Shown: positions 1 to 64,000 of the stretch, one piece after another
Numbering within the stretch: position 1 is the first letter of the stretch
Layout of the letters: every line of letters starts with the position of its first letter
IMG/VR virus record: IMGVR_UViG_3300013108_000188
DNA: 64,000 bases
Origin: a virus
Reading direction: 5' to 3' (one strand)
Translations under genes and position numbers: made by a program
Notes under the pieces: generated by a model
Seen by the model: the letters and a program-made list of their open reading frames with translations, nothing else
What the model was told of the DNA's origin: nothing
Database searches by the model: none

Positions 1-500
1 TTATTGAGTGTAGTCTGGTCACACGCTTCCATCATATTAACTCCTGTTTCCTCATAAAATTTATCATACATCTTTTCCTTATCTGCATTACCTTTACCTG
101 TTGCCAGTTTCTTAATTACAGATGGAACCAATGTCTCAAATTTTATACCTTTTTTATATAGTTTATGTTTTAAAAGTCCTGTATTTTCTGCTAAATTAAA
201 TACTCTTCCTTTACTTCCAAAAGAGTAGTCTTCAATATAAACCATAGGGTTTACGGTACTTCCTATTACCGTATCAAATACCCATTCTGATATATTATCG
301 TGTCTTTCTTGTTGTGTATTCCAATCAGGAAAATAGTCACCTTGTATTTGACCATCTAAAAATAAACCTTCATATTTTTTTACACCTGTTAGATAGTAGA
401 ATCTGCAATTATCTAAACCTGCATTATCGCCATTAAAACCACCATCTACTACACAACAACAAGGACAAGTTAAACTATAATCAATTCCAATTATCTTCAT
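1..500 (-). CDS. RuvC-like Holliday junction resolvase (3' end runs off window)
   Basis: Manual translation MKIIGIDYSLTCP...VYIEDYSFGSKGRVFNLAENTGLLK...IKKLATGKGNADKEKM shows RNase H/RuvC-fold motifs; not in the ORF track. Confidence 0.75.
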   Translation of the reverse strand, partial: MKIIGIDYSLTCPCCCVVDGGFNGDNAGLDNCRFYYLTGVKKYEGLFLDGQIQGDYFPDWNTQQERHDNISEWVFDTVIGSTVNPMVYIEDYSFGSKGRVFNLAENTGLLKHKLYKKGIKFETLVPSVIKKLATGKGNADKEKMYDKFYEETGVNMMEACDQTTLN

Positions 501-654
501 CATCTTCCTCACTTGAAATCGTTTCAGTTTCGTCATCTTTATCTAATGCACCACCACAGAAAGGACAAGTCCAAGGTTCTAAATCTACCTCTTCCCAAAT
601 TATTGTAAAACTTTCTTCACAATGAGGACATTGTGTCTTTCTTTTCTGTGCCAT
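481..654 (-). CDS. 57-aa zinc-ribbon protein
   Basis: Manual translation MAQKRKTQCPHCEESFTIIWEEVDLEPWTCPFCGGALD... has two CxxC pairs and an acidic tail. Confidence 0.65.
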   Translation of the reverse strand: MAQKRKTQCPHCEESFTIIWEEVDLEPWTCPFCGGALDKDDETETISSEEDDEDNWN

Positions 655-658
655 TATC

Positions 659-1765
659 TTATAATTTAAATTTCTTAAATTGGTCTTTCTCTACATCTTG
701 TTTTATACCACCGATAACATAACTTTCTATTTCTGTTTCCTGTGGTGCGTTTTGTAATCCACGACTATTAAACCAATGTTCAGTCCAAGGCAATGGGTTT
801 GTATTAGATATATCGTATCGTGGTTTCATACCAATTGCTTTCAATCTTTTGTTAGCAGTCCATTCAACATAGTTATGTAAAAGTTTTTCTGATAAACCTA
901 TCATACTACCTTTACTGAATAGATATGTTGCCCAACGCTTCTCTTCTGCAACTGCGTCATCATATAATTTCGCAACATACTTTTCATTATTCTTAATAAC
1001 TTTGTCCATTACTTTATCTTTTTCAGGACCTCTATAGTTATTAATTATTCTTTGTGATACTGCTAAATGCTGACTTTCGTCCCTTGATATAAATGATATA
1101 ATCTTTGCACTACCTTCCATTAGTTTTAATTCACCAAAAGCGAAACTACAAGCAAAGGAAACATAAAATCTTAATCCTTCAAGTATGTTTACCGTTACCA
1201 AAGTTCGCCAAAGTTTCTCTTTTAAATCGTATTCATCAACTTTAGATTTATCTAATGACCACTTATTACCTAATTGTATAAGTTCATCATAATGTTGAGT
1301 TACCGATTTACTTCTTCTCTCTATCTTCTCGTCTTCTATTATAGTATCAAAAACTTCTGAAGGATTACTATATAAATTTTTGATAATATATGTATAACTT
1401 CTACTATGTATAGTTTCAAAAAAATCCCAAGCAACTATACAACCTTCTAATTCTGGTAGTGATACAAATGGTAAAAATGCCAAACACGGACCTCTACCTT
1501 GTACACTATCTAACATAGTTTGATATTTTAAATTACTAGTAAATATAAACTTCTGTTCTTCTCTTAATATCGCCCAATCTGACCTATCTTTTTGTAAAGA
1601 TACTTCTTCTGGTCTCCAAAAGAAACCTAATTGTTGTTGTGTCAATTTATCAAAGATAGGATATTTCATATCGTCATATCTTTGTACTGCTAAATCTTCA
1701 CCAAAAAACATAGGTTGTTTTGTAAAGTCTAAACCTTTTCCTTTATTAAAAACGGTACTCGTCAT
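659..1765 (-). CDS. nrdB: Class Ia ribonucleotide reductase beta subunit
   Basis: FFWRPEEV, ETIHSRSY, LEGLRFYVSF, RDESQH and the APQETE tail; start set at MTSTVF just after the rplL stop. Confidence 0.97.
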   Translation of the reverse strand: MTSTVFNKGKGLDFTKQPMFFGEDLAVQRYDDMKYPIFDKLTQQQLGFFWRPEEVSLQKDRSDWAILREEQKFIFTSNLKYQTMLDSVQGRGPCLAFLPFVSLPELEGCIVAWDFFETIHSRSYTYIIKNLYSNPSEVFDTIIEDEKIERRSKSVTQHYDELIQLGNKWSLDKSKVDEYDLKEKLWRTLVTVNILEGLRFYVSFACSFAFGELKLMEGSAKIISFISRDESQHLAVSQRIINNYRGPEKDKVMDKVIKNNEKYVAKLYDDAVAEEKRWATYLFSKGSMIGLSEKLLHNYVEWTANKRLKAIGMKPRYDISNTNPLPWTEHWFNSRGLQNAPQETEIESYVIGGIKQDVEKDQFKKFKL

Positions 1766-1769
1766 CTTC

Positions 1770-2141
1770 TTATTTGATTTCAACCTTTCCACCTGCTGCT
1801 GTAAGTTCTTTAGAAATCTTTTCTGCTTCTTCTGGTTCTAAATCCGTTTTAACCTCTACTTTTTCACTTGCTGATTTTTCAACAAAATTCTTTGCTTCTA
1901 ATAATCCTAAATCTAGTATAGGTCTTATAGTCTTAATAACCATAATCTTCTTACTATCTTCAAAACCAATTAGATATACATTTTTCGTAGCTTTTGCTTC
2001 TTCTACAACTGGAGAAGCACTAGGTTGTATATTACTTGCTTGAATACCCCATTTCTCTTCCATCATCTTTGCCATATCGGCTGCTTCTTGCATAGTAAGA
2101 TTACCTATTTGTTCTACTAATGCGTCTAACTTATCACTCAT
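1770..2141 (-). CDS. rplL: Ribosomal protein bL12 (L7/L12) homolog
   Basis: N-terminal LTMQEAADMAKMMEEKWGI dimerisation helix; C-terminal domain KKIMVIKTIR..LGLLEAKNFVE..EAEKI..LTAAGGKVEIK. Confidence 0.9.
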   Translation of the reverse strand: MSDKLDALVEQIGNLTMQEAADMAKMMEEKWGIQASNIQPSASPVVEEAKATKNVYLIGFEDSKKIMVIKTIRPILDLGLLEAKNFVEKSASEKVEVKTDLEPEEAEKISKELTAAGGKVEIK

Positions 2142-2784
2142 CTTTTACCTTTTCTCCTTTATAAAAATAATCATCACTATCGCCATATCTCCATTGTTCT
2201 TCTTGTTCGCAATAGTAATATCTCCCACATACCTTAAAGTCAGGTTTTTTTAACTCTTTTGGAGTAAGAGATTGTTCGTACCAAAGCATTCTATTATTTG
2301 GTTGAGCAAAGTATTGCCCGTTTTCTAACTTACCAAAATTAAATTGTTTGTGTTCGGTTGGTACCTCCGACACTCCAGTATTTATTGTGTTTGGATCCGA
2401 GTGGACTGAATCGATAGTAAATAGATATTCACCTTTCATTTCTCCTTTATCTGGTATCCATATTTTAACATTACAATTCTTTAATAAACTCTTTTCCCAT
2501 ATTTGAATATGATAACTAAAAGCATCCCAAAGTTCTAATTGATTAAGATTTAATTGTTCACTATTAATTATATTCTTTCTCCACACTAACGCACTTATTG
2601 GAAACTTATCAAAACAAGCACCATATTCAGGTAAGTATGCTTCAAACATCAATGCCTTACCTCTCATTGATTTAACTGCTATTAATACTGCTTCTATATA
2701 TTCGCCGTGTCCTCTTTCTAAATCGTGGACATATTCTTTTTTTATAAAACAACGAATATGTGGTATGTTCGCAACAAAATTCAT
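2134..2784 (-). CDS. Hypothetical phage protein
   Basis: 216-aa ORF packed between nrdA and rplL. Confidence 0.7.
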   Translation of the reverse strand: MNFVANIPHIRCFIKKEYVHDLERGHGEYIEAVLIAVKSMRGKALMFEAYLPEYGACFDKFPISALVWRKNIINSEQLNLNQLELWDAFSYHIQIWEKSLLKNCNVKIWIPDKGEMKGEYLFTIDSVHSDPNTINTGVSEVPTEHKQFNFGKLENGQYFAQPNNRMLWYEQSLTPKELKKPDFKVCGRYYYCEQEEQWRYGDSDDYFYKGEKVKDE

Positions 2785-2796
2785 ACACTCTCTTTC

Positions 2797-5175
2797 TTAT
2801 ATATTACACGCTTCGCATTCCTCTTCCGACAATTCTTCTTTTTGTGGAACCTTTATTTCATCTTTAGTATCTAGTAATATATTTGGTTGTTGATTTGGTT
2901 GTAGATTTACACTACCTATTTCTGCTTCTTCATAAGTCAATGGGTGCATTGGCTCATCTTCAACTTTACCGTCATATGTATTCTGATAATAAGATGTCTT
3001 CCACCCATACTTATAAGTCGTTAATAAATCACCTGCCATTGTAGATACTGGCACTTGATTATCTTCGTAATTTTCAGGATTGAAAGACCAATTACCAGAT
3101 ATAGCTTGGTCAAAATACTTCTGCATTACTGACACTACATTTATATATCCTTCATTGTCTTTCATATCCCATAACAATGTATAGTTATTTTTTAATCTTG
3201 TATAATCAGGCACAACTTGTTTTAATGTACCTTTCTTACTTTTCTTAACACTTAAAAAACCTCTAGGTGGTTCAATGCCGTTTGTAGCATTGGAAACCAC
3301 ACTAGAAGATTCAGAAGGCATTTGGGCCGAGAGAGTGCTATGTCGGAGCCCATACTTTTTTATATCGTTCCGTAATTCTTCCCAATCAAAGCTGAGTTTA
3401 CGATTTACAATCTCATCAACTTCTTTCTTGTAAGTATCTATCGGAAGGATACCGTCTGAATATTTTGTCCTGTCAAAGTAATCACACTTTGTTTTCTCTT
3501 TTGCAAGTTCATTACTTGCACATAACAGGTAATACTGGAATGCTTCTGTAAGTTTATCTACTTCTTTCCACGCCATCTTTTGGTCATAAGTATAACCTTT
3601 CTTAGCAAGATAGTGTGCTAGACCAATATATCCAACTCCTAAACTTCTTCTAGCTTTAGTAGATATTTCAGCTGCCTTAACTGGATACTTTTGATGGTCT
3701 ATAATTTCGTCTAATGCTCTTACTGATAAATCACATAGTTCTTCTAAATCGTCTAGTGATTTTAAAAGACCAACATTGATTGCACTTAAAATACATAATG
3801 CAATTTCACCTTTGCCATCTATGTGATGTATAGGGTCTGTTGGTAAAGTAATTTCTTGGCATAGATTTGACATATTAACTTTGTCTTTAAAAGAGGAGTG
3901 TGAGTTTGCGTGGTCTATATTCATAATGTATATACGACCTGTTTCTGCTCTTTCTTTTAATAAGTCCATAAACAATCTTTGTGCCGATACTTTCTTTCTA
4001 TATACCGATGTATCTTTTTCATATTTTAAATACATTTCATCAAAAGCGTCTGTACCAAAAGCGTCATATAGACCAGGTACTTCGTGTGGACTAAACAAAG
4101 TTATATCTTCGTCATTAATAAATCTTTCGTAAAATAGTTTTGATAACTGAATTGAATAATCTAATTTTCTAACTCTATTATCATCACTACCTTTATTATT
4201 TTTTAAAACTAATATATCTTCTATCTCTTTATGCCATATAGGAAAGTGTACCGTTGCACAACCACCTCGTACACCGTTTTGTGTACAACTCTTAACGGTT
4301 GCTTCAAATTTCTTTAAGAAAGGTATAACACCTGTGTGTTGCACTTCTCCACCTCTTATTTTAGAGTTAATACCTCTTATACGACCCATATTAAGACCTA
4401 TACCTGCTCTTTGTGCTGTATAGTATCCAACTGCCATATCACTTGAAAAAATAGATTGTAGAGTATCAGCAACATCTACTAATACACAACTAGCATATTG
4501 TTTAATTGGAGTTCTAACACCTGCCATAACAGGAGTAGGAATATTAATTTTAAATGTTGAGATTGCGTTATAATATTTTTTAACATAAGTTAATCTTTTA
4601 TTTTTTGGATATTGAGCAAATATTGTAGCGGCAATCATCATATACATCTGTTGTGGAGTTTCGTGGATAGTTCCATTACTTCTATCTTGTACAAGATATT
4701 TGTCCATCACTTGTCTTAAACCAGCATATGTAAATGAATAATCTCTATCGTGTGCCAACATAGCATTCATACGGTCAAAATCTGCTTCATCGTACCATTT
4801 TAAAATATCTTTATCATATACTCCAAGTTCAACACATTTCTTTGTGTGTTTAAATAAATGTGGATGGTCCCACAATCTTCTGTTAATAGATTTTCTTAAA
4901 CTATAAAGTAATAGTCTAGCAGCTACATATTGGTAATTTGGATTTTCTAATGAGATTAAATCTGAAGCAGACTTAATTAAGATTTGTTGAATTTGGTCTG
5001 TCGGTATGTTATCATAAAATTGTAAATCACTATTCATTTCTACCTGTGAAGATGACACACCTTTAATGTCTTCACAAGCATACTCAACCATATCGTGGAT
5101 TTTATCTACATTTATTTCTTCTCGTCCACGACCATTTCTTTTTATAACAAATATCTTCTTGCCTTCTTCACCCAT
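2797..5175 (-). CDS. nrdA: Class Ia ribonucleotide reductase alpha subunit
   Basis: ATP cone (VIKRNG), PTPVMAG, ASCVL, SNLCQEI, MPSESSS, KTSYY and C-terminal CEAC. Confidence 0.98.
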   Translation of the reverse strand: MGEEGKKIFVIKRNGRGREEINVDKIHDMVEYACEDIKGVSSSQVEMNSDLQFYDNIPTDQIQQILIKSASDLISLENPNYQYVAARLLLYSLRKSINRRLWDHPHLFKHTKKCVELGVYDKDILKWYDEADFDRMNAMLAHDRDYSFTYAGLRQVMDKYLVQDRSNGTIHETPQQMYMMIAATIFAQYPKNKRLTYVKKYYNAISTFKINIPTPVMAGVRTPIKQYASCVLVDVADTLQSIFSSDMAVGYYTAQRAGIGLNMGRIRGINSKIRGGEVQHTGVIPFLKKFEATVKSCTQNGVRGGCATVHFPIWHKEIEDILVLKNNKGSDDNRVRKLDYSIQLSKLFYERFINDEDITLFSPHEVPGLYDAFGTDAFDEMYLKYEKDTSVYRKKVSAQRLFMDLLKERAETGRIYIMNIDHANSHSSFKDKVNMSNLCQEITLPTDPIHHIDGKGEIALCILSAINVGLLKSLDDLEELCDLSVRALDEIIDHQKYPVKAAEISTKARRSLGVGYIGLAHYLAKKGYTYDQKMAWKEVDKLTEAFQYYLLCASNELAKEKTKCDYFDRTKYSDGILPIDTYKKEVDEIVNRKLSFDWEELRNDIKKYGLRHSTLSAQMPSESSSVVSNATNGIEPPRGFLSVKKSKKGTLKQVVPDYTRLKNNYTLLWDMKDNEGYINVVSVMQKYFDQAISGNWSFNPENYEDNQVPVSTMAGDLLTTYKYGWKTSYYQNTYDGKVEDEPMHPLTYEEAEIGSVNLQPNQQPNILLDTKDEIKVPQKEELSEEECEACNI

Positions 5176-5190
5176 AATTTTTCCTTTATA

Positions 5191-6225
5191 TTAAACTTTT
5201 TTATAATTTACTAATGCTTGTTTTGCTGATAATTTAGAGTATGTGTTGATACTTATAATTTCATCTAATTGTACTTTGGTTACACCTGTCATAATTAAGT
5301 CATTAACATCTTTAAGTTGTATCTCACTAGGCCAAATAAAAATGTTATATCCTTGTTCAATAATCTTTTCCATTCTATTAATGATTTCTTTATTACGAGG
5401 TTCGTTGTCAAATATATATGTGACCTTATCTTTTGAGATTTTACTATCTAAAGATAAATCTGCCCCACCAGCAGCTAAACAATTATCTAAAAATAAACTA
5501 TCAATAGGTCCTTCTACAACAAATATATGTTTTGCAAAATTTATTCTTTCAAGTCCAAATACTTTTTGTTTATTTTCATCTAACTTAATGGTTACATATT
5601 TTGGTACTTCTTTTCCAAAGGCACGACCTTGATAAGCAAACACCTTACCTTGTTCATCATAGAAAGGAATAATCAATCTAGGATGGTCGTACTTCGGTTT
5701 ATTATATTTTCTTGGAGCAATCTTATGTGCCCATTCATAAAATTTGTCGCATAAAAATAACTTATCAAAATACTTCTCTGGAATAAGTCTTTCTACAACA
5801 ACTTTTCTTGCTGGGTGTTGAGCGTCTAACTCAGCAATACTTTTCAGTTCACTAATATGGTCATCTTTTATATCAGGTTTAAAATCAAATTTAAACTCTG
5901 GTTTAGGTGTCGCTGGGGACGCCGTTTTATATCTTTCTAATAGATATGTTTCATAGACTTTTGGGTCTATAAATTTTAAAAAATTTGCAAGGTTTTGACC
6001 AACACCACAATTATGGCATTTGAAAAACATATCGTTTTTCTTACGATAGAAATAACCTCTACTTTTTAGTTTTGACTTCTGACTATCCCCACAATGAGGA
6101 CATCTGAAATTGAATAGATAGTCACCTTTTTTCTTAAATTGGCCTAATCTTACCGAAATCTCATTTATGAATTTTAAATCAATATAACTGGACATAGCAA
6201 TCTCATAATTATTATTATTACTCAT
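5191..6225 (-). CDS. gp61: T4 gp61-like DNA primase
   Basis: CPHCGD/CHNC zinc finger; TOPRIM motifs VEGPIDS and FDNEPRN; KDVND. Confidence 0.95.
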   Translation of the reverse strand: MSNNNNYEIAMSSYIDLKFINEISVRLGQFKKKGDYLFNFRCPHCGDSQKSKLKSRGYFYRKKNDMFFKCHNCGVGQNLANFLKFIDPKVYETYLLERYKTASPATPKPEFKFDFKPDIKDDHISELKSIAELDAQHPARKVVVERLIPEKYFDKLFLCDKFYEWAHKIAPRKYNKPKYDHPRLIIPFYDEQGKVFAYQGRAFGKEVPKYVTIKLDENKQKVFGLERINFAKHIFVVEGPIDSLFLDNCLAAGGADLSLDSKISKDKVTYIFDNEPRNKEIINRMEKIIEQGYNIFIWPSEIQLKDVNDLIMTGVTKVQLDEIISINTYSKLSAKQALVNYKKV

Positions 6226-6321
6226 ATTACACTAATACGAGCTATTTGTCAAGCACCTCTAAAAAAGGTATTTGGGGAAAAAAATGCCAAGGTAAATTCG
6301 CCCTTTAAAAAGGTAGAAAAC

Positions 6322-6777
6322 CTATTGGACTTTCATAAGTTCAATTACTAGAGGAAAATTCCTAGCTAATATAAACCCTATTACTATTGACCCACCTATA
6401 ATCAACCACTTCCATTTCTCTAGTACATTTACCCTATCTCCAAGTGTATTTTTGATAGACTTAATCTCGTTCATAATACGCTTTTCAGTAAGGTCCATAT
6501 TCTCTTTTAGAGACGCATATCTTGTTTCTGTCTCTACTTGTCTTTCCTTTAATTTAGAAAAGATAATTTCATCTAATTTTTCTGCTTGTGATAGTTTTTC
6601 TTCGTGTACTGCTAACATAGACTTAATACTTGAAGATATACCTGTTAACTTCTCAATCGCTGTATCTAGTCTTTTATGCACCATTGAGTTTTGTTCTAGT
6701 TCTGTTCTCAGCACCTCAATACTTGTCCTGTTGTCTGCGACTTCTCTCTCTAAAGAAGTTAGTGATTTTTCTGCCAT
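6322..6777 (-). CDS. Coiled-coil protein with C-terminal membrane anchor (XhlA-like)
   Basis: Heptad pattern followed by LEKWKWLIIGGSIVIGFIL. Confidence 0.6.
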   Translation of the reverse strand: MAEKSLTSLEREVADNRTSIEVLRTELEQNSMVHKRLDTAIEKLTGISSSIKSMLAVHEEKLSQAEKLDEIIFSKLKERQVETETRYASLKENMDLTEKRIMNEIKSIKNTLGDRVNVLEKWKWLIIGGSIVIGFILARNFPLVIELMKVQ

Positions 6778-6787
6778 TTATTTATCC

Positions 6788-8932
6788 CTAATCTGTCTGT
6801 ATTATTGTTATATTATTTTGGGTAGAGGAATTTCCCACATCAAGGTGTTGTGCTTCTTTATCTTGTAAAATTTGAATATCTGCCTCATTACTCGTTTCAG
6901 TTTTTACATAAGCTCTATGATTATCGTTATATCTATTTATAATTGTGTAGTCACCACTAGTAGAAGCAGTAGCGTCAAAATCATTATTTAATGTTGATAC
7001 TCTTCCTGTGGAAGTAGCACTTGAAGTCGCACCTGTAACCCCATCCGTTGTAGTTAAAGTTTGGGTTACATCTCCAGTAGTATAGTTTAAAGTTTCACCA
7101 CTAGCAGTTACCTGTGTTTCTGCACCAGTATTATCAACCCATTCAGTACCACAACTAGAATTAGCATTGTCCCAATAGTATCCATATTTTAAACACTCGT
7201 CTTCATTATAACTAGCTAATAATATTTCTAGTTCTGCGTCTATATCATAGTCATCTTCGTAAGCATATTCATCTTCCCAACTAGATTGGTCATCTTCATT
7301 ATTGTAATCGTAACCTGTGTACCACCAATCGTATAATGCGTCCCAATATGTATCCCAATCTGACCATTCCCAATCAGTTATGTAAGTCTTTTTTAAATCT
7401 TTCATTTTCCAAGGTTTAGGTTGGTCAGCACACATCTTATAGTTTGGCCAACTTCCACACCAACCATATAATTTACCAAATATCTTTTTAGCTTCTTTAG
7501 TCCAACTATCATTGGTTACTTTTAAAGTCCAGTCATCTTTATACCAATCGTTTAAGTAATCAACATAGTCTTGGTTACACCAATAGTCTTCGTAACCATT
7601 GTACTCACAATAGTTTTGTACCGTTAATGTAGGAGGACCTCCATTAGCAATGTATTCAGAATTGCTATAGTAAGCGTCATCTAAAGCAAAATCTTCCCAA
7701 GTATATCCTTCAACTACTTCTGCTTCTGTTTCTTCTTTAGTTTCTTCAACTACATCTTCCTCAACTACTTCTACATTCCAAGAAGCAAGACCATAGTCAG
7801 ATAAAATTTCGTTATATGCCTCATCATAAGCATCCCAATCAACTTCATCCCAATTTATATCATCCCAATTAACACTATCCCAACTACAATCTGAACAACC
7901 TATTGCGTCAAAATATGCTTGGTCCATTTCGGCATACATTTGTTTAGCGTCATCCCAATCCATAGTCTTTTCACCTTCAGCATCCCATACAGAAATCTGG
8001 TTATCTTCATCTATATAACCCCACTCTTTTAAATCATCTTCCCATTCATCATAGTAAGATGTATCTACTTCTGATTCTACAACTGCTGTATCTAAACCTT
8101 TTTCTTCTATTGATTGTGTTTCAATTATTGCGTCACCTTCACTAACAGACATATCTGTTTGAACAATTGTGTCATTGTTCTCTACTACATTTACTTCTTC
8201 ATTTATTATCGCCTCTTCCATTGCTTGTGCTTTTTCAACTTTAGTATCCATATCACCAAAAGATTTCTCAACATCTTCTTTTATATCTTCTTCAAATTTA
8301 TCTAACTCAATAATGTTTTGTTTATTAGTTTCTATTTTAGGAGGTGTAGGTGCTAAATCATTATTATAAACGGTTACGGAATTAAATGCGTTTGTAATTG
8401 TTTGAGAACCTGCGTCATTAGATACGGTTAACATACCTACTGAACCATCACTATCAGGCAACAAAGTAATTGTTGCTTTACCTGAAGTATCAACGGTACC
8501 TGAAAACGCTGTACCTTGTACCGTAATCGTAGCGTTACCAGCATTAATATTAACTTCACCACCTAATTCTGATACACTTCCAGATTCATATGTAAATGAA
8601 CCTACATTAACCGATATGTTCATTGCTAATTCTATTGGCACAACAGAAGTATCAAAAGCAAACTCATCAATAATTAATTCTGTATTTGGTCCCATTGTAA
8701 ATTTAGTTTTATCAACATATGATATTATCATACCACCATCTTCACCTGTTTGAAGAAAGTCGTTCATCTGTAATTCATAACCAGTAGAAGTGTTTTCAGT
8801 TGAACCGTCCCTTTCGTTCCAAGTCGTACCCATTGAACCTATGACTTCGCCAACTTTTGGACCTGTTATTTGAGCTATTGCACTAGTACAGAAAAGTACC
8901 AGGAAAGATACTATGAGAAATAGTTTTTGCAT
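6788..8932 (-). CDS. Exported FecR-domain protein with long acidic Trp/Tyr-rich region and curlin-like C-terminus
   Basis: Signal peptide; FecR-like segment LQTGEDG..D.TKFTMGPNT..GSF..ATITVQGTAF; ends NNITIIQTD. Confidence 0.75.
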   Translation of the reverse strand: MQKLFLIVSFLVLFCTSAIAQITGPKVGEVIGSMGTTWNERDGSTENTSTGYELQMNDFLQTGEDGGMIISYVDKTKFTMGPNTELIIDEFAFDTSVVPIELAMNISVNVGSFTYESGSVSELGGEVNINAGNATITVQGTAFSGTVDTSGKATITLLPDSDGSVGMLTVSNDAGSQTITNAFNSVTVYNNDLAPTPPKIETNKQNIIELDKFEEDIKEDVEKSFGDMDTKVEKAQAMEEAIINEEVNVVENNDTIVQTDMSVSEGDAIIETQSIEEKGLDTAVVESEVDTSYYDEWEDDLKEWGYIDEDNQISVWDAEGEKTMDWDDAKQMYAEMDQAYFDAIGCSDCSWDSVNWDDINWDEVDWDAYDEAYNEILSDYGLASWNVEVVEEDVVEETKEETEAEVVEGYTWEDFALDDAYYSNSEYIANGGPPTLTVQNYCEYNGYEDYWCNQDYVDYLNDWYKDDWTLKVTNDSWTKEAKKIFGKLYGWCGSWPNYKMCADQPKPWKMKDLKKTYITDWEWSDWDTYWDALYDWWYTGYDYNNEDDQSSWEDEYAYEDDYDIDAELEILLASYNEDECLKYGYYWDNANSSCGTEWVDNTGAETQVTASGETLNYTTGDVTQTLTTTDGVTGATSSATSTGRVSTLNNDFDATASTSGDYTIINRYNDNHRAYVKTETSNEADIQILQDKEAQHLDVGNSSTQNNITIIQTD

Positions 8933-10018
8933 TTAACACCCGCTATTGTTTAGCTGAACGGTTGTATCTGCTGTCTGATTGTTTCTATTGAAAGAGTATG
9001 TACAATTATCTGAACCATCTTGGTCAACAAGTAAAGTGTAATCGTAAATTGAATCACCACTTACGGTTAAGTTTGCTTCGTTTGAACCACCTGTTTGTTT
9101 TAATTCTACTACTGCGTTTGAAGTATAGATATAAACATATGCCTTATTGTTTCCACCACTTCCATAATATCTATAAACATTTGAGTTACCACTTGTAACC
9201 GTTTTCATATAATTATTATCGCCGTATTGAATCATCCTTATGTGAGAACCTACAGCGTCTGGATGAACATCTAATACATTTGAATCACCTATGACATCGT
9301 GTACTTGATAATTACTAGCACCCCAACTTGCCATATGAACCGTATTGGAGCTACCAATTATATAAACATCAATTGTAGCACCTTCGTCACCACTTGTATC
9401 TGCAAATTGTCCGTGTGATTCTACATTTGGACCAATCATAACATTTGCTTTACTTGAACCAACCATACCTGTTGAGTTAGTTGCACCATAAAACTCTACA
9501 TCATTTGAATCACCTGACATAAGAACATATAAGAAGTGTGAGTCACCTCTTAAATATGCCCAAAAATCATTTGAGTCACCTTTAATATCTAAATCTATGT
9601 GAGTATCTTGTATATCATCACTTGTATGTGAATCTAACTCTACTATGTTTGAGTTACCTGTAATATCTATATCGTAATAGTGTCCATCTGCGCCTGTGTC
9701 ATCTAAATCAAGTCTTAATACATTTGAATCGCCTGTTGCAATGTAATCAAAGGTCATATTAGACCCATAAAAAGTGTCGTGGTTGGTATCTACAGCAACA
9801 TTATTATCGCCTAATTGTTTTATGATAAGTGTTAAGTTAGGACCATTAATTATAAAATTTGCTGAGGAAGAACCAAACTTATTACCTGAACCATCTTGTT
9901 TTATATAGATGGATCCTGCACTAGTTTGATTGTCTTGCTGAATATAAACAGAATTGCCAGCGAAACTATTAGTTAGTGTCGCTAGAAGAATCACTATTGC
10001 CATTACTATCTTTTTCAT
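8933..10018 (-). CDS. Curlin-like (CsgA/CsgB-like) repeat protein
   Basis: Signal peptide plus about 13 repeats of hydrophobic-x-Q/x-G-[DNS]-[SN]-N (IKQDGSGN, IKQLGDNN, MIQYGDNN, LKQTGGSN); adjacent to csgG. Confidence 0.75.
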   Translation of the reverse strand: MKKIVMAIVILLATLTNSFAGNSVYIQQDNQTSAGSIYIKQDGSGNKFGSSSANFIINGPNLTLIIKQLGDNNVAVDTNHDTFYGSNMTFDYIATGDSNVLRLDLDDTGADGHYYDIDITGNSNIVELDSHTSDDIQDTHIDLDIKGDSNDFWAYLRGDSHFLYVLMSGDSNDVEFYGATNSTGMVGSSKANVMIGPNVESHGQFADTSGDEGATIDVYIIGSSNTVHMASWGASNYQVHDVIGDSNVLDVHPDAVGSHIRMIQYGDNNYMKTVTSGNSNVYRYYGSGGNNKAYVYIYTSNAVVELKQTGGSNEANLTVSGDSIYDYTLLVDQDGSDNCTYSFNRNNQTADTTVQLNNSGC

Positions 10019-11081
10019 CTGACTTGTTCTCCTGTTCTGTATGTTTGTCTACTTCGTCCCAATCTTTTTCATCTACGAGTTTTGTACACTCTTCTGATAC
10101 TTTACCAGAAGCATTAGCGTTTTTCTCGCATTCCATTTTAATTTTTATATCTCTTTTTCTTGCTTCTTTTTCTTCTTCTTTTTGTTTAAGATAGTCTTCG
10201 TATGTTTTCTCAACTTTTTCTTCACCTATCTCTACGGTAATTGGTGTTCCGTCATACTTATCTAAAGCGTGACCATCTTCTACATAATCTTTAATTTCTG
10301 GCACTATTGTTTCATCAATTTCCCATAAACCTTTTTTAGCACCTTCATTAATTAAATCTACTACACCTTTTTCTATTGCTTTTCTTACTGCATAGGTAAC
10401 TGGTTCGTTTCTTGCCACTCCCATTTCAATCTCTACTAACATTGTATCTGTATCTAGGTATTTAAATACATCTGCACCTGTTTCGCCTGAAAGTATAGTC
10501 TTTTCAACGGTTGTAGTTATTACTACTTCACCACTTTGTACATTAACTAATCTTAATATAATAGTAACCACATCTTGTCTGTATTGTTTGTGTGCTTGAA
10601 TACCTAATATTCTTGCACCAACACCACCAGATTTAGTATCACTATCATATCCTACTATACCACCTGTGATATATGCACCTGCGAATAGTAATGGTGGTAA
10701 AGGTTCTGCACCTTCACCATTTACTTGTTGTCTTGTAGACCTTATTAATTTTCTCTCTTGTAATAGACTTGGTAGACTTGCTCTTTCAACAACTCTAAAC
10801 CATTTGCCATCACCTGCGTCTTGTAATGCTTTAATTAATAATTGATATGACCCTTGCGTTACCGCTGTACTCATTGACGCAAAAGAACCACCTGGTTTCT
10901 TTTGTCCTGTCATATCTAAAAAATCATACACAGCAATTACTACTGGTTCACCTTTTGGCGAATTAATTTCTGTCAATCCTTTATATGATACCGTTTGAGT
11001 TCTTACATCAAAATCTGATTTTGTACTCGCACAACTACCCAAAAAGAGTGTAAGCAATAACAAAGATATAATTCTTAACAT
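9969..11081 (-). CDS. csgG: Curli secretion pore lipoprotein CsgG
   Basis: Lipobox LGSC; AVYDFLDMTGQKK, STAVTQG, WFRVVER, LLQERKLIR, GGIVGYD, NEPV. Confidence 0.93.
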   Translation of the reverse strand: MLRIISLLLLTLFLGSCASTKSDFDVRTQTVSYKGLTEINSPKGEPVVIAVYDFLDMTGQKKPGGSFASMSTAVTQGSYQLLIKALQDAGDGKWFRVVERASLPSLLQERKLIRSTRQQVNGEGAEPLPPLLFAGAYITGGIVGYDSDTKSGGVGARILGIQAHKQYRQDVVTIILRLVNVQSGEVVITTTVEKTILSGETGADVFKYLDTDTMLVEIEMGVARNEPVTYAVRKAIEKGVVDLINEGAKKGLWEIDETIVPEIKDYVEDGHALDKYDGTPITVEIGEEKVEKTYEDYLKQKEEEKEARKRDIKIKMECEKNANASGKVSEECTKLVDEKDWDEVDKHTEQENKSDEKDSNGNSDSSSDTN

Positions 11082-11089
11082 ATTTTTTC

Positions 11090-11548
11090 CTACGAGTTAT
11101 CTTCTTTAGGTAAAGTATAAGTTGTTACCGTACCATCTGATTCTGTTACCGTTACCACTACATTACCTGTACCTGATGGTGTAGTCCAAGTGACCACTTC
11201 TCCACCAACTGGTGATGTAAATGTACCAGAGTCTTGTTGTAGACCATCTGTACCGAATACATTGTCCGTAATTTGTTTTGCCAGAGCAGTATAGAATCTA
11301 CTCTCTAAATTTGCTTTGAATTTAGCTATAGCAGTTGCCTTTGCGTCTGCTGTTGCTTTATCAGCTGCCGCTTTGTTCGCTGCCTTGATTGCGTCTTTTC
11401 TAGTTTTCTCAATGTTCTCTATTGTTAAATAATGTGAAGACTTTCCTTTACCTGAAAACGAAGGACTATCAAATTCAAATGTTAGTTCGCTTGAGTATGC
11501 ACTAGAGATAAAGACAAGTGTAAGTATAATACTTGTAATGAATCTCAT
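11090..11548 (-). CDS. csgF: Curli assembly component CsgF
   Basis: Signal peptide then SELTFEFDSPSFSG (CsgF N-terminal pattern); directly upstream of csgG. Confidence 0.85.
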   Translation of the reverse strand: MRFITSIILTLVFISSAYSSELTFEFDSPSFSGKGKSSHYLTIENIEKTRKDAIKAANKAAADKATADAKATAIAKFKANLESRFYTALAKQITDNVFGTDGLQQDSGTFTSPVGGEVVTWTTPSGTGNVVVTVTESDGTVTTYTLPKEDNS

Positions 11549-11571
11549 AATTCTCCTAATAATTGCTATAA

Positions 11572-11579
11572 TATTTATA
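11572..11579 (-). promoter_or_regulatory. T4-type late promoter TATAAATA for the csgF operon
   Basis: Exact TATAAATA on the minus strand about 25 nt upstream of csgF; gp55 is encoded in this window. Confidence 0.8.
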
Positions 11580-11603
11580 ATAAATAGTCAGACGAGAATT
11601 GAT

Positions 11604-13229
11604 ATGAATCAAATATTTACTACAAGATGGTTTGCTTGTCTCACTTTTGTTATACTTCTTGGAATTTACTTGGTAAATCCAGTACTATTACAATCAACTA
11701 GACTAGCAACCTTTGATACTTACCAGAAATTTGGGACTCATTTAGATTCCAAATCTTTAGTCCTATTGGATATTTCAGACAAAGCACTTAAAAAGAACGG
11801 ACAATGGCCTTGGAAAAGAGATACACTTGGTCGCACTATAATTAATGCGTATAAAAATGGTGCCGCTCTAGTAGTATTACAAGTAGTCTTTCCTCATAAA
11901 GATAGACTAGGTGGTGATGAAATGTTTTTAAAGATGATACAAAAATATCCTGTCATACTAACTGAAACAAATGAAGTTAAAAATCTTATCAGTATATCCA
12001 GAAGAGCATTAGCAATAGGTAATGTATCTGTACCTGTTGATATAGATGGTACTATAAGAAAACTACCTCTGGATAAATCAATACCTGAAGTCGTATTAAA
12101 AGTAATAAAATTTCCTACACCTGAAGTAGATAATATTTGGTTAGATTTTAGACATCATATTCCTAGAGTAGATTTTACAGATAAAGATTGGTCATCTATG
12201 AAAGGTAAAATAGTTTTCATAGGTACTACATTTAAAGGTTCTACTTTTGCATTAACTCCAAATGGTTTAAAAAACACACACGAAATTATGGCAGTTAGTA
12301 CAGAAACTTTATTGTCTGGTAAATATATTAGTAGACCACATTGGTTATCTAGTTTAGAATTTTTTTATATAATAATAGGTTGTGTAATACTATTGTTTTT
12401 TATTCCTAAATTAGGTGTATTATCTTCTGCATTAATGTATGCTGGTTACTCTATACCTATCGCACTAGGAAGTATATATCTATGGACACAAAATTTATAT
12501 CTAACTGATTGGTTAAGTCCATTAGTAATAGGTACTTTAGTTTCAGGTCATTTAATATACAATAATTTTGCTAGAGAAAATAGATTGAAACTACAAATTA
12601 AAAAACAATTTGAACATTATCTAGCACCTCAAATGGTTAAAAAATTACAACAAAATCCATCACTATTAAAACTAGGTGGAGAGAGAAAAGAAATGACATT
12701 TTTGTTTTCTGATATAAGAGGTTTTACTCCTATAACTGAATCAATGAAAGGCGAACCAGAAAAGGTTGCTAAGTATGTTAATAAGTTTCTTACTGCAATG
12801 ACAAGTATAATACTTAAAAATGGTGGCACTATTGATAAGTATATGGGTGATTGTATAATGGCATTTTGGAATGCACCACTTGATAATCCAGAACATAAAA
12901 GACTAGCAATATTATCTGCGTATCAAATGAGAAGAACCGTTAGAGAAATGAATAAGAGTGGAGAGTTTAACCCACCTTTAAATATTGGTATAGGTATCAA
13001 TACAGGCGATTGTCTTGTAGGTAATATGGGTAGTGAACAAAGGTTTGACTATTCTGTTATCGGTGACGCTGTTAATCTTGCAAGTAGATTAGAAGGTCAA
13101 AGTAAAGAATTCAATACAACTATTGTAATATCAGAAAATAGTATCGCTGGAGATTTGCCGTTCTATAAACTTGGTAAAGTTAAAGTAAAAGGTAAAGAAG
13201 AAAAGATTAATTGTTATTCTATTAAGTAA
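11604..13229 (+). CDS. CHASE2-domain membrane class III adenylate cyclase
   Basis: TM helix, CHASE2 motifs (GQWPWKR, DIDGTIR, GKIVFIG), 3 TM helices, then cyclase motifs FSDIRGFT, IDKYMGDCIMAFW, GINTG, RFDYSVIGDAVNLASRLE, VKGK; start moved to MNQIF to avoid overlap with csgF. Confidence 0.93.
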   Translation: MNQIFTTRWFACLTFVILLGIYLVNPVLLQSTRLATFDTYQKFGTHLDSKSLVLLDISDKALKKNGQWPWKRDTLGRTIINAYKNGAALVVLQVVFPHKDRLGGDEMFLKMIQKYPVILTETNEVKNLISISRRALAIGNVSVPVDIDGTIRKLPLDKSIPEVVLKVIKFPTPEVDNIWLDFRHHIPRVDFTDKDWSSMKGKIVFIGTTFKGSTFALTPNGLKNTHEIMAVSTETLLSGKYISRPHWLSSLEFFYIIIGCVILLFFIPKLGVLSSALMYAGYSIPIALGSIYLWTQNLYLTDWLSPLVIGTLVSGHLIYNNFARENRLKLQIKKQFEHYLAPQMVKKLQQNPSLLKLGGERKEMTFLFSDIRGFTPITESMKGEPEKVAKYVNKFLTAMTSIILKNGGTIDKYMGDCIMAFWNAPLDNPEHKRLAILSAYQMRRTVREMNKSGEFNPPLNIGIGINTGDCLVGNMGSEQRFDYSVIGDAVNLASRLEGQSKEFNTTIVISENSIAGDLPFYKLGKVKVKGKEEKINCYSIK

Positions 13230-13391
13230 TTAATCATAGCTAATCAACACAAATTTAATCAATGCTACGAAAATTATAAATGTTGTGATTGATATTTTTG
13301 TATATATTGCTATGAAATTTCCTAGTCTGAAAGACCAGTATATAACTGCCCATAATATAATTAAATTTATTAATAATAAATGTGTATTCAT
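13230..13391 (-). CDS. 53-aa membrane protein (2 TM)
   Basis: Manual translation MNTHLLLINLIILWAVIYWSFRLGNFIAIYTKISITTFIIFVALIKFVLISYD. Confidence 0.5.
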   Translation of the reverse strand: MNTHLLLINLIILWAVIYWSFRLGNFIAIYTKISITTFIIFVALIKFVLISYD

Positions 13392-13408
13392 CTGTCTTTA
13401 AACAGATA

Positions 13409-13573
13409 TTACTTTTTATCTGTCAATTTGTTTATAAGTTCAAAAGCTACTTTAACTTTTTCTTCTAACACTTTTATTCTATAATGTGATTGTGCTAAGG
13501 TTACTATTAAAATGATAAATGCCACAAACATTGGCCACAATCTACTTATCATTAATACTAAATCTGCGTCCAT
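13409..13573 (-). CDS. 54-aa single-TM protein
   Basis: Manual translation MDADLVLMISRLWPMFVAFIILIVTLAQSHYRIKVLEEKVKVAFELINKLTDKK. Confidence 0.6.
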   Translation of the reverse strand: MDADLVLMISRLWPMFVAFIILIVTLAQSHYRIKVLEEKVKVAFELINKLTDKK

Positions 13574-13576
13574 AAA

Positions 13577-13942
13577 TTACTCTTTGTTCTTTGGTTTTTT
13601 CTCCTCTGGTTCATAATATTCTTTATATGCGTCAATCAAATCGTTGGTTGCTTTCATATGATTTCTAATTTGAGCAAAGTTTTTAGCGATTAATTGAAAA
13701 TCTTTATCTGTTAAACCAAATAACACAGGATCAATACCTTCATCTTCTAACTTCTGGAATACTTCAGCAGCATTATCAGAAGTAATGATAATCCATTTAA
13801 GTTTTTCTAATTGTGGTAAGGTTGGTTTTTGTAATTCTAATTTTTGTCTTTCAACTTCTGTTGTGAATATGTCAAGTTTTTTAATACTTGAGCATCCAGT
13901 TAAAAGGACTATGAATAAAATACTAATTACTATACGGTACAT
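13577..13942 (-). CDS. Lipoprotein, putative o-spanin
   Basis: Lipobox LLTGC; overlaps the 3' end of an upstream TM/coiled-coil gene. Confidence 0.6.
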   Translation of the reverse strand: MYRIVISILFIVLLTGCSSIKKLDIFTTEVERQKLELQKPTLPQLEKLKWIIITSDNAAEVFQKLEDEGIDPVLFGLTDKDFQLIAKNFAQIRNHMKATNDLIDAYKEYYEPEEKKPKNKE

Positions 13943-14399
13943 AATTTGGGTTCGCTATACTTGGACATTCTCTATTAATTTCAGATTTCTTTGTAGCTTT
14001 AATTTCTGCTTCTGTTAAGGCAGCGCCACCAGCAATTTCAACACAACGCATAACATTATCGCTACCTCTATTGATTATTTTCTGTATGACTTTCGTTTTT
14101 TCTAATGCAAGTTTACCAAAGTCTCTTCCACCTTTAGTAAATCTCTTGTCTAAATCTTGTAAATCCTTTTGAAGTTTATTCATAAGAGTATTCATCTTAT
14201 TATTTGCTTCAAGGATTTTACCAAAGTCTTCTTTTTGTTGGGCTATAACTTTCTTTTGACCTTCAACGGCAGCTTCTAACTTAACTTGATTAGCTTTTAA
14301 AATTGCATTGTCCTTCTGCAATTTCATAACATAGAGACCTGCACCTGCAAGTCCACTAATCATTATTACAACCATTGCCATTTTCATATAACCAAACAT
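13923..14399 (-). CDS. Putative i-spanin
   Basis: N-terminal TM helix, long coiled coil, two Cys near the C-terminus. Confidence 0.6.
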   Translation of the reverse strand: MFGYMKMAMVVIMISGLAGAGLYVMKLQKDNAILKANQVKLEAAVEGQKKVIAQQKEDFGKILEANNKMNTLMNKLQKDLQDLDKRFTKGGRDFGKLALEKTKVIQKIINRGSDNVMRCVEIAGGAALTEAEIKATKKSEINRECPSIANPNYVPYSN

Positions 14400-14408
14400 A
14401 AGTTTACT

Positions 14409-14516
14409 CTACTTCCAGAATTTTAATTTTTTAACTAAACCCGCTAGGTCTTCAAACTTCTCATTAACATACCAACCTAAAGCGAATCCTATAATAAGTC
14501 CTATTGTTAAAAACAT
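14409..14516 (-). CDS. 35-aa membrane peptide
   Basis: MFLTIGLIIGFALGWYVNEKFEDLAGLVKKLKFWK fills the intergenic gap. Confidence 0.55.
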   Translation of the reverse strand: MFLTIGLIIGFALGWYVNEKFEDLAGLVKKLKFWK

Positions 14517-14788
14517 TATTTCTTCCTTCCTTTAAGATTGACCAGCTCTAATTTCATTTTAGCCACCTGGTCTTCTAGTTTATTTATCTTCGCACTTAAC
14601 GATGGAAACTTCTTAATTAGTTTCTCTTCCTTCGTTAATACATCTAAATTATATCTTTTAGCTGCCCAATTATAACATTGGTCTACCTTCTTATAAAACC
14701 AATGTCCCATTTTTGTTTTTTTAAACCACGCATTGGTACTTTGACCAATGATAGCACCCATACAGGATTTTACTATAAAGAACCACAT
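14516..14788 (-). CDS. Hypothetical protein
   Basis: Likely start MWFFIVK right after the upstream stop codon. Confidence 0.6.
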   Translation of the reverse strand: MWFFIVKSCMGAIIGQSTNAWFKKTKMGHWFYKKVDQCYNWAAKRYNLDVLTKEEKLIKKFPSLSAKINKLEDQVAKMKLELVNLKGRKK

Positions 14789-14789
14789 A

Positions 14790-15272
14790 TTATTTCTTTG
14801 GTTTTGCTCCTCTTGGTGCCGAGCTATTAATTGCCCAACGGCCGAACATTCTAACTGCGTAATAGGCAGATAAAATTTTAAATTTTGAGACAGAAGGTTC
14901 AGCATATTCCATACCTTGTCTGAATATGTTATCTGCTATTGCTCTATATTCTTCTCTCTCACTTTTACTTTTAATAGTACCTTCTTTAAATGCACCATTA
15001 ATTTTTTCATAAAGTATATCGTGTACTACTGCCGCTCTTGCAACATCAAACGGAGCTATTACTGCCCAAGCTATTCTTGGTACACTAGCTAAATCTGTGA
15101 TGTATCCAGCAGGTACGGTAACTTCGCCATTATCTTTAACTGCAACTCCACATCTTGCTAATTTACTTATCTCTACTTCGTTTAAATCTGCTACGAATTT
15201 TAACGCATTATTTAATACCCAATTTCTTGGTGGTAAAAATATAGCGTCAAGCAGTCCATTAAATCTACTCAT
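14790..15272 (-). CDS. DUF1353-like protein
   Basis: VPAGYITDLASVP, AAVVHDILY, AD..F, AVRMFG. Confidence 0.8.
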   Translation of the reverse strand: MSRFNGLLDAIFLPPRNWVLNNALKFVADLNEVEISKLARCGVAVKDNGEVTVPAGYITDLASVPRIAWAVIAPFDVARAAVVHDILYEKINGAFKEGTIKSKSEREEYRAIADNIFRQGMEYAEPSVSKFKILSAYYAVRMFGRWAINSSAPRGAKPKK

Positions 15273-15279
15273 ATTTGTC

Positions 15280-15975
15280 CTATGGTTTCCTATCTTTTAG
15301 ATTCTGTTTAAATTTCTTATCGAATCTTTTAATTTTTCTATCCAAAACTTTAGCTTTAAGTCTGATAGAAATTTCTTTTTTTAAAGTTGGATCTGTTTGA
15401 GAAACTAATCCTACAGACCTCATTGTTCTATGTCTACCTTTAGGTGGTGTATCACCTAGAGCAGCAATAGGGTGCATTGCACCATAACTTCCACTACCTA
15501 TATTAAAAGCACCAAATTCTTTTAACCCAGCTTTTTCTAATACAGATTTCTTAACAGGTTCTTCTACAAATTCTATTTCATTTTTCCCATAAGATTTTTC
15601 ATCTACTATAACATCTATCTTATCCATTTGGTCTAGTATCTGATTTAAAAGAACACTATTAGTTTCTTTGTTTTCTTTGACCGTAGTACCAAGTCTTGTC
15701 ATAATTTCTTTTTTCTTTTTCTTATCTTGTACTGCGTCTGGTGGCATAGATACACCACCTCCTGCAACTGAATTAACAGGTGCGTCTTCTATTTGAAAAC
15801 CTAATTTCTTTTTTTCTTTTTCATAAGCGTCTGCGTCTGCTTTAGTATGAAATATAACCTGTACGGTATTTTGACCTGGTCTTTTCATCCGTACTATATA
15901 TTTACCACCGACAACTTTCGCTTCGTTCTTCTTATCTTTTAAGTACTTCATCAATATCTCTTTAACTGATGGCAT
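15280..15975 (-). CDS. Hypothetical protein (possible internal head protein)
   Basis: Lys-rich ORF with EDAPVNSV..GGV motif. Confidence 0.6.
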   Translation of the reverse strand: MPSVKEILMKYLKDKKNEAKVVGGKYIVRMKRPGQNTVQVIFHTKADADAYEKEKKKLGFQIEDAPVNSVAGGGVSMPPDAVQDKKKKKEIMTRLGTTVKENKETNSVLLNQILDQMDKIDVIVDEKSYGKNEIEFVEEPVKKSVLEKAGLKEFGAFNIGSGSYGAMHPIAALGDTPPKGRHRTMRSVGLVSQTDPTLKKEISIRLKAKVLDRKIKRFDKKFKQNLKDRKP

Positions 15976-16537
15976 TTAAATAATCTCCTGGGACTAATCG
16001 TCCATTTATATTATATATGTCCATACCTAACGCTGTAGTATATGGTTTCGTGTCCTCGTTGCATTGTACTATCGTTCCTTTCGGAAGAAAGTTATCTCCA
16101 TCAAATAAGTCGGACTTCAAATCATACTTACCTGATTTTAAAACTCTTTCATTAAAGTATTCTTCATTAAGAGTTTCAGTATAGTTAAATTCATCTATAC
16201 TTTTTAAATATTTATAGCAAGTTCGTTCTATATTCTTACCGTGTTCACTATAAAAATCTTTATCTTCTTTTAAAAGTAATCCTAATGCAACTGCAAAAGA
16301 ACCTAACTTACTACCTAGACCAACTTTACCTAGTATTCGTTTCATATTAAATACGAATCTATGCAACATAGTATAAGATGATTTTTCTTTACTAGTTTTT
16401 AATAGTCTATACGGTTTTAGCACTTTACCTTTATCGTCTATAATACCTGTCTTAAACGCTTCGTGGTTTTTAAATGGAGTAACCAATAATTTAATTACTC
16501 TATATGCTATTAATAAGTCTACTGCTCTACTTGCCAT
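15962..16537 (-). CDS. Conserved T4-like phage protein
   Basis: YRVIKLLVTPF..AFKTGIIDDKG..YT.LHRFVFNMKR, typical of marine T4-like phages. Confidence 0.7.
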   Translation of the reverse strand: MASRAVDLLIAYRVIKLLVTPFKNHEAFKTGIIDDKGKVLKPYRLLKTSKEKSSYTMLHRFVFNMKRILGKVGLGSKLGSFAVALGLLLKEDKDFYSEHGKNIERTCYKYLKSIDEFNYTETLNEEYFNERVLKSGKYDLKSDLFDGDNFLPKGTIVQCNEDTKPYTTALGMDIYNINGRLVPGDYLNAIS

Positions 16538-16899
16538 TATAAGTTCCTTAATTCTAATTTAATGTATTCGTCTTCCGTCAGATTTTCAAGTTCTTTCGGA
16601 TACAAATAGTTTAAATAACTAAAAACAGACTTTAGTAAAGGCCAATACTTCGTGTCGTTTTTATATAACAACAAAGTAATACAGGCATCCACTCCAAAGA
16701 CATTTTGTAGTACGACAATATGATTGATAACAAGTCTTATCTTTACTTCACCTGTTAATTCATATTTCCGAAACAATCTTTTGATGTATTTAAATCGCTT
16801 AATATCATCCCAAAATTCTTTTTCAGTTTCAAAAGTTGGATTATCATAATGCTTTTGAGCATATAATAACCAATTATCTTCGGTTATCTGTTTGAACAT
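16537..16899 (-). CDS. Conserved T4-like phage protein
   Basis: YDNP..EFWDDIKRFKYIKRLF..RLVINHIVVLQNVFG. Confidence 0.75.
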   Translation of the reverse strand: MFKQITEDNWLLYAQKHYDNPTFETEKEFWDDIKRFKYIKRLFRKYELTGEVKIRLVINHIVVLQNVFGVDACITLLLYKNDTKYWPLLKSVFSYLNYLYPKELENLTEDEYIKLELRNL

Positions 16900-16905
16900 T
16901 ATTGT

Positions 16906-17337
16906 CTACACTAATTTAGCGTAAACCTTTGATGAACCGTTAGACAATGTTTCGTATTTTACTTCTAATTTTAAATTATCAATACCAGGTCCATTATCTA
17001 CTACCACATCTTCAGGTTTAGTATCAGTTGTTTTTCCGTAAGTACCACCGAATTGTTTTACTTCACCAGTTACCGTTCCAGAAGTTCCTTCTAATTTCAT
17101 AGGACTAATATCTAATCCTATTCTCATTAGATTTTCTCTTAATTTGTCAACTGCAAATTGTGGTTTAATGTATTCCATATTTCCTACACTACCAACAAAA
17201 GCATTAACTCTATCTAAAACTCTTTGGTCTTTTAAATTCGCCGTACCTAAAGAACCGTCTTCAACTGCGTTTGAAGTTTGTACATTGACAGCACTTGCTG
17301 ACTTGTCTTCCTTTAAGTGTTCTCTAAAAGTTTTCAT
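16906..17337 (-). CDS. Hypothetical protein with capsid-targeting-like N-terminus
   Basis: Begins MKTFREHLKE. Confidence 0.65.
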   Translation of the reverse strand: MKTFREHLKEDKSASAVNVQTSNAVEDGSLGTANLKDQRVLDRVNAFVGSVGNMEYIKPQFAVDKLRENLMRIGLDISPMKLEGTSGTVTGEVKQFGGTYGKTTDTKPEDVVVDNGPGIDNLKLEVKYETLSNGSSKVYAKLV

Positions 17338-17439
17338 TTTTTCTCCTCTTTATCATTTATAGTTTGATTTGATTCTTCCTTATTTGGTTGAACCAAATCT
17401 TCCTCAAATTCTTCTAACTCTTTATCCGAGTTATCTATG

Positions 17440-17682
17440 TTATTTTTTATCTTCTCCATCTTCTTTTCCTTTAAGTTCTTGGTTAGCTTCCCTTAAAGTC
17501 AAATCGCTATCTGCTTTTCGCAAAAATTTTTCACAAACTTGTACTGCACCGTGTAAGGCATTTAGTTGTGATTTCGCACTTGCTAAATCTGTTTCTAATT
17601 TATTTACACTTTCAGTTAAAGCAGCTCGTTCTTTGTATAATTGATTAAATTCTTTCTCAATTATTGCTAATGATATTGCCAT
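17440..17682 (-). CDS. Small coiled-coil protein
   Basis: 80-aa ORF with GGAG RBS. Confidence 0.6.
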   Translation of the reverse strand: MAISLAIIEKEFNQLYKERAALTESVNKLETDLASAKSQLNALHGAVQVCEKFLRKADSDLTLREANQELKGKEDGEDKK

Positions 17683-17706
17683 TATAAACTCCTATAATAA
17701 TATTAA

Positions 17707-18156
17707 TTATGCTACTGCGTATCCGTGACCAGCGATTATATTCCATTTACTATTTTTGAATAATAATGTAACCGATTCTCCTTCTGCATTAAGAGTAATA
17801 GTTGAGTGTCCTCTTAAATTAGTTGGTGTGATTACGCAATTGTTTGCTCCAGTACCAATAGTTATTAATGTTTTAATTTGTCCATCAGAACCATCTGCTA
17901 GTGTTAATGCTGTTGCACCACCACTTTGGTCTACTTCTGATATTGCTGAGGTAACATTAGCCGCTGTACTAGATGAAGTTAATGCTTCACTAGCTTGGCC
18001 TAGTCCTATAAAACTAGGTATGTTATTGAAAACATTTTTTGCTGTTACCTTTTTATTTATTGGTGTGTTTGAAGGATCGTCAACAATGTGAAACAAATCC
18101 ACATCTGCTAACGCTGTGCCCAGGTCATCCAGGGCGGTGATTTTTTTGTCTGCCAT
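17707..18156 (-). CDS. Putative virion structural protein
   Basis: MADKKITAL start, Thr/Ala/Gly-rich beta body, late promoter upstream. Confidence 0.6.
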   Translation of the reverse strand: MADKKITALDDLGTALADVDLFHIVDDPSNTPINKKVTAKNVFNNIPSFIGLGQASEALTSSSTAANVTSAISEVDQSGGATALTLADGSDGQIKTLITIGTGANNCVITPTNLRGHSTITLNAEGESVTLLFKNSKWNIIAGHGYAVA

Positions 18157-18222
18157 TTTTTTCTCCTATAATTCCGATTTAACGGTAAACTACTCCGTAC
18201 ATCATATACGGACCATCTATAC

Positions 18223-18230
18223 TATTTATA
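18223..18230 (-). promoter_or_regulatory. T4-type late promoter TATAAATA
   Basis: Exact motif directly downstream of a terminator. Confidence 0.75.
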
Positions 18231-18234
18231 CAAA

Positions 18235-18262
18235 TAAAAAAGGGGACCATAAGGTCCCCTTT
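18235..18262 (-). terminator. Rho-independent terminator
   Basis: GGGGACC-TTAT-GGTCCCC hairpin followed by a T run on the minus strand. Confidence 0.85.
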
Positions 18263-18293
18263 GATATTATTACTAGATTTTGTTAGTTATCTA

Positions 18294-18878
18294 TTAACTT
18301 CCAACCGTAATAGTTCCAGCAGCTGATCCAACACCTGCTGAGATAGTTCTTACTGCGTTTCCGCCACCGATAGCATCCACTATTGTTGCGCCATTCAAAT
18401 TAATTGATTGAGCAGCAATTGATATTACATCATTTGCATTAACATTAGCGTTTGTAGCAGTTGCTGAAAAAGAAAGTGTATCTCTTGTTCCTGCACCACC
18501 ATCCATCGTTAAAGTAATTGAGGAAGCTCCTCCACTACCTGCTTGGTCATTAGAAACATACATTAGAGGCGAACCACCTGCAATTGTAACCTGTTCATTA
18601 AAGTGAACCTCTACCGTAATAGTTGATCCACCTGCACCTGAAATTGTTTGTCCAACTGCAAAGTTCACAGCGTCAATAGTTGCTTGTCCTAATTGTGTTG
18701 CTAAATCACCAATAGCGACTAATACTTCTGGAGTTGCGTTTGCGTTATCGTTTCCTGACGCTGCCGTACCCGCTTGTTGAACCCAACCACTTGAATTAGC
18801 ATAGACTTCTTTTTTCTGTGCTGCTGTTAGATTCTTTGGTTTCGACTCGTCATTTGTGTCTGCTCCCCATAGTCCCAT
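18294..18878 (-). CDS. Putative virion structural protein with Ig-like C-terminal domain
   Basis: MGLWG start, EVLVAI, VHFNEQVT; CATAAATA late-promoter variant upstream (18927-18934) and its own terminator. Confidence 0.6.
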   Translation of the reverse strand: MGLWGADTNDESKPKNLTAAQKKEVYANSSGWVQQAGTAASGNDNANATPEVLVAIGDLATQLGQATIDAVNFAVGQTISGAGGSTITVEVHFNEQVTIAGGSPLMYVSNDQAGSGGASSITLTMDGGAGTRDTLSFSATATNANVNANDVISIAAQSINLNGATIVDAIGGGNAVRTISAGVGSAAGTITVGS

Positions 18879-18942
18879 AATAGTCTCCTTATTAAATTTA
18901 ATTAATTAAACTTGATTAATCTGTTATATTTATGAATAATGA

Positions 18943-19542
18943 TTATTTGAAACCTAGTTTTCTCAATTCAGATATTGTATTACTAGTGCTTGTATGATGA
19001 ATACCTATACCACCTCTCGCTCTAAACTGCGATATATTCTTTATATAGTCATCAATTAGTATTGTAGGCATACCTCCAACCTTAGCAAAATTTTGTTTCT
19101 CTCTTCGTTTTACTAGGTTAACTTTATTGCCTGACATACCTAATCTTGTTCTTGCCCATTTTGATTTACCTGGTATACAATTAGGGTCAGTAGTTTGTTC
19201 TACATAAGCAGATAAAATATGTGGATCATATTTTCTTATAAACGACCATAGTCTTTGACCACCTGGCGCCCAAGGTAATGTAGACCAGAAGTTTTTAGTC
19301 TGCATTATTGGTTTCCACTTATCTCTTATTGATTTGAATTTCTTTCCAGGTTCTTTTGCCCATTGAGACATAGGCATACCTACTGCTTTTTCAGCAGCTT
19401 TTTCAAAATTACATACTACTCCATCCATATCACAATATATTCTAGGTAGTTTATCTCTTAAACCATCCCTTCTATACTCGTGGATATTCTCTAGTTTGTT
19501 TCTTTGATGGATTACATCCTGTCGGAGTTCTTTATATTTCAT
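18943..19542 (-). CDS. HAD-family 5'(3')-nucleotidase-like phosphatase
   Basis: IYCDMDGV, ILS, GK..W, ILIDD; start placed after the sigma70 promoter. Confidence 0.8.
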   Translation of the reverse strand: MKYKELRQDVIHQRNKLENIHEYRRDGLRDKLPRIYCDMDGVVCNFEKAAEKAVGMPMSQWAKEPGKKFKSIRDKWKPIMQTKNFWSTLPWAPGGQRLWSFIRKYDPHILSAYVEQTTDPNCIPGKSKWARTRLGMSGNKVNLVKRREKQNFAKVGGMPTILIDDYIKNISQFRARGGIGIHHTSTSNTISELRKLGFK

Positions 19543-19554
19543 AGTTTTTCTTTT

Positions 19555-19583
19555 ATTATAACACTTTCCCCACTTAAAGTCAA
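19555..19583 (-). promoter_or_regulatory. Sigma70-type early promoter
   Basis: TTGACT-N17-TATAAT with extended -10 TG. Confidence 0.8.
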
Positions 19584-19592
19584 GCAAAAAAA

Positions 19593-22580
19593 CTATGCGT
19601 GATAATCTATTCTTGGATTTACATCAATCTTGTCAGATTTTGTACCGTTATCAGTTTTTTTCTTTTCAGGTTCTTTTGTTTGTATATTCATAGGGTCAGT
19701 CTTTTGGGTAGGTTCCTGGGACTTCGGTAATATATCTGTATTATTATCACTTTCTTTCTTTGCTTTTTTAGCAACTAAAGTTTCCCATTTCTTTTTAGCA
19801 GGATGATTTTTATTTTCTATACCAAGTTTCTTTTTAGTTTGATTAGTTGCAACAGCATATCTTACACTATCACCTTTCTTCTTACCATACTGGTCTCTAA
19901 AAGATTTCTTTGGTAGTTCATCAGCTTTCTTATGTACTTTTTTAACTTGCGATTTTGTTAAGTCAGATTCAACTGCTCTTTTAGGTCTAATTCTAATTTC
20001 TTTTAATTTTTTACCACCTTCAGGTTCTTTTTCTGCAACTCTATATCCAAATCTATATTTTGGTTTTCTACTTCTAGCAAAACTACCTTGTCTTGTAGAT
20101 GTATTAGCACCACCTCTTTCATCAAGTTCTTTTTCTTCTTGTTTCTTTTCTTTTGGAATCTTATTATCTTTATCTGGCACACAATTAGGTACTTGTTTTC
20201 CACCTTTGTTTTTCATACCAACCTTTGTATATCCGTCCCAACACGCTTCACCTATTTCTTTATCTTCGTTGGCAGTTTTTAATGCTCTTGCAATAGTAGA
20301 TACTTTAGATAAATCTTTAGCAATCTTTTCTATTTCTCTTACTGCACCACTATAATTACCATCACTCTTTACAGCAATTTTCATTGCCTTTGCAACTTTA
20401 TCAGGACCATATCTTATAGGGTCAGGTGTTGCTTCTTGTAATTTGTTTCTTAAAGATTTAAATGTTTCTTTAACAATTGCTATTTTTTTAGTCTTTCTTA
20501 AATCACCAGTTTTATACCACTTAATAAATTTTTCTGCTTCTGCTTTAGTTTTATATGTACCGTGTATAAATTTACCACCATCCATTTTAGTTATCTGTAC
20601 AGAAAACGCTTCGTTTTGATTCATTAATGAATAGTAACCTGTTTGATTACCATACATCTTTTTAAATGTAGCAGGTTCTTTTTTCGCAATTAAGTCCATT
20701 ACATATTCTCTTGGAGAAGTATCACTAGCTTTTAAATGCTTTTTCAACTCAGCATATTTTTTAGCTTTTAATAAGTCAACAGACTTTTGGAACATCTGTT
20801 TATCCATACCACCTTTTGCTACTTTCTTTTGTAATTCAACAGCAGCATTTTCTTCTAATTCGTTTTCTTCTTTAGGTACACAATTTGGTACTTCTTTACC
20901 ATCTTTCTTTTTCATACCTATCATTTCATAATCTTTCCAACAAGGGTCTTTCTTGTCTTCTCCAACATCTTTTATTAAAAGTGTTTTAATACCTGCGTCA
21001 GATTTTAATCCAACTTCATCTTTGTATCTTCGTATTGCTTCTTTTTCATTTTTGCCTTCAACTTCCCAAGTCTTTTTACTAGGGTGTGAAACTCTATAAA
21101 CTTGTACACTTTCTTTAACTTCGTCTTTTTCTTTATCTGCTTTATCTTTTAAAAGTTTATGTGCTAAACCAACCGTTAAAGGTACTTCACCTGTCTCTTT
21201 GTTAGGCATTGGTTTAACTGCTTTGTTCTTTTCGTTTTCTAATTTTGTTCTTAACTGATTAATTTGACCTTGAGCAGCGATTAATTGTTTTTCTAAAGTG
21301 TCTGTATCTTTTTCTTTTGCAAGTTTAATTTTATCAACATCTTTTTCTTTAGTTTCTGTTGATGTTTTATCTTTCATAGCTTCAATAGATTTTTTAGGTT
21401 CTTCTTTCTCCTCAACTACACCAGTTTTACCTGTTCTTAATTTAGCATCCACAGGTGGATTGTATCTTCCCATTTTATCTATAGTGAAACCTTTTTTTCT
21501 TAACTTCTGTGCTTTGTTTTGAATATCTGATAAACTATCTCCACCTTCAAATCCATAATGTTTTCCATACTGACTATATGAAATCATATATGGTTGGATT
21601 TTTTCTTCTATTGGAGTTCTTTCGCCTGAAGTTTCTACTCCTGCAATGTTCCAAGCACTATCGTCCTGTTCTTTTGTTAGTACTCTTACATCATCGCCAT
21701 ACTTAGCAACAACTTGTTTGTGGATACTTTCTACATCTTTCGCACTATCAATTCTAACTTCTGAACCATCTGCGTTAGCTTCTCCACCACCAGTTTTACC
21801 TTTAAACATATTAGCAATAGCTTTTGCTTGACTAGAATTCTTTGCCATATATTCTATGTACTCAGCATACTCTACAAACAACCACTCTTTGTTTTCAGTT
21901 TTTAAATGAGACCTAGTTGCCAATTGCATATCTAAAATCTTTTTCATATTACCTGATAGTTCAATACCATCTGGAATATCTTTTACTTTTAATCCGTGTT
22001 GTTTCGCCAAAGAAACCATATTATCTTTTTCTTTTTTATTAGCGAAACCTCTAATAGTTCCTTTACCTTCTTCTACTTGTACAGCAGCATTAGCATTTTT
22101 TTCTTTAGTTGATTCTGTTAATTGTTCCCAAGTTTGTTCTTTAAAGGAAGATAATCTAACTCCTTTAGGTACTTGTATACCTTTCTTAATCATACGACTT
22201 AATGCCATAGTAGAAAGGAATGGAATATCTGCTTTGTATAATTTTGGTAGTTGTGAATTTGTTATCTTGTCAAAGATATTTCTTAATTGGTTTGCTCTCG
22301 CAAGTGAAATCTTAGCACCTTTTAAACTAGCGTAATCTTGTTTAAGTTTAGCAATTTGTCCATCTGAAAATTCCCACAACATTGCTTCAGCAATGTCTTC
22401 TTCTCCAAGTATAGTTTTAACCGTTGAGAGAGGTAGTTTCATTTTCTTTGCTATTTCGCTTGCTGATTTACCGTCAGCGAACATAGTAGCGATAGTTTTC
22501 ATCTTGCCTTCGTCCAATGTTATATCATTAGCCCAGACTTCTTCCATTGCCTCTCGCATTGATTTTGTATATCTTGTCAT
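19593..22580 (-). CDS. 995-aa modular Lys/Glu-rich protein, probable internal head polyprotein
   Basis: Many short modules bounded by hydrophobic-x-E sites; two CWxxY..GMK.K.GK.VPNCVP repeats. Confidence 0.6.
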   Translation of the reverse strand: MTRYTKSMREAMEEVWANDITLDEGKMKTIATMFADGKSASEIAKKMKLPLSTVKTILGEEDIAEAMLWEFSDGQIAKLKQDYASLKGAKISLARANQLRNIFDKITNSQLPKLYKADIPFLSTMALSRMIKKGIQVPKGVRLSSFKEQTWEQLTESTKEKNANAAVQVEEGKGTIRGFANKKEKDNMVSLAKQHGLKVKDIPDGIELSGNMKKILDMQLATRSHLKTENKEWLFVEYAEYIEYMAKNSSQAKAIANMFKGKTGGGEANADGSEVRIDSAKDVESIHKQVVAKYGDDVRVLTKEQDDSAWNIAGVETSGERTPIEEKIQPYMISYSQYGKHYGFEGGDSLSDIQNKAQKLRKKGFTIDKMGRYNPPVDAKLRTGKTGVVEEKEEPKKSIEAMKDKTSTETKEKDVDKIKLAKEKDTDTLEKQLIAAQGQINQLRTKLENEKNKAVKPMPNKETGEVPLTVGLAHKLLKDKADKEKDEVKESVQVYRVSHPSKKTWEVEGKNEKEAIRRYKDEVGLKSDAGIKTLLIKDVGEDKKDPCWKDYEMIGMKKKDGKEVPNCVPKEENELEENAAVELQKKVAKGGMDKQMFQKSVDLLKAKKYAELKKHLKASDTSPREYVMDLIAKKEPATFKKMYGNQTGYYSLMNQNEAFSVQITKMDGGKFIHGTYKTKAEAEKFIKWYKTGDLRKTKKIAIVKETFKSLRNKLQEATPDPIRYGPDKVAKAMKIAVKSDGNYSGAVREIEKIAKDLSKVSTIARALKTANEDKEIGEACWDGYTKVGMKNKGGKQVPNCVPDKDNKIPKEKKQEEKELDERGGANTSTRQGSFARSRKPKYRFGYRVAEKEPEGGKKLKEIRIRPKRAVESDLTKSQVKKVHKKADELPKKSFRDQYGKKKGDSVRYAVATNQTKKKLGIENKNHPAKKKWETLVAKKAKKESDNNTDILPKSQEPTQKTDPMNIQTKEPEKKKTDNGTKSDKIDVNPRIDYHA

Positions 22581-22585
22581 ATTAT

Positions 22586-24724
22586 TTAATCCCCTTGCGA
22601 ATTATTAAATTGTTTGAAAGATTGAACCTTTAAGCGTTCTTCCATCTTATTCGTTGCTTCTTCTAGTTCTTTCTCCCAATCTTCTCCGTATCTTGTCTTA
22701 TATTTATCAATAGTCTCACTTGAAGCAGCCCAATTCTTTATGTCTTCTTTGTCTATTTTTTCTGCCGATTGTTCTGCTCTCGTCTTACTATCTACTGGTT
22801 TCTCACTTGGCGTCTCTCCAGGTGTAATTTCTTTAGTATGATTAGCGTAATCTTTGCCTATTTCATACGATTCTTCTCGTTTTTTTATATCTTCATATGT
22901 CTTCTGTTTATTCATTTTGACTTCCGTTTCCGATACTGCTTCAAAACCATAATCAACATCTAGGTTGTGTTCGTGTAGTTTAACTTCATCTACATTACTA
23001 ACTGGTAGACAATTCCATATCCAACATTTGTGTAAGTTAGATTCTTTATCTTCTAGTACAATATAGTTTGTACTTCTACGGATTACTTTACCTGTTACCT
23101 CTTGTATGGTATCATTTACAATATCATTTGTGTTAAATAATTGTTCACGGATATACAAGTCTCTAATTTGCCATTGAGTAAATCTTTCTACGATTACTTT
23201 TTTCTTTGCTGTAGGATTAATATCAGCACTTGGAGCGTATGTTCCAAGTCCTGCACCTGTTGTATTTTCTAGGTTCATTCCTTTTCTTACTAATTTAAAT
23301 AGTCCATCTTTATCTCTATATGATACAGGTAGACCTCTTTTAAAACTTTGTAAATCGTTTTTGCTAGCGGCGTCTCGCATTTTACTTGCTGACATTCCCA
23401 TAGCTCCTTCAGCGTCTGGATCTCTTTCACCAGCACTTACTACATTAATTTTATCAAACTTGTAATTAGTTCCTCTTGCTTTTACTCCGTTATATTTTTT
23501 TAGAAGAGTATCAAATTCTCTTACTCGGTCACTTCCTACGACCATAGTTATTTGATTTGCTTTTCCATTTAGATTATTTAAAACTTCCATTGCTGTTCTA
23601 GCACCTGGGATTTGTTTTATCTTTGATGAGTGTCTAGGAAACATCTGTTTCATTATTCTCAACTTGTCAGTAATCTTTAATGGGTTTTTCTTTGCGTCTG
23701 TTGTTTTAGTAGGTATGATTAAGTAATCATTAGCACTAACACTTGCCACTTTATTAATAAGTTTTTCGTGTCCTATTGTAGGTGGATTAAATCTACCAAA
23801 TGTAAATGCTATATGTTTTTTAGGTGAACCTACTGCTTCTTTAAGACTATCAATTTCGGCGTCTGTAACCTTGCCGTCATCTAAAATCTTTTTACATTTC
23901 TTATAAAATTTTAAGTAGTGATATTTTTCTAACATCTTATAGATTACATTTTTAGGTAATCTATTTTTAATACCATACTTTCTAATTTCATCTGGCGACA
24001 TATCTTTATCAAACGCTGCTCTTCTATCTGCGTCAACATCATCGCCTATTTTTATTATGTCCTTTATACTATCTTCTATCTCTTTAAGTTTCTTTTCTAT
24101 TTTACTTTGTAAGTTTTCTATATCGTTAGGACCTAATTCTTTTAATTCGTCATAGTCAATTATATCTCTTTTTAATTCTCCTTTGACTACATCTAATTCT
24201 TGTACTTTTCTATTGAAGTCTTTGATATAATCATTTACATTGAAAACAAAATCTGCTGGTCTCTTTATAAATTTATTTTTTCTTATATCAAAACTTGCGT
24301 CTGCCTTTTCTTGTTGGTCATCATATATTTTTGGATCCGCTATCATAAAATAGTTAATCGGATGCTTCGTACCTGGTATTAATTTACCTTGTACATTTTT
24401 TGGATTAGATGAAGATATAAACTTCATAACTAATCTTTCTCTTTCTGCTGGTCTATCTTTATCTTCAGGTATATCAAACAATACATTGATGTCCAAGTCT
24501 GCGTCATCACGGTATCTCTTTGTTAAGATAGAACCAATTAATCCTATTTTAATTACAGGATATTCTTTTGCAAAAACTTTTATTTGGTCTTCTATTTGTT
24601 TAACAACACTCGGTTTAAGTTTTGGATTCTTTGTATCAGCGTCATCAAATACACCAGGAGCATATGTTCGTCTTGGTATATCTATGATACTTTCTTTTAT
24701 AAAATTTTTAAATCTACTTAACAT
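22586..24724 (-). CDS. Pol-beta-type nucleotidyltransferase fused to HIGH-family (cytidylyl/NMN adenylyl) transferase
   Basis: GSILTKRYRDDADLDINV; FTFGRFNPPTIGHEKL, VVGSDR, MSASKMR. Confidence 0.8.
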   Translation of the reverse strand: MLSRFKNFIKESIIDIPRRTYAPGVFDDADTKNPKLKPSVVKQIEDQIKVFAKEYPVIKIGLIGSILTKRYRDDADLDINVLFDIPEDKDRPAERERLVMKFISSSNPKNVQGKLIPGTKHPINYFMIADPKIYDDQQEKADASFDIRKNKFIKRPADFVFNVNDYIKDFNRKVQELDVVKGELKRDIIDYDELKELGPNDIENLQSKIEKKLKEIEDSIKDIIKIGDDVDADRRAAFDKDMSPDEIRKYGIKNRLPKNVIYKMLEKYHYLKFYKKCKKILDDGKVTDAEIDSLKEAVGSPKKHIAFTFGRFNPPTIGHEKLINKVASVSANDYLIIPTKTTDAKKNPLKITDKLRIMKQMFPRHSSKIKQIPGARTAMEVLNNLNGKANQITMVVGSDRVREFDTLLKKYNGVKARGTNYKFDKINVVSAGERDPDAEGAMGMSASKMRDAASKNDLQSFKRGLPVSYRDKDGLFKLVRKGMNLENTTGAGLGTYAPSADINPTAKKKVIVERFTQWQIRDLYIREQLFNTNDIVNDTIQEVTGKVIRRSTNYIVLEDKESNLHKCWIWNCLPVSNVDEVKLHEHNLDVDYGFEAVSETEVKMNKQKTYEDIKKREESYEIGKDYANHTKEITPGETPSEKPVDSKTRAEQSAEKIDKEDIKNWAASSETIDKYKTRYGEDWEKELEEATNKMEERLKVQSFKQFNNSQGD

Positions 24725-25553
24725 TAAGTCCTCGTTGTTTTATAAGATTCATAAATGCTTTTGGGTCTTGTTGTTTTAATTTAAATAAAAATGGATTTGC
24801 ACTATAAGGATTTGTCATATCTTTTCTAGCTTTAATATCTTTGTCAAGTTGTTTAATAGCATCCGCTGTAAGTTTTGCTAATGCTGTTTGTTTTTTAGTA
24901 TCTAATTGTATTTGCATCCATCTTTTTGCTACTATACTTCTAACAGGTGCTCTTACTAATCCTCTAACTCTACCCCATAATTTATTTAATATATCTTCAT
25001 TTGCATTATTATTATCTACTACAATAAAATTACTTCTACCAAAAGAAGTTTGAAATTTTCCAATATTATTTTGTACGGTTTGCCAACTCTTTCTAGTAAT
25101 ATCTTCTGGCACTCTTCTAGTTCTAGTTCTATTTCTTTCTAACGCAACTTCTAAACTTGTATTAACAAATATCATATAGCAATCATAACCTAACATTTGT
25201 AGTAATGATTTCTGTCTACTGATAATACTATAATCTCTTCCTGTTGCGTCAATAACAAGACCTAATCTACCTTGAATATATAAATCCATTTGGTCGCCTG
25301 TAACCTTTTTTGCTTTTGCTCTTAATGGGTCTCTTAAAGCAGCTTCTTTATCAGGCATTTTTAAACTTAATCCTGCCTTTGTTAAATATCTTTCAAATCT
25401 TGTATCTGAATTAACTAACTTCAAACCCATACCACCAGTTGACCTGTTGGTTACATAAGTCTTACCACTACCAGGTCCACCTGCAAGGAAAAATGCCTTG
25501 AATATACCTGGGTCATAAACGCCTTCTTGTATTACTTGTTTAAATAATTTCAT
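24714..25553 (-). CDS. P-loop kinase (zeta-toxin/PNK-like)
   Basis: LAGGPGSGKT, VNSD, LVIDATG, lid ALERNRTR. Confidence 0.75.
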   Translation of the reverse strand: MKLFKQVIQEGVYDPGIFKAFFLAGGPGSGKTYVTNRSTGGMGLKLVNSDTRFERYLTKAGLSLKMPDKEAALRDPLRAKAKKVTGDQMDLYIQGRLGLVIDATGRDYSIISRQKSLLQMLGYDCYMIFVNTSLEVALERNRTRTRRVPEDITRKSWQTVQNNIGKFQTSFGRSNFIVVDNNNANEDILNKLWGRVRGLVRAPVRSIVAKRWMQIQLDTKKQTALAKLTADAIKQLDKDIKARKDMTNPYSANPFLFKLKQQDPKAFMNLIKQRGLNVK

Positions 25554-25840
25554 ACTTTATAAAAAGTGTACTTTAATGTTAACTCTTCTCCCTTTTTAAT
25601 ATCTCTTAATGTTTGTAGATACCATTTATTATCTACTTCAATCTTTTGACAATTTGGTTTCTCACTATGATTAATAAAACCTCCTAATGGAGTTCTATAC
25701 AATTCTCTTCCAATTTTGATATGACTTATACCTAAATCATCCATCTTGTCAAACTTTTTTGTAGCAAATAAACCTTGTTCGTGTATTTTGCTATCTTGTA
25801 TTCTTAATCCATCTGGTAATGGTTTATATTTTTCCATCAA
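25550..25840 (-). CDS. SET-domain methyltransferase
   Basis: SKIHEQGLFA, GGFINHSEKPN, RDIKKGEELTLKY. Confidence 0.85.
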   Translation of the reverse strand: MMEKYKPLPDGLRIQDSKIHEQGLFATKKFDKMDDLGISHIKIGRELYRTPLGGFINHSEKPNCQKIEVDNKWYLQTLRDIKKGEELTLKYTFYKV

Positions 25841-26423
25841 TCTCTTTCATTATATCTTTAGCTATATCTCCTGCTTCTTTTCCTTCTGCTTTGATAGAAA
25901 TAAAACCAGGTTTCTTTCTAAAGTGGTCTATCGCTGGACCAGTTTCTTTTTTATAGAGAGCAATCCTATCTGATATAATCTTTGGTGTATCATCTTTTCT
26001 TCCTCTCTTTGATAATCTTCTAATCACTTCTTCTTTTGAAACATCTAGGAATACAACTACATCATAACCAATTCCTTCTCGTTCCATATCTCTAACTTGT
26101 TGCATATATCTAGGATAGCCATCCATAATATAACCTTTTTTAGCGTCAGGTTCTAATAATGCTTCCTTAATAAGTTTTAAAACTATTTCGTTTGGTGCAA
26201 ATTGTCCTTTATCTAATAAGTTTTTAATTTTTTCTGCTTCTGCACCACCTTTATCTATCTCTTTTCTTAATAGACCACCTGGATAAATATGTTTTATTCC
26301 ATATCGTCTAATCAAATATTCTGAATAGGTTGACTTACCACTTCCAGGTCCACCCATAATAATAATTCTTGTTTGTTTGTCTTCAAGTAATTGTTGTTCG
26401 TAAAAATTTCTAAATGTTTTCAT
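25824..26423 (-). CDS. adk: Adenylate kinase
   Basis: GGPGSGKST, GLLRKE, IMDGYPR, RGRKDD (short lid). Confidence 0.88.
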   Translation of the reverse strand: MKTFRNFYEQQLLEDKQTRIIIMGGPGSGKSTYSEYLIRRYGIKHIYPGGLLRKEIDKGGAEAEKIKNLLDKGQFAPNEIVLKLIKEALLEPDAKKGYIMDGYPRYMQQVRDMEREGIGYDVVVFLDVSKEEVIRRLSKRGRKDDTPKIISDRIALYKKETGPAIDHFRKKPGFISIKAEGKEAGDIAKDIMKEIDGKI

Positions 26424-26558
26424 TTATTCTCCATTAAACTCATCTTCGTTAAAAGGTCGTTTCCCACAACTACAATCATCACATACACACACGCCATATT
26501 CATCTGCGTGTAGTTCTTCGTTGCAATGACAATCGTGGTGACAATTTTTACACTTCAT
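26424..26558 (-). CDS. 44-aa Cys/His-rich metallothionein-like peptide
   Basis: MKCKNCHHDCHCNEELHADEYGVCVCDDCSCGKRPFNEDEFNGE exactly fills the gap between neighbouring genes. Confidence 0.65.
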   Translation of the reverse strand: MKCKNCHHDCHCNEELHADEYGVCVCDDCSCGKRPFNEDEFNGE

Positions 26559-26842
26559 TAACTTTTAACCTTACTACTTGCTCTCCATTGATAACAACTC
26601 CAGTATCTTGCTTTCCATTTAGGTCCTGGATTATCACAATTATGTCTTGCTCTAAATGACGCTCTTCTGTCTTCGCTATCTCTTTTAATTTCCATATTAG
26701 GATCGCCAAAAGTTACCTTAACTACTTTACCTGATCCGTTCTTAACATAAACACCAAACTTTTTTGAATTGCCTGAAGGCAATCTAAAAGGTTTATTTAA
26801 TGTCTTTTTTACTTCTGCTGATTTTTCTTCGTATGTTTTCAT
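26558..26842 (-). CDS. Conserved small basic phage protein (DUF6321-like)
   Basis: KKFGVYVKN..KVTFGDPNM..SFRARHNC..ARYWSC; likely start MKTYEE. Confidence 0.7.
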   Translation of the reverse strand: MKTYEEKSAEVKKTLNKPFRLPSGNSKKFGVYVKNGSGKVVKVTFGDPNMEIKRDSEDRRASFRARHNCDNPGPKWKARYWSCYQWRASSKVKS

Positions 26843-28059
26843 TATCCTTTTACCCAATCTTTAGCGATAGTAAAGTTTGCTCTACTAAATTCTAATCTAT
26901 CTACTAACTTAACTACATTACCTATTCTATCAGTAGCAACAAATCCTTCTGGTGCTGTAACCTTATAACCACTATTAGTTCTAATAAAATGTCCAACACT
27001 TTGTATCTGTGCTAACTTCTGTAATAATATATTCTTACAATTTTGTAATGTTATATAACTTGCTATTGCCATATATAATGCTCTACTATTTCTATCTATA
27101 AACTTTAAATTTATTTCTTTTGCCTGTTTATATTTTGCTTTACCTTTTTCAGTTTTCTTACTATCTATTTCTGCGTCTATAAAGTTTTCGTAATAACTTC
27201 TAAAATTCTGTTGTAGTACTTTAACACTACCTATTGTACCTCTACTATTTCTTATAATAGAATTGAAATAACTTTTTAATCTAAACCCTACTGATAATTG
27301 GTCTCTACTATCAAACTCATTTAATAATGGAGCAGCTTTTCCTAAACTACCTTCTGCCATTCTTAACATTGCATTAAATCTAGCAATCTCACCTTTACTA
27401 AAACTAGCACTACCACTAGCGTCTTTATATTGTGCCGATGGTATCCATACTGACCCACTTTTAACACCTCTTACATATCCATAAGACGCACTTAAACTAT
27501 CCATAGTCTTACCACTATAAGATGTATGAAAAACTATTCCCATTCTTGCTCTTGCAATTTGTCTTCCCACAGGACTATCAACTGGCATTGCATATGTAAT
27601 TGTATTAGGAGTAAAAGTAATCATACTTTGTCCATCTATACTTGTAATTTTTTTATCTTCTCCTGTGAACAAACAATCACCTTGTAGTATTCCTCTAATA
27701 CCAAGTTTCTTTAGTTCTCTTAAAGCAACTTGTAATTTAGAACCAACACCACCTGGATGATTTCTTGCTATGTCTGCTGAAGTGTAATTTATTTTAGGAG
27801 TTTTATTGAATACAGATTTGGTGCCGACAAAGAATTTGCCATTTTCAGGATTGATTCCACATATAATAGCAGGTGCACCATCCCACTTAACGGTTACATT
27901 AACTTTCTTGCTAGTGCTAGCAGATAACATCTGTCGCAAAGATTTTAAAAACGCTATAGCGTTTCTGCCACCTGTGGCACCGTCATTTATTATACTATCT
28001 TCTAAATGCTCTAGGTGTGTATTTGTTCCCGAGCTAGAATATCCTTTAAAACTAAACAT
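26842..28059 (-). CDS. ATP-dependent ligase-like protein (DUF6267-like)
   Basis: HLEHLED, TVKWDGAPA (motif I KxDG), LQGD, PEGFV, VKLVDR.EFS. Confidence 0.7.
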   Translation of the reverse strand: MFSFKGYSSSGTNTHLEHLEDSIINDGATGGRNAIAFLKSLRQMLSASTSKKVNVTVKWDGAPAIICGINPENGKFFVGTKSVFNKTPKINYTSADIARNHPGGVGSKLQVALRELKKLGIRGILQGDCLFTGEDKKITSIDGQSMITFTPNTITYAMPVDSPVGRQIARARMGIVFHTSYSGKTMDSLSASYGYVRGVKSGSVWIPSAQYKDASGSASFSKGEIARFNAMLRMAEGSLGKAAPLLNEFDSRDQLSVGFRLKSYFNSIIRNSRGTIGSVKVLQQNFRSYYENFIDAEIDSKKTEKGKAKYKQAKEINLKFIDRNSRALYMAIASYITLQNCKNILLQKLAQIQSVGHFIRTNSGYKVTAPEGFVATDRIGNVVKLVDRLEFSRANFTIAKDWVKG

Positions 28060-28126
28060 TTGTTCCCTTCATTTTATCCATACACAAATAAACTATCCAT
28101 CTATATACTATTCACTTCGTCTCTTA

Positions 28127-28134
28127 TATTTATA
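28127..28134 (-). promoter_or_regulatory. T4-type late promoter TATAAATA
   Basis: Exact motif upstream of the 28059-19593 enzyme operon. Confidence 0.75.
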
Positions 28135-28135
28135 T

Positions 28136-29524
28136 CTAATATACTTTGCATTTCTTACCCCATTGTTCTTTTAATATCTCTTTAAATTCAGGTGTTAATG
28201 TAGCTTGAAATTGAGGTTGTCCTGTAAATGAACCTTTATATCTTAATAGCATATTTAAAACATTTAATTTACCTTTTTTAAGATTAAAAAAAACTCTAGC
28301 TCCATCTGATTTTTTATTGGCTGCTTCATCTAACTCCATTACATATTTTGAATTACTTTTATTTAAAGCACTCAATCCACACATTACGGTATATAATCCT
28401 TTTGCTGGTATATGACCTATTTTAGGATTTCTATCTTTATCTATATCTCCTACAGCAGTTATCAAAGAAAAAGCAAAAGTGTGTTCATCTAACTCTTTAT
28501 ATAATTTATGTTTTAAAATTAAATTTAATAAAGCAGCGGCAAACTGCTCACTATACTTGTTTATAACTGGAACCATAGCGGAATAAACAGAATCTTTACT
28601 CGCTACTTTCCTATTGACAAACGCTCTCATACTTATCTTTTCATTTTTCAGTTCGCCAGGTTTAAATTCTCTATATTTTTTATTTGATTTATCAAAAATT
28701 TGAAAAACATTTGGGTCTGTTTGTTTGGTTGGGTTTATTAAATCAATATCACCTTTACCTTTTATGTTTATTAAGAACATTGGATCTTTAGATTTAAATA
28801 CATTTTTAACATTTCCTGACAACTTAATTTTCATAAGTTGCTCATCATTAGCAGGTAAAGTACCTTTTTTAATTTTTAGATATTTTGCTTTTACTGCTTC
28901 TCTAACAATCCTAGCAAAATACTTTGTTCTTGCCTGTTCAACTTGCTTTTTAATTTGAGCCATTGTTTTTAATTCTTTAGGAGAATCAGATTGTAGTACA
29001 CTATCAAATGCTTTGTTAATTAAAGGAGGATCCCCACTTGTTACCAATGGTTTTTTCTTTAACGAAACTCCATAAAAGGATAGTCCTTTAGGATTTCTCC
29101 ATTGAATAATTAAATCGGATGAGTTGTAAGATTGAAATCCATATGCCGCTATTTGAAATTTTTTAACTTCTTCAGGCCAACTATCTCCTGTTAAGAAAAC
29201 TTTTATAGGAATTTGTGAAGCAGTAATAGGTGTACCAGATTCCCTTGACCTTACTGGTGCCCATTCTCTAATAGAATTGGCAGCAGAAATGCCTTGAGCA
29301 GCTGCTATTAAAAAATCTTTATCATTAATATCAAATGCTTTTAAAAATTTGTCTTTTGTACCATCGGCATAGACAACTTTATTACTTTTAGCTATCTTTT
29401 CACCTTCTTTTAGAAATTTTATTAATCCGTTAGCGTCTTTAGAATATTTGAGTAAGTCGCTAGGACTCATTAACATCGCTACGGATGCCATTATTTCTGA
29501 TGGTTCTACTCCAATTTTTGCCAT
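28136..29524 (-). CDS. Hypothetical protein, possible PD-(D/E)XK-like nuclease
   Basis: SSDLII...GVSLKK pattern; late promoter upstream. Confidence 0.45.
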   Translation of the reverse strand: MAKIGVEPSEIMASVAMLMSPSDLLKYSKDANGLIKFLKEGEKIAKSNKVVYADGTKDKFLKAFDINDKDFLIAAAQGISAANSIREWAPVRSRESGTPITASQIPIKVFLTGDSWPEEVKKFQIAAYGFQSYNSSDLIIQWRNPKGLSFYGVSLKKKPLVTSGDPPLINKAFDSVLQSDSPKELKTMAQIKKQVEQARTKYFARIVREAVKAKYLKIKKGTLPANDEQLMKIKLSGNVKNVFKSKDPMFLINIKGKGDIDLINPTKQTDPNVFQIFDKSNKKYREFKPGELKNEKISMRAFVNRKVASKDSVYSAMVPVINKYSEQFAAALLNLILKHKLYKELDEHTFAFSLITAVGDIDKDRNPKIGHIPAKGLYTVMCGLSALNKSNSKYVMELDEAANKKSDGARVFFNLKKGKLNVLNMLLRYKGSFTGQPQFQATLTPEFKEILKEQWGKKCKVY

Positions 29525-29543
29525 ATATTGTTTCTCCTAACAA

Positions 29544-29551
29544 TATTTATA
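29544..29551 (-). promoter_or_regulatory. T4-type late promoter TATAAATA
   Basis: Exact motif immediately after the tRNA CCA end. Confidence 0.7.
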
Positions 29552-29627
29552 TGGTGCCCTTTACTGGACTTGAACCAATAACCTACTGATTACAAATCAG
29601 TTGCTCTACCAATTGAGCTAAAAGGGC
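29552..29627 (-). tRNA. tRNA-Thr(UGU)
   Basis: GCCCTTTTAGCTCAATTGGTAGAGCAACTGATTTGTAATCAGTAGGTTATTGGTTCAAGTCCAGTAAAGGGCACCA: 76-nt cloverleaf with encoded CCA. Confidence 0.95.
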
Positions 29628-29636
29628 AGAAAGGAC

Positions 29637-29894
29637 TTATTGAACATCACAAAGAAAGTGTGGAATACCTCCATTAGGTTCCCATACTCTATGTTTATTT
29701 TGAAATCTAACTAACGCTCTAGCGTCTTTCTCAAAAAAGAAATCTTTTACAATAACATTGGTTGGTTTCTCGGTTACTCTCCAATATATTTTTCCTTTTT
29801 TCTTCACCATACTTTTAATATAATGTAGTTTTTCACCTTTTTCTAAAGGTCTGGATTGTATTTGTTTAAGAGGTTTGTTGTTTCGTCTAGGCAT
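29637..29894 (-). CDS. Hypothetical protein
   Basis: Likely start MPRRNN after the gp41 stop. Confidence 0.6.
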   Translation of the reverse strand: MPRRNNKPLKQIQSRPLEKGEKLHYIKSMVKKKGKIYWRVTEKPTNVIVKDFFFEKDARALVRFQNKHRVWEPNGGIPHFLCDVQ

Positions 29895-29895
29895 A

Positions 29896-31260
29896 TTAAA
29901 CTTTGAAGTCAGAAAATTTATCGTACGGATCCACTTCAACTTTTTTCTCCTGGTTGGCGTCTACTATGTTTTGTGCTTTTTGTTCTACATCATACAATCT
30001 CATCTTACTTCTATCAACGCCGATGATAAAACTACGATTAATTGCTGGGTCGCTATATCTATTCTTTAATTGCTTAACCTTCATCTGATTTAATGCGTCT
30101 AGTTCTTCACTAGACATTAAAGCAAACATAAAGTCAGCAGTAGCAGGTAGACCAAAACTTTCTGAAGTATCTTCTAAACCTATGTCTGTTGATACGAAAC
30201 CAGACCTTGTTGTTTGTGTTGCTGTAAATATAGGTAATTTAAACTCAACAGCAAGACCTCTTAATTCTTCTGCGATTGCTTTGATATAGAAATAAGATGA
30301 TATATTACCACCTTTAAATCTACTTGAAGCACATATATTTAAATAATCTATAAACAATACATCTGGTTTAAAACTTTTCTTTAATGCAAGTTCATTTAAT
30401 AATGCTTTGAAGTGTCCACTATGAGCAGACGCTGTTGGATATTCTTTAATAATTAATTTACCAGGACCTCTTTTCTTTAATCTTTCTATTCGGTCATCGT
30501 ACATCTGTTTAGGTAATGCGTGTAAATCATCGGTGGTTACATCTAATAAGTTTGCGTCTATTCTTTCAGCAATTCTTTCTTCTGCCATTTCTAAAGTAAT
30601 GTATAAAACATTTTTACCTTCTAGCAAACTTGAAGAAGCAAGGTGACACATAAACAAAGATTTACCTACACCTGTTCCTGCAAGACAAACATTAAGAGTC
30701 TTCTGTGGAACACCACCTTTAGTTATTCTATTAAAATATTGTAAGTCAAATGGTAATCTTAATTCTTTACGATGGTAATAATCAAATCTGTCATCTGCAT
30801 CCCCAATATAATCGTGCCCGATATGATTATCAAAAGACACAGCAAGAGCTTCAGATAAAATTGAAGGAATGGCCTCTGGAGTTCTTTTCTTGTCTTTTCC
30901 ATCCAAGATTTTAATGCCGTTAAGTACTGCATTGTTAACCGCCTTATCTTTACAGAATCGCTCCGTAGTGTCAAACAACCATTGTATATCATTTTCACTC
31001 GGAGTTAATCCATTAATTGTTGTCTTAATAGCTTTGTATTCTTCCTCGTTAATATCTTTGCGATTGTTTAATTCTATTATCAAGGTCTCTTTGGTCGGAA
31101 GATTATTATATTTATTTACAAAATCTTCTATACAAGCAAATATAATTTTGTCAGACCTTGTACCAAAGTATTCATCTTTTAAAAATGGTAATACTTTTCT
31201 AGTATATTCTTCATTGAATATTAAATTTGTTAATATTGTGTCTTCAATTCTATTTGTCAT
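29896..31260 (-). CDS. gp41: T4 gp41-like replicative helicase
   Basis: AGTGVGKS, ITLEMAEE, IKEYPT, IDYLNI, SESFGLPATAD, KQLKNRY. Confidence 0.96.
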   Translation of the reverse strand: MTNRIEDTILTNLIFNEEYTRKVLPFLKDEYFGTRSDKIIFACIEDFVNKYNNLPTKETLIIELNNRKDINEEEYKAIKTTINGLTPSENDIQWLFDTTERFCKDKAVNNAVLNGIKILDGKDKKRTPEAIPSILSEALAVSFDNHIGHDYIGDADDRFDYYHRKELRLPFDLQYFNRITKGGVPQKTLNVCLAGTGVGKSLFMCHLASSSLLEGKNVLYITLEMAEERIAERIDANLLDVTTDDLHALPKQMYDDRIERLKKRGPGKLIIKEYPTASAHSGHFKALLNELALKKSFKPDVLFIDYLNICASSRFKGGNISSYFYIKAIAEELRGLAVEFKLPIFTATQTTRSGFVSTDIGLEDTSESFGLPATADFMFALMSSEELDALNQMKVKQLKNRYSDPAINRSFIIGVDRSKMRLYDVEQKAQNIVDANQEKKVEVDPYDKFSDFKV

Positions 31261-31567
31261 CTAATAATGTTCCGTTTTTCAGTTTTTCTTCCATAATCTC
31301 TATCAGTATATCACCAATATAATTTATAAAACCTGGTTGGTCTAAATCTAAATCTAGTTCTTCTGGTTTCTTTAATAAAGTCCATTCAAATTGCAATGGC
31401 ATTTTGCCATTGTCTAATGGTTCCTTACTAAATTGTACCTTACCATATCTGTAAATAACATCTTTGTATTTACCTTCAACGATTTTTATACAACTAAAAT
31501 CGTCTCCAGGTCTTTGAGCAAAGGTGTATCTTTTATCCGTAGAGGAATTGTTTTTTTGCTTGTTCAT
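31250..31567 (-). CDS. Hypothetical protein (gp40 position)
   Basis: Lies between uvsX and gp41. Confidence 0.6.
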
Positions 31568-32549
31568 CTATCTTGTCTAATACTTCTTTTGTAAAATACT
31601 TTTCAGGATTATCATTGATTGCTTTACCAAATACTTTAGTTCCGTCTGGCATTTCATACCTAGTGGATACTTTTTTAAATATACCTGCTTCTTCAGCAAT
31701 AGCTACAAGTCCGTAATACTTATCTAAACCTTTTTGATAAGTTAACATTACATCAATCATAGCATTTTCTTTTGTTAATCTACTTTTATAATTTTTACAA
31801 TGAATAATATTACCGACAACTTCCGTGCCGTCTTTCACTTTTCTTTTTCCAAGATAAATTATTGATGAGGCAGCGTATTTAAGACCACTTCCGCCACCCA
31901 TTTCTTTTTGTGGGAACATTGAACCTATTACATCGTAAGTATGATTGGTCATAATCATAGGTATATTTGCTTTACCTAGTTTCAATGTTAATACTCTAAA
32001 GGTTGACTTCACTATTTGAGACCTTGTCATATCTCTAGTCTCTTTACCTTCTGCTGTATCTGTCATTTCTTTAGTTGTGGATAACATACCCAAACTATCT
32101 AATACAAACATTATAGGTTTTCTTTTGTCTTCTGGACTCTCCAGATACTTGTCAACTATTTTAATTGATTGTGTTCTAAATTCTTGTACGGTTGAAACTG
32201 GTACTACTACAAATCTTTTACTATCAATACCTCTATCTTCAATCATATTTTTAGATACAGCACTTTCACTTTCAAAGTAGATAACTCCTGCGTCTTTGTT
32301 ATCATCTAAAAAGTGTTTGCATATTCCTAATGCAAAGAAAGTTTTACCTGTAGCGGCCTCACCTGCAATAGCAGTTATTTTATTACCAGGCATTCCGCCA
32401 TATATACTTCCTGATAATAGAGCATTAAGAGAATAGCAACCTGTATCAACAAAACTTGATACATCGCCAGCGTCAACTCCTTCACTTGCTAATGTGGCAT
32501 ATTCGTTGCCAGTTTCTTTTATAATGTCTTTTAAAAAATCATTTGTCAT
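31533..32549 (-). CDS. uvsX: UvsX RecA-like recombinase
   Basis: [32 protein letters not shown]. Confidence 0.95.
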
Positions 32550-32558
32550 ATTTTCTCC

Positions 32559-32587
32559 ATACTATCATATTATTAATTAGTTGTCAA
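32559..32587 (-). promoter_or_regulatory. Sigma70-type promoter for uvsX
   Basis: TTGACA-N17-TAGTAT with extended -10 TG. Confidence 0.7.
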
Positions 32588-32903
32588 CAGCCAACTTCTT
32601 TCTGGTGAACATATTGAAATTAGATAGGTTTGTATATACTTCACCTTCTATTCTCAACGATTCATCTTTTGGTACCCAATCTTTTGGTGGGTCTTCGTAC
32701 TCCTCTGGTCTGATTTTATCCCATAGGTGTACTTTAAATTCGGGTAGTGATACTGGTCCAAATTGGTCATAGATACGACCTTCAAAGTTCATTGCCATAT
32801 CCATAACTTGTTCTCTATTATAGGCAACTTTTCTTTGATAATCATAATAAGGTTTTAAATCTTCGTAATCTTTTTTGTTTATGGCCATTCCTTTTCCTAA
32901 CAT
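32577..32903 (-). CDS. Hypothetical protein
   Basis: ORF track; co-oriented with neighbours. Confidence 0.55.
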   Translation of the reverse strand: MLGKGMAINKKDYEDLKPYYDYQRKVAYNREQVMDMAMNFEGRIYDQFGPVSLPEFKVHLWDKIRPEEYEDPPKDWVPKDESLRIEGEVYTNLSNFNMFTRKKLAVDN

Positions 32904-34141
32904 AAGAAATTCTCCAATGTCGCTTTTCTGCTTGACGCAAAGAAATCATAATCTTTTGGTCCGAAACACCATACATTTTCTATATATGTTTTGGACATAA
33001 AGTCAGCTTTTTCTCTATCATCTTTAAAAAGTTTATCGCTTTTAGGTCGTTGCATAATTCTCATACCGATTTGACCTAGAAACTTATCTCTATGTTTATT
33101 TATTAATTCATCACTTGACCTGTATCTAACATTTTTAACTTTAGGGTCCATAATATTAACTAACATAAACTTACTTTTACTTAATGTTTTTTCTGCAACT
33201 GGTAAATAGAAATCGTCTCTCCATCTTTCATATTCATTAAACTTAAACCAAGATTGATTTTCTTCTTTCTCTCCACCTTTGTTATATTCTTCTGTACTGA
33301 AATAAGGTGGACTTGTAAATGCACAATCTATATCTGGTAGTTCATTATAAGGTAAATCTTCTGCACCACAATTCCATATCTTAACTTTTTTGTTAGGAAA
33401 GATTTTACTATATTCTTCTATCTGTTTATGATATTGTTTATATGTGTTTGGGTTTGGGTCACAACCATAATATTCTGTTGCACTACTAGAAAAGAAACCA
33501 GCAAGTCTATCTCCCCAACCACAACTGGTATCTAATACGGTGTTCGCTTTTGTCATATCATATATTGTTTTAGCAACAAGTGGTTTAAATTGTGTTGCAA
33601 TATATGTACCTAATCTTATTGCTTCTCTATAACTTTTACCTGATAAATCTTTACTACTATTTACACCTCTCCATAATGCACCTAAAATTTTCCATATATC
33701 TTTTGCACTACCTTTTGTCCAAACATCAATTGGTGCTCTAAAACTATAACTTGAACAATTTAATCTTAAATGTTGATGAAAATAATTACTGCACTTATTA
33801 TAATAAGCAGGTGCGTCTATAATACCTAAACCATATTTTGAATATGGATGTTCATAGTCATCATATTTTTCACCTACAATTTTATCTGATTGGTCTTTAG
33901 GTGTACATATTTTACTTGTATCAAAATTACTTAATTGTATAATATTGTCTTTCATTTCCTGATATGAAATATTATTTAAAGGAAACTTTGGTCTGTAAGT
34001 AGCAATATATTCTGATAGTACTTCTCTAAATCTTTCCTTACCTAATTTTTCAGTCCATCTTTTAAACTGAATAGAATCCATAATAGGTAGACCATCTTCA
34101 TTAGCAAAATCTTTTAAATCCATCGTATATAAATCCATCAC
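32897..34141 (-). CDS. Amino-DNA methyltransferase (N4-C/N6-A)
   Basis: LDTSCGWGDR (SAM-binding), GCDPN, FTSPPYF. Confidence 0.8.
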   Translation of the reverse strand: MMDLYTMDLKDFANEDGLPIMDSIQFKRWTEKLGKERFREVLSEYIATYRPKFPLNNISYQEMKDNIIQLSNFDTSKICTPKDQSDKIVGEKYDDYEHPYSKYGLGIIDAPAYYNKCSNYFHQHLRLNCSSYSFRAPIDVWTKGSAKDIWKILGALWRGVNSSKDLSGKSYREAIRLGTYIATQFKPLVAKTIYDMTKANTVLDTSCGWGDRLAGFFSSSATEYYGCDPNPNTYKQYHKQIEEYSKIFPNKKVKIWNCGAEDLPYNELPDIDCAFTSPPYFSTEEYNKGGEKEENQSWFKFNEYERWRDDFYLPVAEKTLSKSKFMLVNIMDPKVKNVRYRSSDELINKHRDKFLGQIGMRIMQRPKSDKLFKDDREKADFMSKTYIENVWCFGPKDYDFFASSRKATLENFLC

Positions 34142-34220
34142 TTTTCTTTAAGGTTTAGGGTCTTCATTGTTCCACATAATTAATAATGATATAGGTACTA
34201 CATATATCAAAGTTGTCAGT

Positions 34221-34249
34221 ATTATACTATAAAAAATTAACATAGTCAA
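34221..34249 (-). promoter_or_regulatory. Sigma70-type promoter
   Basis: TTGACT-N17-TATAAT. Confidence 0.75.
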
Positions 34250-34254
34250 GCATC

Positions 34255-34587
34255 CTAGATGTTTTCAAATTCCTCCAAGTGTAAATCTATTCCTATAAGT
34301 TCATCTGGTTTACCTTTAGGATAACTCGGCCATACTTTAAATTCTTCTCCTGTTGTATCACTCTTACAACCTGCAACTAACCAATCCCATTTAAAATCTC
34401 CATCTATAACAAACTCGTTCATCACTTCATATCTTCCATCAGGTTTTTGTTTAAGTAATTCTTCTTTACACTCGTCCATTGTTTTAAACCAACCTTGCAT
34501 TTGAAAAGTTTGTTGTGTATCTATTGGACTATGACCAATTAGATATGCTAATATTAATATTTTAAAATCAGCCATTGTACCTTTCAT
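34255..34587 (-). CDS. Hypothetical protein
   Basis: ORF track; hydrophobic N-terminus and two Cys. Confidence 0.55.
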   Translation of the reverse strand: MKGTMADFKILILAYLIGHSPIDTQQTFQMQGWFKTMDECKEELLKQKPDGRYEVMNEFVIDGDFKWDWLVAGCKSDTTGEEFKVWPSYPKGKPDELIGIDLHLEEFENI

Positions 34588-35617
34588 ATACTTTGTTGAT
34601 TACATTATTTGCTCTAACGAAACTTGCACATTTAGGTATATCTTTTAATCTTCTTGCACCAATATATGTACAAGCACTTCTAACTCCACCTAATATATCT
34701 TCAACGGTTTCTGAAACTGGTCCTCTATCAGGTAATATAACTAATCGTCCTTCATTACCTCTATAACCATCTTTTCTTTTTCCGTGTATCTCTCTTGCTC
34801 TATCAGAAGACATACCATAAAATTCTCTTTTGCCATCTTTTACTTGCACTTCACTTTCATTATGTCCTGCTAACATACCACCTAACATTATAAAGTGAGC
34901 ACCTGCTCCAAATGCCTTTGCTAAATCTCCTGGCATTGTACAACCACCATCAGCAACTATATGTCCACCAACACCATTAGCGGCGTCAGCACATTCCATT
35001 ACTGCACTAAATTGAGGTACACCTACACCTGCCATAGTTCTTGTCGTACATACACTACCAGGACCAATACCTACTTTAACTACATCTGCACCTCTTATAA
35101 TTAGTTCTTCTGTCATTTCTGCTGTAACCACATTACCAGCGATGATAGTTTTATCTGGATATTCGTCTCTAACTCTTGCTATAAAATCTGAAAAATTTGT
35201 ATGATAACCATTTGCGACATCTATTGTAATAAACTTAACATCTGGAAAACTCTTTAATACTTTTTGCATTGTATTATAGTCTTCTGCTTCATCTGTCCAT
35301 AGTTTATTTGTACCTGAACATACTGATAGATACTTTAATTTAATTCCACTACCAACTGCTTGTTGCCACTCGCCTAATGTTGTTGTCTTTGTAATAGTAG
35401 TCATCATCTTATAATTCTGTAAGACTTTCGCCATACTAAATGTTCCTACTCCGTCCATATTAGAAGCAATAATAGGACAACACTTATATGTTTCTCCACT
35501 ATGTCTAAATTTAAACTCTCTAGTCATATCTACATCACGCCTAGATGATAATGTAGACCTTTTAGGTTTTAATAATACATCTTCATAATTTAATTTTATT
35601 TCAGGTTCTATTCTCAT
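34568..35617 (-). CDS. guaC: GMP reductase
   Basis: [52 protein letters not shown]. Confidence 0.92.
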
Positions 35618-35687
35618 TTCTTTTTCCTCTTAACTAACCAAGTAATTATACCAGACAAAAAAGCAAATAAAGCACCAATGCCTAATC

Positions 35688-36776
35688 TCATATTCCTAAT
35701 CTTCCATATTTAGATAATCTTTTATTAATGTCTTTGATATAGTTCTTTTCTCTTTCTATTAAATAATATTCTTTATTCTCTAATATACACGCTTCACCAG
35801 TAGTACCTGTACCAGCAAAAGGGTCTAATACTAATCCATCTTTTGGTGTAGCTAATCTAATTAAGTATCTCATTAATGCAATAGGTTTAACCGTTGGATG
35901 TTTTGTATCTTCTTTTTCTTTTTTACTTGCCTTTGCACTATAGAAATATCTTGCAACAGAACCTTCATCTTTAATTTGAGGTCCTGATTCTAAATATTCT
36001 TCTTTTGCTGATTGTTGTCCACCAATATCTTTACCCATATTACCATAACCAGTAACCTTAACTTTTGGCCAATGACCTGTTGTCTTCTGATTTGGAAACG
36101 ATTCTATTACTTCATCTGAACCATCGTGTATTACATTAGCAGGATAACGACCTTTATCACTTGTCTTAATATCTTTACCTTCAAATTTTCCATAGTCGTT
36201 CTTTGCCATCTTATCTGTTTTAAAAATTCCTTTGCCACCTAATCTTTTATCATCACCATCAACTAATCCTATTCTGCAATCATCTATATTCAAACTAGGA
36301 TTAACTCCTTTTCTTGCCATAACAATAGGTTCGTGTGCTGGTTTTAAATAGTTTTTTCTTTTAGGAAAACCACTACCATATATCCAATTAATCATATCAA
36401 ATATTTCAAACCCAGCGTCTTCTACTGCAACTCCCATTCTATGATAATTTCTAGGAGCGGCAAACGCTAATAGTACTGCACCTGGTTTTATAACTCTATA
36501 TACTTCTTTCCAGAAATCTTTATTAAATGCAATGTCACCACCATCCCAAGTCTGTCCCATAAAACCTTTTGCCGTATTATGATAAGGACCATTTCGTCCT
36601 TCTTTTGTATCTCGGTTATTGATAGCTTTCTGACCAGGTCCAAATCGTTTAACAATGGAAGCTAAATGATATGGTGGGTCTGTAACCACACTATCAAATT
36701 TATTATCTTCTAGTGTTTTTAAATGTTCTAAACTATCTGCATTAATAACAAACGACATACCACTTAATTCCTTCAT
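35688..36776 (-). CDS. Beta-class N4/N6 DNA methyltransferase
   Basis: VTDPPY, GSGFPK, HPTVKP, LDPFAGTGTT. Confidence 0.9.
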   Translation of the reverse strand: MKELSGMSFVINADSLEHLKTLEDNKFDSVVTDPPYHLASIVKRFGPGQKAINNRDTKEGRNGPYHNTAKGFMGQTWDGGDIAFNKDFWKEVYRVIKPGAVLLAFAAPRNYHRMGVAVEDAGFEIFDMINWIYGSGFPKRKNYLKPAHEPIVMARKGVNPSLNIDDCRIGLVDGDDKRLGGKGIFKTDKMAKNDYGKFEGKDIKTSDKGRYPANVIHDGSDEVIESFPNQKTTGHWPKVKVTGYGNMGKDIGGQQSAKEEYLESGPQIKDEGSVARYFYSAKASKKEKEDTKHPTVKPIALMRYLIRLATPKDGLVLDPFAGTGTTGEACILENKEYYLIEREKNYIKDINKRLSKYGRLGI

Positions 36777-36866
36777 CTTTTAAAAATTGTTCTATCTTTG
36801 GCCATTGACTTGCTGGAAAATCGTGTATCAATTGTTCCTGACCTGCATTTCTGTATATCACTAATC

Positions 36867-37355
36867 TCATTTTGTAAGTTCATATTCAAAATTTTGTGTC
36901 TCTTTGTTTATACTAATTTGTTTTGCACCATTTCTAATATGATAATGTGTTGCCATTGGTGTTAATGGCGATAAGGTAACTAATCTTTTAATCTTATTCT
37001 TTTTAGCCCACTCTATTACCTTTTTCATAATCTCTTTACCTGCACCTCTCTTACGAGACCATACCGTATATGCAATAGCATTATTCTTTTCATTTTTTAT
37101 ATCTGCAAGTTCACTCATCATATCTAATTCTTTTATATTGTGAGGAATATCGTTTGTAAATGCAACACAAATAATACCTTCAATCTCATCTTCATATTTT
37201 AATCCATATATCTTTCTACCTTTAGTTATTCTCCAACCTAAAGTTAGTTCAGGTCTTACAGGATCCTCCTCAACATCTATGTCATCTAGTTCAACTAGTT
37301 CAGTTCCTTTAACCCACTTATAAAAGTTTTTAAATTTATCTTTAAATAATTCCAT
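36867..37355 (-). CDS. Hypothetical protein, GNAT-like
   Basis: YTVWS.KRGAGK acetyl-CoA-loop-like motif; TLSP..MA..H..NGA. Confidence 0.55.
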   Translation of the reverse strand: MELFKDKFKNFYKWVKGTELVELDDIDVEEDPVRPELTLGWRITKGRKIYGLKYEDEIEGIICVAFTNDIPHNIKELDMMSELADIKNEKNNAIAYTVWSRKRGAGKEIMKKVIEWAKKNKIKRLVTLSPLTPMATHYHIRNGAKQISINKETQNFEYELTK

Positions 37356-39838
37356 TAGAAAAATGCCTCCAAACTTGCTTGAGGTTCAGCGTGCCAACCT
37401 ATTGAACCTAATATAAACCTCATCGGGTCTAAAAATGTTTTCTCAAATTGTAATTCATAATCTATATATTCTTTCAGTTCAAACTCTCTCGGAAGAGTAG
37501 CAAGATAAGAACATACATTAAACTTAAATGGATTAGGTTCTTTTAATAAAACAAACTTAATCTTATCTCCTTCTTGTATTGATGGATACTTATGGTCTAA
37601 TCTTTTATCTTTTAAATGATAATTGTATATGAGACTACCTTTGATATGTATTGGTGTTCCTTTAATGAATATAGTACTAGCACTATAATACTTTCTTAAA
37701 TTATTACAACTTCTAGGAAAAGCAATTTGTTCTGGTTCAAAATTTGTAAATTTCTTTTTAAAGTCTGCAATAAAATTATGTAAATCAGATTCTTCTTTAT
37801 TCATAATCAATCTAATTGCTTCTTTAATTGCAACTCTACATACTTCTGGCGTTGAAGATTTAACTGCTTCAATACCCATTATCTTTAGTTTAGGTTCTTC
37901 ATATCTAAAACCTTCTTCATCAAGTACATTAAGCATATATCTTTTCTTAGCAGTCCATATACCTTTATCAGCAATTACTTCTCGTTTCATAACCATTTTT
38001 TGTCCAATCGCATTGGTATAATCTGCAAGTTCATTAAAACACTTTTCTATAAATGGTTCTATTCTACTATCTACAACTCTATTAATAAAGTTTATTGTTT
38101 GTTCTTTAGTTTTATCCTTACATACTTTATTAACTAGTTCATCTAATCTTAAATAAATTGAATCTGTATCAGACGCAACAATATAATCTTGTTTTGTTTT
38201 TAATATATTATTAATATATTCATTTACTTTTTTCTCAATATACTGAATAATAAATTGACCAGAAGTAGTAATCGCTGTTGCTTGATTAACATTATAATAT
38301 CTAAAGTATTGATTACCTATGGCACCATAAGCACTATTCAATGATATTTTCTTTGCCCATTGAATATTATGACATCTACTAGTTTCTTTTGCATAGATTG
38401 GGTCTTTTGTTTTTTGATAATTTTTCTTTGCTTCAAACTCTAACTTCTTAAATTCTACTCGGTCATTGTACATCTTCTCCATTATCTTCGGTAAGAAACC
38501 TTGATTATCTATTTTAAACATAGCACCATTTGGAGTAATAGTACAACCTTTATCTTTTAAATAATTTAATTCTACTTTTTTCTTTATCATATTATTAACA
38601 CTAATACCTTCAGGATTAACACCTACCATTTTTTCTGGAGATATATTATACTGCATAATCAAATGTGGATATAGTGAGTTAATATCAAATGAAACAATCC
38701 ATTTATGTTGACCGACCTGTGGTGACTTAACATAAGCACCAACATACTTCTCATCTTTTGCTTGTTCTATTCTTGGTGGGATTTGAATATTATCTTTTAA
38801 TAAATGATTATAAATTAATGTATCCCATAATCTAACTTCTGAAAATACATCTTGGTAATTAATCTTTGCTTCATACGCCATAGTTAATACAAGTTCAATC
38901 AACTTTAATTTATCTTCTAGTTCATCAACTATCTCAACATCTTTAATATTGTAATCTACAAACGATTGAAAGTCATTGGTGTACCACTCTCTAAATGTAT
39001 CATATGGGTTGGCGTCTTTACCATTACTGCCAAGTTCTACTTTAGCAATATAATCTAGTTTATAACTTTCTTGTCTAACTGGAATAAATTTTTTATAGAT
39101 GTCAAGGTAATCTAACATAGTAATACCTTTAATATCATATGCCGTTTGTGTCTGACCTCTTACGGTTATCTGTTCACTATCAATTAATCCCCAAGGAGAT
39201 AACTTATTAATTACTTTATCTCCAACTAATAATTTAATTCTATTACATAGATATGGCAAATCAAAAAACTTTGTATTCCATCCTGTAATAATATCTGGAT
39301 AATTCTTTGTCCAAAATTTGAAAAACTCCATTAATAATTGTTTTTCATTTTGACACTCAATATAGGTTACATCTGCTCTCTTTGAAAAATAAGGTTTGGT
39401 TCCCCAGGTGATAATGTTCTTATTGGATTGGTTCTTAATAGTAAGACATAAGATTTCCTCTATAGGATTTTCTACATCTGGGAAACCTTTTTCAGCGGTT
39501 ACCTCAATATCTAATGTAAATATCTTAATCAGGTTCTTATCGTATTGTATATCACCTGGGTATTCTTCAGCGATGTATTGAAAATGGTATCTCTCATTTC
39601 CGTACAATGCACTATTAGAATTCTGATAATTTCTTTTAAATTCTCTTGCTTTGGGTATACTATTAAATGTGATTGGTTTTAAATTTTGACCTTGAAGATT
39701 TTTATGTGGACTATCTTCGTGTGTGATTGAAAACAATGTTGGTTTAAAGTTAATCTTTTCTTTAAATTCTTTTCCTTCGTGGATTCCTCTAACTAAAAGA
39801 TTACCTCTATGTTCAATTACATCTTTATAAAAATTCAT
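37355..39838 (-). CDS. gp43: T4 gp43-like family B DNA polymerase
   Basis: Exonuclease DIE, GWN.KFFD; SFDINSLYP, KISLNSAYG, SDTDS, KKRY. Confidence 0.98.
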   Translation of the reverse strand: MNFYKDVIEHRGNLLVRGIHEGKEFKEKINFKPTLFSITHEDSPHKNLQGQNLKPITFNSIPKAREFKRNYQNSNSALYGNERYHFQYIAEEYPGDIQYDKNLIKIFTLDIEVTAEKGFPDVENPIEEILCLTIKNQSNKNIITWGTKPYFSKRADVTYIECQNEKQLLMEFFKFWTKNYPDIITGWNTKFFDLPYLCNRIKLLVGDKVINKLSPWGLIDSEQITVRGQTQTAYDIKGITMLDYLDIYKKFIPVRQESYKLDYIAKVELGSNGKDANPYDTFREWYTNDFQSFVDYNIKDVEIVDELEDKLKLIELVLTMAYEAKINYQDVFSEVRLWDTLIYNHLLKDNIQIPPRIEQAKDEKYVGAYVKSPQVGQHKWIVSFDINSLYPHLIMQYNISPEKMVGVNPEGISVNNMIKKKVELNYLKDKGCTITPNGAMFKIDNQGFLPKIMEKMYNDRVEFKKLEFEAKKNYQKTKDPIYAKETSRCHNIQWAKKISLNSAYGAIGNQYFRYYNVNQATAITTSGQFIIQYIEKKVNEYINNILKTKQDYIVASDTDSIYLRLDELVNKVCKDKTKEQTINFINRVVDSRIEPFIEKCFNELADYTNAIGQKMVMKREVIADKGIWTAKKRYMLNVLDEEGFRYEEPKLKIMGIEAVKSSTPEVCRVAIKEAIRLIMNKEESDLHNFIADFKKKFTNFEPEQIAFPRSCNNLRKYYSASTIFIKGTPIHIKGSLIYNYHLKDKRLDHKYPSIQEGDKIKFVLLKEPNPFKFNVCSYLATLPREFELKEYIDYELQFEKTFLDPMRFILGSIGWHAEPQASLEAFF

Positions 39839-40203
39839 TATATATTCTCCATATCTCTTAAATGAACAATCAAACCATTATGTTTAGGTGTTAAAATAAC
39901 TTGACAAGCTAACCTAGAATACATACGGTCATATTCAGGTTGCATTTCCATTAATTCTGTTTCTAAACTATTATGTTCAGCAGGACCTACTCTATTAATA
40001 TCTTCTTTTATATTAATATGACAAGTACCACACGCTTGACATCCTCCACAATCGGCAGGAATCTCATCAATGGAAGTATTAGCAAATTTCTTTGCCGCTT
40101 CCATAATTGTAAAACCTGGCGGTACTTTGACTTCTTGTTTTGTGCCGTCTTTACTTACAAAGTATATTGTCAAAGTATCCTTCTGTTGGATACTATCTGA
40201 CAT
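39838..40203 (-). CDS. fdx: Adrenodoxin/ISC-type [2Fe-2S] ferredoxin
   Basis: CGGCQACGTCH ... SRLACQ. Confidence 0.9.
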   Translation of the reverse strand: MSDSIQQKDTLTIYFVSKDGTKQEVKVPPGFTIMEAAKKFANTSIDEIPADCGGCQACGTCHINIKEDINRVGPAEHNSLETELMEMQPEYDRMYSRLACQVILTPKHNGLIVHLRDMENI

Positions 40204-40493
40204 TATGTTATTAATCCTGGTCCTTGAATAATTTTACTTACACTTTGTTTATAACTAGCAAGTAAGTCTTGTTTTGGTTCCACCGTTGTTAATATCTTGT
40301 CATCTGCAAAAGTAACCGTATCGGTTTCTGCATATGGGATATAAGTGAACATACCAAACTTCATTGACTTCCCTGCTTCGGGAGCACTTGTTGGATAAAT
40401 GATATATGGATTTTTGACAGAAGTTGTTCCGTCTTTTTTTGAAATTTCTCCGATAATATCTTCACCTGTTATTAGTCTTACTATTTTTACCAT
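40203..40493 (-). CDS. Conserved small T4-like protein
   Basis: IVRLITGEDIIG start, common in marine myoviruses. Confidence 0.65.
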   Translation of the reverse strand: MVKIVRLITGEDIIGEISKKDGTTSVKNPYIIYPTSAPEAGKSMKFGMFTYIPYAETDTVTFADDKILTTVEPKQDLLASYKQSVSKIIQGPGLIT

Positions 40494-40502
40494 AATAACT
40501 CC

Positions 40503-40531
40503 ATTATATTATAATTGTTAGTCTTTGTCAA
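40503..40531 (-). promoter_or_regulatory. Sigma70-type promoter (fdx/gp43 operon)
   Basis: TTGACA-N17-TATAAT. Confidence 0.8.
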
Positions 40532-41996
40532 TAGGCGGCAATCTCTTACTTAATACGAAAGTCCTACTAGGATTTACGCTAGCGTGAAACTGCCTAATCA
40601 TATCTCTATTTAACAAGACATCCGAACCTGACCTTGGTCTTTGGTCTAGTCCAAATTCTATATCTTTATAAGTAAACCCATTGAAAGTCATATCTAACAA
40701 TACGGTTTTTCTTATTTCGCTTGGTTCATCACCAGCGTTTGCTCTAAAAACTCTACTCTCTCCGTGAATTGGTTTAGTATATGTTTTCTTATTATACTTC
40801 CAACTTACCGTTTTACCTTTTATCTTAATATCTTCTGCGTGTAATGAACAAGCTTTAGCTCCATTACCTGTATCTAACTTGGCTCTTATCTTACCAATGT
40901 CTTCTAATTCTATTGTCTCTAACCAACCTGTTTCTATAATTGATTGTCTATCCCAATTACTTCTATCAGAAATATATTTAACAAAGTTTTTAACTAATTG
41001 TTTACCAGTAATTGCACCTCCAGGATTTGGTCCTTCAAGGTCTTTATATGCGTAACCTTCATAATCAGCACCAGTACCAGGAGAACCATTGACTTCAAGT
41101 ACATAGTACTTACCATCAACAATAATATGGTCTACTCCAACTACATATGCTTTACTAGCTCTACTAGCTTTTAAAATAATTTCTATTTCATCATCATTTA
41201 ATTTATAAGGTACTGCCTTAGCACCTCTATGTGTATTAGTTCTAAAATCAAAAGATGATTGTATTCTTTTTGTACTAGCAAATATCTTATTATCTGCTAC
41301 AAAAGTTCTTATATCAAATTTAACAGGCATAAATTCTTGTATTAATAATTCTGCTTCGTGTTTCCATAGTGATTGAATAGTAGATACAAGCGACTCATAA
41401 CTATCACATTTAACAACTCCGATACCTTGCGTACCTGTTAATGTTTTTAATACTACTGGAAACTTACCACCTATTAGTTTTACTGCGTCATCTATATTTT
41501 TTTCGTTAGATACGAAAGCAGTTCTAGGTGTTGGTATTGCAAACTTTTCAAATAATAATGCTGTTGTTAATTTATTATTACAAGTTAACATTGAGTTTCT
41601 TGTATTAATCATAAACGAACCAGAGTTTTGAAAAGCAGATATGATTGAAAGTCCTGCTTCATCTTCAACTGCACCTGCTCTAGTAATACAAATGGTGTCT
41701 CTACCAATAAATGTATGTTCAGTATCTTTACCATCATAGTTATAGATGGTTAAAGTATTCTTTTCTTCGTCTTTACCTGTTATGATTGCGTGTCTAGTTT
41801 CAATAACTATACACTTGATTTTCAATTCTTCGCAAGTCTCAGCAATCAGACCAACGGTTAATTCCTTTTTCTCCTTACCACCAACTTTTCTTTTTTTGAT
41901 GTTCGGATGAGTTTTGGTAACTACCGCTATCTGTATAGTTCTATCAGAACCTTTTTTTGCTTCGGTTATGAAATCTTTGAAATTTGATACTTGCAT
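40518..41996 (-). CDS. RimK-like ATP-grasp ligase fused to RimK-associated aspartic-protease-like domain
   Basis: NKL.T, PVVLK..GTQGIGV, QEF, DIR, FRTN.HRG, GVD, LEVNGSPG; C-terminal AKLDTGN...LLNR. Confidence 0.85.
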   Translation of the reverse strand: MQVSNFKDFITEAKKGSDRTIQIAVVTKTHPNIKKRKVGGKEKKELTVGLIAETCEELKIKCIVIETRHAIITGKDEEKNTLTIYNYDGKDTEHTFIGRDTICITRAGAVEDEAGLSIISAFQNSGSFMINTRNSMLTCNNKLTTALLFEKFAIPTPRTAFVSNEKNIDDAVKLIGGKFPVVLKTLTGTQGIGVVKCDSYESLVSTIQSLWKHEAELLIQEFMPVKFDIRTFVADNKIFASTKRIQSSFDFRTNTHRGAKAVPYKLNDDEIEIILKASRASKAYVVGVDHIIVDGKYYVLEVNGSPGTGADYEGYAYKDLEGPNPGGAITGKQLVKNFVKYISDRSNWDRQSIIETGWLETIELEDIGKIRAKLDTGNGAKACSLHAEDIKIKGKTVSWKYNKKTYTKPIHGESRVFRANAGDEPSEIRKTVLLDMTFNGFTYKDIEFGLDQRPRSGSDVLLNRDMIRQFHASVNPSRTFVLSKRLPPIDKD

Positions 41997-42455
41997 TTAT
42001 TGACCTTCATTTTTACCTTCTTTGGAAACTTCTTCCTTCTTCTCATCAACTTTCTTACCAATGTTATATTTAGCAGAAAGTATCCATTCTTTCTTTTCTT
42101 TAAATGGTAATACTTTTATTTGAGATAAAGGCGCTTTGTTTTCAGCTGCCTCTTTTTTTACAATGGAAATAAGGTTCCAATCTGCTAGTAATACTGCGAT
42201 TGTATTTCTTCTTTGTATATCGTTTTCGGTCAATGTAGCTTTCTTACCATCTAAAGCAAATAGTTCTTTGAAGTGAACAATGTAATATTTGCCTTGTTTA
42301 TGTAATATATGGCAAGATTGAAATAGTGTTTTGTCTTTCCTAGACGCCACGCCTATTCTTGTTAAAGTCTCTCTAACTTTAAGAAAGTCGTCAGGTTGCT
42401 TGATTGTTACCTCTAGCATATCATCTGGCGACCAGTTTAATGTGTCTGTCGTCAT
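41997..42455 (-). CDS. regA: RegA translational repressor
   Basis: DDFLKVRETLTRIGVAS, QSCHILHKQGKYYIVHFKELF. Confidence 0.96.
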   Translation of the reverse strand: MTTDTLNWSPDDMLEVTIKQPDDFLKVRETLTRIGVASRKDKTLFQSCHILHKQGKYYIVHFKELFALDGKKATLTENDIQRRNTIAVLLADWNLISIVKKEAAENKAPLSQIKVLPFKEKKEWILSAKYNIGKKVDEKKEEVSKEGKNEGQ

Positions 42456-42850
42456 TTTCTTTTATGTCTCCCACCCTTTTGCAAGGATTGTTTTATAGTT
42501 TCAATTTGTTTTCTAGTCAATATGCTGAGAGCGGATTTGGCTTTTTCATTACTATACCCATAATACTCTTTTACATACTCTATATCTTTAAGCTTTTCTG
42601 CTTTCAACCATTTAGCAAATCGCTTTTTCTTTCTTACTATATTTAGTAAAAAATGATATTGCATATTGTTAGGGAGAAAATGATACCCATTCATTTCGTT
42701 GGCAGCGATTAAGGTATCATAGTGATAAGACAGACATTTGTTGACCACAAACGCAGGATACTTCTTTTCCCAAAAGTAGTCTTCGGTATCCATTACATCC
42801 TTTTTAGTAAAGTTAATACTATTAAGGTATTCTTTTAACTCGTAAGCCAT
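42452..42850 (-). CDS. gp62: Clamp loader small subunit
   Basis: YLNSIN, Y.AFVVNKCLS, ANEMN, YYGYS.EKA; synteny. Confidence 0.92.
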   Translation of the reverse strand: MAYELKEYLNSINFTKKDVMDTEDYFWEKKYPAFVVNKCLSYHYDTLIAANEMNGYHFLPNNMQYHFLLNIVRKKKRFAKWLKAEKLKDIEYVKEYYGYSNEKAKSALSILTRKQIETIKQSLQKGGRHKRK

Positions 42851-43794
42851 TATTTAAACTTACAATTAGCCATTATCTCGGTTAAACAAGCGACCATATT
42901 GATTTCTTGGTCTGCGACAAAACCTGCCTTGTACTGATAACCTGCGATAACTAATACTGCTTGAGGTATTGATTTAGGGTCTAACGCCTTCCACAATACT
43001 TCATATAGATTTCTAAACATAGATGATGGTTCTTTATCTATATTCTGAATAACCCATTTACGCATATCATTAAATCTTTTTTCTTTTAATGTTGCGACTA
43101 ATTCCTTTGTGTTTGTTTCTGATAAACTAAACAATATCCCACTATCAATTTTACCTCTTACTGAATATCTTTGAAGTTCGTTGATAGTTCTTCTGAAATC
43201 TGGAAAGTGTTTTATAATAAGTTCTGCTAATACTTTCTTATCATAAGGTACTTTTTCATCATCTAATATAGTACCTAATCTAATCATCATAGCGTCAGCA
43301 CATTTTTTTCTATAACCATTTTTGATTGCAAAATCAACTACGGTACAACGACTATGTAATGCTGGGATTATTTTGTTTTTGAAATTGCAAGTAAATATAA
43401 ATCTACAATTCTTATAAAAAGTCTCTATAAAATTTCTTAAAGCAGGTTGAACACTATCGGCGTTCATATAATCTGCTTCATCAACTATTATAACTTTGTG
43501 ATTTGCTTCTTTGTCTAAAGAAACCGTACTTGCAAAAGATTTTATTTTAGTTCTTAATGTGTCAATTTGACGGCCTTCGTCTGACCCATTAATAATAAGA
43601 TAATCACATTTTAATTCTTCACATAAGGCACGAGCAACCGTTGTCTTACCTGTACCTGCTGTACCTGATAAGAGTAGATTACTTATCTCACCTTGTCTTA
43701 AAAAAGATTGAAATGTTTGTTTTGTATCTTCTGGAAGGATACAATCTTCAATTGTCTTTGGGCGATATTTTTCAACCCACAGAAAGTCTGCCAT
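42850..43794 (-). CDS. gp44: Clamp loader AAA+ subunit
   Basis: LWVEKYRP, GTAGTGKTT, DEAD, HSRC, FPDFRR. Confidence 0.96.
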   Translation of the reverse strand: MADFLWVEKYRPKTIEDCILPEDTKQTFQSFLRQGEISNLLLSGTAGTGKTTVARALCEELKCDYLIINGSDEGRQIDTLRTKIKSFASTVSLDKEANHKVIIVDEADYMNADSVQPALRNFIETFYKNCRFIFTCNFKNKIIPALHSRCTVVDFAIKNGYRKKCADAMMIRLGTILDDEKVPYDKKVLAELIIKHFPDFRRTINELQRYSVRGKIDSGILFSLSETNTKELVATLKEKRFNDMRKWVIQNIDKEPSSMFRNLYEVLWKALDPKSIPQAVLVIAGYQYKAGFVADQEINMVACLTEIMANCKFK

Positions 43795-43827
43795 AATATA
43801 TACTCCATAATAAAATTAAACAAAAAA

Positions 43828-44493
43828 TTATAATTCAGATTCAGGTTCTAAAGCAATCCAATATTGTACTGGTCTTGTTCTATTAACAAAATGTGAAATT
43901 TTTTGTTTTGAAATAGCAACATCATAGTCATCTTCTAACATTTTAAAGTTTTCTGCTTTAAAGTATGCCTTAAATTTCTTCGTACTAGTTCCTAAATCAA
44001 TATCAAACTTATTAGAAGCTTTGTTTTTTCTGTCTTCTGCAATAAGTTTCATAGTTTTACCATCGCCGATAACTCCGACATCTGGTAAGTTCAAAGTCAC
44101 CACACCTTTTTGAAGTCTAGCAAAATCAGCTTTCTTTAAAGTAAAAGAAACTTCTGTATCTGGCATAGTGATTGATTTTGTAGGTGCAACAATAACAGAT
44201 TCGTCAGCGAAAGTGTACTTACTTGTAGACCTTCCATCTTTTCCTGTAATACCTACACTTGAACCACCATTAAATTTTAAAGATGGTGCTTCAAATAAAT
44301 CTATTGTTCTTAAAAATTCAGGCAAATCATAGATAGCAAATTGCTCGCTAAAATCTTCTTTAATATCTGCCTGTGCTAAAATATTTTTCATAGTAGAAAT
44401 TGTATTTAATTTCTTACCTGGTTTGATTAAAATATTTTGGTTTATATTTGCAAAGTTTTTTAACATTGCAATCGTGTCATTTGATAAGTTCAT
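43828..44493 (-). CDS. gp45: Sliding clamp
   Basis: LKNFANINQNI, FAIYDLPEFL, YWIALE. Confidence 0.94.
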   Translation of the reverse strand: MNLSNDTIAMLKNFANINQNILIKPGKKLNTISTMKNILAQADIKEDFSEQFAIYDLPEFLRTIDLFEAPSLKFNGGSSVGITGKDGRSTSKYTFADESVIVAPTKSITMPDTEVSFTLKKADFARLQKGVVTLNLPDVGVIGDGKTMKLIAEDRKNKASNKFDIDLGTSTKKFKAYFKAENFKMLEDDYDVAISKQKISHFVNRTRPVQYWIALEPESEL

Positions 44494-44521
44494 ATCAATA
44501 TTTCTCCTTCATTATTTAAAC

Positions 44522-44550
44522 ATTATATTATAGTGTGTGTCGTTTGTCAA
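44522..44550 (-). promoter_or_regulatory. Sigma70-type promoter for gp45-44-62-regA
   Basis: TTGACA-N17-TATAAT. Confidence 0.8.
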
Positions 44551-45095
44551 TAGCCACTTGTTAAATAATTGACAATATTTTCTGGTGTTGTTTCTACATA
44601 TGGGTCGCCATCATTACTTTCATTATTGATACCTGGTTCTTCCCACCAGTTTTCAACAACTCCGTCTTTGACTATTGCCATATATCTCCAACTTCTCATT
44701 CCAAAACCTTGTTTAGGTTTGTCAACTAACATACCCATAGCTCTTGTAAATTCTCCTGTGCCATCTGCAATCAATTTAACTTTTTTGATTCCACTATGAT
44801 GTGCCCAAGCATTCATAACAAACGAATCATTTACAGATACACAATACACTTCATCTATATTAGAAGTTCTTATCCTATCGTAATTTGATTCAAAACCAGG
44901 AAGTTGTTTTCCAGAACAAGTTGGTGTAAATGCACCAGGCAAACTGAATAAAACAACTCTCTTACCTTTAAAGTAATCATCGGTTGTCTTATTAATCCAC
45001 TCTCCACCAATAGGACATCCGCCTGAAGAATCAGTTGAATAATCGTCTCCTGTTCTTACACGAAATCTTACTAATGGTAATTCTTTATTTTTCAT
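44547..45095 (-). CDS. Peroxiredoxin (Prx5/redoxin type)
   Basis: LPGAFTPTCS, CVSVNDSFVM.AW, GMRSWRY. Confidence 0.92.
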   Translation of the reverse strand: MKNKELPLVRFRVRTGDDYSTDSSGGCPIGGEWINKTTDDYFKGKRVVLFSLPGAFTPTCSGKQLPGFESNYDRIRTSNIDEVYCVSVNDSFVMNAWAHHSGIKKVKLIADGTGEFTRAMGMLVDKPKQGFGMRSWRYMAIVKDGVVENWWEEPGINNESNDGDPYVETTPENIVNYLTSGY

Positions 45096-45120
45096 CGATT
45101 CATTTCCTCATTATTCATAT

Positions 45121-45149
45121 AATATAACATAATCTATAAAAGAAGTCAA
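45121..45149 (-). promoter_or_regulatory. Sigma70-type promoter
   Basis: TTGACT-N17-TATATT with extended -10 TG. Confidence 0.65.
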
Positions 45150-45222
45150 TAGGCCGTGGTTTATTACGGCCTATCAACATTTAGCTAATTAGCGAAGCTA
45201 AAACGCCACTCCGCTGTATTAC

Positions 45223-45675
45223 TTATTTAATCTTAATAGTTCTAGGTTTCTTACCTTCAGGGACTATTTTAACTAAAGATACTCTTAAAAGACCGTCTTT
45301 AAGTTCAGCACCTTTTACTTCCACATCGTCAGCGATAGTAAAAGTTCTGCTAAAGTTTCTTTTAGCGATACCTTTATGAAGTACACCATCGTTGTCCTCA
45401 ACTTCTTGCGTTTCTTGGTCTTTCTTTGAAACGATTGTTAGAACATTGTCGGCATATTCAACAGAAACATCTTCTTTAGAATATCCTGCTAATGCGACTT
45501 CTATATCATAAGTCAGTTTACCTGTCTTTCTGATATTGTATGGTGGATAATTTGAGACTCTTGGAAAGTTTAAGTCTGTATCTAGCATTGACTCAAAATG
45601 GTCAAATACTGAATCGAAACCTACACTTATAGGTCTTAAATTATTAAAAAATTGAATTGCTTTTGAATTGGTCAT
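45223..45675 (-). CDS. hsp20: Small heat shock protein (IbpA/Hsp20)
   Basis: NYPPYNI, IEVALAG, LHKGIAKR.F.RTF, A.LKDGLL. Confidence 0.94.
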   Translation of the reverse strand: MTNSKAIQFFNNLRPISVGFDSVFDHFESMLDTDLNFPRVSNYPPYNIRKTGKLTYDIEVALAGYSKEDVSVEYADNVLTIVSKKDQETQEVEDNDGVLHKGIAKRNFSRTFTIADDVEVKGAELKDGLLRVSLVKIVPEGKKPRTIKIK

Positions 45676-45680
45676 AATTG

Positions 45681-45734
45681 AACCTCCTTTTGTTAAGCAA
45701 AGTTAATTTTCCGAGAACCCATTATGGCGTTCTC
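45681..45734 (-). promoter_or_regulatory. ROSE-like RNA thermometer in the hsp20 leader
   Basis: AACUUU-G-CUU pairs with AAGGAGGUU (the SD) leaving a bulged G; a 5' hairpin GAGAAC..GUUCUC precedes it. Confidence 0.6.
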
Positions 45735-45739
45735 TATAT

Positions 45740-45771
45740 TATTTATATAAGTACTATCTCAAAAATGTCAA
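45740..45771 (-). promoter_or_regulatory. Overlapping sigma70 (-35 TTGACA) and late (TATAAATA) promoter for hsp20
   Basis: TTGACA at 45766-45771; TATAAATA at 45740-45747. Confidence 0.65.
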
Positions 45772-45784
45772 GCACTTAATATAA

Positions 45785-45920
45785 AAAAGTGGTGGTTTTT
45801 ACATAGACATATTCGTCTTATGAGGAGAACCACCTAAACTCCAGCGACACCGTATTTGATTTAATATCTGGTTACGGCGACCTTTTACGCTCTGCCAGGA
45901 CTTATGAATTGCCTAAGCAT
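45785..45920 (-). ncRNA. Putative structured RNA between rpsU and hsp20
   Basis: ORF-free and relatively GC-rich; nested stems AGCG/CGCT, CCGTA/TACGG and GGTGGTT/AACCACC followed by a U run. Confidence 0.35.
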
Positions 45921-45963
45921 AATATATATACAACTTCAACAAATTGCAACAGCGTAAAATACA

Positions 45964-46167
45964 TTAATATCCTCTTTGAGCCATCAGCTTTTTCTTATTT
46001 TTTAAGAAAGCTCTAGTCATTTCTTTTTTCTTACGATTCTTTTTGTCGCAAGGTTTTTCATAATATTGACGCTGACGCAGTTCTTTTAATCTGCCATCTT
46101 TCTGGAGTTTCTTCTTTAAAACTCTCATTGCTTGCTCAACATTATTATTTCTAACTACTACTAACAA
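45964..46167 (-). CDS. rpsU: Ribosomal protein bS21
   Basis: VVVRNNNVEQAMRVLKKK..ELRQRQYYEKP. Confidence 0.9.
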   Translation of the reverse strand: MLVVVRNNNVEQAMRVLKKKLQKDGRLKELRQRQYYEKPCDKKNRKKKEMTRAFLKNKKKLMAQRGY

Positions 46168-46181
46168 CTTTATTACCTCCT

Positions 46182-46622
46182 TTACACATAATTTGTACTA
46201 TAAAATTTTAAATATTTGTATTCTTCTGGTGACAAATCTTTAATAAAGACCATTTTTTCTTGGTCCATATATACATCATACCTAACTTCACCATTTTTTC
46301 TTTTGGTTTTTCCACATTTAAATCCTTCTTTTATCTCCCACATCCTAGCTTGAGGACTTCTATCTGTTGGACACTCAATCCAAATAAAACCTTTTTTACA
46401 TTTTTCTATTTGATTTAATTTTAAACTACAACAATTATTAACTACATACCTTGTTTGTGTTTTAATTTCTTTTCTTTTATCATCTACTAAAATATCTTTC
46501 TCCATATCAAATGGATTTAAAGATAGATGTATTTTATGACCTAGTGAAGAACAATGATTAGCATAAATCTTCTCTCCTAAATCTCCTAAAATTTTCATTC
46601 TTTCTTTTTCACTTATGTTCAT
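46182..46622 (-). CDS. Hypothetical protein, PD-(D/E)XK-like
   Basis: G..GE ... KDILVD..EIKTQ. Confidence 0.5.
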   Translation of the reverse strand: MNISEKERMKILGDLGEKIYANHCSSLGHKIHLSLNPFDMEKDILVDDKRKEIKTQTRYVVNNCCSLKLNQIEKCKKGFIWIECPTDRSPQARMWEIKEGFKCGKTKRKNGEVRYDVYMDQEKMVFIKDLSPEEYKYLKFYSTNYV

Positions 46623-47041
46623 TTCATATACCTTGTTAAAGCAGTTTCAATTTTAGTTTCATCAAAGAATAATGTCGCCTTGGTGTTTATAGTATCTCCA
46701 TTATATTTTGTTTTATATGCGTGGCAATTTCTACAAAGTGTTTGTACATTTTTAGGAACATTGTTCCATCTATCTCCATCTATATGGTCCATTTCTAACA
46801 TACAACTATCTTCAATCTTTGCTTCACACCAAATACCTAATCTTCCATCTTTATTCTCACAATAAGTTTTCTTATGTGGTGTAACCCCAGGTCTATTACG
46901 ACCTCCCATATGACATCTATAACACTCCGTTCTAACATCATAAGTACCGTTCTTATTTACCTTTCTGGTATGTACAGGACTTCCACAACCATCGTTGATA
47001 CAATCTGGTTTAAATTCTTTATAATGATTTTTCTTTATCAA
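46619..47041 (-). CDS. HNH endonuclease
   Basis: DHIDGDRWNN..NVQTLCRNCH plus additional Cys pairs. Confidence 0.85.
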   Translation of the reverse strand: MIKKNHYKEFKPDCINDGCGSPVHTRKVNKNGTYDVRTECYRCHMGGRNRPGVTPHKKTYCENKDGRLGIWCEAKIEDSCMLEMDHIDGDRWNNVPKNVQTLCRNCHAYKTKYNGDTINTKATLFFDETKIETALTRYMK

Positions 47042-47358
47042 TTGACTGCCTTACCTGTAAATGTTTCTTTTAATGCTTTTAATGGACTAGGGTCTGGTTC
47101 ATTAGATTCACTATCCATTAATAAAATTATATAATGAATTGCCTTTAATAAATCTTTACGATTTTTTCCATTTTTCTTTCCATATCTACACAAATATTTA
47201 ATAGCATTTGCCTGACAAAAATGTTTATCAATGTTCAGGTGTCTTAACATATCTTGGACTTGAAATCCGTCCTTTGTAGTACTATAATGTTCTCCATAAG
47301 TACCTTTTATATAATCTGAAATTTCTTTTATTATTTTATCTACATCTTTATATTTCAT
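47038..47358 (-). CDS. DUF3310-like protein
   Basis: TYGEHY, NAIKYLCRYGKKNG..DLLKAIHY. Confidence 0.75.
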   Translation of the reverse strand: MKYKDVDKIIKEISDYIKGTYGEHYSTTKDGFQVQDMLRHLNIDKHFCQANAIKYLCRYGKKNGKNRKDLLKAIHYIILLMDSESNEPDPSPLKALKETFTGKAVN

Positions 47359-47389
47359 ATATTCTCCGTGTGGTTAATTGTAGTCCTAT

Positions 47390-47420
47390 AAAAAGGTAGG
47401 GAGCCACTACACTCCCTACC
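47390..47420 (-). terminator. Rho-independent terminator
   Basis: GGTAGGGAG-loop-CTCCCTACC followed by TTTTT. Confidence 0.85.
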
Positions 47421-47451
47421 AAGGACCACACTATTTAATGAATTTGGATAA

Positions 47452-48708
47452 TTAGACAAGGTCTTCCTGGTCTTCTTTATCGTCCTCATCATCATCGGAC
47501 TCCATTTGTTGTGCCTTCAAAGCGTCAGCTTTTTGTTGAGCAGCGATACTTTCGGCAGTTGCCCCAGCATCCACTTTCCCATACAGGTCAACAAAGGAAT
47601 TTTTTGTATCATCATCAAATCTATTAGTACATAGTTCAATCGCCTTCATCTTATTTCCAAAGATTGAATACGCCTGACATATGTGGACTAATCTTCTTGT
47701 TGATATAATCTCATCAACTCCACCATCAAAGTATGTTTTTCTAATCACATCTGCCCAAGTAGAAAGTTTTTCTACATAGGTTGTATCTTTTTTACCTGAT
47801 AGAGCAAGAGTATTATTTAATATCTTCTGTTCAGTTTTAGCAGAAGGATAAGTCTGTTCAAAGGTTACTGGAAATCTTTCCAAAAACGCCTCGTTCAGTA
47901 TGTTAGTTCCGATAAACTTACCATCATCACTACCTTGCCCTTTAGTATTGGCAGTAGCAACAACATTGAAACCAACTTTTGGTTTAACAAACTTGTTTAT
48001 CTTTTTAACATATACTCCGTTACCTTCAAGGATAGGTTGTAAGCACATTATCTTATTACTTGCAAGGTCAATCTCATCAAGTAATAGAATAGCACCTCTC
48101 TCCATCGCCTCTATAACTGGACCATTTTGCCATACGGTCTGACCATCTTTAAGTCTATAACCTCCCAGCAAATCGTCCTCATCTGTTTCAATTGTAATGT
48201 TAACTCTAATCATTTCTCTTTTAGACTCAGCACACGCCTGAACAACAGAAAAAGTTTTACCATTTCCTGAAAGACCTGTGATGAATATAGGATAAAATTT
48301 ATTAGATTTAATTATGTTTCTAACATCTGGATGGTTACCAAATGATACGAAACTTTTATCTTTATTCGGAACAATGTTTCCTTCTAAAGATGAAATAACA
48401 TATGCCGCTTCTTTTTTAGTAGCAGATACATTGTTAATTTGAGTATCATCTGGAACATTATCCTTGTCTTTATTGTCATCTAATACATCTGGTTTAGTAT
48501 CAAGTACTAACTTCTCATCTATATCAGGCAACTTAAATAAACCTTTACCAATTTTGTAGTGTTTATTTTTTGTTAACCATTGAGGTGCATAAGCATAACC
48601 AAATTTTTTATTGGCAGCTTTCAACTCATTAGTAGTTAACTCAACTTTGCCGTACATTTGGAATGCACTTTTAACAAAGTCTTTTTGTTTTGAGTTCAAA
48701 GTTATCAT
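47452..48708 (-). CDS. CobS/MoxR-like AAA+ ATPase
   Basis: GLSGNGKT, DEDDLLGG, LLLDEID, ATANTKGQG, NEAFLERF, ISTRRL. Confidence 0.9.
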   Translation of the reverse strand: MITLNSKQKDFVKSAFQMYGKVELTTNELKAANKKFGYAYAPQWLTKNKHYKIGKGLFKLPDIDEKLVLDTKPDVLDDNKDKDNVPDDTQINNVSATKKEAAYVISSLEGNIVPNKDKSFVSFGNHPDVRNIIKSNKFYPIFITGLSGNGKTFSVVQACAESKREMIRVNITIETDEDDLLGGYRLKDGQTVWQNGPVIEAMERGAILLLDEIDLASNKIMCLQPILEGNGVYVKKINKFVKPKVGFNVVATANTKGQGSDDGKFIGTNILNEAFLERFPVTFEQTYPSAKTEQKILNNTLALSGKKDTTYVEKLSTWADVIRKTYFDGGVDEIISTRRLVHICQAYSIFGNKMKAIELCTNRFDDDTKNSFVDLYGKVDAGATAESIAAQQKADALKAQQMESDDDEDDKEDQEDLV

Positions 48709-48759
48709 AATGTAGTCTCTCCTTTTTTTGTTAACTTTATTTCTTTCATTGTTAAGTAT

Positions 48760-48788
48760 ATGCTATCAAAATTGGGTATCATTGTCAA
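48760..48788 (-). promoter_or_regulatory. Sigma70-type early promoter
   Basis: GTGC-TTGACA-N17-TAGCAT with extended -10 TG. Confidence 0.7.
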
Positions 48789-48828
48789 GCACTTTTTTCC
48801 CTTATTTTTCAATAGTTTTTTCATATAC

Positions 48829-51183
48829 TTACGCAACTCTCTTTATAAATTTTGATAAAAGTATTCTGGAAACCGTTCTGGATTTCATACTCTTACCAAA
48901 AATTCTTTTTATATCACCTTTTTTACTATTCTCTTTTAGTTCGTTAAGGTCAGTATTCTCAACTTTCATAGTCTTAGCATTAATCAAAAAGAAATCTGAA
49001 TATCCATCTGATTTAACACTACAACTTTTATTCTTATTAAATTCTGCTTTCTTTTTAGCAACTATTTCGTCTCTTAAAGAGTAAGGTAAGTCTCTTTGTT
49101 TTCCTGATAAAGCATATCTTTCAAATTCATATCTTTGAGTTCTCTTTAATAAGTAGAAACCAATAGTAGTCATATTAAATTTTCTTTTTAATCCTTCTAA
49201 TAACAATCCTGTAGTACCACTTCTATCATAATCTTTACCTGGTGCCTTCAACCATTTACTTCCAACTTTTAATATTGGAGTAGCACCCCAATCGGAATCT
49301 GATTTATCAAGTTTTCCATCTTTAGTTAACCATCTACTAGTATTTCCATTGTTTGAGTGACCATCTGTTAAAGTTATTAAAGATAGTTTATCAACTTGAT
49401 ATTTCTGTTTGAACATTGGAACAATTTTATACATAGCAGCCAAAGATTCATTTAAAGGCGTACTTGATAATTGAAATTCATATGGAGGATATAGTCTTTC
49501 AATATAATCGGTTTGACTTCTCCAATTATAATTGTCATCATAATATTTTGAATAACTATAAAGTAAGAATAATGATTGGTCTAATTTTTGTTTTTTAGAA
49601 TTGTTAGAAGCAACTTCAATCATTTGAAACGCCTCTAATATCATATCACCAGCTTTAAAATTCCAATTAGTCATCATTTCTTTTTTAGCGATTTCTCTTC
49701 TATCACTCCAAGAAGCGTCAGCAATCTTATCTGAAAAGAAATAAACTTTATAAGGAATATTAATTCTTTGGCAGAACCAAACTAATTGTAATAATTGTTC
49801 CACGGTCTTACCAATAACATTTGCCATACTACCTGACCAATCAAGTAATAAAATCATTCCGTGGTTTTTAGCGTCTGGTATAATAGATAATCTTTTAAAT
49901 ATATCTTCTGAAGTTTTATATCTATGTAATTTTAATGGGTCAATAATTCCTGTTTTGTCCTGTGTTTGTCTTTTATATCCTTCAGCAGATTTTTTCATTT
50001 CAAATTCTTTAACTAGATATGTAATAGTTCTTTCACTATCTTTTTTAAATTTCTTATAGTCATCCCAATTAGCAATATAATGTTCTTTATGACTTTTCTT
50101 AGCGTTAGCAATACCTGTCTTAACCCATTTGTCCATAGGATAAATAATTTTATCTAAATTACAATCAGGAATATTCATATATGAATAACCTCTATGTTGT
50201 TTATCTAAATAACTTTTAGAAATTTTTTCTTCACTAGCGTTTTGAGTAATAGATTTTAAAGGCATATTAATTTTAACATTTTTGCCTCCAGCACCATCAG
50301 GATTACCTGTTTGATTTTTTCTAGTAGTACTATCTAATTCTTTTTTATTTTTATCATCAGCATTAGTATCTTTATCAGCACTTCCTGACTTCTCATTTTC
50401 ATCTTCGCCTTCATCTGATTTATTACCTGAATCTTTTTCTTGGTTACTATCACCTTTTTCTTTATCTTCTGGTCTTTCATCTGATTTATTATCTGATGGA
50501 GAAGAACCTTCATCTTCATTATCACCTTCTTGTTTTTCTCCATAAGATAAAGTTAGGGGGTGGCTATCAAAATCTGGTAACTTCTGTAATTTTTCGTTTT
50601 CTTTTTTCTGCCAATCTGAAAGTTTTTTAGCTGCCTCTATAACATCTTTAAATGTTTTACACTTATCAACAAGGTTAACAAATAACTTATCAGCATTTGA
50701 AAATTTAATATCTAAAGTTTTTGAAGATTTGAAATATAAATTGATTTTATCAATCAACATTAATTCTTTATTTAAGTCTTTATCTTTACAACCAAAAAAG
50801 TTATCGTGCCATAATATATTGAAACCATCTTTATAATCATTTACTAATCCAGGATACTTCTTCTGTATCATTTTATCTATTCTAACATCTTCAATAACAT
50901 TAATGTAATCTTTAATGTCCATTAAGTTATCTTTTTTTAATGCGTCAATCCATTCTTTTTGTGGAGTGTGTAATGCGTGTGAAACTTCGTGTCCCACTAA
51001 CATATCATATACAGCACCTTTTGGATTTTTAAATATAGGGATTGTTAAAATCCTGTCTTCTAAATTAAATGAAGCAGTTTTAACTTGGTCGTGTTGAACC
51101 GTGATGTTTTCTGTGGCTAATAATTTTGCAAGATTTGACTTTTGGTCAAAATTTATAGTGTCTTTATGTCCTTCTTTATTCAT
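48829..51183 (-). CDS. CobT-like protein (HExxH domain, acidic linker, VWA)
   Basis: GHEVSHAL, NVIEDVRI, MIDAS LLDWSGSM, STPLNE, LTDG; start MNKEG downstream of the promoter. Confidence 0.85.
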   Translation of the reverse strand: MNKEGHKDTINFDQKSNLAKLLATENITVQHDQVKTASFNLEDRILTIPIFKNPKGAVYDMLVGHEVSHALHTPQKEWIDALKKDNLMDIKDYINVIEDVRIDKMIQKKYPGLVNDYKDGFNILWHDNFFGCKDKDLNKELMLIDKINLYFKSSKTLDIKFSNADKLFVNLVDKCKTFKDVIEAAKKLSDWQKKENEKLQKLPDFDSHPLTLSYGEKQEGDNEDEGSSPSDNKSDERPEDKEKGDSNQEKDSGNKSDEGEDENEKSGSADKDTNADDKNKKELDSTTRKNQTGNPDGAGGKNVKINMPLKSITQNASEEKISKSYLDKQHRGYSYMNIPDCNLDKIIYPMDKWVKTGIANAKKSHKEHYIANWDDYKKFKKDSERTITYLVKEFEMKKSAEGYKRQTQDKTGIIDPLKLHRYKTSEDIFKRLSIIPDAKNHGMILLLDWSGSMANVIGKTVEQLLQLVWFCQRINIPYKVYFFSDKIADASWSDRREIAKKEMMTNWNFKAGDMILEAFQMIEVASNNSKKQKLDQSLFLLYSYSKYYDDNYNWRSQTDYIERLYPPYEFQLSSTPLNESLAAMYKIVPMFKQKYQVDKLSLITLTDGHSNNGNTSRWLTKDGKLDKSDSDWGATPILKVGSKWLKAPGKDYDRSGTTGLLLEGLKRKFNMTTIGFYLLKRTQRYEFERYALSGKQRDLPYSLRDEIVAKKKAEFNKNKSCSVKSDGYSDFFLINAKTMKVENTDLNELKENSKKGDIKRIFGKSMKSRTVSRILLSKFIKRVA

Positions 51184-51194
51184 AATACTAGTAC

Positions 51195-51223
51195 ATCCTA
51201 TCACCAATCAAATTCATTGTCAA
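51195..51223 (-). promoter_or_regulatory. Sigma70-type early promoter
   Basis: GTGC-TTGACA-N17-TAGGAT with extended -10 TG; shares GTGCTTGACAATGA with the 48760-48788 promoter. Confidence 0.7.
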
Positions 51224-51403
51224 GCACTATTTTGACTATTTTTTAACTTTTTTTGGATATACGGTTTTATTGAGTTTTTTGAGTATATGATACTATTTCC
51301 CTTATTTTATGCGATTTAAACGCCCTAGGAACGGCGGAGGGCGGCGTTTCCGTATGTCTATGATACATACATCACCAGGAAAAACACGGTTTTATAAGGG
51401 TTT

Positions 51404-52564
51404 TTACTTTCTGAATATAAACACAGGTTCGTATTTAGCACCCGATTCTTGCGAGGACAACTGCAACTTGTATGTATCAGTATGTTCAAATCCTTCTTCA
51501 ACAGCAATTCGTACGGTGTCATCTTCAAAGGTTTTATGAGACTTAATATTCGCCACATTTAATCCCATATACTTACCAGGTTTCAATCCAGTATAAACAT
51601 TTTTAATTGTCTGTCTTAAAAATCCTTCGTTCCAATCTTCATTGGTTGAGAAGTTTTTAAATGATTGGTCAGCGTCATCTGAATATTGTTCCCAATTAAA
51701 ATAAGGTGGACTTGTAAATGCGAAATCTAAAGTATTCTCTTTAGGTTTAAATACTTCACTACCTTTTTTATTTAAGAAATAATGATTATCTGGATTAGCA
51801 AAGTCTTCTTTAATCTCACATAGTCCTTTAAATGTTAATGTTGCTGGGTCTGTACCTACATAATTAACATTAGATATAATAGCACCTAATATACGACCAC
51901 CATATCCCATTGACATATCCCATACTATTTCACCTGGTTTCATAAAGTTTTGATATAAACAAGCGGCTGCCGTAGGTCTGAAATTAGATACACATTGAGT
52001 TCCTGTATATCTTCTTAATAAAGACCTCATTGTACTTTCTGCTTTATGTTTCGATTCTTCTGACCTATATGTTTCTGTACCCATTAAATCATATGATACA
52101 GGTTTTAAATCATTAACTTGCATTTTACCAAAGAAAGAACCTGTTAATAGTTTTTTAATTCCTTTTTTAAAGTGTTCTTCATTTTCATATATCTCCATAG
52201 GTGTCTTCATTTTACCACATCTAATAGCAAAACTATGTGGCATATAAGACCACGCTAAAGATAGTCCTTCTTGGTGTGGTTTAATAACTTTATCTTGCGT
52301 TAATAAATTCTTACAATCAACTTTTCTTAAATCAGACATCTTTTGTTTTCGCCAAGTAGCGTCTGTACTATAATATGGAAAACCTCTTGTTTGCCAGAAG
52401 TCATAAACTTCATTAATATTATTTTCAAGTTCTTTCTCATCGGTAGTCATTCCTTTAAGATTACCTTTACTAGTAATGTTCTCTTCGCCTTTAACTTCTA
52501 CTCCTTGGGCAGACATTATGTCCATTAAAGTAGCACTACCTTTTACATCTGTTAACTTCTTCAT
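51404..52564 (-). CDS. Amino-DNA methyltransferase (N4-C/N6-A), related to 32897-34141
   Basis: SNFRPTAA, WDMSMGYGGR, GTDP, FTSPPYF. Confidence 0.8.
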   Translation of the reverse strand: MKKLTDVKGSATLMDIMSAQGVEVKGEENITSKGNLKGMTTDEKELENNINEVYDFWQTRGFPYYSTDATWRKQKMSDLRKVDCKNLLTQDKVIKPHQEGLSLAWSYMPHSFAIRCGKMKTPMEIYENEEHFKKGIKKLLTGSFFGKMQVNDLKPVSYDLMGTETYRSEESKHKAESTMRSLLRRYTGTQCVSNFRPTAAACLYQNFMKPGEIVWDMSMGYGGRILGAIISNVNYVGTDPATLTFKGLCEIKEDFANPDNHYFLNKKGSEVFKPKENTLDFAFTSPPYFNWEQYSDDADQSFKNFSTNEDWNEGFLRQTIKNVYTGLKPGKYMGLNVANIKSHKTFEDDTVRIAVEEGFEHTDTYKLQLSSQESGAKYEPVFIFRK

Positions 52565-52565
52565 A

Positions 52566-52784
52566 TTAAAATAACTTCCCTAAAAATTTAAGACCATATA
52601 ATATAGCGATAGCACTTATAAGACCAGTTATTCCTTGGTCTAAAAATGCTAATACACTTACAACTATTAATAACAAATAAAATGCCCAAGTCTTCCAATT
52701 AAATAAAAATGCTAATATACCTAGACCTATTAATTGTATGTTAAGTGGTATCTTTCTTCCTATTCTTTTTAATAACTTCCTCAT
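52566..52784 (-). CDS. Small membrane protein
   Basis: Two to three hydrophobic helices. Confidence 0.6.
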   Translation of the reverse strand: MRKLLKRIGRKIPLNIQLIGLGILAFLFNWKTWAFYLLLIVVSVLAFLDQGITGLISAIAILYGLKFLGKLF

Positions 52785-53125
52785 CTGCCTTTTCTCTTTA
52801 AATAATCTCCTGTGTAACCTGGTTCATATACAGGTACTTTATCACTATAGGTTACGGTTACACCTTCAGATGGTTCTTGTTTTCTAATTGATGTTAAGTC
52901 TGGCAAAGGTGCTGTGCCTTTATCTCTACCACTTTCAACTTCTTGTTTTGTATATCTAGGTTTCTTTGACTTATCTAAACTTCCAACATTTAAAGGATAA
53001 CCTGGTTTTAATTTCTGTATCTTACCACCTTTTTCTAAAAACTTTTTCATTAGGTAGTCTCGTTCTTCTTTAGACATTTTAGGTTTTTCTTTTTCTAAAC
53101 CAGAATTATCTTTAAAGTTGCTCAT
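52781..53125 (-). CDS. Hypothetical protein
   Basis: FLEKGGKIQKL motif; ATGA coupling to neighbours. Confidence 0.6.
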   Translation of the reverse strand: MSNFKDNSGLEKEKPKMSKEERDYLMKKFLEKGGKIQKLKPGYPLNVGSLDKSKKPRYTKQEVESGRDKGTAPLPDLTSIRKQEPSEGVTVTYSDKVPVYEPGYTGDYLKRKGR

Positions 53126-53316
53126 ACAAAGTACTTATTTGAATACCATTTATAGAAAATCTTATCACTAAAATATTCTACTATTGCAGGAGCAGGTACT
53201 TGGTCGCTTCTTATACAATCTGCTATATCCTGATAGTCTGTTTTATCTACTTTAACTTGTTTCTTACTTTTCATTTTTTCAAGTGCTTTTAAGTATCTTT
53301 CGTTTTTGTCTGCCAT
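53122..53316 (-). CDS. Hypothetical protein
   Basis: ORF track; IRSDQV motif. Confidence 0.55.
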   Translation of the reverse strand: MADKNERYLKALEKMKSKKQVKVDKTDYQDIADCIRSDQVPAPAIVEYFSDKIFYKWYSNKYFV

Positions 53317-53470
53317 CTTTCAATATCCTTCCATAATTAGGCCAACCGAAATCATCAGGATGCTCGTCTGTATATCTCCAACGAATAACTCCTGTGTTAG
53401 GGTTTCTTTCGTATATCTTTTCTCTTACTTTTTGTTTTGCTTTCGCCATTTCCAATATCCTTTTAACCAC
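53279..53470 (-). CDS. Hypothetical protein
   Basis: ORF track. Confidence 0.5.
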   Translation of the reverse strand: MVKRILEMAKAKQKVREKIYERNPNTGVIRWRYTDEHPDDFGWPNYGRILKDGRQKRKILKST

Positions 53471-53600
53471 TTGTCTTGTGGTGTATCTGTTAAAGGTATA
53501 GACACAAAGTTATTTCTATCTAGTCTATTCCTTAACTTGGTTAATTTGTCTATCAGATAATCTATTATTTTTATCATATTACTATATTATCAGCTTTCAA

Positions 53601-54035
53601 TTAATTTGTCAATATGCTGTACTTATACACATCGCCCATCAAGGTTCCTTTGGACCATACAACCTCACCTACTACCTTCATACCTACCTTATCGTAAAAC
53701 CTTTTAGCTTTTTGATTATCCCTTCTAACGGTTAACCAAATATCTTCTTTTACAAAATCTGCAAATCTCTTAAATACATCTACGCTATTACCAGCTTCCT
53801 CTTTTACTATCTCTTGTATAACTATATCACCTTTTTTAGCTTGTACATTACCTAGTTTCTGGTTTCTTTTGTACTTATTATAAGTTATAACTACACCCGA
53901 ATCGTATATAACTTTACCTTCTTCAACCTTATTCTTTAAACTATCAAATCTTAAATAAGGAAATATATCTCTATATCCTTTGAAGATATTTTTAATTGTA
54001 TCAAAGTCTTCTATTGTTGCGTGTTTCATTTTCAA
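53601..54035 (-). CDS. GNAT-family acetyltransferase
   Basis: LTVRRDNQKAKRFYDKVGM (GNAT motif B). Confidence 0.75.
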   Translation of the reverse strand: MKMKHATIEDFDTIKNIFKGYRDIFPYLRFDSLKNKVEEGKVIYDSGVVITYNKYKRNQKLGNVQAKKGDIVIQEIVKEEAGNSVDVFKRFADFVKEDIWLTVRRDNQKAKRFYDKVGMKVVGEVVWSKGTLMGDVYKYSILTN

Positions 54036-54915
54036 TAATCTTCTTTTCTGATATTAAATGTTCTATCTCATCCGTTCTTGGTCTTTTACCCACTAACCAC
54101 ATCATAGTTTTTTCTTTCTTATAATCTATATTCTTTAACAACCAATCGTATGCTTTACCTTCGTAAATATCATCTATGTATTCTCCTTCAATTTTAAAGT
54201 TCATAGATTTTGAATAAGGAGCTTTATGAGCAATCATTTCAAATGGATGATAGTTTTTTATATCATCTTCATAAACATCTTTAAAGTAACCTGCAAGTTT
54301 CTTTTCTCTTGTAGGACCTACACATACACAAACAATACGATTTACTTTCTTATTGTATCTTTTAAGTCCAATTAAAATTCCAGCAGTTTGAATTGCAACA
54401 CCTGTAGGTATAATAAGATTATCTAACTCATCTGGTATATTTTGTACTTGTTCTGCTGTTGCTTCAAATACTTCTTTTGGATTTGTTTTTAATAACTCAC
54501 CCATTTCAATAGGCATATAACCAGTTTCTTTAGCTATATCTTTCATCCTTGCGTGAATAACAGCAGTCATTCCGTGGCCTGCAACTATTCTAATTTCACA
54601 ACCATAATGTTTTGTCAATCTCATTTGAGGAAGTTTATCTAAATTTTCTGGTTTAGTTCCACCTACAGCGGCAATACATTTTACACCATATTTCTGTGCC
54701 ACTTTACCTATGTTTGCTGATTGTGGAGAGTGTACTGAAGCAGCAGTTATTACTCCATTATTATGTTTGTTTCTTATATCATCTAATTTTGTTTCAAATA
54801 ATTTTAATGCCTGTCTTACTTTACCACCATTAACTTCGTAATCTCCAAATGGTTTAAATAAGTCGTCTCGTTTCCAATATATACCTTCTCTATAATCTAC
54901 TGGTGTTATGTGCAT
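54001..54915 (-). CDS. Fold-type II PLP-dependent enzyme (ACC deaminase/D-Cys desulfhydrase-like)
   Basis: WKRDDL..NGGKVR (PLP lysine), SPQ, IIPTGVAI, DDIYEGKA. Confidence 0.8.
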   Translation of the reverse strand: MHITPVDYREGIYWKRDDLFKPFGDYEVNGGKVRQALKLFETKLDDIRNKHNNGVITAASVHSPQSANIGKVAQKYGVKCIAAVGGTKPENLDKLPQMRLTKHYGCEIRIVAGHGMTAVIHARMKDIAKETGYMPIEMGELLKTNPKEVFEATAEQVQNIPDELDNLIIPTGVAIQTAGILIGLKRYNKKVNRIVCVCVGPTREKKLAGYFKDVYEDDIKNYHPFEMIAHKAPYSKSMNFKIEGEYIDDIYEGKAYDWLLKNIDYKKEKTMMWLVGKRPRTDEIEHLISEKKIIENETRNNRRL

Positions 54916-56108
54916 AGTAATCCTCTCACTTGTTCATTAGCAACTACATCTATTACTAAATGAGTTCTCCAAGAATTTCCACCATTGATTGCTCTATGTG
55001 GTTTTCTTATATCCAAATACCAACAATGTCCTTCTTCCATATTAACAATTGTTTTACTTCCTGTTATACCCCAACTTGTAAACTCTACTTTTGAATTGGT
55101 TACAATAGGAATATGTACTCTCATTAATCTTCCATTTGATATTCCTAGGTCTGGATCAACTTGGTCTGTATGTCTTTCAAGTTCTCCATCACCTGGTTTT
55201 AAGTTCATAAATCTAACTCTATGTATTTCAGTTTTAAATGAAGATAGTATATCTTCTACTAATGGAAACTCTTTTCTTAATTCTGTATCTTGTAATTCAA
55301 ATTTTTCATCTTTATGTTCTTCTTGCCACTTCTTATTCATTTCTACTGGTTTAGTAATAAATCTCCAATCAGGACTATAACCTCTTAATGATATAGCACT
55401 CCAAGCTTTTTCTTTATTATAGTTTGAATAGTGATTGGTAAACTCTAGTGATTTTTCTTCTAATTGTTTTGCAAGTTTTGGTACTATTTTTGTGAAGTCT
55501 AGGTCAAATGGTTTTAATGTATATTTTTCGTAAGTTGGAATATGTGGGTGTTGTCTATCTTCTAAAGCACTATTAGAATCTCTAAAATAAACACCAATCA
55601 AATCTGCAACTGAATTGTATTTTGCACCTACTTTTTTAAATCCTGCTTTTTCAGCAATATCTTTATCGTTAGGATTTTCTTCATTAATATATAACCATAC
55701 ATTTTTAGTTGTGTATCTTATGTCTTCTGCTAATGTTGTAATAATATTCTTTCTATCTTGTTCGTGTGTATAACCTAAATGTTTAATGTGCAAGTCTCCT
55801 GGATACTTCGTACCTAAAAGTACTCCCGAAAACATCCATATATTTACTTTACTCTTTGTTTCTTCTGCGTGGATAAGTGCTGGACCTATTAATTGAATAT
55901 TATCTCTACTCAATGCTTCAGCAATATTGTTCTTTTTAAACTTACTTAATTCGTGTTGAGCATACTCGTTATAACTATTAAAGTTCTTTTCTAACTTCTT
56001 TAAATAATCTAAATCAAATCCTTTTTGCCAAGGTTTCATTTCCTTTTCCTTCATCAATTTAATATTATCTTCGTACTCTTGCAAGTCTTTATCACTCATC
56101 ATTGTCAT
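54906..56108 (-). CDS. GNAT-like domain fused to Asp/Asn beta-hydroxylase-type 2OG-Fe(II) oxygenase
   Basis: N-half ..NEEN..AEKAGF; C-half RVRFMNLKPG..RHTD, RVHIPI.TN, KPHRAING..RTHLVID. Confidence 0.75.
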   Translation of the reverse strand: MTMMSDKDLQEYEDNIKLMKEKEMKPWQKGFDLDYLKKLEKNFNSYNEYAQHELSKFKKNNIAEALSRDNIQLIGPALIHAEETKSKVNIWMFSGVLLGTKYPGDLHIKHLGYTHEQDRKNIITTLAEDIRYTTKNVWLYINEENPNDKDIAEKAGFKKVGAKYNSVADLIGVYFRDSNSALEDRQHPHIPTYEKYTLKPFDLDFTKIVPKLAKQLEEKSLEFTNHYSNYNKEKAWSAISLRGYSPDWRFITKPVEMNKKWQEEHKDEKFELQDTELRKEFPLVEDILSSFKTEIHRVRFMNLKPGDGELERHTDQVDPDLGISNGRLMRVHIPIVTNSKVEFTSWGITGSKTIVNMEEGHCWYLDIRKPHRAINGGNSWRTHLVIDVVANEQVRGLLCT

Positions 56109-56574
56109 TGGTTAATTTATAATCAAAGTATATAAACCTTATATTATTTACCTCATCGTTGTTAAATCTTCTATGAAATTTTATGTTGTCGTTAAACCAA
56201 ACATATTCTCCTTGTTCTGGAAATATCTTACATCTGTCTAGTGCTGTTACCTCAATAAAGTTATCTGTAGTATATGGTGCCTTATCTAGGTAGACTATAA
56301 CATTACCTCGTACACCTTCAACATAACCTTGCCAAATGCCACTATTTCTTAATTTTATATTGTTGTATCTCTTTTTTAAAATTGGTTCTAATTGAGTTTT
56401 AATCTTTTCTATTTCTTGTTTTGCTTTATCATTTAAAAACTCTTTCTTTAATGGAGGCCATCTTGTATCATCAAACGCTGTATTATCAACATTTAATAAA
56501 CCTGTTTCAAAACCATCGTGTTTAAAAGAATCAAAATCTTTTATATGTGATATGTCGTTAATTATTTCAACCAT
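56092..56574 (-). CDS. Hypothetical protein (possibly degenerate 2OG-Fe(II) fold)
   Basis: IVYLD..IFPEQG.YVWFN..FHR; no HxD motif seen. Confidence 0.45.
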   Translation of the reverse strand: MVEIINDISHIKDFDSFKHDGFETGLLNVDNTAFDDTRWPPLKKEFLNDKAKQEIEKIKTQLEPILKKRYNNIKLRNSGIWQGYVEGVRGNVIVYLDKAPYTTDNFIEVTALDRCKIFPEQGEYVWFNDNIKFHRRFNNDEVNNIRFIYFDYKLTNDNDE

Positions 56575-57392
56575 TATTTACTCACCTTTTGTGGTTTTGA
56601 TTTTTCCATTTGTTTCTTGTATCGTCTCCACTTTGTCATTTCTTTTTCTGCTTTTTTATATGCCAAGTCTAGTTTCATTTTACTAACTTTCATTGGCATT
56701 AGTATTCCTGCTTGATGGTCGTATTCGTGTTGGCATACTCTACTCATCATACCATCTAAATGTGCTTCTTTTAAATCACCATTTTCATCTTCGTATTTCA
56801 TAACACATTTTCTAGGTCTAACAATGTTAATGAATAAGAAAGGAAAAGTTAAACAACCTTCTTTCATCATAACCGTTTCTTCACTAGTTGATAATATTAC
56901 AGGATTAAACATAGCAAGTTTCATACCTTTTTCAATTGATTGATGGTCACCTGCAACAAACATATTGAAAGGTAATCCTACTTGTATCGCACTCAAACCT
57001 ATGCCACCATATTTGTGCATAAGTTCAAACATACTAGCTACTAATTCTTTTCTATCTTTAATACCAAACTCTTTAAGTAGTTCATCTTTATAAGGTGCAA
57101 CAGGAGTCCTTAACATAGGATTACCTGGTTCTATTAATTGTTTATTAAATGTCTGTGGATTAACTCCGTCTCTTACTTCGTAAGGTATATCTTCTACTGG
57201 TACTTCTTGCAAAATTTGATTTTCTTTTGATTGTTTTTCTAATTTTTCTTTGATGTTGGTTGTATCTTCCCACACGCCTTCTTGCGTATCTGGAGTACCT
57301 TCTTTCAATTGTTTTTCTGCTTGTTTCATCATATCGTCTTTAAATTTTTCTTCTTCTTCAACCGTCATTGGTCTTCTTGTTTTTTTAGACAT
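56574..57392 (-). CDS. def: Peptide deformylase with N-terminal extension
   Basis: GIGLSAIQVG, EGCLT, QHEYDHQAG. Confidence 0.93.
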   Translation of the reverse strand: MSKKTRRPMTVEEEEKFKDDMMKQAEKQLKEGTPDTQEGVWEDTTNIKEKLEKQSKENQILQEVPVEDIPYEVRDGVNPQTFNKQLIEPGNPMLRTPVAPYKDELLKEFGIKDRKELVASMFELMHKYGGIGLSAIQVGLPFNMFVAGDHQSIEKGMKLAMFNPVILSTSEETVMMKEGCLTFPFLFINIVRPRKCVMKYEDENGDLKEAHLDGMMSRVCQHEYDHQAGILMPMKVSKMKLDLAYKKAEKEMTKWRRYKKQMEKSKPQKVSK

Positions 57393-59100
57393 TTGCTATC
57401 CTCGTAAAGTTTTGGTACTTTTCAAATTTAATTATATTAGTAAATTTATCAAACATTATATCTCCTTTATGTGATATGATAAAGATGTTTTCTTTTGTTA
57501 GTGTCTTAATAATTTTAAAAAAGTCATCTGTTCCTTGTCCATCTAAACTTGAATCAAATATCTCATCTAATATTAGTAAGTTTGTATTAACACTATTTTT
57601 CATTTTTGCAATACTTCTCCAAGTAAATAATAATGCAAGGTCTATTCTCATCTTCTCACCTTCACTAAAGTTATTGTAGTTAAAGGAGTCCATATGTCTG
57701 CTCTTAACCGTCTCGTTAAATTCTTCATCTAAATGAAATGATACAAAGAAGTCCATAGCTTGTAAATAGTTATTAATTAAAGTATTCATAATCGGTAAAT
57801 ACTTTTTAATAATTTGTGCTCTTGCTCCACTATCGTCTACTATCTGTCTCAATATATCAATATATTTTTTCTCCTCAATAACATTATCTTTTTGTACATT
57901 TGCGTCAACTAATTCTCTTTTTAGTTTAGCAATTTCTTCTTTTATATTTAGGCCGCCAGCATCCTCAACTGATAACCTATCTATCTCATCTTGTATTCTA
58001 TCTGTATGTCTTTTAATCTCATCAATAGAAGTAGTTAATTTTGCAACATTAGTTTCTATAGTTCTAACCTTTTGTGCAATGTTATCAAATCCTAATATTT
58101 CTTCTTCTGTATTAGTTATTTCTGTTAATAGTTTTTTATAACCATCTTGTAATTTAATTACAGCGTCTTTCTCCTCACTAATTTTTGTCTGTCTAAAACC
58201 TTGTTCTATTTCCTGTGTACAAGTAGGACAACTAGTATTGTCTTCAAAAAACTTTAATGTCTTCTTATGTGTCTTTAAGTTCTGGTCTATCTTTGCTTCT
58301 AACTTATGTAATTGTGTAAACTTATCTTTTGTCTTTGTCTTGCCTAATAATTTCTGTTCGTTCTCATTAAGTTCTTTATTAAGACTTTCTATTCTAGTCA
58401 TATAATCTCTCTTATGAGTATGTGCTTTTTCTATGTCTTCTTTCTTTTTAGATATAGCGTCTGTATCTCTACCTTGTAATTCATTAAAATGTTTCTCTTG
58501 TAGTTCAACTTTATTCTCAATCAAATCTACTTGATGTCTTAATGTAGTAATGTCTTTTGTTAAATCGTTTTGTTTACTCTTTAATAAGTAGTTCATATTT
58601 TGAAATACTTTAATGTCTAATATTTCTTCAATTACTTCTCTACGATTCCTTGCTCTCATCTTCATAAATGGTTCATATAAAGAAGACCCTAAAATAACAA
58701 CTTGACAAAAGGACCTATAGTTTAATTTCATTATATTTTTTTCTAAATGTTTTTGATAGTCTATAGTACTTGCGTCTTGGTTAATTAAAATTCCGTCTTG
58801 GTATATTTCAAATACATTAGGTTTAATTCCTCTAACAACTTTATACTTTTTAGGACCTACACTAAAGTTTAATTCTACTACGGTATCAGCATTATTAATC
58901 GTATTGACCATCTGGTCTTTCTTAATAATTCTAAATGGTTTATTAAACAAAGCAAAACATATTGCGTCTAACAATGTTGATTTACCTGACCCATTAGTTC
59001 CAATAATTAATGTTGTTGGTTGTTCTGCTAGATTAACACTTATAGGAGTATTACCTGTTGATAAAAAGTTCTTCCAAGTTATATTATGAAATATTATCAT
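57385..59100 (-). CDS. gp46: gp46 Rad50/SbcC-like ATPase
   Basis: WKNFLSTGN, GSGKST, CPTC hook, FSEGEK, LDEIFDSSLD, ISH. Confidence 0.96.
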   Translation of the reverse strand: MIIFHNITWKNFLSTGNTPISVNLAEQPTTLIIGTNGSGKSTLLDAICFALFNKPFRIIKKDQMVNTINNADTVVELNFSVGPKKYKVVRGIKPNVFEIYQDGILINQDASTIDYQKHLEKNIMKLNYRSFCQVVILGSSLYEPFMKMRARNRREVIEEILDIKVFQNMNYLLKSKQNDLTKDITTLRHQVDLIENKVELQEKHFNELQGRDTDAISKKKEDIEKAHTHKRDYMTRIESLNKELNENEQKLLGKTKTKDKFTQLHKLEAKIDQNLKTHKKTLKFFEDNTSCPTCTQEIEQGFRQTKISEEKDAVIKLQDGYKKLLTEITNTEEEILGFDNIAQKVRTIETNVAKLTTSIDEIKRHTDRIQDEIDRLSVEDAGGLNIKEEIAKLKRELVDANVQKDNVIEEKKYIDILRQIVDDSGARAQIIKKYLPIMNTLINNYLQAMDFFVSFHLDEEFNETVKSRHMDSFNYNNFSEGEKMRIDLALLFTWRSIAKMKNSVNTNLLILDEIFDSSLDGQGTDDFFKIIKTLTKENIFIISHKGDIMFDKFTNIIKFEKYQNFTRIANV

Positions 59101-59255
59101 ATTCTTAAATCTTGTCCTTTAATTTGTTCCATTTTTTGTTGCAACTCTTTTTTATATTTTGCTTGATTTGCTGATAACAATAACCCAAAAGCAAATATAG
59201 CAATTATGAATATTGAAGGTAAATTATCTAGCATCCATATTCCAATTTTTTTCAT
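59097..59255 (-). CDS. 52-aa membrane protein between gp47 and gp46
   Basis: MKKIGIWMLDNLPSIFIIAIFAFGLLLSANQAK...; overlaps both neighbours. Confidence 0.55.
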   Translation of the reverse strand: MKKIGIWMLDNLPSIFIIAIFAFGLLLSANQAKYKKELQQKMEQIKGQDLRI

Positions 59256-60313
59256 TATTTCTCTTGTACCTCTTGGTAAAAGTCTTTCATTATAGAGTTT
59301 ATTCTTGCCTTATCTAATTCAGTATCCAAACTATTAATATAATTGTGTAAGAAAGTTAAAGTATCTTCTCCTTGGTCTATGATATTAACATCGGCAGTAG
59401 CATTGATATTATAACTATCTTCTATAACATTAACTTCGTGTGTATTAATTTCATTGTGTAGTCTATCAATAAATTCTCCAAATTGATTTGTGTCTGTTTT
59501 TTCTTCTACTATAACTTTTAAATGCTTATCTTTATACTTTGATATATCCATATTAGTATAACTTTGTTTTGTATCATTGTATATAATCTTTTCAAACATA
59601 GTAAGTGGATTTGATATTCTAGTTAGTTCTCTTGTATCTGTATCAAATATATGAAACCCTTTTGGACATTGATAATCTGACCAGGTTATTTCATATTGAG
59701 TTCCTAAATAATATATTGTTCCGTTATCTGATTTTCTATGATAGTGTCCTGATAATACTTTGTCAAATCTTTTAAACTGGTCCATTTCTAAACCAACTTC
59801 CTGAAAGTGTCCTTTGTGCATTTCAAAACCTTTAATTTCTAAATGACCCATAGCAACTTCGGCGTGTGAGTTATCAATCTCGTATATACTTTCTTCTTCT
59901 GTTTCAGGACATATCCAAGGTAATAATAATATATCTAAACCATCAAAGTTAACCGTAGCAGGTTTCTCATATATCCAAGGTTCATTTGCACCATCAAAGG
60001 TTTTGATTAAGTGTGTGAAATTTACTTTGTTTGTATTCTTATAATATGTGTCGTGGTTACCTAGTATAATATGTGTATCTATTTTTAAGTCCCATAATCT
60101 TTTCCAAAAGTTTTCTTGGAAGTTATGAGCAGTATTGAAGTTAATAAACTTTCGTCTATCAACAACATCGCCTAAATGGATTAATGTTTTGATGTCGTTT
60201 TGTATTATATACGGAAAAAAGATTTCATCATAAAATCTATTAAAGTATTTTACAAACGCAGGATTATCATTTCTAGCACCGAAATGCGTATCGTTCAATA
60301 ATGCTATTTTCAT
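59255..60313 (-). CDS. gp47: gp47 Mre11/SbcD-like nuclease
   Basis: DTHFG, HLGD, GNHD, GHLE, SGHYH. Confidence 0.96.
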   Translation of the reverse strand: MKIALLNDTHFGARNDNPAFVKYFNRFYDEIFFPYIIQNDIKTLIHLGDVVDRRKFINFNTAHNFQENFWKRLWDLKIDTHIILGNHDTYYKNTNKVNFTHLIKTFDGANEPWIYEKPATVNFDGLDILLLPWICPETEEESIYEIDNSHAEVAMGHLEIKGFEMHKGHFQEVGLEMDQFKRFDKVLSGHYHRKSDNGTIYYLGTQYEITWSDYQCPKGFHIFDTDTRELTRISNPLTMFEKIIYNDTKQSYTNMDISKYKDKHLKVIVEEKTDTNQFGEFIDRLHNEINTHEVNVIEDSYNINATADVNIIDQGEDTLTFLHNYINSLDTELDKARINSIMKDFYQEVQEK

Positions 60314-60314
60314 A

Positions 60315-60893
60315 TTATATAAAGTCTTCTAAATTCGCCTTCGCTTTTCTTACTCGTTTTTTTGTCGGTTTCGGTTTTTTCTTTTCTTTTGTTTCGTCTT
60401 CCATTGGAAGATTCTTTTGTAAAAATTCAGTAAACTGATTCTTAAATTCTCTATCGTCTCCTGGTTGCAAAGTCATATCATCATAATTTGCGTCCTGGAT
60501 TAGTTTATGTTTAATTGTAGTTTGTTTCTTTTCTTTCTGTATTCTTCGTATAAATGCGTAATAGATTATTTGTGTAAAATAAGCAAACGGATTGTTTGAC
60601 TTTTTAGGATTAAAGTTTGCTAGATATTGCAAACAATTTTCTATGCCATCACTTATCATATCGTCTCTAAATGTGTAATTAATAAAGTTAGGTCTATATG
60701 ATAGATGGTTTGCTATCTTTAAAAAACACTCACCTATATAATTGGTTACAGGAGGATTTTTGCGTCCTCTTTTTTTAGCTTTATTACACTTATCTTTATA
60801 CTCAATCATTGCCTCTAAAAACACTTTGTTATTTACATAGTGTTCCTTTTTGGCAGGAGTTCGTATTCTTTTGGGTTTGTTATCAATTGTCAT
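60315..60893 (-). CDS. gp55: Late-transcription sigma factor
   Basis: HYVNNK.F, YIGECFLKIA, NFINYT..DMISDGIENC, NPFAYFTQI. Confidence 0.96.
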   Translation of the reverse strand: MTIDNKPKRIRTPAKKEHYVNNKVFLEAMIEYKDKCNKAKKRGRKNPPVTNYIGECFLKIANHLSYRPNFINYTFRDDMISDGIENCLQYLANFNPKKSNNPFAYFTQIIYYAFIRRIQKEKKQTTIKHKLIQDANYDDMTLQPGDDREFKNQFTEFLQKNLPMEDETKEKKKPKPTKKRVRKAKANLEDFI

Positions 60894-60902
60894 TATGTTC
60901 TC

Positions 60903-60931
60903 ACTATACTATATTTTGTTGTTAGAGTCAA
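60903..60931 (-). promoter_or_regulatory. Sigma70-type promoter for gp55-47-46
   Basis: TTGACT-N17-TATAGT. Confidence 0.7.
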
Positions 60932-60968
60932 TAACCTAACTAAAATTTCGGTCCCGATTGTTGGACTA

Positions 60969-60997
60969 TTGACAGATTAAAATGTTTATGATATTAT
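60969..60997 (+). promoter_or_regulatory. Orphan plus-strand sigma70 promoter
   Basis: TTGACA-N17-TATTAT with extended -10 TG; no credible plus-strand gene follows. Confidence 0.55.
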
Positions 60998-61044
60998 CAG
61001 CGTGTAGCCGCTGAGAGATAGAGTCTATAAAGAGATTATATCTA

Positions 61045-61542
61045 TTAATGGATAGTTTTCTTCTTAACATCGTCATCGTGTATATCAGTAAATTCGTCTA
61101 TTATTTCATCAAGTTTATTATTTAATTCCTCTTGTTCCATTTTGTTCATTAGTTCTCGGTCCATAAGTTTTCTAGTTCTCGGGTTATCGTCTCGTCTATG
61201 CAATTTATCAACAATATGATACTCGCCAACGACCTTTTTATATGACCTAATCATTTCATCGGAAGCGTTGGTAATTGTAAGTATCTTATCTTTTGGTATA
61301 GTCACCAATTGGTCTTGCGTATAACCTGCCCATTTCACCAAGGCAATATAATCTTTAATACCCAAGTTGGTTATTTGGGGTACATATTTAATCTCTAATG
61401 GTTTATCAAGTGTAAGTAATGGTGAGTTTGGCGTCTCTTTATTTGTAGGTATAACGCAAACAACATCTGTTCCGTTTATTATCTTAACGATTTTAACCGT
61501 TGTAGTTCCATCAGGATTCATATCTTTAGGGTTAGTTGCCAT
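61045..61542 (-). CDS. Conserved T4-like protein (uvsW-gp55 position)
   Basis: KIVKIINGTDVV start; ends KKTIH. Confidence 0.65.
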   Translation of the reverse strand: MATNPKDMNPDGTTTVKIVKIINGTDVVCVIPTNKETPNSPLLTLDKPLEIKYVPQITNLGIKDYIALVKWAGYTQDQLVTIPKDKILTITNASDEMIRSYKKVVGEYHIVDKLHRRDDNPRTRKLMDRELMNKMEQEELNNKLDEIIDEFTDIHDDDVKKKTIH

Positions 61543-61543
61543 A

Positions 61544-63022
61544 TTACTCCTTTAGTTCCACATTATGGATTTCATAATCAAATCCTTCTTCATTGTATAT
61601 ATTTATTCTTTCTCTAAAGTGTTGTAGAGTATAATTTTCTTTTTCTCCATATGATACATCATCGGATATATCATATAAAGTTGCATTTGTCTTGTTATCT
61701 CCTAGTCGGAGACCACGACCTATTGATTGTAGATTTCTTATCCTAGACTTACTAGGACTAGCAAAAATAATGTTATGCAAGTTCCGTATATTAATGCCTG
61801 TACTGAAAGTCCCATAACTTGCAACGATAATAGCGTTATCGCTTTTTTCCGTAATTGCTCTAATCTTTTCTCTTTCATCTGCGTCCACTCCTCCATAAAC
61901 GAAAAACACCTTTCTGTTTTCTTGTTTGTCTTCTATTAATTGTTTAAGTACTTTACCGTGCTTTTCAACATATTGAAATAAGCAAAGTGTATTACCTTGA
62001 AGACCACAACATAGATTTCTTATATATTTATTTCTAGCTTTACTTGAACATAAAAAGTCCATTTCTTCCTGATATGTTTTATCTTTTAAGTAGTCTCTAC
62101 TATTCTTTCCGTGTGCTAATATTAAACAATTGATTTTAAACTTCGCTAATTGTTTCTTCTCAATTAAATCTGTTGTTTGTGCGACTTTATTAACAGCACC
62201 AAATAATCCTTCTAGTACTAGTTTATGTGTTTTACTACCATCTAAAGTTCCTGTCATACCCACTCTATACTTACAATTAGTCATCTTTGTCATTATACTT
62301 GTTAGGGACTGGCTTTTAAATAAATGTGCTTCGTCTCCAATGATACAACCAAAATCAGCAAACCATTTTTTAGGTAGTTTATATACTGATTGCCAAGTAG
62401 ATATTACTATCTTCTTTGGAGTATCTTTATCGTGTCCTTGATATATTCTATGAATATGACTTGTATTATATCCATAGTCTTTAAAATCTTTGTATAATTG
62501 TTCTACTAAATTTGTTGTAGGTACAATAATTAATATCTTATTTGCTTTCTTATTTCTCAATCTTAACAACTGAAATCTTAATATTAGATATGCTATTAAT
62601 GATTTACCAGACGCTGTAGGAGATAATAATAAACATCTGTCTTCTTGTATTGCGTGATAAAACGCATTAAATTGATAGTCTCTAATAGTTAAAGGTATCT
62701 TTAATGCTTTACAGAATTTAGCACACTCTAATTTATCTAATGGTTCCTTTTCTGTTTTTAGTTTAGATACAATTGTTATATTATTGTCAACACAAAATTT
62801 CTTTATATAAGGTAATAGACCATAGTATATTTCACCACTTGCATACTTAAATAATCTAATCTTTCCGTCCCAATATCTATTTCTATATTGTGGCATAAAC
62901 TTATATCCAGGAACCTCAAAAGTAAAAAACTCCGATAAGTCTCTACGAATATCAGCGTCTGCTTCTATAGTAAGATAGACTTCATTTTTCTTTTCTAATA
63001 TTAAGTATCTATTTTCAACCAT
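61544..63022 (-). CDS. uvsW: UvsW SF2 helicase
   Basis: RDYQ, SPTASGKS, DEAH, GMTGT, TFSTGINI, QSIGRGLR. Confidence 0.96.
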   Translation of the reverse strand: MVENRYLILEKKNEVYLTIEADADIRRDLSEFFTFEVPGYKFMPQYRNRYWDGKIRLFKYASGEIYYGLLPYIKKFCVDNNITIVSKLKTEKEPLDKLECAKFCKALKIPLTIRDYQFNAFYHAIQEDRCLLLSPTASGKSLIAYLILRFQLLRLRNKKANKILIIVPTTNLVEQLYKDFKDYGYNTSHIHRIYQGHDKDTPKKIVISTWQSVYKLPKKWFADFGCIIGDEAHLFKSQSLTSIMTKMTNCKYRVGMTGTLDGSKTHKLVLEGLFGAVNKVAQTTDLIEKKQLAKFKINCLILAHGKNSRDYLKDKTYQEEMDFLCSSKARNKYIRNLCCGLQGNTLCLFQYVEKHGKVLKQLIEDKQENRKVFFVYGGVDADEREKIRAITEKSDNAIIVASYGTFSTGINIRNLHNIIFASPSKSRIRNLQSIGRGLRLGDNKTNATLYDISDDVSYGEKENYTLQHFRERINIYNEEGFDYEIHNVELKE

Positions 63023-63440
63023 TTGCTAATTTTATTACTCTTTCAATTAAACTTCCAAAACCCACTTGTCTTTGCATTGTTAATAATTCTCTAATACCTA
63101 AATGTTTAAAATCTTCTAAAGTTAATTTACTTATCTCATCTGCCTTTTCACCATTTACAATATCTAATATAACTTTAGCCGTGCCTTTAGTAATGAAAGC
63201 GTCACCATCGTGTTTATAAGTCATAGTATTATCTTTATTTTTTTCACCTGTCACCCATAAATTACTAGCACAACCTCTTATTTTATTATCATCTATTTTA
63301 TCTTTATCTGATAGTGGTTTTACTTCTTTTGCTAAATCAACCAAATATTGTAGTCTATCGTGTCCTTGTAAGGTTTTTAATTCTTCACCTCTTGCAATAA
63401 TTTTATCTATCATTATTGAAATTTGGAACCTAATGTCCAA
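63015..63440 (-). CDS. sufE: SufE-like sulfur acceptor
   Basis: RLQYLVDLAK, IRGCASNLW, DAFITKG, LTMQRQVG; true start probably MIDK. Confidence 0.85.
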   Translation of the reverse strand: MDIRFQISIMIDKIIARGEELKTLQGHDRLQYLVDLAKEVKPLSDKDKIDDNKIRGCASNLWVTGEKNKDNTMTYKHDGDAFITKGTAKVILDIVNGEKADEISKLTLEDFKHLGIRELLTMQRQVGFGSLIERVIKLANG

Positions 63441-63976
63441 CCTACTAGTGATTGTCTTTGTCCTGATTTAACAGGATAAACTTTATGCCATAGACCAGAA
63501 TAGAATACTATAATAGTACCTGGTTTTGTTTTTTCAAATCTATGTATTATTGATTTAGTATGTTCTGGATGTGGTTCACATATTGCAAAGTCACCACCTT
63601 CAAATTCGTCATTTAATATTAAAGAGAAACTAATTTTTCTAACCATACCATCTGCATATGGTTTAGCGTGTGTATCTGTATGCCAAGAATAGTGTTGTGA
63701 TTTATCGTATGATGTATATTGTAAATCTTCAAACTTTGATAGTTTAAAGTTCCAACCTAAAGTTTTATTTGTATCGTTAATAACAGGAGCTAATTGAGTT
63801 TGTAACCAAGTGCTGTTTATAAAACAACCTTTACTATCTCTAGTTAATAGTTCTCGGTTTTTATCTTGTAATTGTAAATCTTTTAATTTTTGTTGACTAG
63901 CTAATTCTTTTACTTTCTTAATAAAAGAAGAATCGAATAGACCGTCCTGTCGCCAGTATAGTTTCTCTAAATTCAT
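63413..63976 (-). CDS. 2OG-Fe(II) oxygenase (prolyl hydroxylase-like)
   Basis: YSWHTD, RKISFS..LND.FEGG, H.V.PV.SG.R.SLV.W. Confidence 0.88.
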   Translation of the reverse strand: MNLEKLYWRQDGLFDSSFIKKVKELASQQKLKDLQLQDKNRELLTRDSKGCFINSTWLQTQLAPVINDTNKTLGWNFKLSKFEDLQYTSYDKSQHYSWHTDTHAKPYADGMVRKISFSLILNDEFEGGDFAICEPHPEHTKSIIHRFEKTKPGTIIVFYSGLWHKVYPVKSGQRQSLVGWTLGSKFQ

Positions 63977-64000
63977 AATTAAATAGCGCCAGAAGTAAAT

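Follow-up and report, generated by a model that had tools for sequence, protein, structure and literature searches.

The locus studied here raises the question of whether a phage can carry a complete signaling relay leading from the surface of its host to the cytoplasm. Such a relay had been proposed in an earlier note on this DNA for five neighboring genes, running from a surface curlin through the CsgG/CsgF pore and a periplasmic FecR protein to a CHASE2 adenylate cyclase and cAMP. The window, i.e. the whole stretch of 64,000 nucleotides that was analyzed, stems from a marine, SAR11-type, T4-like phage whose closest phage record is HTVC008M. On the minus strand of the window, csgF, csgG, a curlin-repeat gene and a gene encoding a 714-aa FecR-fold protein form an operon from which the cyclase gene diverges, and the block is flanked by RNR, a primase-like gene and T4-type phage DUFs. 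All five genes were recovered by ORF and Pfam scans at the positions previously assigned to them.

The divergent intergenic region between csgF and the cyclase gene measures 55 nt (11549..11603), as had been described, when the cyclase start is set at 11604; an identical 541-aa protein is present as P0001 in the public collection. If the cyclase ORF were extended in frame to begin at 11538, it would run into the start of csgF. Within the intergenic region, the minus strand carries an exact match to the T4-type late promoter consensus, TATAAATA, at 11572-11579, which places it 24 nt ahead of the ATG of csgF. Seven copies of TATAAATA are found in the window, all seven on the coding (minus) strand, while 17 were expected from shuffles. 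The cyclase gene is indeed the only genuine long gene on the plus strand of the window: the remaining plus-strand ORFs of at least 100 aa are shadows within minus-strand genes, and the GC skew of the window reverses at the cyclase gene only. A histidine kinase upstream of csgF, which has been reported as universal in podovirus versions of this region but not for all myoviruses, is missing here. A scan of the 18 neighboring ORFs revealed no kinase domain, and the divergent cyclase occupies the place upstream of csgF.

The csgF homologue (11090..11548, minus strand; 152 aa) was identified by Pfam CsgF with 47.6 bits over profile positions 3-132 of 132. It has a hydrophobic N-terminal leader, and its mature N-terminus carries the motif T-F-x-F-x-x-P-x-F-x-G, which we take to resemble the pore-insertion peptide of E. 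coli CsgF; a phmmer search of the protein against the PDB gave no match. The csgG homologue (9969..11081, minus strand; 370 aa) scored 169.9 bits with Pfam CsgG and matched E. coli CsgG (3x2r/6l7a) with an E-value of 7e-49, the core comprising residues 8-257. Its leader is of the lipoprotein type with a lipobox-like L-G-S-C, and its C-terminus is a charged, Lys/Glu-rich extension of ~110 aa that the CsgG of HTVC008M (280 aa) lacks. Export signals throughout the block were judged by hydrophobic N-termini and this CsgG lipobox-like sequence only. In the phmmer alignment G/S/M stand at the positions of the E. coli constriction residues Y51/N55/F56, so that the phage pore may serve another use. 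The third gene (8933..10018, minus strand) encodes a CsgA/B-like exported protein of 361 aa with a Pfam Curlin_rpt score of 29.4 bits (cut-off 20.7), a signal-peptide-like N-terminus and, by motif count, 18 G-x-x-N turns. In blastp it matched the HTVC008M 'curlin-associated protein' (E 9e-12) and a PA14+curlin protein of the same phage (E 1e-7). No CsgE gene was detected in the phage block by Pfam scan. Compared with bacterial curli systems (E. coli CsgA/B/C/D/E/F/G; alphaproteobacterial csgFG), homologues of CsgG, CsgF and a curlin-repeat protein are shared and CsgC, CsgD and CsgE are missing, as they are in Alphaproteobacteria, whereas the changed pore constriction and the attached FecR and cyclase genes set the phage system apart. 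As a side observation, four RNA libraries of marine or subsurface origin contain short contigs that match csgF, csgG and the curlin gene with an identity of at least 99%, which records presence only.

The FecR-headed exported protein (6788..8932, minus strand; 714 aa) was recognized by its homology to HTVC008M and by its modeled fold. Its own Pfam FecR score is below threshold (18.8 versus 24), but it is homologous (blastp E 1e-17) to the FecR protein of HTVC008M, which passes with 35.8 bits. After a signal-peptide-like leader, the FecR domain begins ~24 residues in, and the N-terminal beta domain (residues ~24-200; 8333..8863, minus strand) adopts the FecR/PupR cell-surface-signaling fold in the model: the closest comparisons (VIA) were the PupR CCSSD 6ovk_R (Z 15.1, rmsd 2.8, 140 residues aligned) and 4m0n (Z 15.0). 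The pair G140-T141 is invariant across 40 phage homologues; in FoxR-type proteins, self-cleavage takes place at a Gly-Thr pair. The periplasmic fold is shared with the anti-sigma regulators FecR, PupR and FoxR. However, the phage protein has neither a cytoplasmic anti-sigma domain nor a membrane anchor and therefore cannot act like E. coli FecR; as genes for a TonB-dependent transducer or an ECF sigma factor are also missing from its vicinity, the label 'iron regulator' does not apply.

The first half of the FecR head also aligned with the RTX-adhesin retention module 5ix9 (VIA; Z 7.5, rmsd 2.1, 74 of 76 residues; Foldseek E 3e-5, TM 0.77). Since a Z of this size lies in a range where a merely common arrangement is possible, weight is carried by the sequence match of the phage FecR family profile (A2) to 5ix9 (E 3.9e-4), a structure that served as template for the LapA retention module (10.1101/198937). 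The head is followed by an acidic, Trp/Tyr-rich insertion (residues ~205-600; 7133..8320, minus strand), delimited by composition, model pLDDT and length classes, for which the model shows a mixture of disorder and helix and which is lacking in the HTVC008M-type phage FecR proteins of 357-404 aa. The C-terminal beta domain (6791..7132, minus strand; alignments A2 and A4) ends in I-x-I-x-Q (I708, I710, Q712). It is kept in all phage FecR proteins and missing from the bacterial FecR partners, and a search for related folds gave no match. A relation of this tail to curlin is unsupported, given the lack of a Pfam Curlin_rpt match and of a fold match, and hhalign P-values of 0.002-0.015 at probabilities of 3-12%.

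The divergent gene (11604..13229, plus strand) encodes a class III adenylate cyclase of 541 aa (Pfam CHASE2 95.1 bits, Guanylate_cyc 76.1 bits). Two hydrophobic segments (residues 6-24 and 256-274) bracket a predicted periplasmic CHASE2 domain (residues ~25-252; 11676..12359, plus strand; profile positions 3-254 of 257), which in alignment A1 is shortened by two deletions compared with other phage and bacterial homologues; the CHASE2 score is 95 bits here, 134 in HTVC008M and 202 in the bacterial locus L157. To our knowledge, the CHASE2 domain has had no known ligand since 2003. The cytoplasmic linker and catalytic domain (12594..13226, plus strand; alignments A1 and A3) have their best solved relatives in 6fht (E 1e-36) and P. 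aeruginosa CyaB 3r5g (E 4e-33). The metal-binding Asp residues (D370, D416), the adenine-specifying K412 and D482 and the transition-state residues N491 and R495 showed no variation in sets of 11 and of 44 homologues, and the enzyme is predicted from its residues to be catalytically intact. No other member of the block is as highly conserved, and the cyclase has relatives in at least 598 viral contigs and among more than 8000 database proteins.

The block is not a new discovery: clusters of curli, FecR and cyclase genes in pelagiphages were already described by Wittmers et al. 2022 (PMC9599517), and what is present here is that viral type VIII secretion (T8SS, curli) region, together with its FecR and cyclase genes, in pelagimyophage form. 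In comparison with that region (PMC9599517; PMC7029224; HTVC008M KC465899; Melnitz PMC9004378), the order csgF, csgG, curlin-repeat, FecR and cyclase, the phage group and the place between replication and structural genes are the same. In HTVC008M, however, the block is co-directional, while here the cyclase is inverted and thereby divergent; moreover, the FecR protein, at 714 aa, has double the length and contains the acidic Trp/Tyr-rich insertion, the second PA14/curlin gene is missing, CHASE2 is shortened and CsgG has its charged tail. The host is without any curli genes (PMC7029224, PMC9599517). The pelagiphage curli papers (PMC9599517, PMC7029224, PMC9004378) do not mention CHASE2, the relation to adhesin retention modules or the TolC/HlyD variant described below.

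Co-occurrence and synteny of the five genes, which the earlier note had named as a check, were analyzed among phages, where the block recurs in hundreds of viral contigs. All 21 CsgG-anchored viral loci with sufficient flank carried CsgF, FecR and the cyclase, and the divergent layout was present in 16 of them, being common in this subclade. When loci were anchored on the cyclase instead, 45 of the 49 informative ones contained T8SS genes, in three orientations, and the other four contained a TolC/HlyD module; none had neither. Type I secretion genes were present in the phage loci L041, L050, L067 and L235, of which L235 harbors two cyclases, one next to each type of module. The linkage of the five genes is far beyond chance, and as they stay together through three layouts, selection keeps them adjacent, although adjacency could reflect co-regulation or a shared location in the envelope only.

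A different picture was obtained for bacteria. Among the nearest 80 bacterial cyclase loci, csgG or csgF was found within 10 kb in none, while FecR-domain ORFs occurred in 38, BTLCP (LapG-family) in 24 and HlyD in 23. The claim that FecR-domain genes sit beside bacterial CHASE2 sensors is thereby borne out, in agreement with PMC5192318 and PMC5498481. Conversely, none of seven alphaproteobacterial csgFG loci had a FecR or cyclase gene within 10 kb. The nearest alphaproteobacterial cyclases often adjoin genes for giant RTX/cadherin adhesins with a FecR head, for type I secretion and for a LapG-like protease, and Pfam scans confirmed the neighborhoods of L157 and Bradyrhizobium L084. In Alphaproteobacteria, curli genes thus occur apart from the FecR-cyclase pair, and the phage block is a phage-made chimera. 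These comparisons of gene content suggest that the FecR protein and the cyclase may be a sensor pair borrowed from adhesin-secretion systems. The FecR-cyclase pair persists without csg genes in bacteria and where TolC/HlyD genes replace them in phages; in 0 of the 49 informative viral loci does the cyclase stand without an adjacent outer membrane secretion module.

This points to the Lap systems (P. fluorescens LapA/LapBCE/LapG/LapD; Marinomonas primoryensis MpIBP 5ix9) for comparison. In both cases an exported protein with a 5ix9-related N-terminal beta 'plug' is paired with an outer membrane channel and with an inner membrane second-messenger protein that has a periplasmic domain, and the bacterial relatives of the phage cyclase adjoin genes for FecR-headed RTX/cadherin adhesins, for type I secretion and for a LapG-family protease. 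The phage channel, however, is CsgG/CsgF and not TolC-like, the FecR protein has a Sec-type leader but neither RTX repeats nor a signal for type I secretion, and no LapG-type protease accompanies it, so that the analogy to adhesin retention is indirect. BTLCP was absent from the window and from every viral locus examined, and neither dedicated ABC/HlyD/TolC-like type I secretion genes nor RTX repeats or a C-terminal secretion signal were found in the window by phmmer and Pfam. As the messenger enzyme here makes cAMP instead of binding c-di-GMP, signaling would run outside-in and not, as in Lap, inside-out.

A precedent for an outer membrane protein that feeds CHASE2 cyclases is found in the alphaproteobacterium Sinorhizobium meliloti, where CyaD1, CyaD2 and CyaK need the outer membrane protein NsrA for activation (PMC13001267). 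Both systems contain CHASE2 class III cyclases, and the FecR-domain gene smc02177 lies beside cyaD1 (PMC13001267, PMC5498481) but is dispensable for signal perception (PMC5498481, PMC13001267). In contrast to the phage system, the outer membrane protein there is a beta-barrel without relation to CsgG, a plant protein acts as the signal and a cAMP receptor, Clr, is known. The five-gene relay is accordingly retained in part: co-inheritance, the position of FecR beside CHASE2, the predicted activity of the cyclase and the NsrA precedent speak for it, while the curli part is dispensable for the FecR-cyclase pair. An ordered chain of curlin, pore, FecR and CHASE2 as conserved logic is contradicted, since beside the pair the csg genes are missing in bacteria and swapped for TolC/HlyD in some phages. 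The constant core consists of a FecR-headed exported protein, an outer membrane channel and the cyclase, not of curlin.

Three other explanations were weighed. According to Zaragoza-Solas 2020 (PMC7029224) and Wittmers 2022 (PMC9599517), the block would produce curli-like amyloid fibers on infected cells, for instance for aggregation or 'sibling capture', with FecR and the cyclase as regulators acting from inside, and neither FecR-CHASE2 contact nor outside-in sensing would be involved. In line with this are a pore, CsgF and a curlin-repeat subunit, which together make up a complete minimal set, the published interpretation, the global abundance and a late promoter suited to a structural product made before lysis, but we regard it as unlikely: the FecR-cyclase pair persists where TolC/HlyD replaces the curli genes and in bacteria without csg, the FecR protein lacks the parts of an anti-sigma regulator, no transcription factor or cAMP receptor was found within the block, and no clumping was seen with the related phage Melnitz (PMC9004378). 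The same late promoter and the lack of CsgE, together with the G/S/M constriction and the charged CsgG tail, would suit a repurposing of CsgG/CsgF for permeability or the timing of lysis, either as a gated channel or as a device resembling a pinholin, as put forward by Buchholz et al. 2022 (PMC9004378), with the other genes as accessories. This seems improbable, because it leaves the strictly co-inherited curlin-repeat and FecR proteins and the cyclase unexplained, an outer membrane pore cannot depolarize the inner membrane, and the curli genes can be replaced by a TolC/HlyD module.

The cyclase itself might alternatively be a means of host take-over that floods the cell with cAMP, for metabolic reprogramming or interference with nucleotide-based defense, CHASE2 and FecR being an on-switch only and the curli genes unrelated cargo. 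Its conservation, apparently intact active site and wide distribution in viruses and databases, and the description of the region as a hypervariable island (PMC7029224), are in line with this. We nevertheless hold it to be quite unlikely in view of the invariable presence of an adjacent outer membrane secretion module in the 49 informative viral loci, of an adjacency that survives inversion into three layouts and of L235, in which each of the two cyclases adjoins its own module.

The explanation that we prefer, although we would put its chances of being right at about even, is a pelagimyophage curli block, assembled by phages as a chimera, in which the FecR head is read by CHASE2 and the reading is converted into cAMP. 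Late in infection, the CsgG/CsgF pore would be inserted into the SAR11 outer membrane. The FecR-headed protein would be carried through the inner membrane by Sec and keep its folded head in the periplasm beneath the channel, while the long acidic stalk and the C-terminal domain would engage the pore or the fiber. The normal cargo of CsgG is unfolded curlin, and the FecR protein is a putative cargo. A search of the window for cyclic-nucleotide-binding proteins, a weak test, found none, which speaks against this explanation. The CHASE2 domain may then read the state of the FecR head (present, pulled or released) and set cAMP synthesis accordingly. That the phage thereby senses superinfecting virions or adjusts lysis timing, as had also been proposed, is pure speculation.

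More tentatively, and with considerable doubt, the block and its bacterial relatives may represent one undescribed class of envelope sensors that would parallel the Lap adhesin system but work outside-in and through cAMP, in which a FecR-fold plug holds an exported protein in an interchangeable channel (CsgG/F or TolC-like) and CHASE2 reads the plug. If this is true, the infected SAR11 cell would report surface contact, fiber load or channel occupancy to its cytoplasm as cAMP.

The block consists of four closely spaced minus-strand genes, located between an RNR/primase-like replication block and small phage genes, and one divergent plus-strand gene. The minus-strand genes are csgF (11090-11548; Pfam CsgF, 47.6 bits), csgG (9969-11081; Pfam CsgG, 169.9 bits), a curlin-repeat protein gene (8933-10018; Curlin_rpt, 29.4 bits against a cut-off of 20.7, with 18 G-x-x-N turns) and a gene encoding a 714-aa FecR-fold protein (6788-8932), whose own FecR match was sub-threshold (18.8 versus 24). 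The plus-strand gene, starting at 11604, encodes a CHASE2 domain (95.1 bits) and a class III cyclase domain (76.1 bits). The five-gene layout described in the earlier note was borne out by these Pfam matches and the identity of the block is nearly certain. An identical 541-aa cyclase in a public collection (P0001) starts at 11604, which confirms the shared intergenic region of about 55 nt to csgF that had been stated. Public gene calls take this ATG; an alternative in-frame ATG at 11538 would give a longer ORF sharing 11 nt with the region around the start codon of csgF, which is on the other strand. The ORF scan and a GC skew sign change confined to the cyclase region agreed with the claim that the cyclase is the sole genuine long plus-strand gene in 64 kb. 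Signal-peptide-like hydrophobic leaders were found on all four minus-strand products, as was a lipobox-like L-G-S-C in CsgG, both heuristic assignments only. The flanking small genes DUF7201 (coiled coil; 6322-6777), DUF1353 (14790-15272) and DUF7207 (16537-16899) belong to families without assigned function.

The T4-type late promoter consensus TATAAATA is present without mismatch at 11572, 24 nt upstream of the csgF start. The motif is depleted in the window (7 copies versus ~17 expected from shuffles) and all seven copies (6934, 11572, 16209, 18223, 28127, 29544 and 45740) lie on the minus coding strand, a distribution that fits T4-type late promoters combined with counter-selection elsewhere. 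Most copies are situated just upstream of gene starts, and the one at 6934-6941 lies within the 3' end of the FecR gene, ahead of the DUF7201 gene. A sigma-70 promoter and terminator scan of 6300-13700 yielded sites that were fewer than, or no more than, those in shuffles. Four RNA libraries contained short contigs nearly identical to csgF, csgG and the curlin gene, indicating presence only; the cyclase was covered in one run only, which like the gaps elsewhere is uninformative on expression given the short contigs.

The closest phage record to the window is the Pelagibacter phage HTVC008M, which is annotated with CsgF, CsgG, a 'curlin-associated protein', a FecR protein (above the Pfam cut-off, 35.8 bits), a PA14 and curlin-repeat protein and a CHASE2 cyclase, all co-directional. 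The pelagimyophage curli operon has been described (Zaragoza-Solas et al., 2020; PMC7029224), a role in lysis was proposed for the curli operon of the OM43 phage Melnitz (Buchholz et al., 2022; PMC9004378), and podo- and myoviruses were reported to have FecR and adenylate cyclase genes joined to their T8SS, with trees pointing to Alphaproteobacteria and matches in metatranscriptomes (Wittmers et al., 2022; PMC9599517). The block is already published and the window adds only one further member. CHASE2, type I secretion and a retention module are unmentioned in these three papers (PMC7029224, PMC9004378, PMC9599517). Few auxiliary gene blocks are as widespread in SAR11 phages as the curli block, and ever since the HTVC008M genome sequence (2013) curli genes in phages have stood as an oddity without explanation.

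Relatives of the cyclase are encoded on at least 598 viral contigs. Among the best 80 of these, 49 had enough flank to be judged, and csgG/csgF were present in 45 of the 49 (32 co-directional, 12 divergent as in the window and one convergent). The other four carried a TolC-like/HlyD module in place of csgG/csgF, and none had neither. When loci were anchored on CsgG instead, and those with an upstream flank of 2.8 kb or more and a downstream flank of 7 kb or more were considered, 21/21 had CsgF together with FecR and the cyclase, with 16 divergent, 4 co-directional and one containing two cyclases. Since adjacency persists through inversion, this argues for selection keeping the gene set together, rather than a frozen accident.

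The channel itself was exchanged in some phages. In the viral locus L041 (2519-11932), co-directional genes encode a 1299-aa FecR and cadherin protein without signal peptide, a TolC-like OEP, a 250-aa protein, a short HlyD-family protein, a 130-aa protein and a CHASE2 cyclase, and an ABC ATPase was not seen within the 22-kb locus. This TolC-like/HlyD module recurs in three further viral loci, L050 (1010-6500), L067 and L071. L235 (7679-18211), from a close relative of the window's phage, contains the curli module with a divergent short-CHASE2 cyclase and, directly after the FecR gene, a second, long-CHASE2 cyclase co-directional with HlyD, the 250-aa protein and the TolC-like OEP. The two-cyclase arrangement was also observed in L231, L233 and L237. 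In these phages each cyclase appears to be matched to its own secretion module. As either module can stand beside the cyclase, the invariant set is a FecR-headed exported protein, an outer-membrane channel and a CHASE2 cyclase, and channel types can replace one another in phage cyclase blocks.

CsgG of the window matched E. coli CsgG with an E-value of 7e-49, the constriction residues Y51/N55/F56 being changed to G/S/M. It carries a Lys/Glu-rich C-terminal extension of ~110 residues (~258-370; window 9969-10310) that is missing in HTVC008M CsgG; the length of the csgG ORF differs among relatives from about 1.0 to 1.3 kb. For CsgF, phmmer returned no match to solved structures. In the cyclase, both metal-binding Asp, the adenine-specifying Lys and Asp and the Asn/Arg pair are kept in 44/44 aligned homologues, and the closest solved relatives are homodimeric bacterial cyclases, e.g. 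CyaB. CHASE2 is shortened in this subclade by two deletions and the FecR protein and CsgG are lengthened; as these changes amount to one lineage event, they only hint that CHASE2, FecR and CsgG may have co-adapted. No genes for cNMP-binding, BTLCP, ABC, HlyD or TolC-like proteins were found in the window by phmmer with bacterial queries against the six frames, which is a weak test.

Among bacteria, the 80 cyclases closest to that of the phage come almost exclusively from Alphaproteobacteria (Bradyrhizobium, Thalassospira, Labrenzia and numerous MAGs). A FecR-domain ORF was present in 38/80 of their loci, four of them confirmed with Pfam, in line with the previous statement that FecR genes sit beside CHASE2 sensors in bacteria. 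csgG/csgF were found within 10 kb in 0/80, and CsgG was absent genome-wide from four bacterial genomes with the cyclase and a FecR-domain ORF. Conversely, CsgF was found in 7/401 sampled Alphaproteobacteria, and 0/7 of these csgFG loci had FecR or the cyclase within 10 kb. Because the two kinds of loci are separate in Alphaproteobacteria, the phage block is a chimera of two bacterial systems. BTLCP genes (24/80) and HlyD (23/80) were detected by tblastn in the bacterial cyclase loci, and BTLCP in none of the viral loci. In the MAG locus L157 (2349-14659) a FecR domain heads a 1391-aa protein that also has RTX repeats and Ig domains; its gene is followed by genes for a T1SS ABC transporter, HlyD, the CHASE2 cyclase, an MBL-fold protein, a cNMP-binding protein and Peptidase_C93 (BTLCP, LapG family). 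In L084 of Bradyrhizobium shewense (3074-12208), a BTLCP gene faces the gene directly preceding the cyclase, which encodes an 1803-aa protein with FecR, laminin-G, cadherin, Big_9 and serralysin-C domains. These loci look like a version of the Lap adhesin system that uses cAMP, and the bacterial ancestors resemble adhesin systems of the Lap type in which a cyclase stands where LapD would be. No paper joining LapG and CHASE2 was found in the literature library searched.

The 714-aa protein aligns over residues 1-315 to the HTVC008M FecR protein (E 1e-17). In its AlphaFold model (pLDDT 69 overall, 80-89 in domains) the beta domain 26-188 matches the C-terminal cell-surface-signalling domain of PupR (6ovk_R; Z 15.1, rmsd 2.8, 140 residues), and the FecR head matches 4m0n with a Z of 15.0. 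Neither an anti-sigma domain nor a membrane anchor was found in the protein, and therefore it is not a FecR-type iron-transport regulator. Modelled residues 24-121 also match 5ix9 (Z 7.5, rmsd 2.1, 74/76 residues; Foldseek TM 0.77), which was the sole significant solved sequence for a profile of 40 phage FecR homologues (E 3.9e-4). Gly140-Thr141 is invariant in these phage homologues. In FoxR-type proteins a Gly-Thr pair is the self-cleavage site. The 5ix9 domain is the N-terminal cell-surface anchoring domain of a Marinomonas RTX adhesin, and the retention module of LapA, which holds LapA in a TolC-like pore, its plug lying on the periplasmic side, was modelled on it (10.1101/198937). An acidic, Trp/Tyr-rich insertion (residues ~205-600) is limited to this subclade. 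A beta domain with I-x-I-x-Q at its end makes up the last ~60 residues; it is conserved in all phage versions and missing from the bacterial partners. An origin of the 714-aa form by fusion of FecR to a second curlin/PA14 protein was rejected, as the extra length is the internal acidic insertion and similarity to the HTVC008M PA14 and curlin protein was not significant (E 0.16). Pfam Curlin_rpt did not match any of six FecR-protein C-termini; hhalign of the FecR tail against three phage curlin families gave P 0.002-0.015 at probabilities of 3-12%, versus 0.05-0.5 for reversed controls. For the tail domain modelled alone (pLDDT 63) no fold match was obtained (Foldseek best E 0.26, VIA-wide best Z 4.7). 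These comparisons did not suffice to call the tail curlin-like.

In the earlier note the five genes had been read as one relay from curlin through the pore and the periplasmic FecR protein to CHASE2 and cAMP. This stood in part: the gene set is co-inherited and FecR lies beside CHASE2 in bacteria, but the curli pore is replaceable by a TolC-like/HlyD module. In the best-supported mechanism, the FecR-headed protein would be exported, associated with the outer-membrane channel and displayed at the surface, and its putative periplasmic head would serve as input of the CHASE2 cyclase, so that the phage may have joined a sensor of adhesin state to a curli pore. A route by which an outer-membrane protein drives CHASE2 cyclases is known from NsrA and CyaD1-D2-K of S. 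meliloti (PMC13001267). The comparison reframes the question: what stays with the cyclase is an exported protein with a FecR head plus a channel in the outer membrane, the channel can be of either type, and the ancestry points to Lap-like adhesin systems. The orphan CHASE2 domain gains a concrete candidate ligand, the FecR head, and the phage block a sharpened hypothesis on its mechanism that is testable in E. coli.

Follow-up and report, generated by a model that had tools for sequence, protein, structure and literature searches.

Several enzymes encoded by the window, the 64-kb stretch of DNA analysed here from a marine T4-like phage (a pelagimyophage related to HTVC008M), bear short N-terminal tags that, judged by sequence, are of the type used by T4 to load proteins into its head. 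Because purified virions have yielded relatives of two of these tagged enzymes, the phage is likely to bring finished enzymes into the host along with its DNA. The kind of mechanism is already known from T4; a full-text literature search returned no paper in which enzymes of cyanophages or pelagiphages were tied to a capsid targeting sequence. The N-termini quoted in the initial annotation, which had proposed a toolkit of packaged enzymes, were all recovered at the genes named there, on the minus strand.

In the T4 leader, residues 4 and 7 are involved in targeting and residues 8 and 10 in processing, with cleavage after L/I-x-E (PMC9026906). Both ipII and ipIII of T4 start with MKTYQEFIAE, and ipI with MKTFKEF..ITE|A. 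The critical positions (aromatic 4, hydrophobic 7, I/L 8 and Glu 10) were turned into the regular expression ^M-x(1-4)-[FYW]-x-x-[FYWILVMH]-[ILV]-x-E, which matches 4 of the 71 window proteins, as compared to 0.21-0.34 expected from internal positions of the same proteins. The expression under-calls, since T4 IPI, whose cleavage site lies at residue 19, is missed. A T4 control match at 114210-114440 was rejected as gp67: its sequence context places it in frame behind UvsW (UvsW.1 region), and it was not counted as a positive. Among distinct N-termini of relatives, the motif recurs in p143 (4/4), the kinase (7/7), RimK (23/26), the nucleotidyltransferase (2/4), the adenylate kinase (2/6) and p94 (2/4); only these six flagged families are positive, the relatives of 24 other families yielding none (0/24). 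In the window itself, p143, the nucleotidyltransferase, the kinase, the adenylate kinase, RimK and DUF6267 exhibit F or Y at positions 4-6 and F, Y, V or H three residues further on. The first five of these leaders are closed by I/L-x-E (LKE, IKE, IQE, LLE and ITE, respectively), a closing element absent from the window copies of p94 and DUF6267 and present in relatives of both.

Such likeness could be generic: AT-rich genes favour Lys/Thr/Phe-rich, helix-forming N-termini, which close relatives would inherit with no shared role. F or Y occupies residue 4 in 19% of 269 pelagiphage N-termini, UvsX and the DNA polymerase start in a similar way, and HTVC008M homologs carry degraded versions such as MIPFILKEG and MKTLKELLRKK. 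UvsX (31533-32549), absent from the list of the initial annotation, has a leader-like N-terminus conserved within the lineage; it is surely a look-alike and not cargo, and counts against a capsid role of the motif. However, a null preserving the position-specific composition of N-termini predicts 0.32 matches against the four observed (P about 3e-4, indicative only, as the motif was settled partly post hoc, after inspection of the data), and none of the 198 proteins of HTVC008M, which is equally AT-rich, matches the anchored motif. The lack of enrichment in HTVC008M indicates that the strict motif is lineage-dependent. Together with the silence of the 24 control families and the occurrence of one identical heptapeptide on unrelated proteins, described below, these counts make a purely compositional origin improbable.

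The exchange of leaders between cargoes is best illustrated by the RimK ATP-grasp protein fused to a Zn_protease-like domain (Pfam; 40518-41996, minus strand). In its leader, MQVSNFKDFITE (nt 41961-41996), F6 and E12 are invariant, and the linker that follows (residues 13-19) is the most variable stretch. In three related loci, L116-L118, DNA homology to the RimK gene stops just past the leader. Between L117 and L118, DNA identity is 97-100% across regA and up to ~40 nt into the gene, beyond which point the two are unrelated, while L116 retains 29/30 nucleotides in the leader versus 73% identity upstream. T4 ipII and ipIII behave alike, their leader DNA being identical (30/30 nt) ahead of different cargo. 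The heptapeptide FKDFITE heads at least eight unrelated cargo families, among them RimK types 1 and 2, DUF6267, the kinase, the HIGH nucleotidyltransferase, the p143 family, a GC119-like module and orphan ORFs; in all sampled cases, N-terminal FKDFITE stood on T4-like contigs. The same leader is thus shared by unrelated cargo proteins, and homology ends directly after it.

The main cargo would be produced by a late operon (29544-19593) on the minus strand, comprising DUF6267, p94, the adenylate kinase, the kinase, the double nucleotidyltransferase and p995; p143 would be cargo as well, and the RimK fusion possibly. Two copies of the T4-type late promoter motif TATAAATA lie on the gene strand (minus) of this operon: one at 29544-29551, directly after tRNA-Thr and 20 nt upstream of p462, the other at 28127-28134, 68 nt upstream of the DUF6267 start. 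The window contains seven copies, all on the gene strand, for 17 expected over both strands, and no strong terminator was found downstream of the operon's pair before 18262. Late expression is predicted from these promoter motifs, which by themselves do not fix timing. The initial annotation placed most of the tagged genes behind a late promoter; this holds for the operon and fails for RimK, whose gene sits behind regA in the early replication cluster. All copies of TATAAATA in the window were located and none precedes RimK, which counts against its packaging; RimK and the adenylate kinase are the weakest-supported cargo.

The first gene of the operon encodes p462 (28136-29524, minus strand), a basic protein devoid of a leader. 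It occupies the position held in S-SM1 by the virion protein T4-GC1453, and no sequence similarity between the two was found. The next product, DUF6267 (26842-28059, minus strand; PF19782, E 3e-123), starts with MFSFKGY, with aromatics at positions 4 and 7 and no I/L-x-E. In other lineages, M[EKN]FKDFITE stands immediately ahead of its NTH..H.ED motif. An alignment of 26 sequences shows no variation at K58-W-D60-G61, E371-G372 and K384, motifs from which its putative membership of the covalent nucleotidyltransferase superfamily, as a ligase, is predicted. Fold searches (Foldseek, VIA-align) gave no clear fold and weak rows only, with T4 Rnl1 at E 0.2-0.4 and, over residues 58-210, the tRNA ligase 6n0t at Z 5.0. 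The small, basic, Cys-containing p94 (26558-26842, minus strand; pI 10.1) begins with MKTYEE, in which Y4 is the sole targeting determinant, and its relatives fit better with MEWEELILE and MKYDDLVQE. MKTYEE and MFSFKGY, both initially listed as leaders, are weak in the window, although relatives of both families carry clear ones.

A short-type adenylate kinase follows (Adk; 25824-26423, minus strand; Pfam ADK, E 1e-37), with the 14-residue leader MKTFRNFYEQQLLE (nt 26382-26423); relatives bear MVQTFVNFLKE and MLGFKDYIINHLLE. The SET-domain protein (25550-25840, minus strand) is an operon member without leader, and none of eight distinct N-termini of its relatives fits the motif. A match in the Kolga siphovirus, considered as a non-T4 control for the kinase, was rejected as it corresponds to this SET-domain gene. 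The P-loop kinase (24714-25553, minus strand; AAA_33/Zeta_toxin) possesses the leader MKLFKQVIQE (nt 25524-25553) and a GGPGSGK motif. A PDB sequence search with it gave no match, and the best Foldseek matches of its model are the C. thermocellum polynucleotide kinase entries 4gp6, 4gp7 and 4jt2 (TM 0.73-0.76 on target, E 2e-6). Its predicted fold is closest to that of polynucleotide kinases, making it a putative polynucleotide 5'-kinase (Pnkp-type). Across 40 homologs, the leader keeps E10 without exception and F4 almost without exception, and leader variants occur among the 120 homologs retrieved.

The double nucleotidyltransferase (22586-24724, minus strand; Pfam, PHROG) joins a Pol-beta NTase domain to a HIGH-type cytidylyltransferase-like domain behind the leader MLSRFKNFIKE (nt 24692-24724). 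The last gene of the operon encodes p995 (19593-22580, minus strand), a basic (pI 9.5), modular protein with the N-terminus MTRY..A-[IML]-x-E. It contains two CW[KD]GY..NCVP mini-domains weakly resembling the S-SM1 virion protein T4-GC119 (E 0.03-0.15). Away from the operon, in the late/virion-gene region, p143 (143 residues; 16906-17337, minus strand) exhibits the leader MKTFREHLKE (nt 17308-17337), is preceded by a 7/8 match to TATAAATA and has no Pfam or PHROG match. Its homolog in L141 begins with MKTFKDFITE. The first five residues of p143 match T4 IPI and gp61.1 (MKTFKEF), MKTF[KR] being literally in common with T4 IPI.

The globular domains start close behind the leaders, as initially proposed: the Adk core begins 2-4 residues after it and the P-loop strand of the kinase at residue 19. 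It could be argued that the peptide stays in place as an integral part of each enzyme fold, for instance as a helix that caps the P-loop domain. The kinase shows no variation at E10, G11, Y13, D14 and P15, its alignment to the Zeta_toxin profile begins at residue 19 (profile position 17), and VTEG is retained in the internal kinase domain of the Agrobacterium phage Atu_ph07. The Glu-Gly of the kinase could accordingly be structural, which counts against the capsid explanation. In contrast, PDB alignments of Adk begin at residues 16-19, residue 2 of E. coli Adk aligning to residue 19, so that the canonical enzyme starts behind the leader. Cyanophage DUF6267 and the short cytidylyltransferase of P-HM2 are wholly without the peptide. 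In AF2 models, confidence drops below 50 for the leader only (pLDDT <50 at kinase residues 1-9, with 82 for the remainder, and at DUF6267 residues 1-16). As a single peptide cannot belong to eight folds, we consider this explanation very unlikely.

Virion proteomes of other phages provide the link to the head. In cyanophage S-SM1, virion peptides were counted for the T4-GC190 cytidylyltransferase (25), GC1455 (7) and GC119 (13) (Sullivan et al. 2010, PMC3037559). T4-GC190 starts with MKKFSAFLNE and GC1455 with MLSFKELQE. These leaders are retained in all cyanophage homologs recovered (80 and 31, respectively), in which only the x of L-x-E varies. Residues 305-573 of the window nucleotidyltransferase share 38% identity with S-SM1 T4-GC190, which has the same leader pattern and whose gene belongs to a syntenic block flanked by gp41 and an S-layer-like protein. 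This cyanophage block differs from the window in having no kinase, Adk or Pol-beta NTase domain and a leaderless DUF6267. The S-SM1 paper gives the virion detection and makes no mention of a leader or of processing (PMC3037559). Three observations are less favourable. GC190 went undetected in S-PM2 and Syn9 virions, and DUF6267 (T4-GC71) is unlisted among the S-SM1 virion proteins in the table rows covered (PMC3037559), both counting against packaging; genome-wide, two of about five S-SM1 motif genes are virion-detected versus a base rate of 41/240, a difference that is not significant with so few cases.

The second case is gp53 of Atu_ph07, an ADP-ribosyltransferase-like domain followed by a homolog of the window kinase (39-42% identity), detected in virions with 31 peptides and 45% coverage (Attai et al. 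2018, PMC6102473). The ten neighbouring gp53 paralogs, gp54-gp63, were also virion-detected, in particles that were PEG-purified only and whose protein list includes low-level replication proteins (PMC6102473). Like the window kinase, gp53 has a short N-terminal leader; it shares with its ten paralogs one of eight residues that ends in L-x-E. The leader consensus differs, being M[KR]WxQL[TN]E with close variants, the gp53 kinase follows the ADP-ribosyltransferase-like domain in a fused protein, and the phage is a distant jumbo relative. The toolkit of packaged enzymes initially proposed is partly supported: it gains from the T4-type behaviour of the leader and from virion homologs of the kinase and of the cytidylyltransferase half of the nucleotidyltransferase, and is weakened by the early position of RimK and the missing Glu site in the window DUF6267.

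In related phages the same modules are fused into one polyprotein, and the joints of the fused forms retain I/L-x-Glu, as expected if the protease that removes the leaders also cuts there. Where modules join, fused relatives retain ..GIRE|S and ..NLQE|S, the junction before the HIGH domain reading ..NMVNLQE|SIIDIPRR. The window nucleotidyltransferase has an internal SLKE|A (residues 293-296) right before its HIGH domain, and residues 151-157 of p995 contain WEQLTE|S, the leader of the Atu_ph07 virion paralogs. These joints bear on another explanation, in which the leader does work as a portable module, though for something other than addressing proteins to the capsid: it might dock the enzymes to one shared partner, such as a multi-enzyme repair complex, a chaperone or a different protease, or mark them for regulation or degradation. 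That the leader is conserved, portable and family-specific shows function without saying which; RimK, and T4 gp61.1 with the same leader, are located in early replication regions; and the kinase, the ligase-like protein and the nucleotidyltransferases resemble one pathway. Yet the residues retained are those that T4 requires for targeting and gp21 processing, leader-bearing homologs occur in virions of two unrelated T4-superfamily phages, and I/L-x-E is maintained at the joints. Such a non-capsid role is thus rather unlikely.

The motif, its enrichment, its retention in particular families, its portability between cargoes and the presence of leader-bearing homologs in the virions of other phages support the view that these N-termini behave as a self-contained leader of the T4 capsid-targeting type, conserved and interchangeable between proteins. 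If T4 IPI-III are a guide, a leader with an aromatic residue about four from the Met, a hydrophobic one three further and then I/L-x-Glu would bind the prohead scaffolding core; the tagged protein would be enclosed during shell assembly, a prohead protease of the gp21 type would cleave behind the Glu, and the freed enzyme would remain inside the head until it exits along with the DNA. We infer core binding, cleavage, packaging by this phage and a role of the enzymes once ejected from such analogies, and hold the whole sequence of events to be reasonably probable. The window contains no head genes; HTVC008M has an annotated protease and scaffold, and its major capsid protein reads FLGE|I where T4 gp23 has FLTE|A.

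The gp21-processed T4 proteins IPI-III and Alt share with the window a leader about ten residues long, in which position 4 is aromatic, position 7 hydrophobic and positions 8-10 read I/L-x-E. T4 cargo also includes an enzyme, as Alt is an ADP-ribosyltransferase. The T4 internal proteins are small anti-restriction proteins, whereas the window cargo consists of nucleotide and RNA-end enzymes; in the window, moreover, the leader offset varies by 0-2 residues, the RimK gene lies in an early operon, and packaging and cleavage are predicted. Phages phiKZ, 201phi2-1 and SPN3US also package many proteins in their heads, some of them enzymes, which a gp21-like protease cuts after Glu, and module joints serve there as cleavage sites. 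They differ in belonging to an unrelated lineage, in being cut at S/A-x-E instead of I/L-x-E, and in having long propeptides without a shared 10-residue tag.

A broader reading, which we put forward tentatively and regard as doubtful, is that the exchangeable leader is a cargo code of marine T4-like phages. The head would be loaded with an RNA end-healing and sealing kit (the polynucleotide-kinase-like kinase, a PAP2-like phosphatase in relatives, the ligase-like DUF6267, and CCA-type and NMNAT-type nucleotidyltransferases) together with Adk and a RimK-type ATP-grasp enzyme. Injected with the DNA, these would counter host tRNA-cleaving or nucleotide-depleting defences before phage gene expression, split genes with leaders and polyproteins cut at I/L-x-E being two forms of the same arrangement. 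Should the leaders prove to be capsid addresses, sequence alone would suffice to predict the cargo of phages abundant in the ocean (SAR11, OM43 and cyanobacterial myophages), and the so far unexplained cytidylyltransferase in cyanophage virions would be accounted for. Phages would then pre-load repair or metabolic enzymes and not inhibitors alone, and the leader might be used as a handle to package foreign proteins into non-model phages.

The 64-kb window derives from a T4-like, SAR11-phage-type myophage; among cultured phages, Pelagibacter phage HTVC008M is the closest to it (~71% nucleotide identity, patchwise). Its G+C content is ~31% and practically every gene lies on the minus strand. The finding concerns three parts: a late/virion-gene region (13.5-19 kb) encoding spanins, a tail chaperone and a homolog of an S-layer-like virion protein; a tightly packed operon (29.5-19.6 kb, minus strand); and a replication cluster (gp41, UvsX, gp43, gp44/62, regA, gp45). 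Pfam and PHROGs identify, on the minus strand, DUF6267 (26842-28059), Adk (25824-26423), a SET protein (25550-25840), an AAA_33/Zeta-type kinase (24714-25553), a Pol-beta NTase joined to a cytidylyltransferase-like domain (22586-24724) and a RimK-Zn_protease fusion (40518-41996), upholding the enzyme assignments of the initial annotation, whose quoted N-termini were all found at the window ORFs concerned. The late promoter that it had placed upstream of most of these genes is also present, as TATAAATA at 28127-28134 on the gene strand. This motif occurs just seven times in the window, each time on the gene strand and upstream of a gene start, with one copy at 29544 before the first gene of the operon. 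A tRNA-Thr gene (anticodon tgt, 29552-29627, minus strand) lies immediately upstream of that copy. The only strong terminator on the gene strand is at 18262-18239, and the top sigma-70-like promoter (19583-19555) lies immediately past the operon.

The T4 leader MKTYQEFIAE, verified in the T4 record and also given in PMC8442874, depends on residues 4 and 7 for targeting and on residues 8 and 10 for processing, the cut falling after L/I-x-E (PMC9026906). A search motif recasting these positions as a sequence pattern heads 4 of the 71 window proteins: p143 (16906-17337), the NTase, the kinase and RimK. The rate at internal positions predicts 0.21-0.34; a null model preserving the residue frequencies at each position of 269 pelagiphage N-termini predicts 0.32 (P ~3e-4). 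In the similarly AT-rich HTVC008M, the anchored motif heads 0 of 198 proteins. As the motif was partly fitted post hoc, the retention and portability tests are weighted above this P value. To note, 19% of the 269 pelagimyophage proteins (window and HTVC008M N-termini) carry F or Y as residue 4, well in excess of the normal combined frequency of these two amino acids; this excess may reflect either many further degenerate leaders or a translation-related bias.

For the retention test, 95 related loci were fetched blind to the motif, ORFs were grouped by window homolog and distinct N-termini were counted. The motif is present in p143 (4/4), kinase (7/7) and RimK (23/26) relatives, and in part of those of the NTase (2/4), Adk (2/6) and p94 (26558-26842; 2/4). 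It heads no N-terminus in 24 other families of these loci, with null counts in the controls regA (0/25), gp62 (0/16), gp44 (0/15), SET (0/8) and gp41 (0/5). Adk and p94 have a weak leader in the window but a clean one in relatives (MVQTFVNFLKE, MEWEELILE), and the Adk extension is genuine, residue 19 pairing with residue 2 of E. coli Adk. Across the 33 distinct sequences of RimK, F6 and E12 never vary, F9 and I10 hardly do, and linker residues 13-19 are the most variable of the first 70. In 40 kinase homologs E10 is invariant and F4 nearly so, the interior varying among the 120 homologs retrieved (MKQFKQIIQE, MKSFEQILSE, MIPFILKE, MERFIIQE). AlphaFold models of the kinase and DUF6267 confine pLDDT <50 to the leader. 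A caution is that the kinase Glu-Gly is retained even where the domain is internal. UvsX also displays a look-alike N-terminus conserved throughout the lineage and equivalent to the RecA-type N-terminal helix; it is a gauge of the false-positive rate.

The most telling result is the portability of the leader. Two related loci (L117, L118) share 97-100% DNA identity with the window across regA and as far as ~40 nt into the RimK gene and are unrelated past this point, their cargo being a RimK-type protein merely 31-33% identical to that of the window. In a third (L116), the leader matches at 29/30 nucleotides and the upstream DNA is 73% identical. Leader DNA is likewise kept over differing cargo in T4 ipII and ipIII (30/30 leader nucleotides identical). 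In an IMG/VR scan, the heptapeptide FKDFITE was N-terminal on RimK types 1 and 2, DUF6267, a HIGH-type NTase, the p143 family and the kinase (immediately preceding GVYD), enzyme families identical to those flagged in the window, as well as on a module resembling the C-terminus of the S-SM1 protein GC119 and on several orphan small ORFs. Internal occurrences belong nearly all to one RNase H family. Among sampled contigs, all those with N-terminal FKDFITE carry T4-like genes, which are absent from four with internal or non-coding FKDFITE.

Homologs have been detected in virions of other phages. Purified S-SM1 virions contain T4-GC190, a putative cytidylyltransferase (25 peptide counts), GC1453, GC1454, GC1455 and GC425 of its syntenic block, and GC119, according to Sullivan et al. 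2010. GC190 is 38% identical to window NTase residues 305-573 and starts MKKFSAFLNE, while GC1455 starts MLSFKELQE; both leaders are kept in the recovered cyanophage homologs (80 and 31, respectively), the variable position being the x of L-x-E. Cyanophage DUF6267 (GC71) has no leader and is not among the proteins detected in the parts of the S-SM1 virion table covered; GC190 was not detected in S-PM2 or Syn9 virions. In the Atu_ph07 proteome, obtained from PEG-purified particles and including trace replication proteins, gp53 (87.08 kDa, 31 peptides, 45% coverage) and gp54 (56.49 kDa) correspond by computed mass to AUZ94865 and AUZ94866. AUZ94865 fuses an ADP-ribosyltransferase-like domain to a homolog of the window kinase (39-42% identity). 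Every protein from gp53 to gp63 was virion-detected and starts with M[KR]WxQL[TN]E or a near variant, a common N-terminus on which the proteome paper is silent. The RsoM2USA kinase homolog (MTTFKEYLLE) lies within a run of five genes with leader-like starts, one of which, ORF257, was ascribed to an abundant virion band. In the same jumbo phage, ~12 paralogs of ~200 aa (171.5-182 kb; L043, L044) start M[KR]LxEI with L-x-E at residues 3-5, and may represent another leader dialect. Separately, the window ORF at 16537-16899 starts MFKQITE; its cyanophage homologs (T4-GC198), not listed in the parts of the S-SM1 virion table covered, start M[KR]FDELNE, closely resembling the Atu_ph07 leader M[KR]WEQLNE.

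Matching sites (slash, known or predicted cleavage point) occur within proteins. The HTVC008M capsid protein has FLGE/I at the site homologous to the T4 gp23 cleavage FLTE/A. A single 1182-residue ORF in relatives L014 and L016-L020 unites the kinase with a PAP2-like phosphatase and the two NTase domains; its joints are GIRE/S and NLQE/S, the latter at the position where the window NTase gene starts with its own leader. The window NTase has SLKE/A directly before its HIGH domain, the start point of stand-alone cytidylyltransferases. Its C-terminus reads ..LKVQSFKQFNNSQGD and that of a fused relative ..LKIQSFKDYVKI; this leader-like string at the very end may be what is left of a junction with an additional module. 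The last protein of the operon, p995 (19593-22580), is basic (pI 9.5), contains an internal WEQLTE/S exactly matching the leader of the Atu_ph07 virion paralogs, and harbors two CW[KD]GY..NCVP mini-domains (residues 545-573 and 779-805) with weak likeness to the S-SM1 virion protein T4-GC119.

The RimK gene follows regA, inside the early cluster, and is not preceded by a late motif. T4 gp61.1 is similarly odd, adjoining the primase yet starting MKTFKEFIKE; no mention of it as a head protein was found. This 54-aa protein of unassigned function (NC_000866, 18966-19130; L325) combines, in MKTFKEFIKED, the IPI and IPII/III leaders.

The initial proposal that these enzymes are packaged is supported in part, through leader behavior and virion homologs in other phages; packaging and cleavage would be expected in this phage by analogy with T4. 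The best explanation, more likely than not, is a T4-type capsid-targeting leader on enzyme cargo. As to the cargo, the structure nearest to the kinase model is C. thermocellum Pnkp polynucleotide kinase, and DUF6267 retains the covalent-nucleotidyltransferase motifs KWDG, EG and K, with no clear match in fold searches. The Pnkp-like kinase and ligase-like DUF6267, taken with the two NTase domains and the relatives' phosphatase, suggest an RNA-repair-like kit that would heal and seal RNA or DNA ends. The mechanism itself is already known from T4; what would be new is the kind of cargo, the phage lineage, and the use of split genes and polyproteins as equivalent forms.
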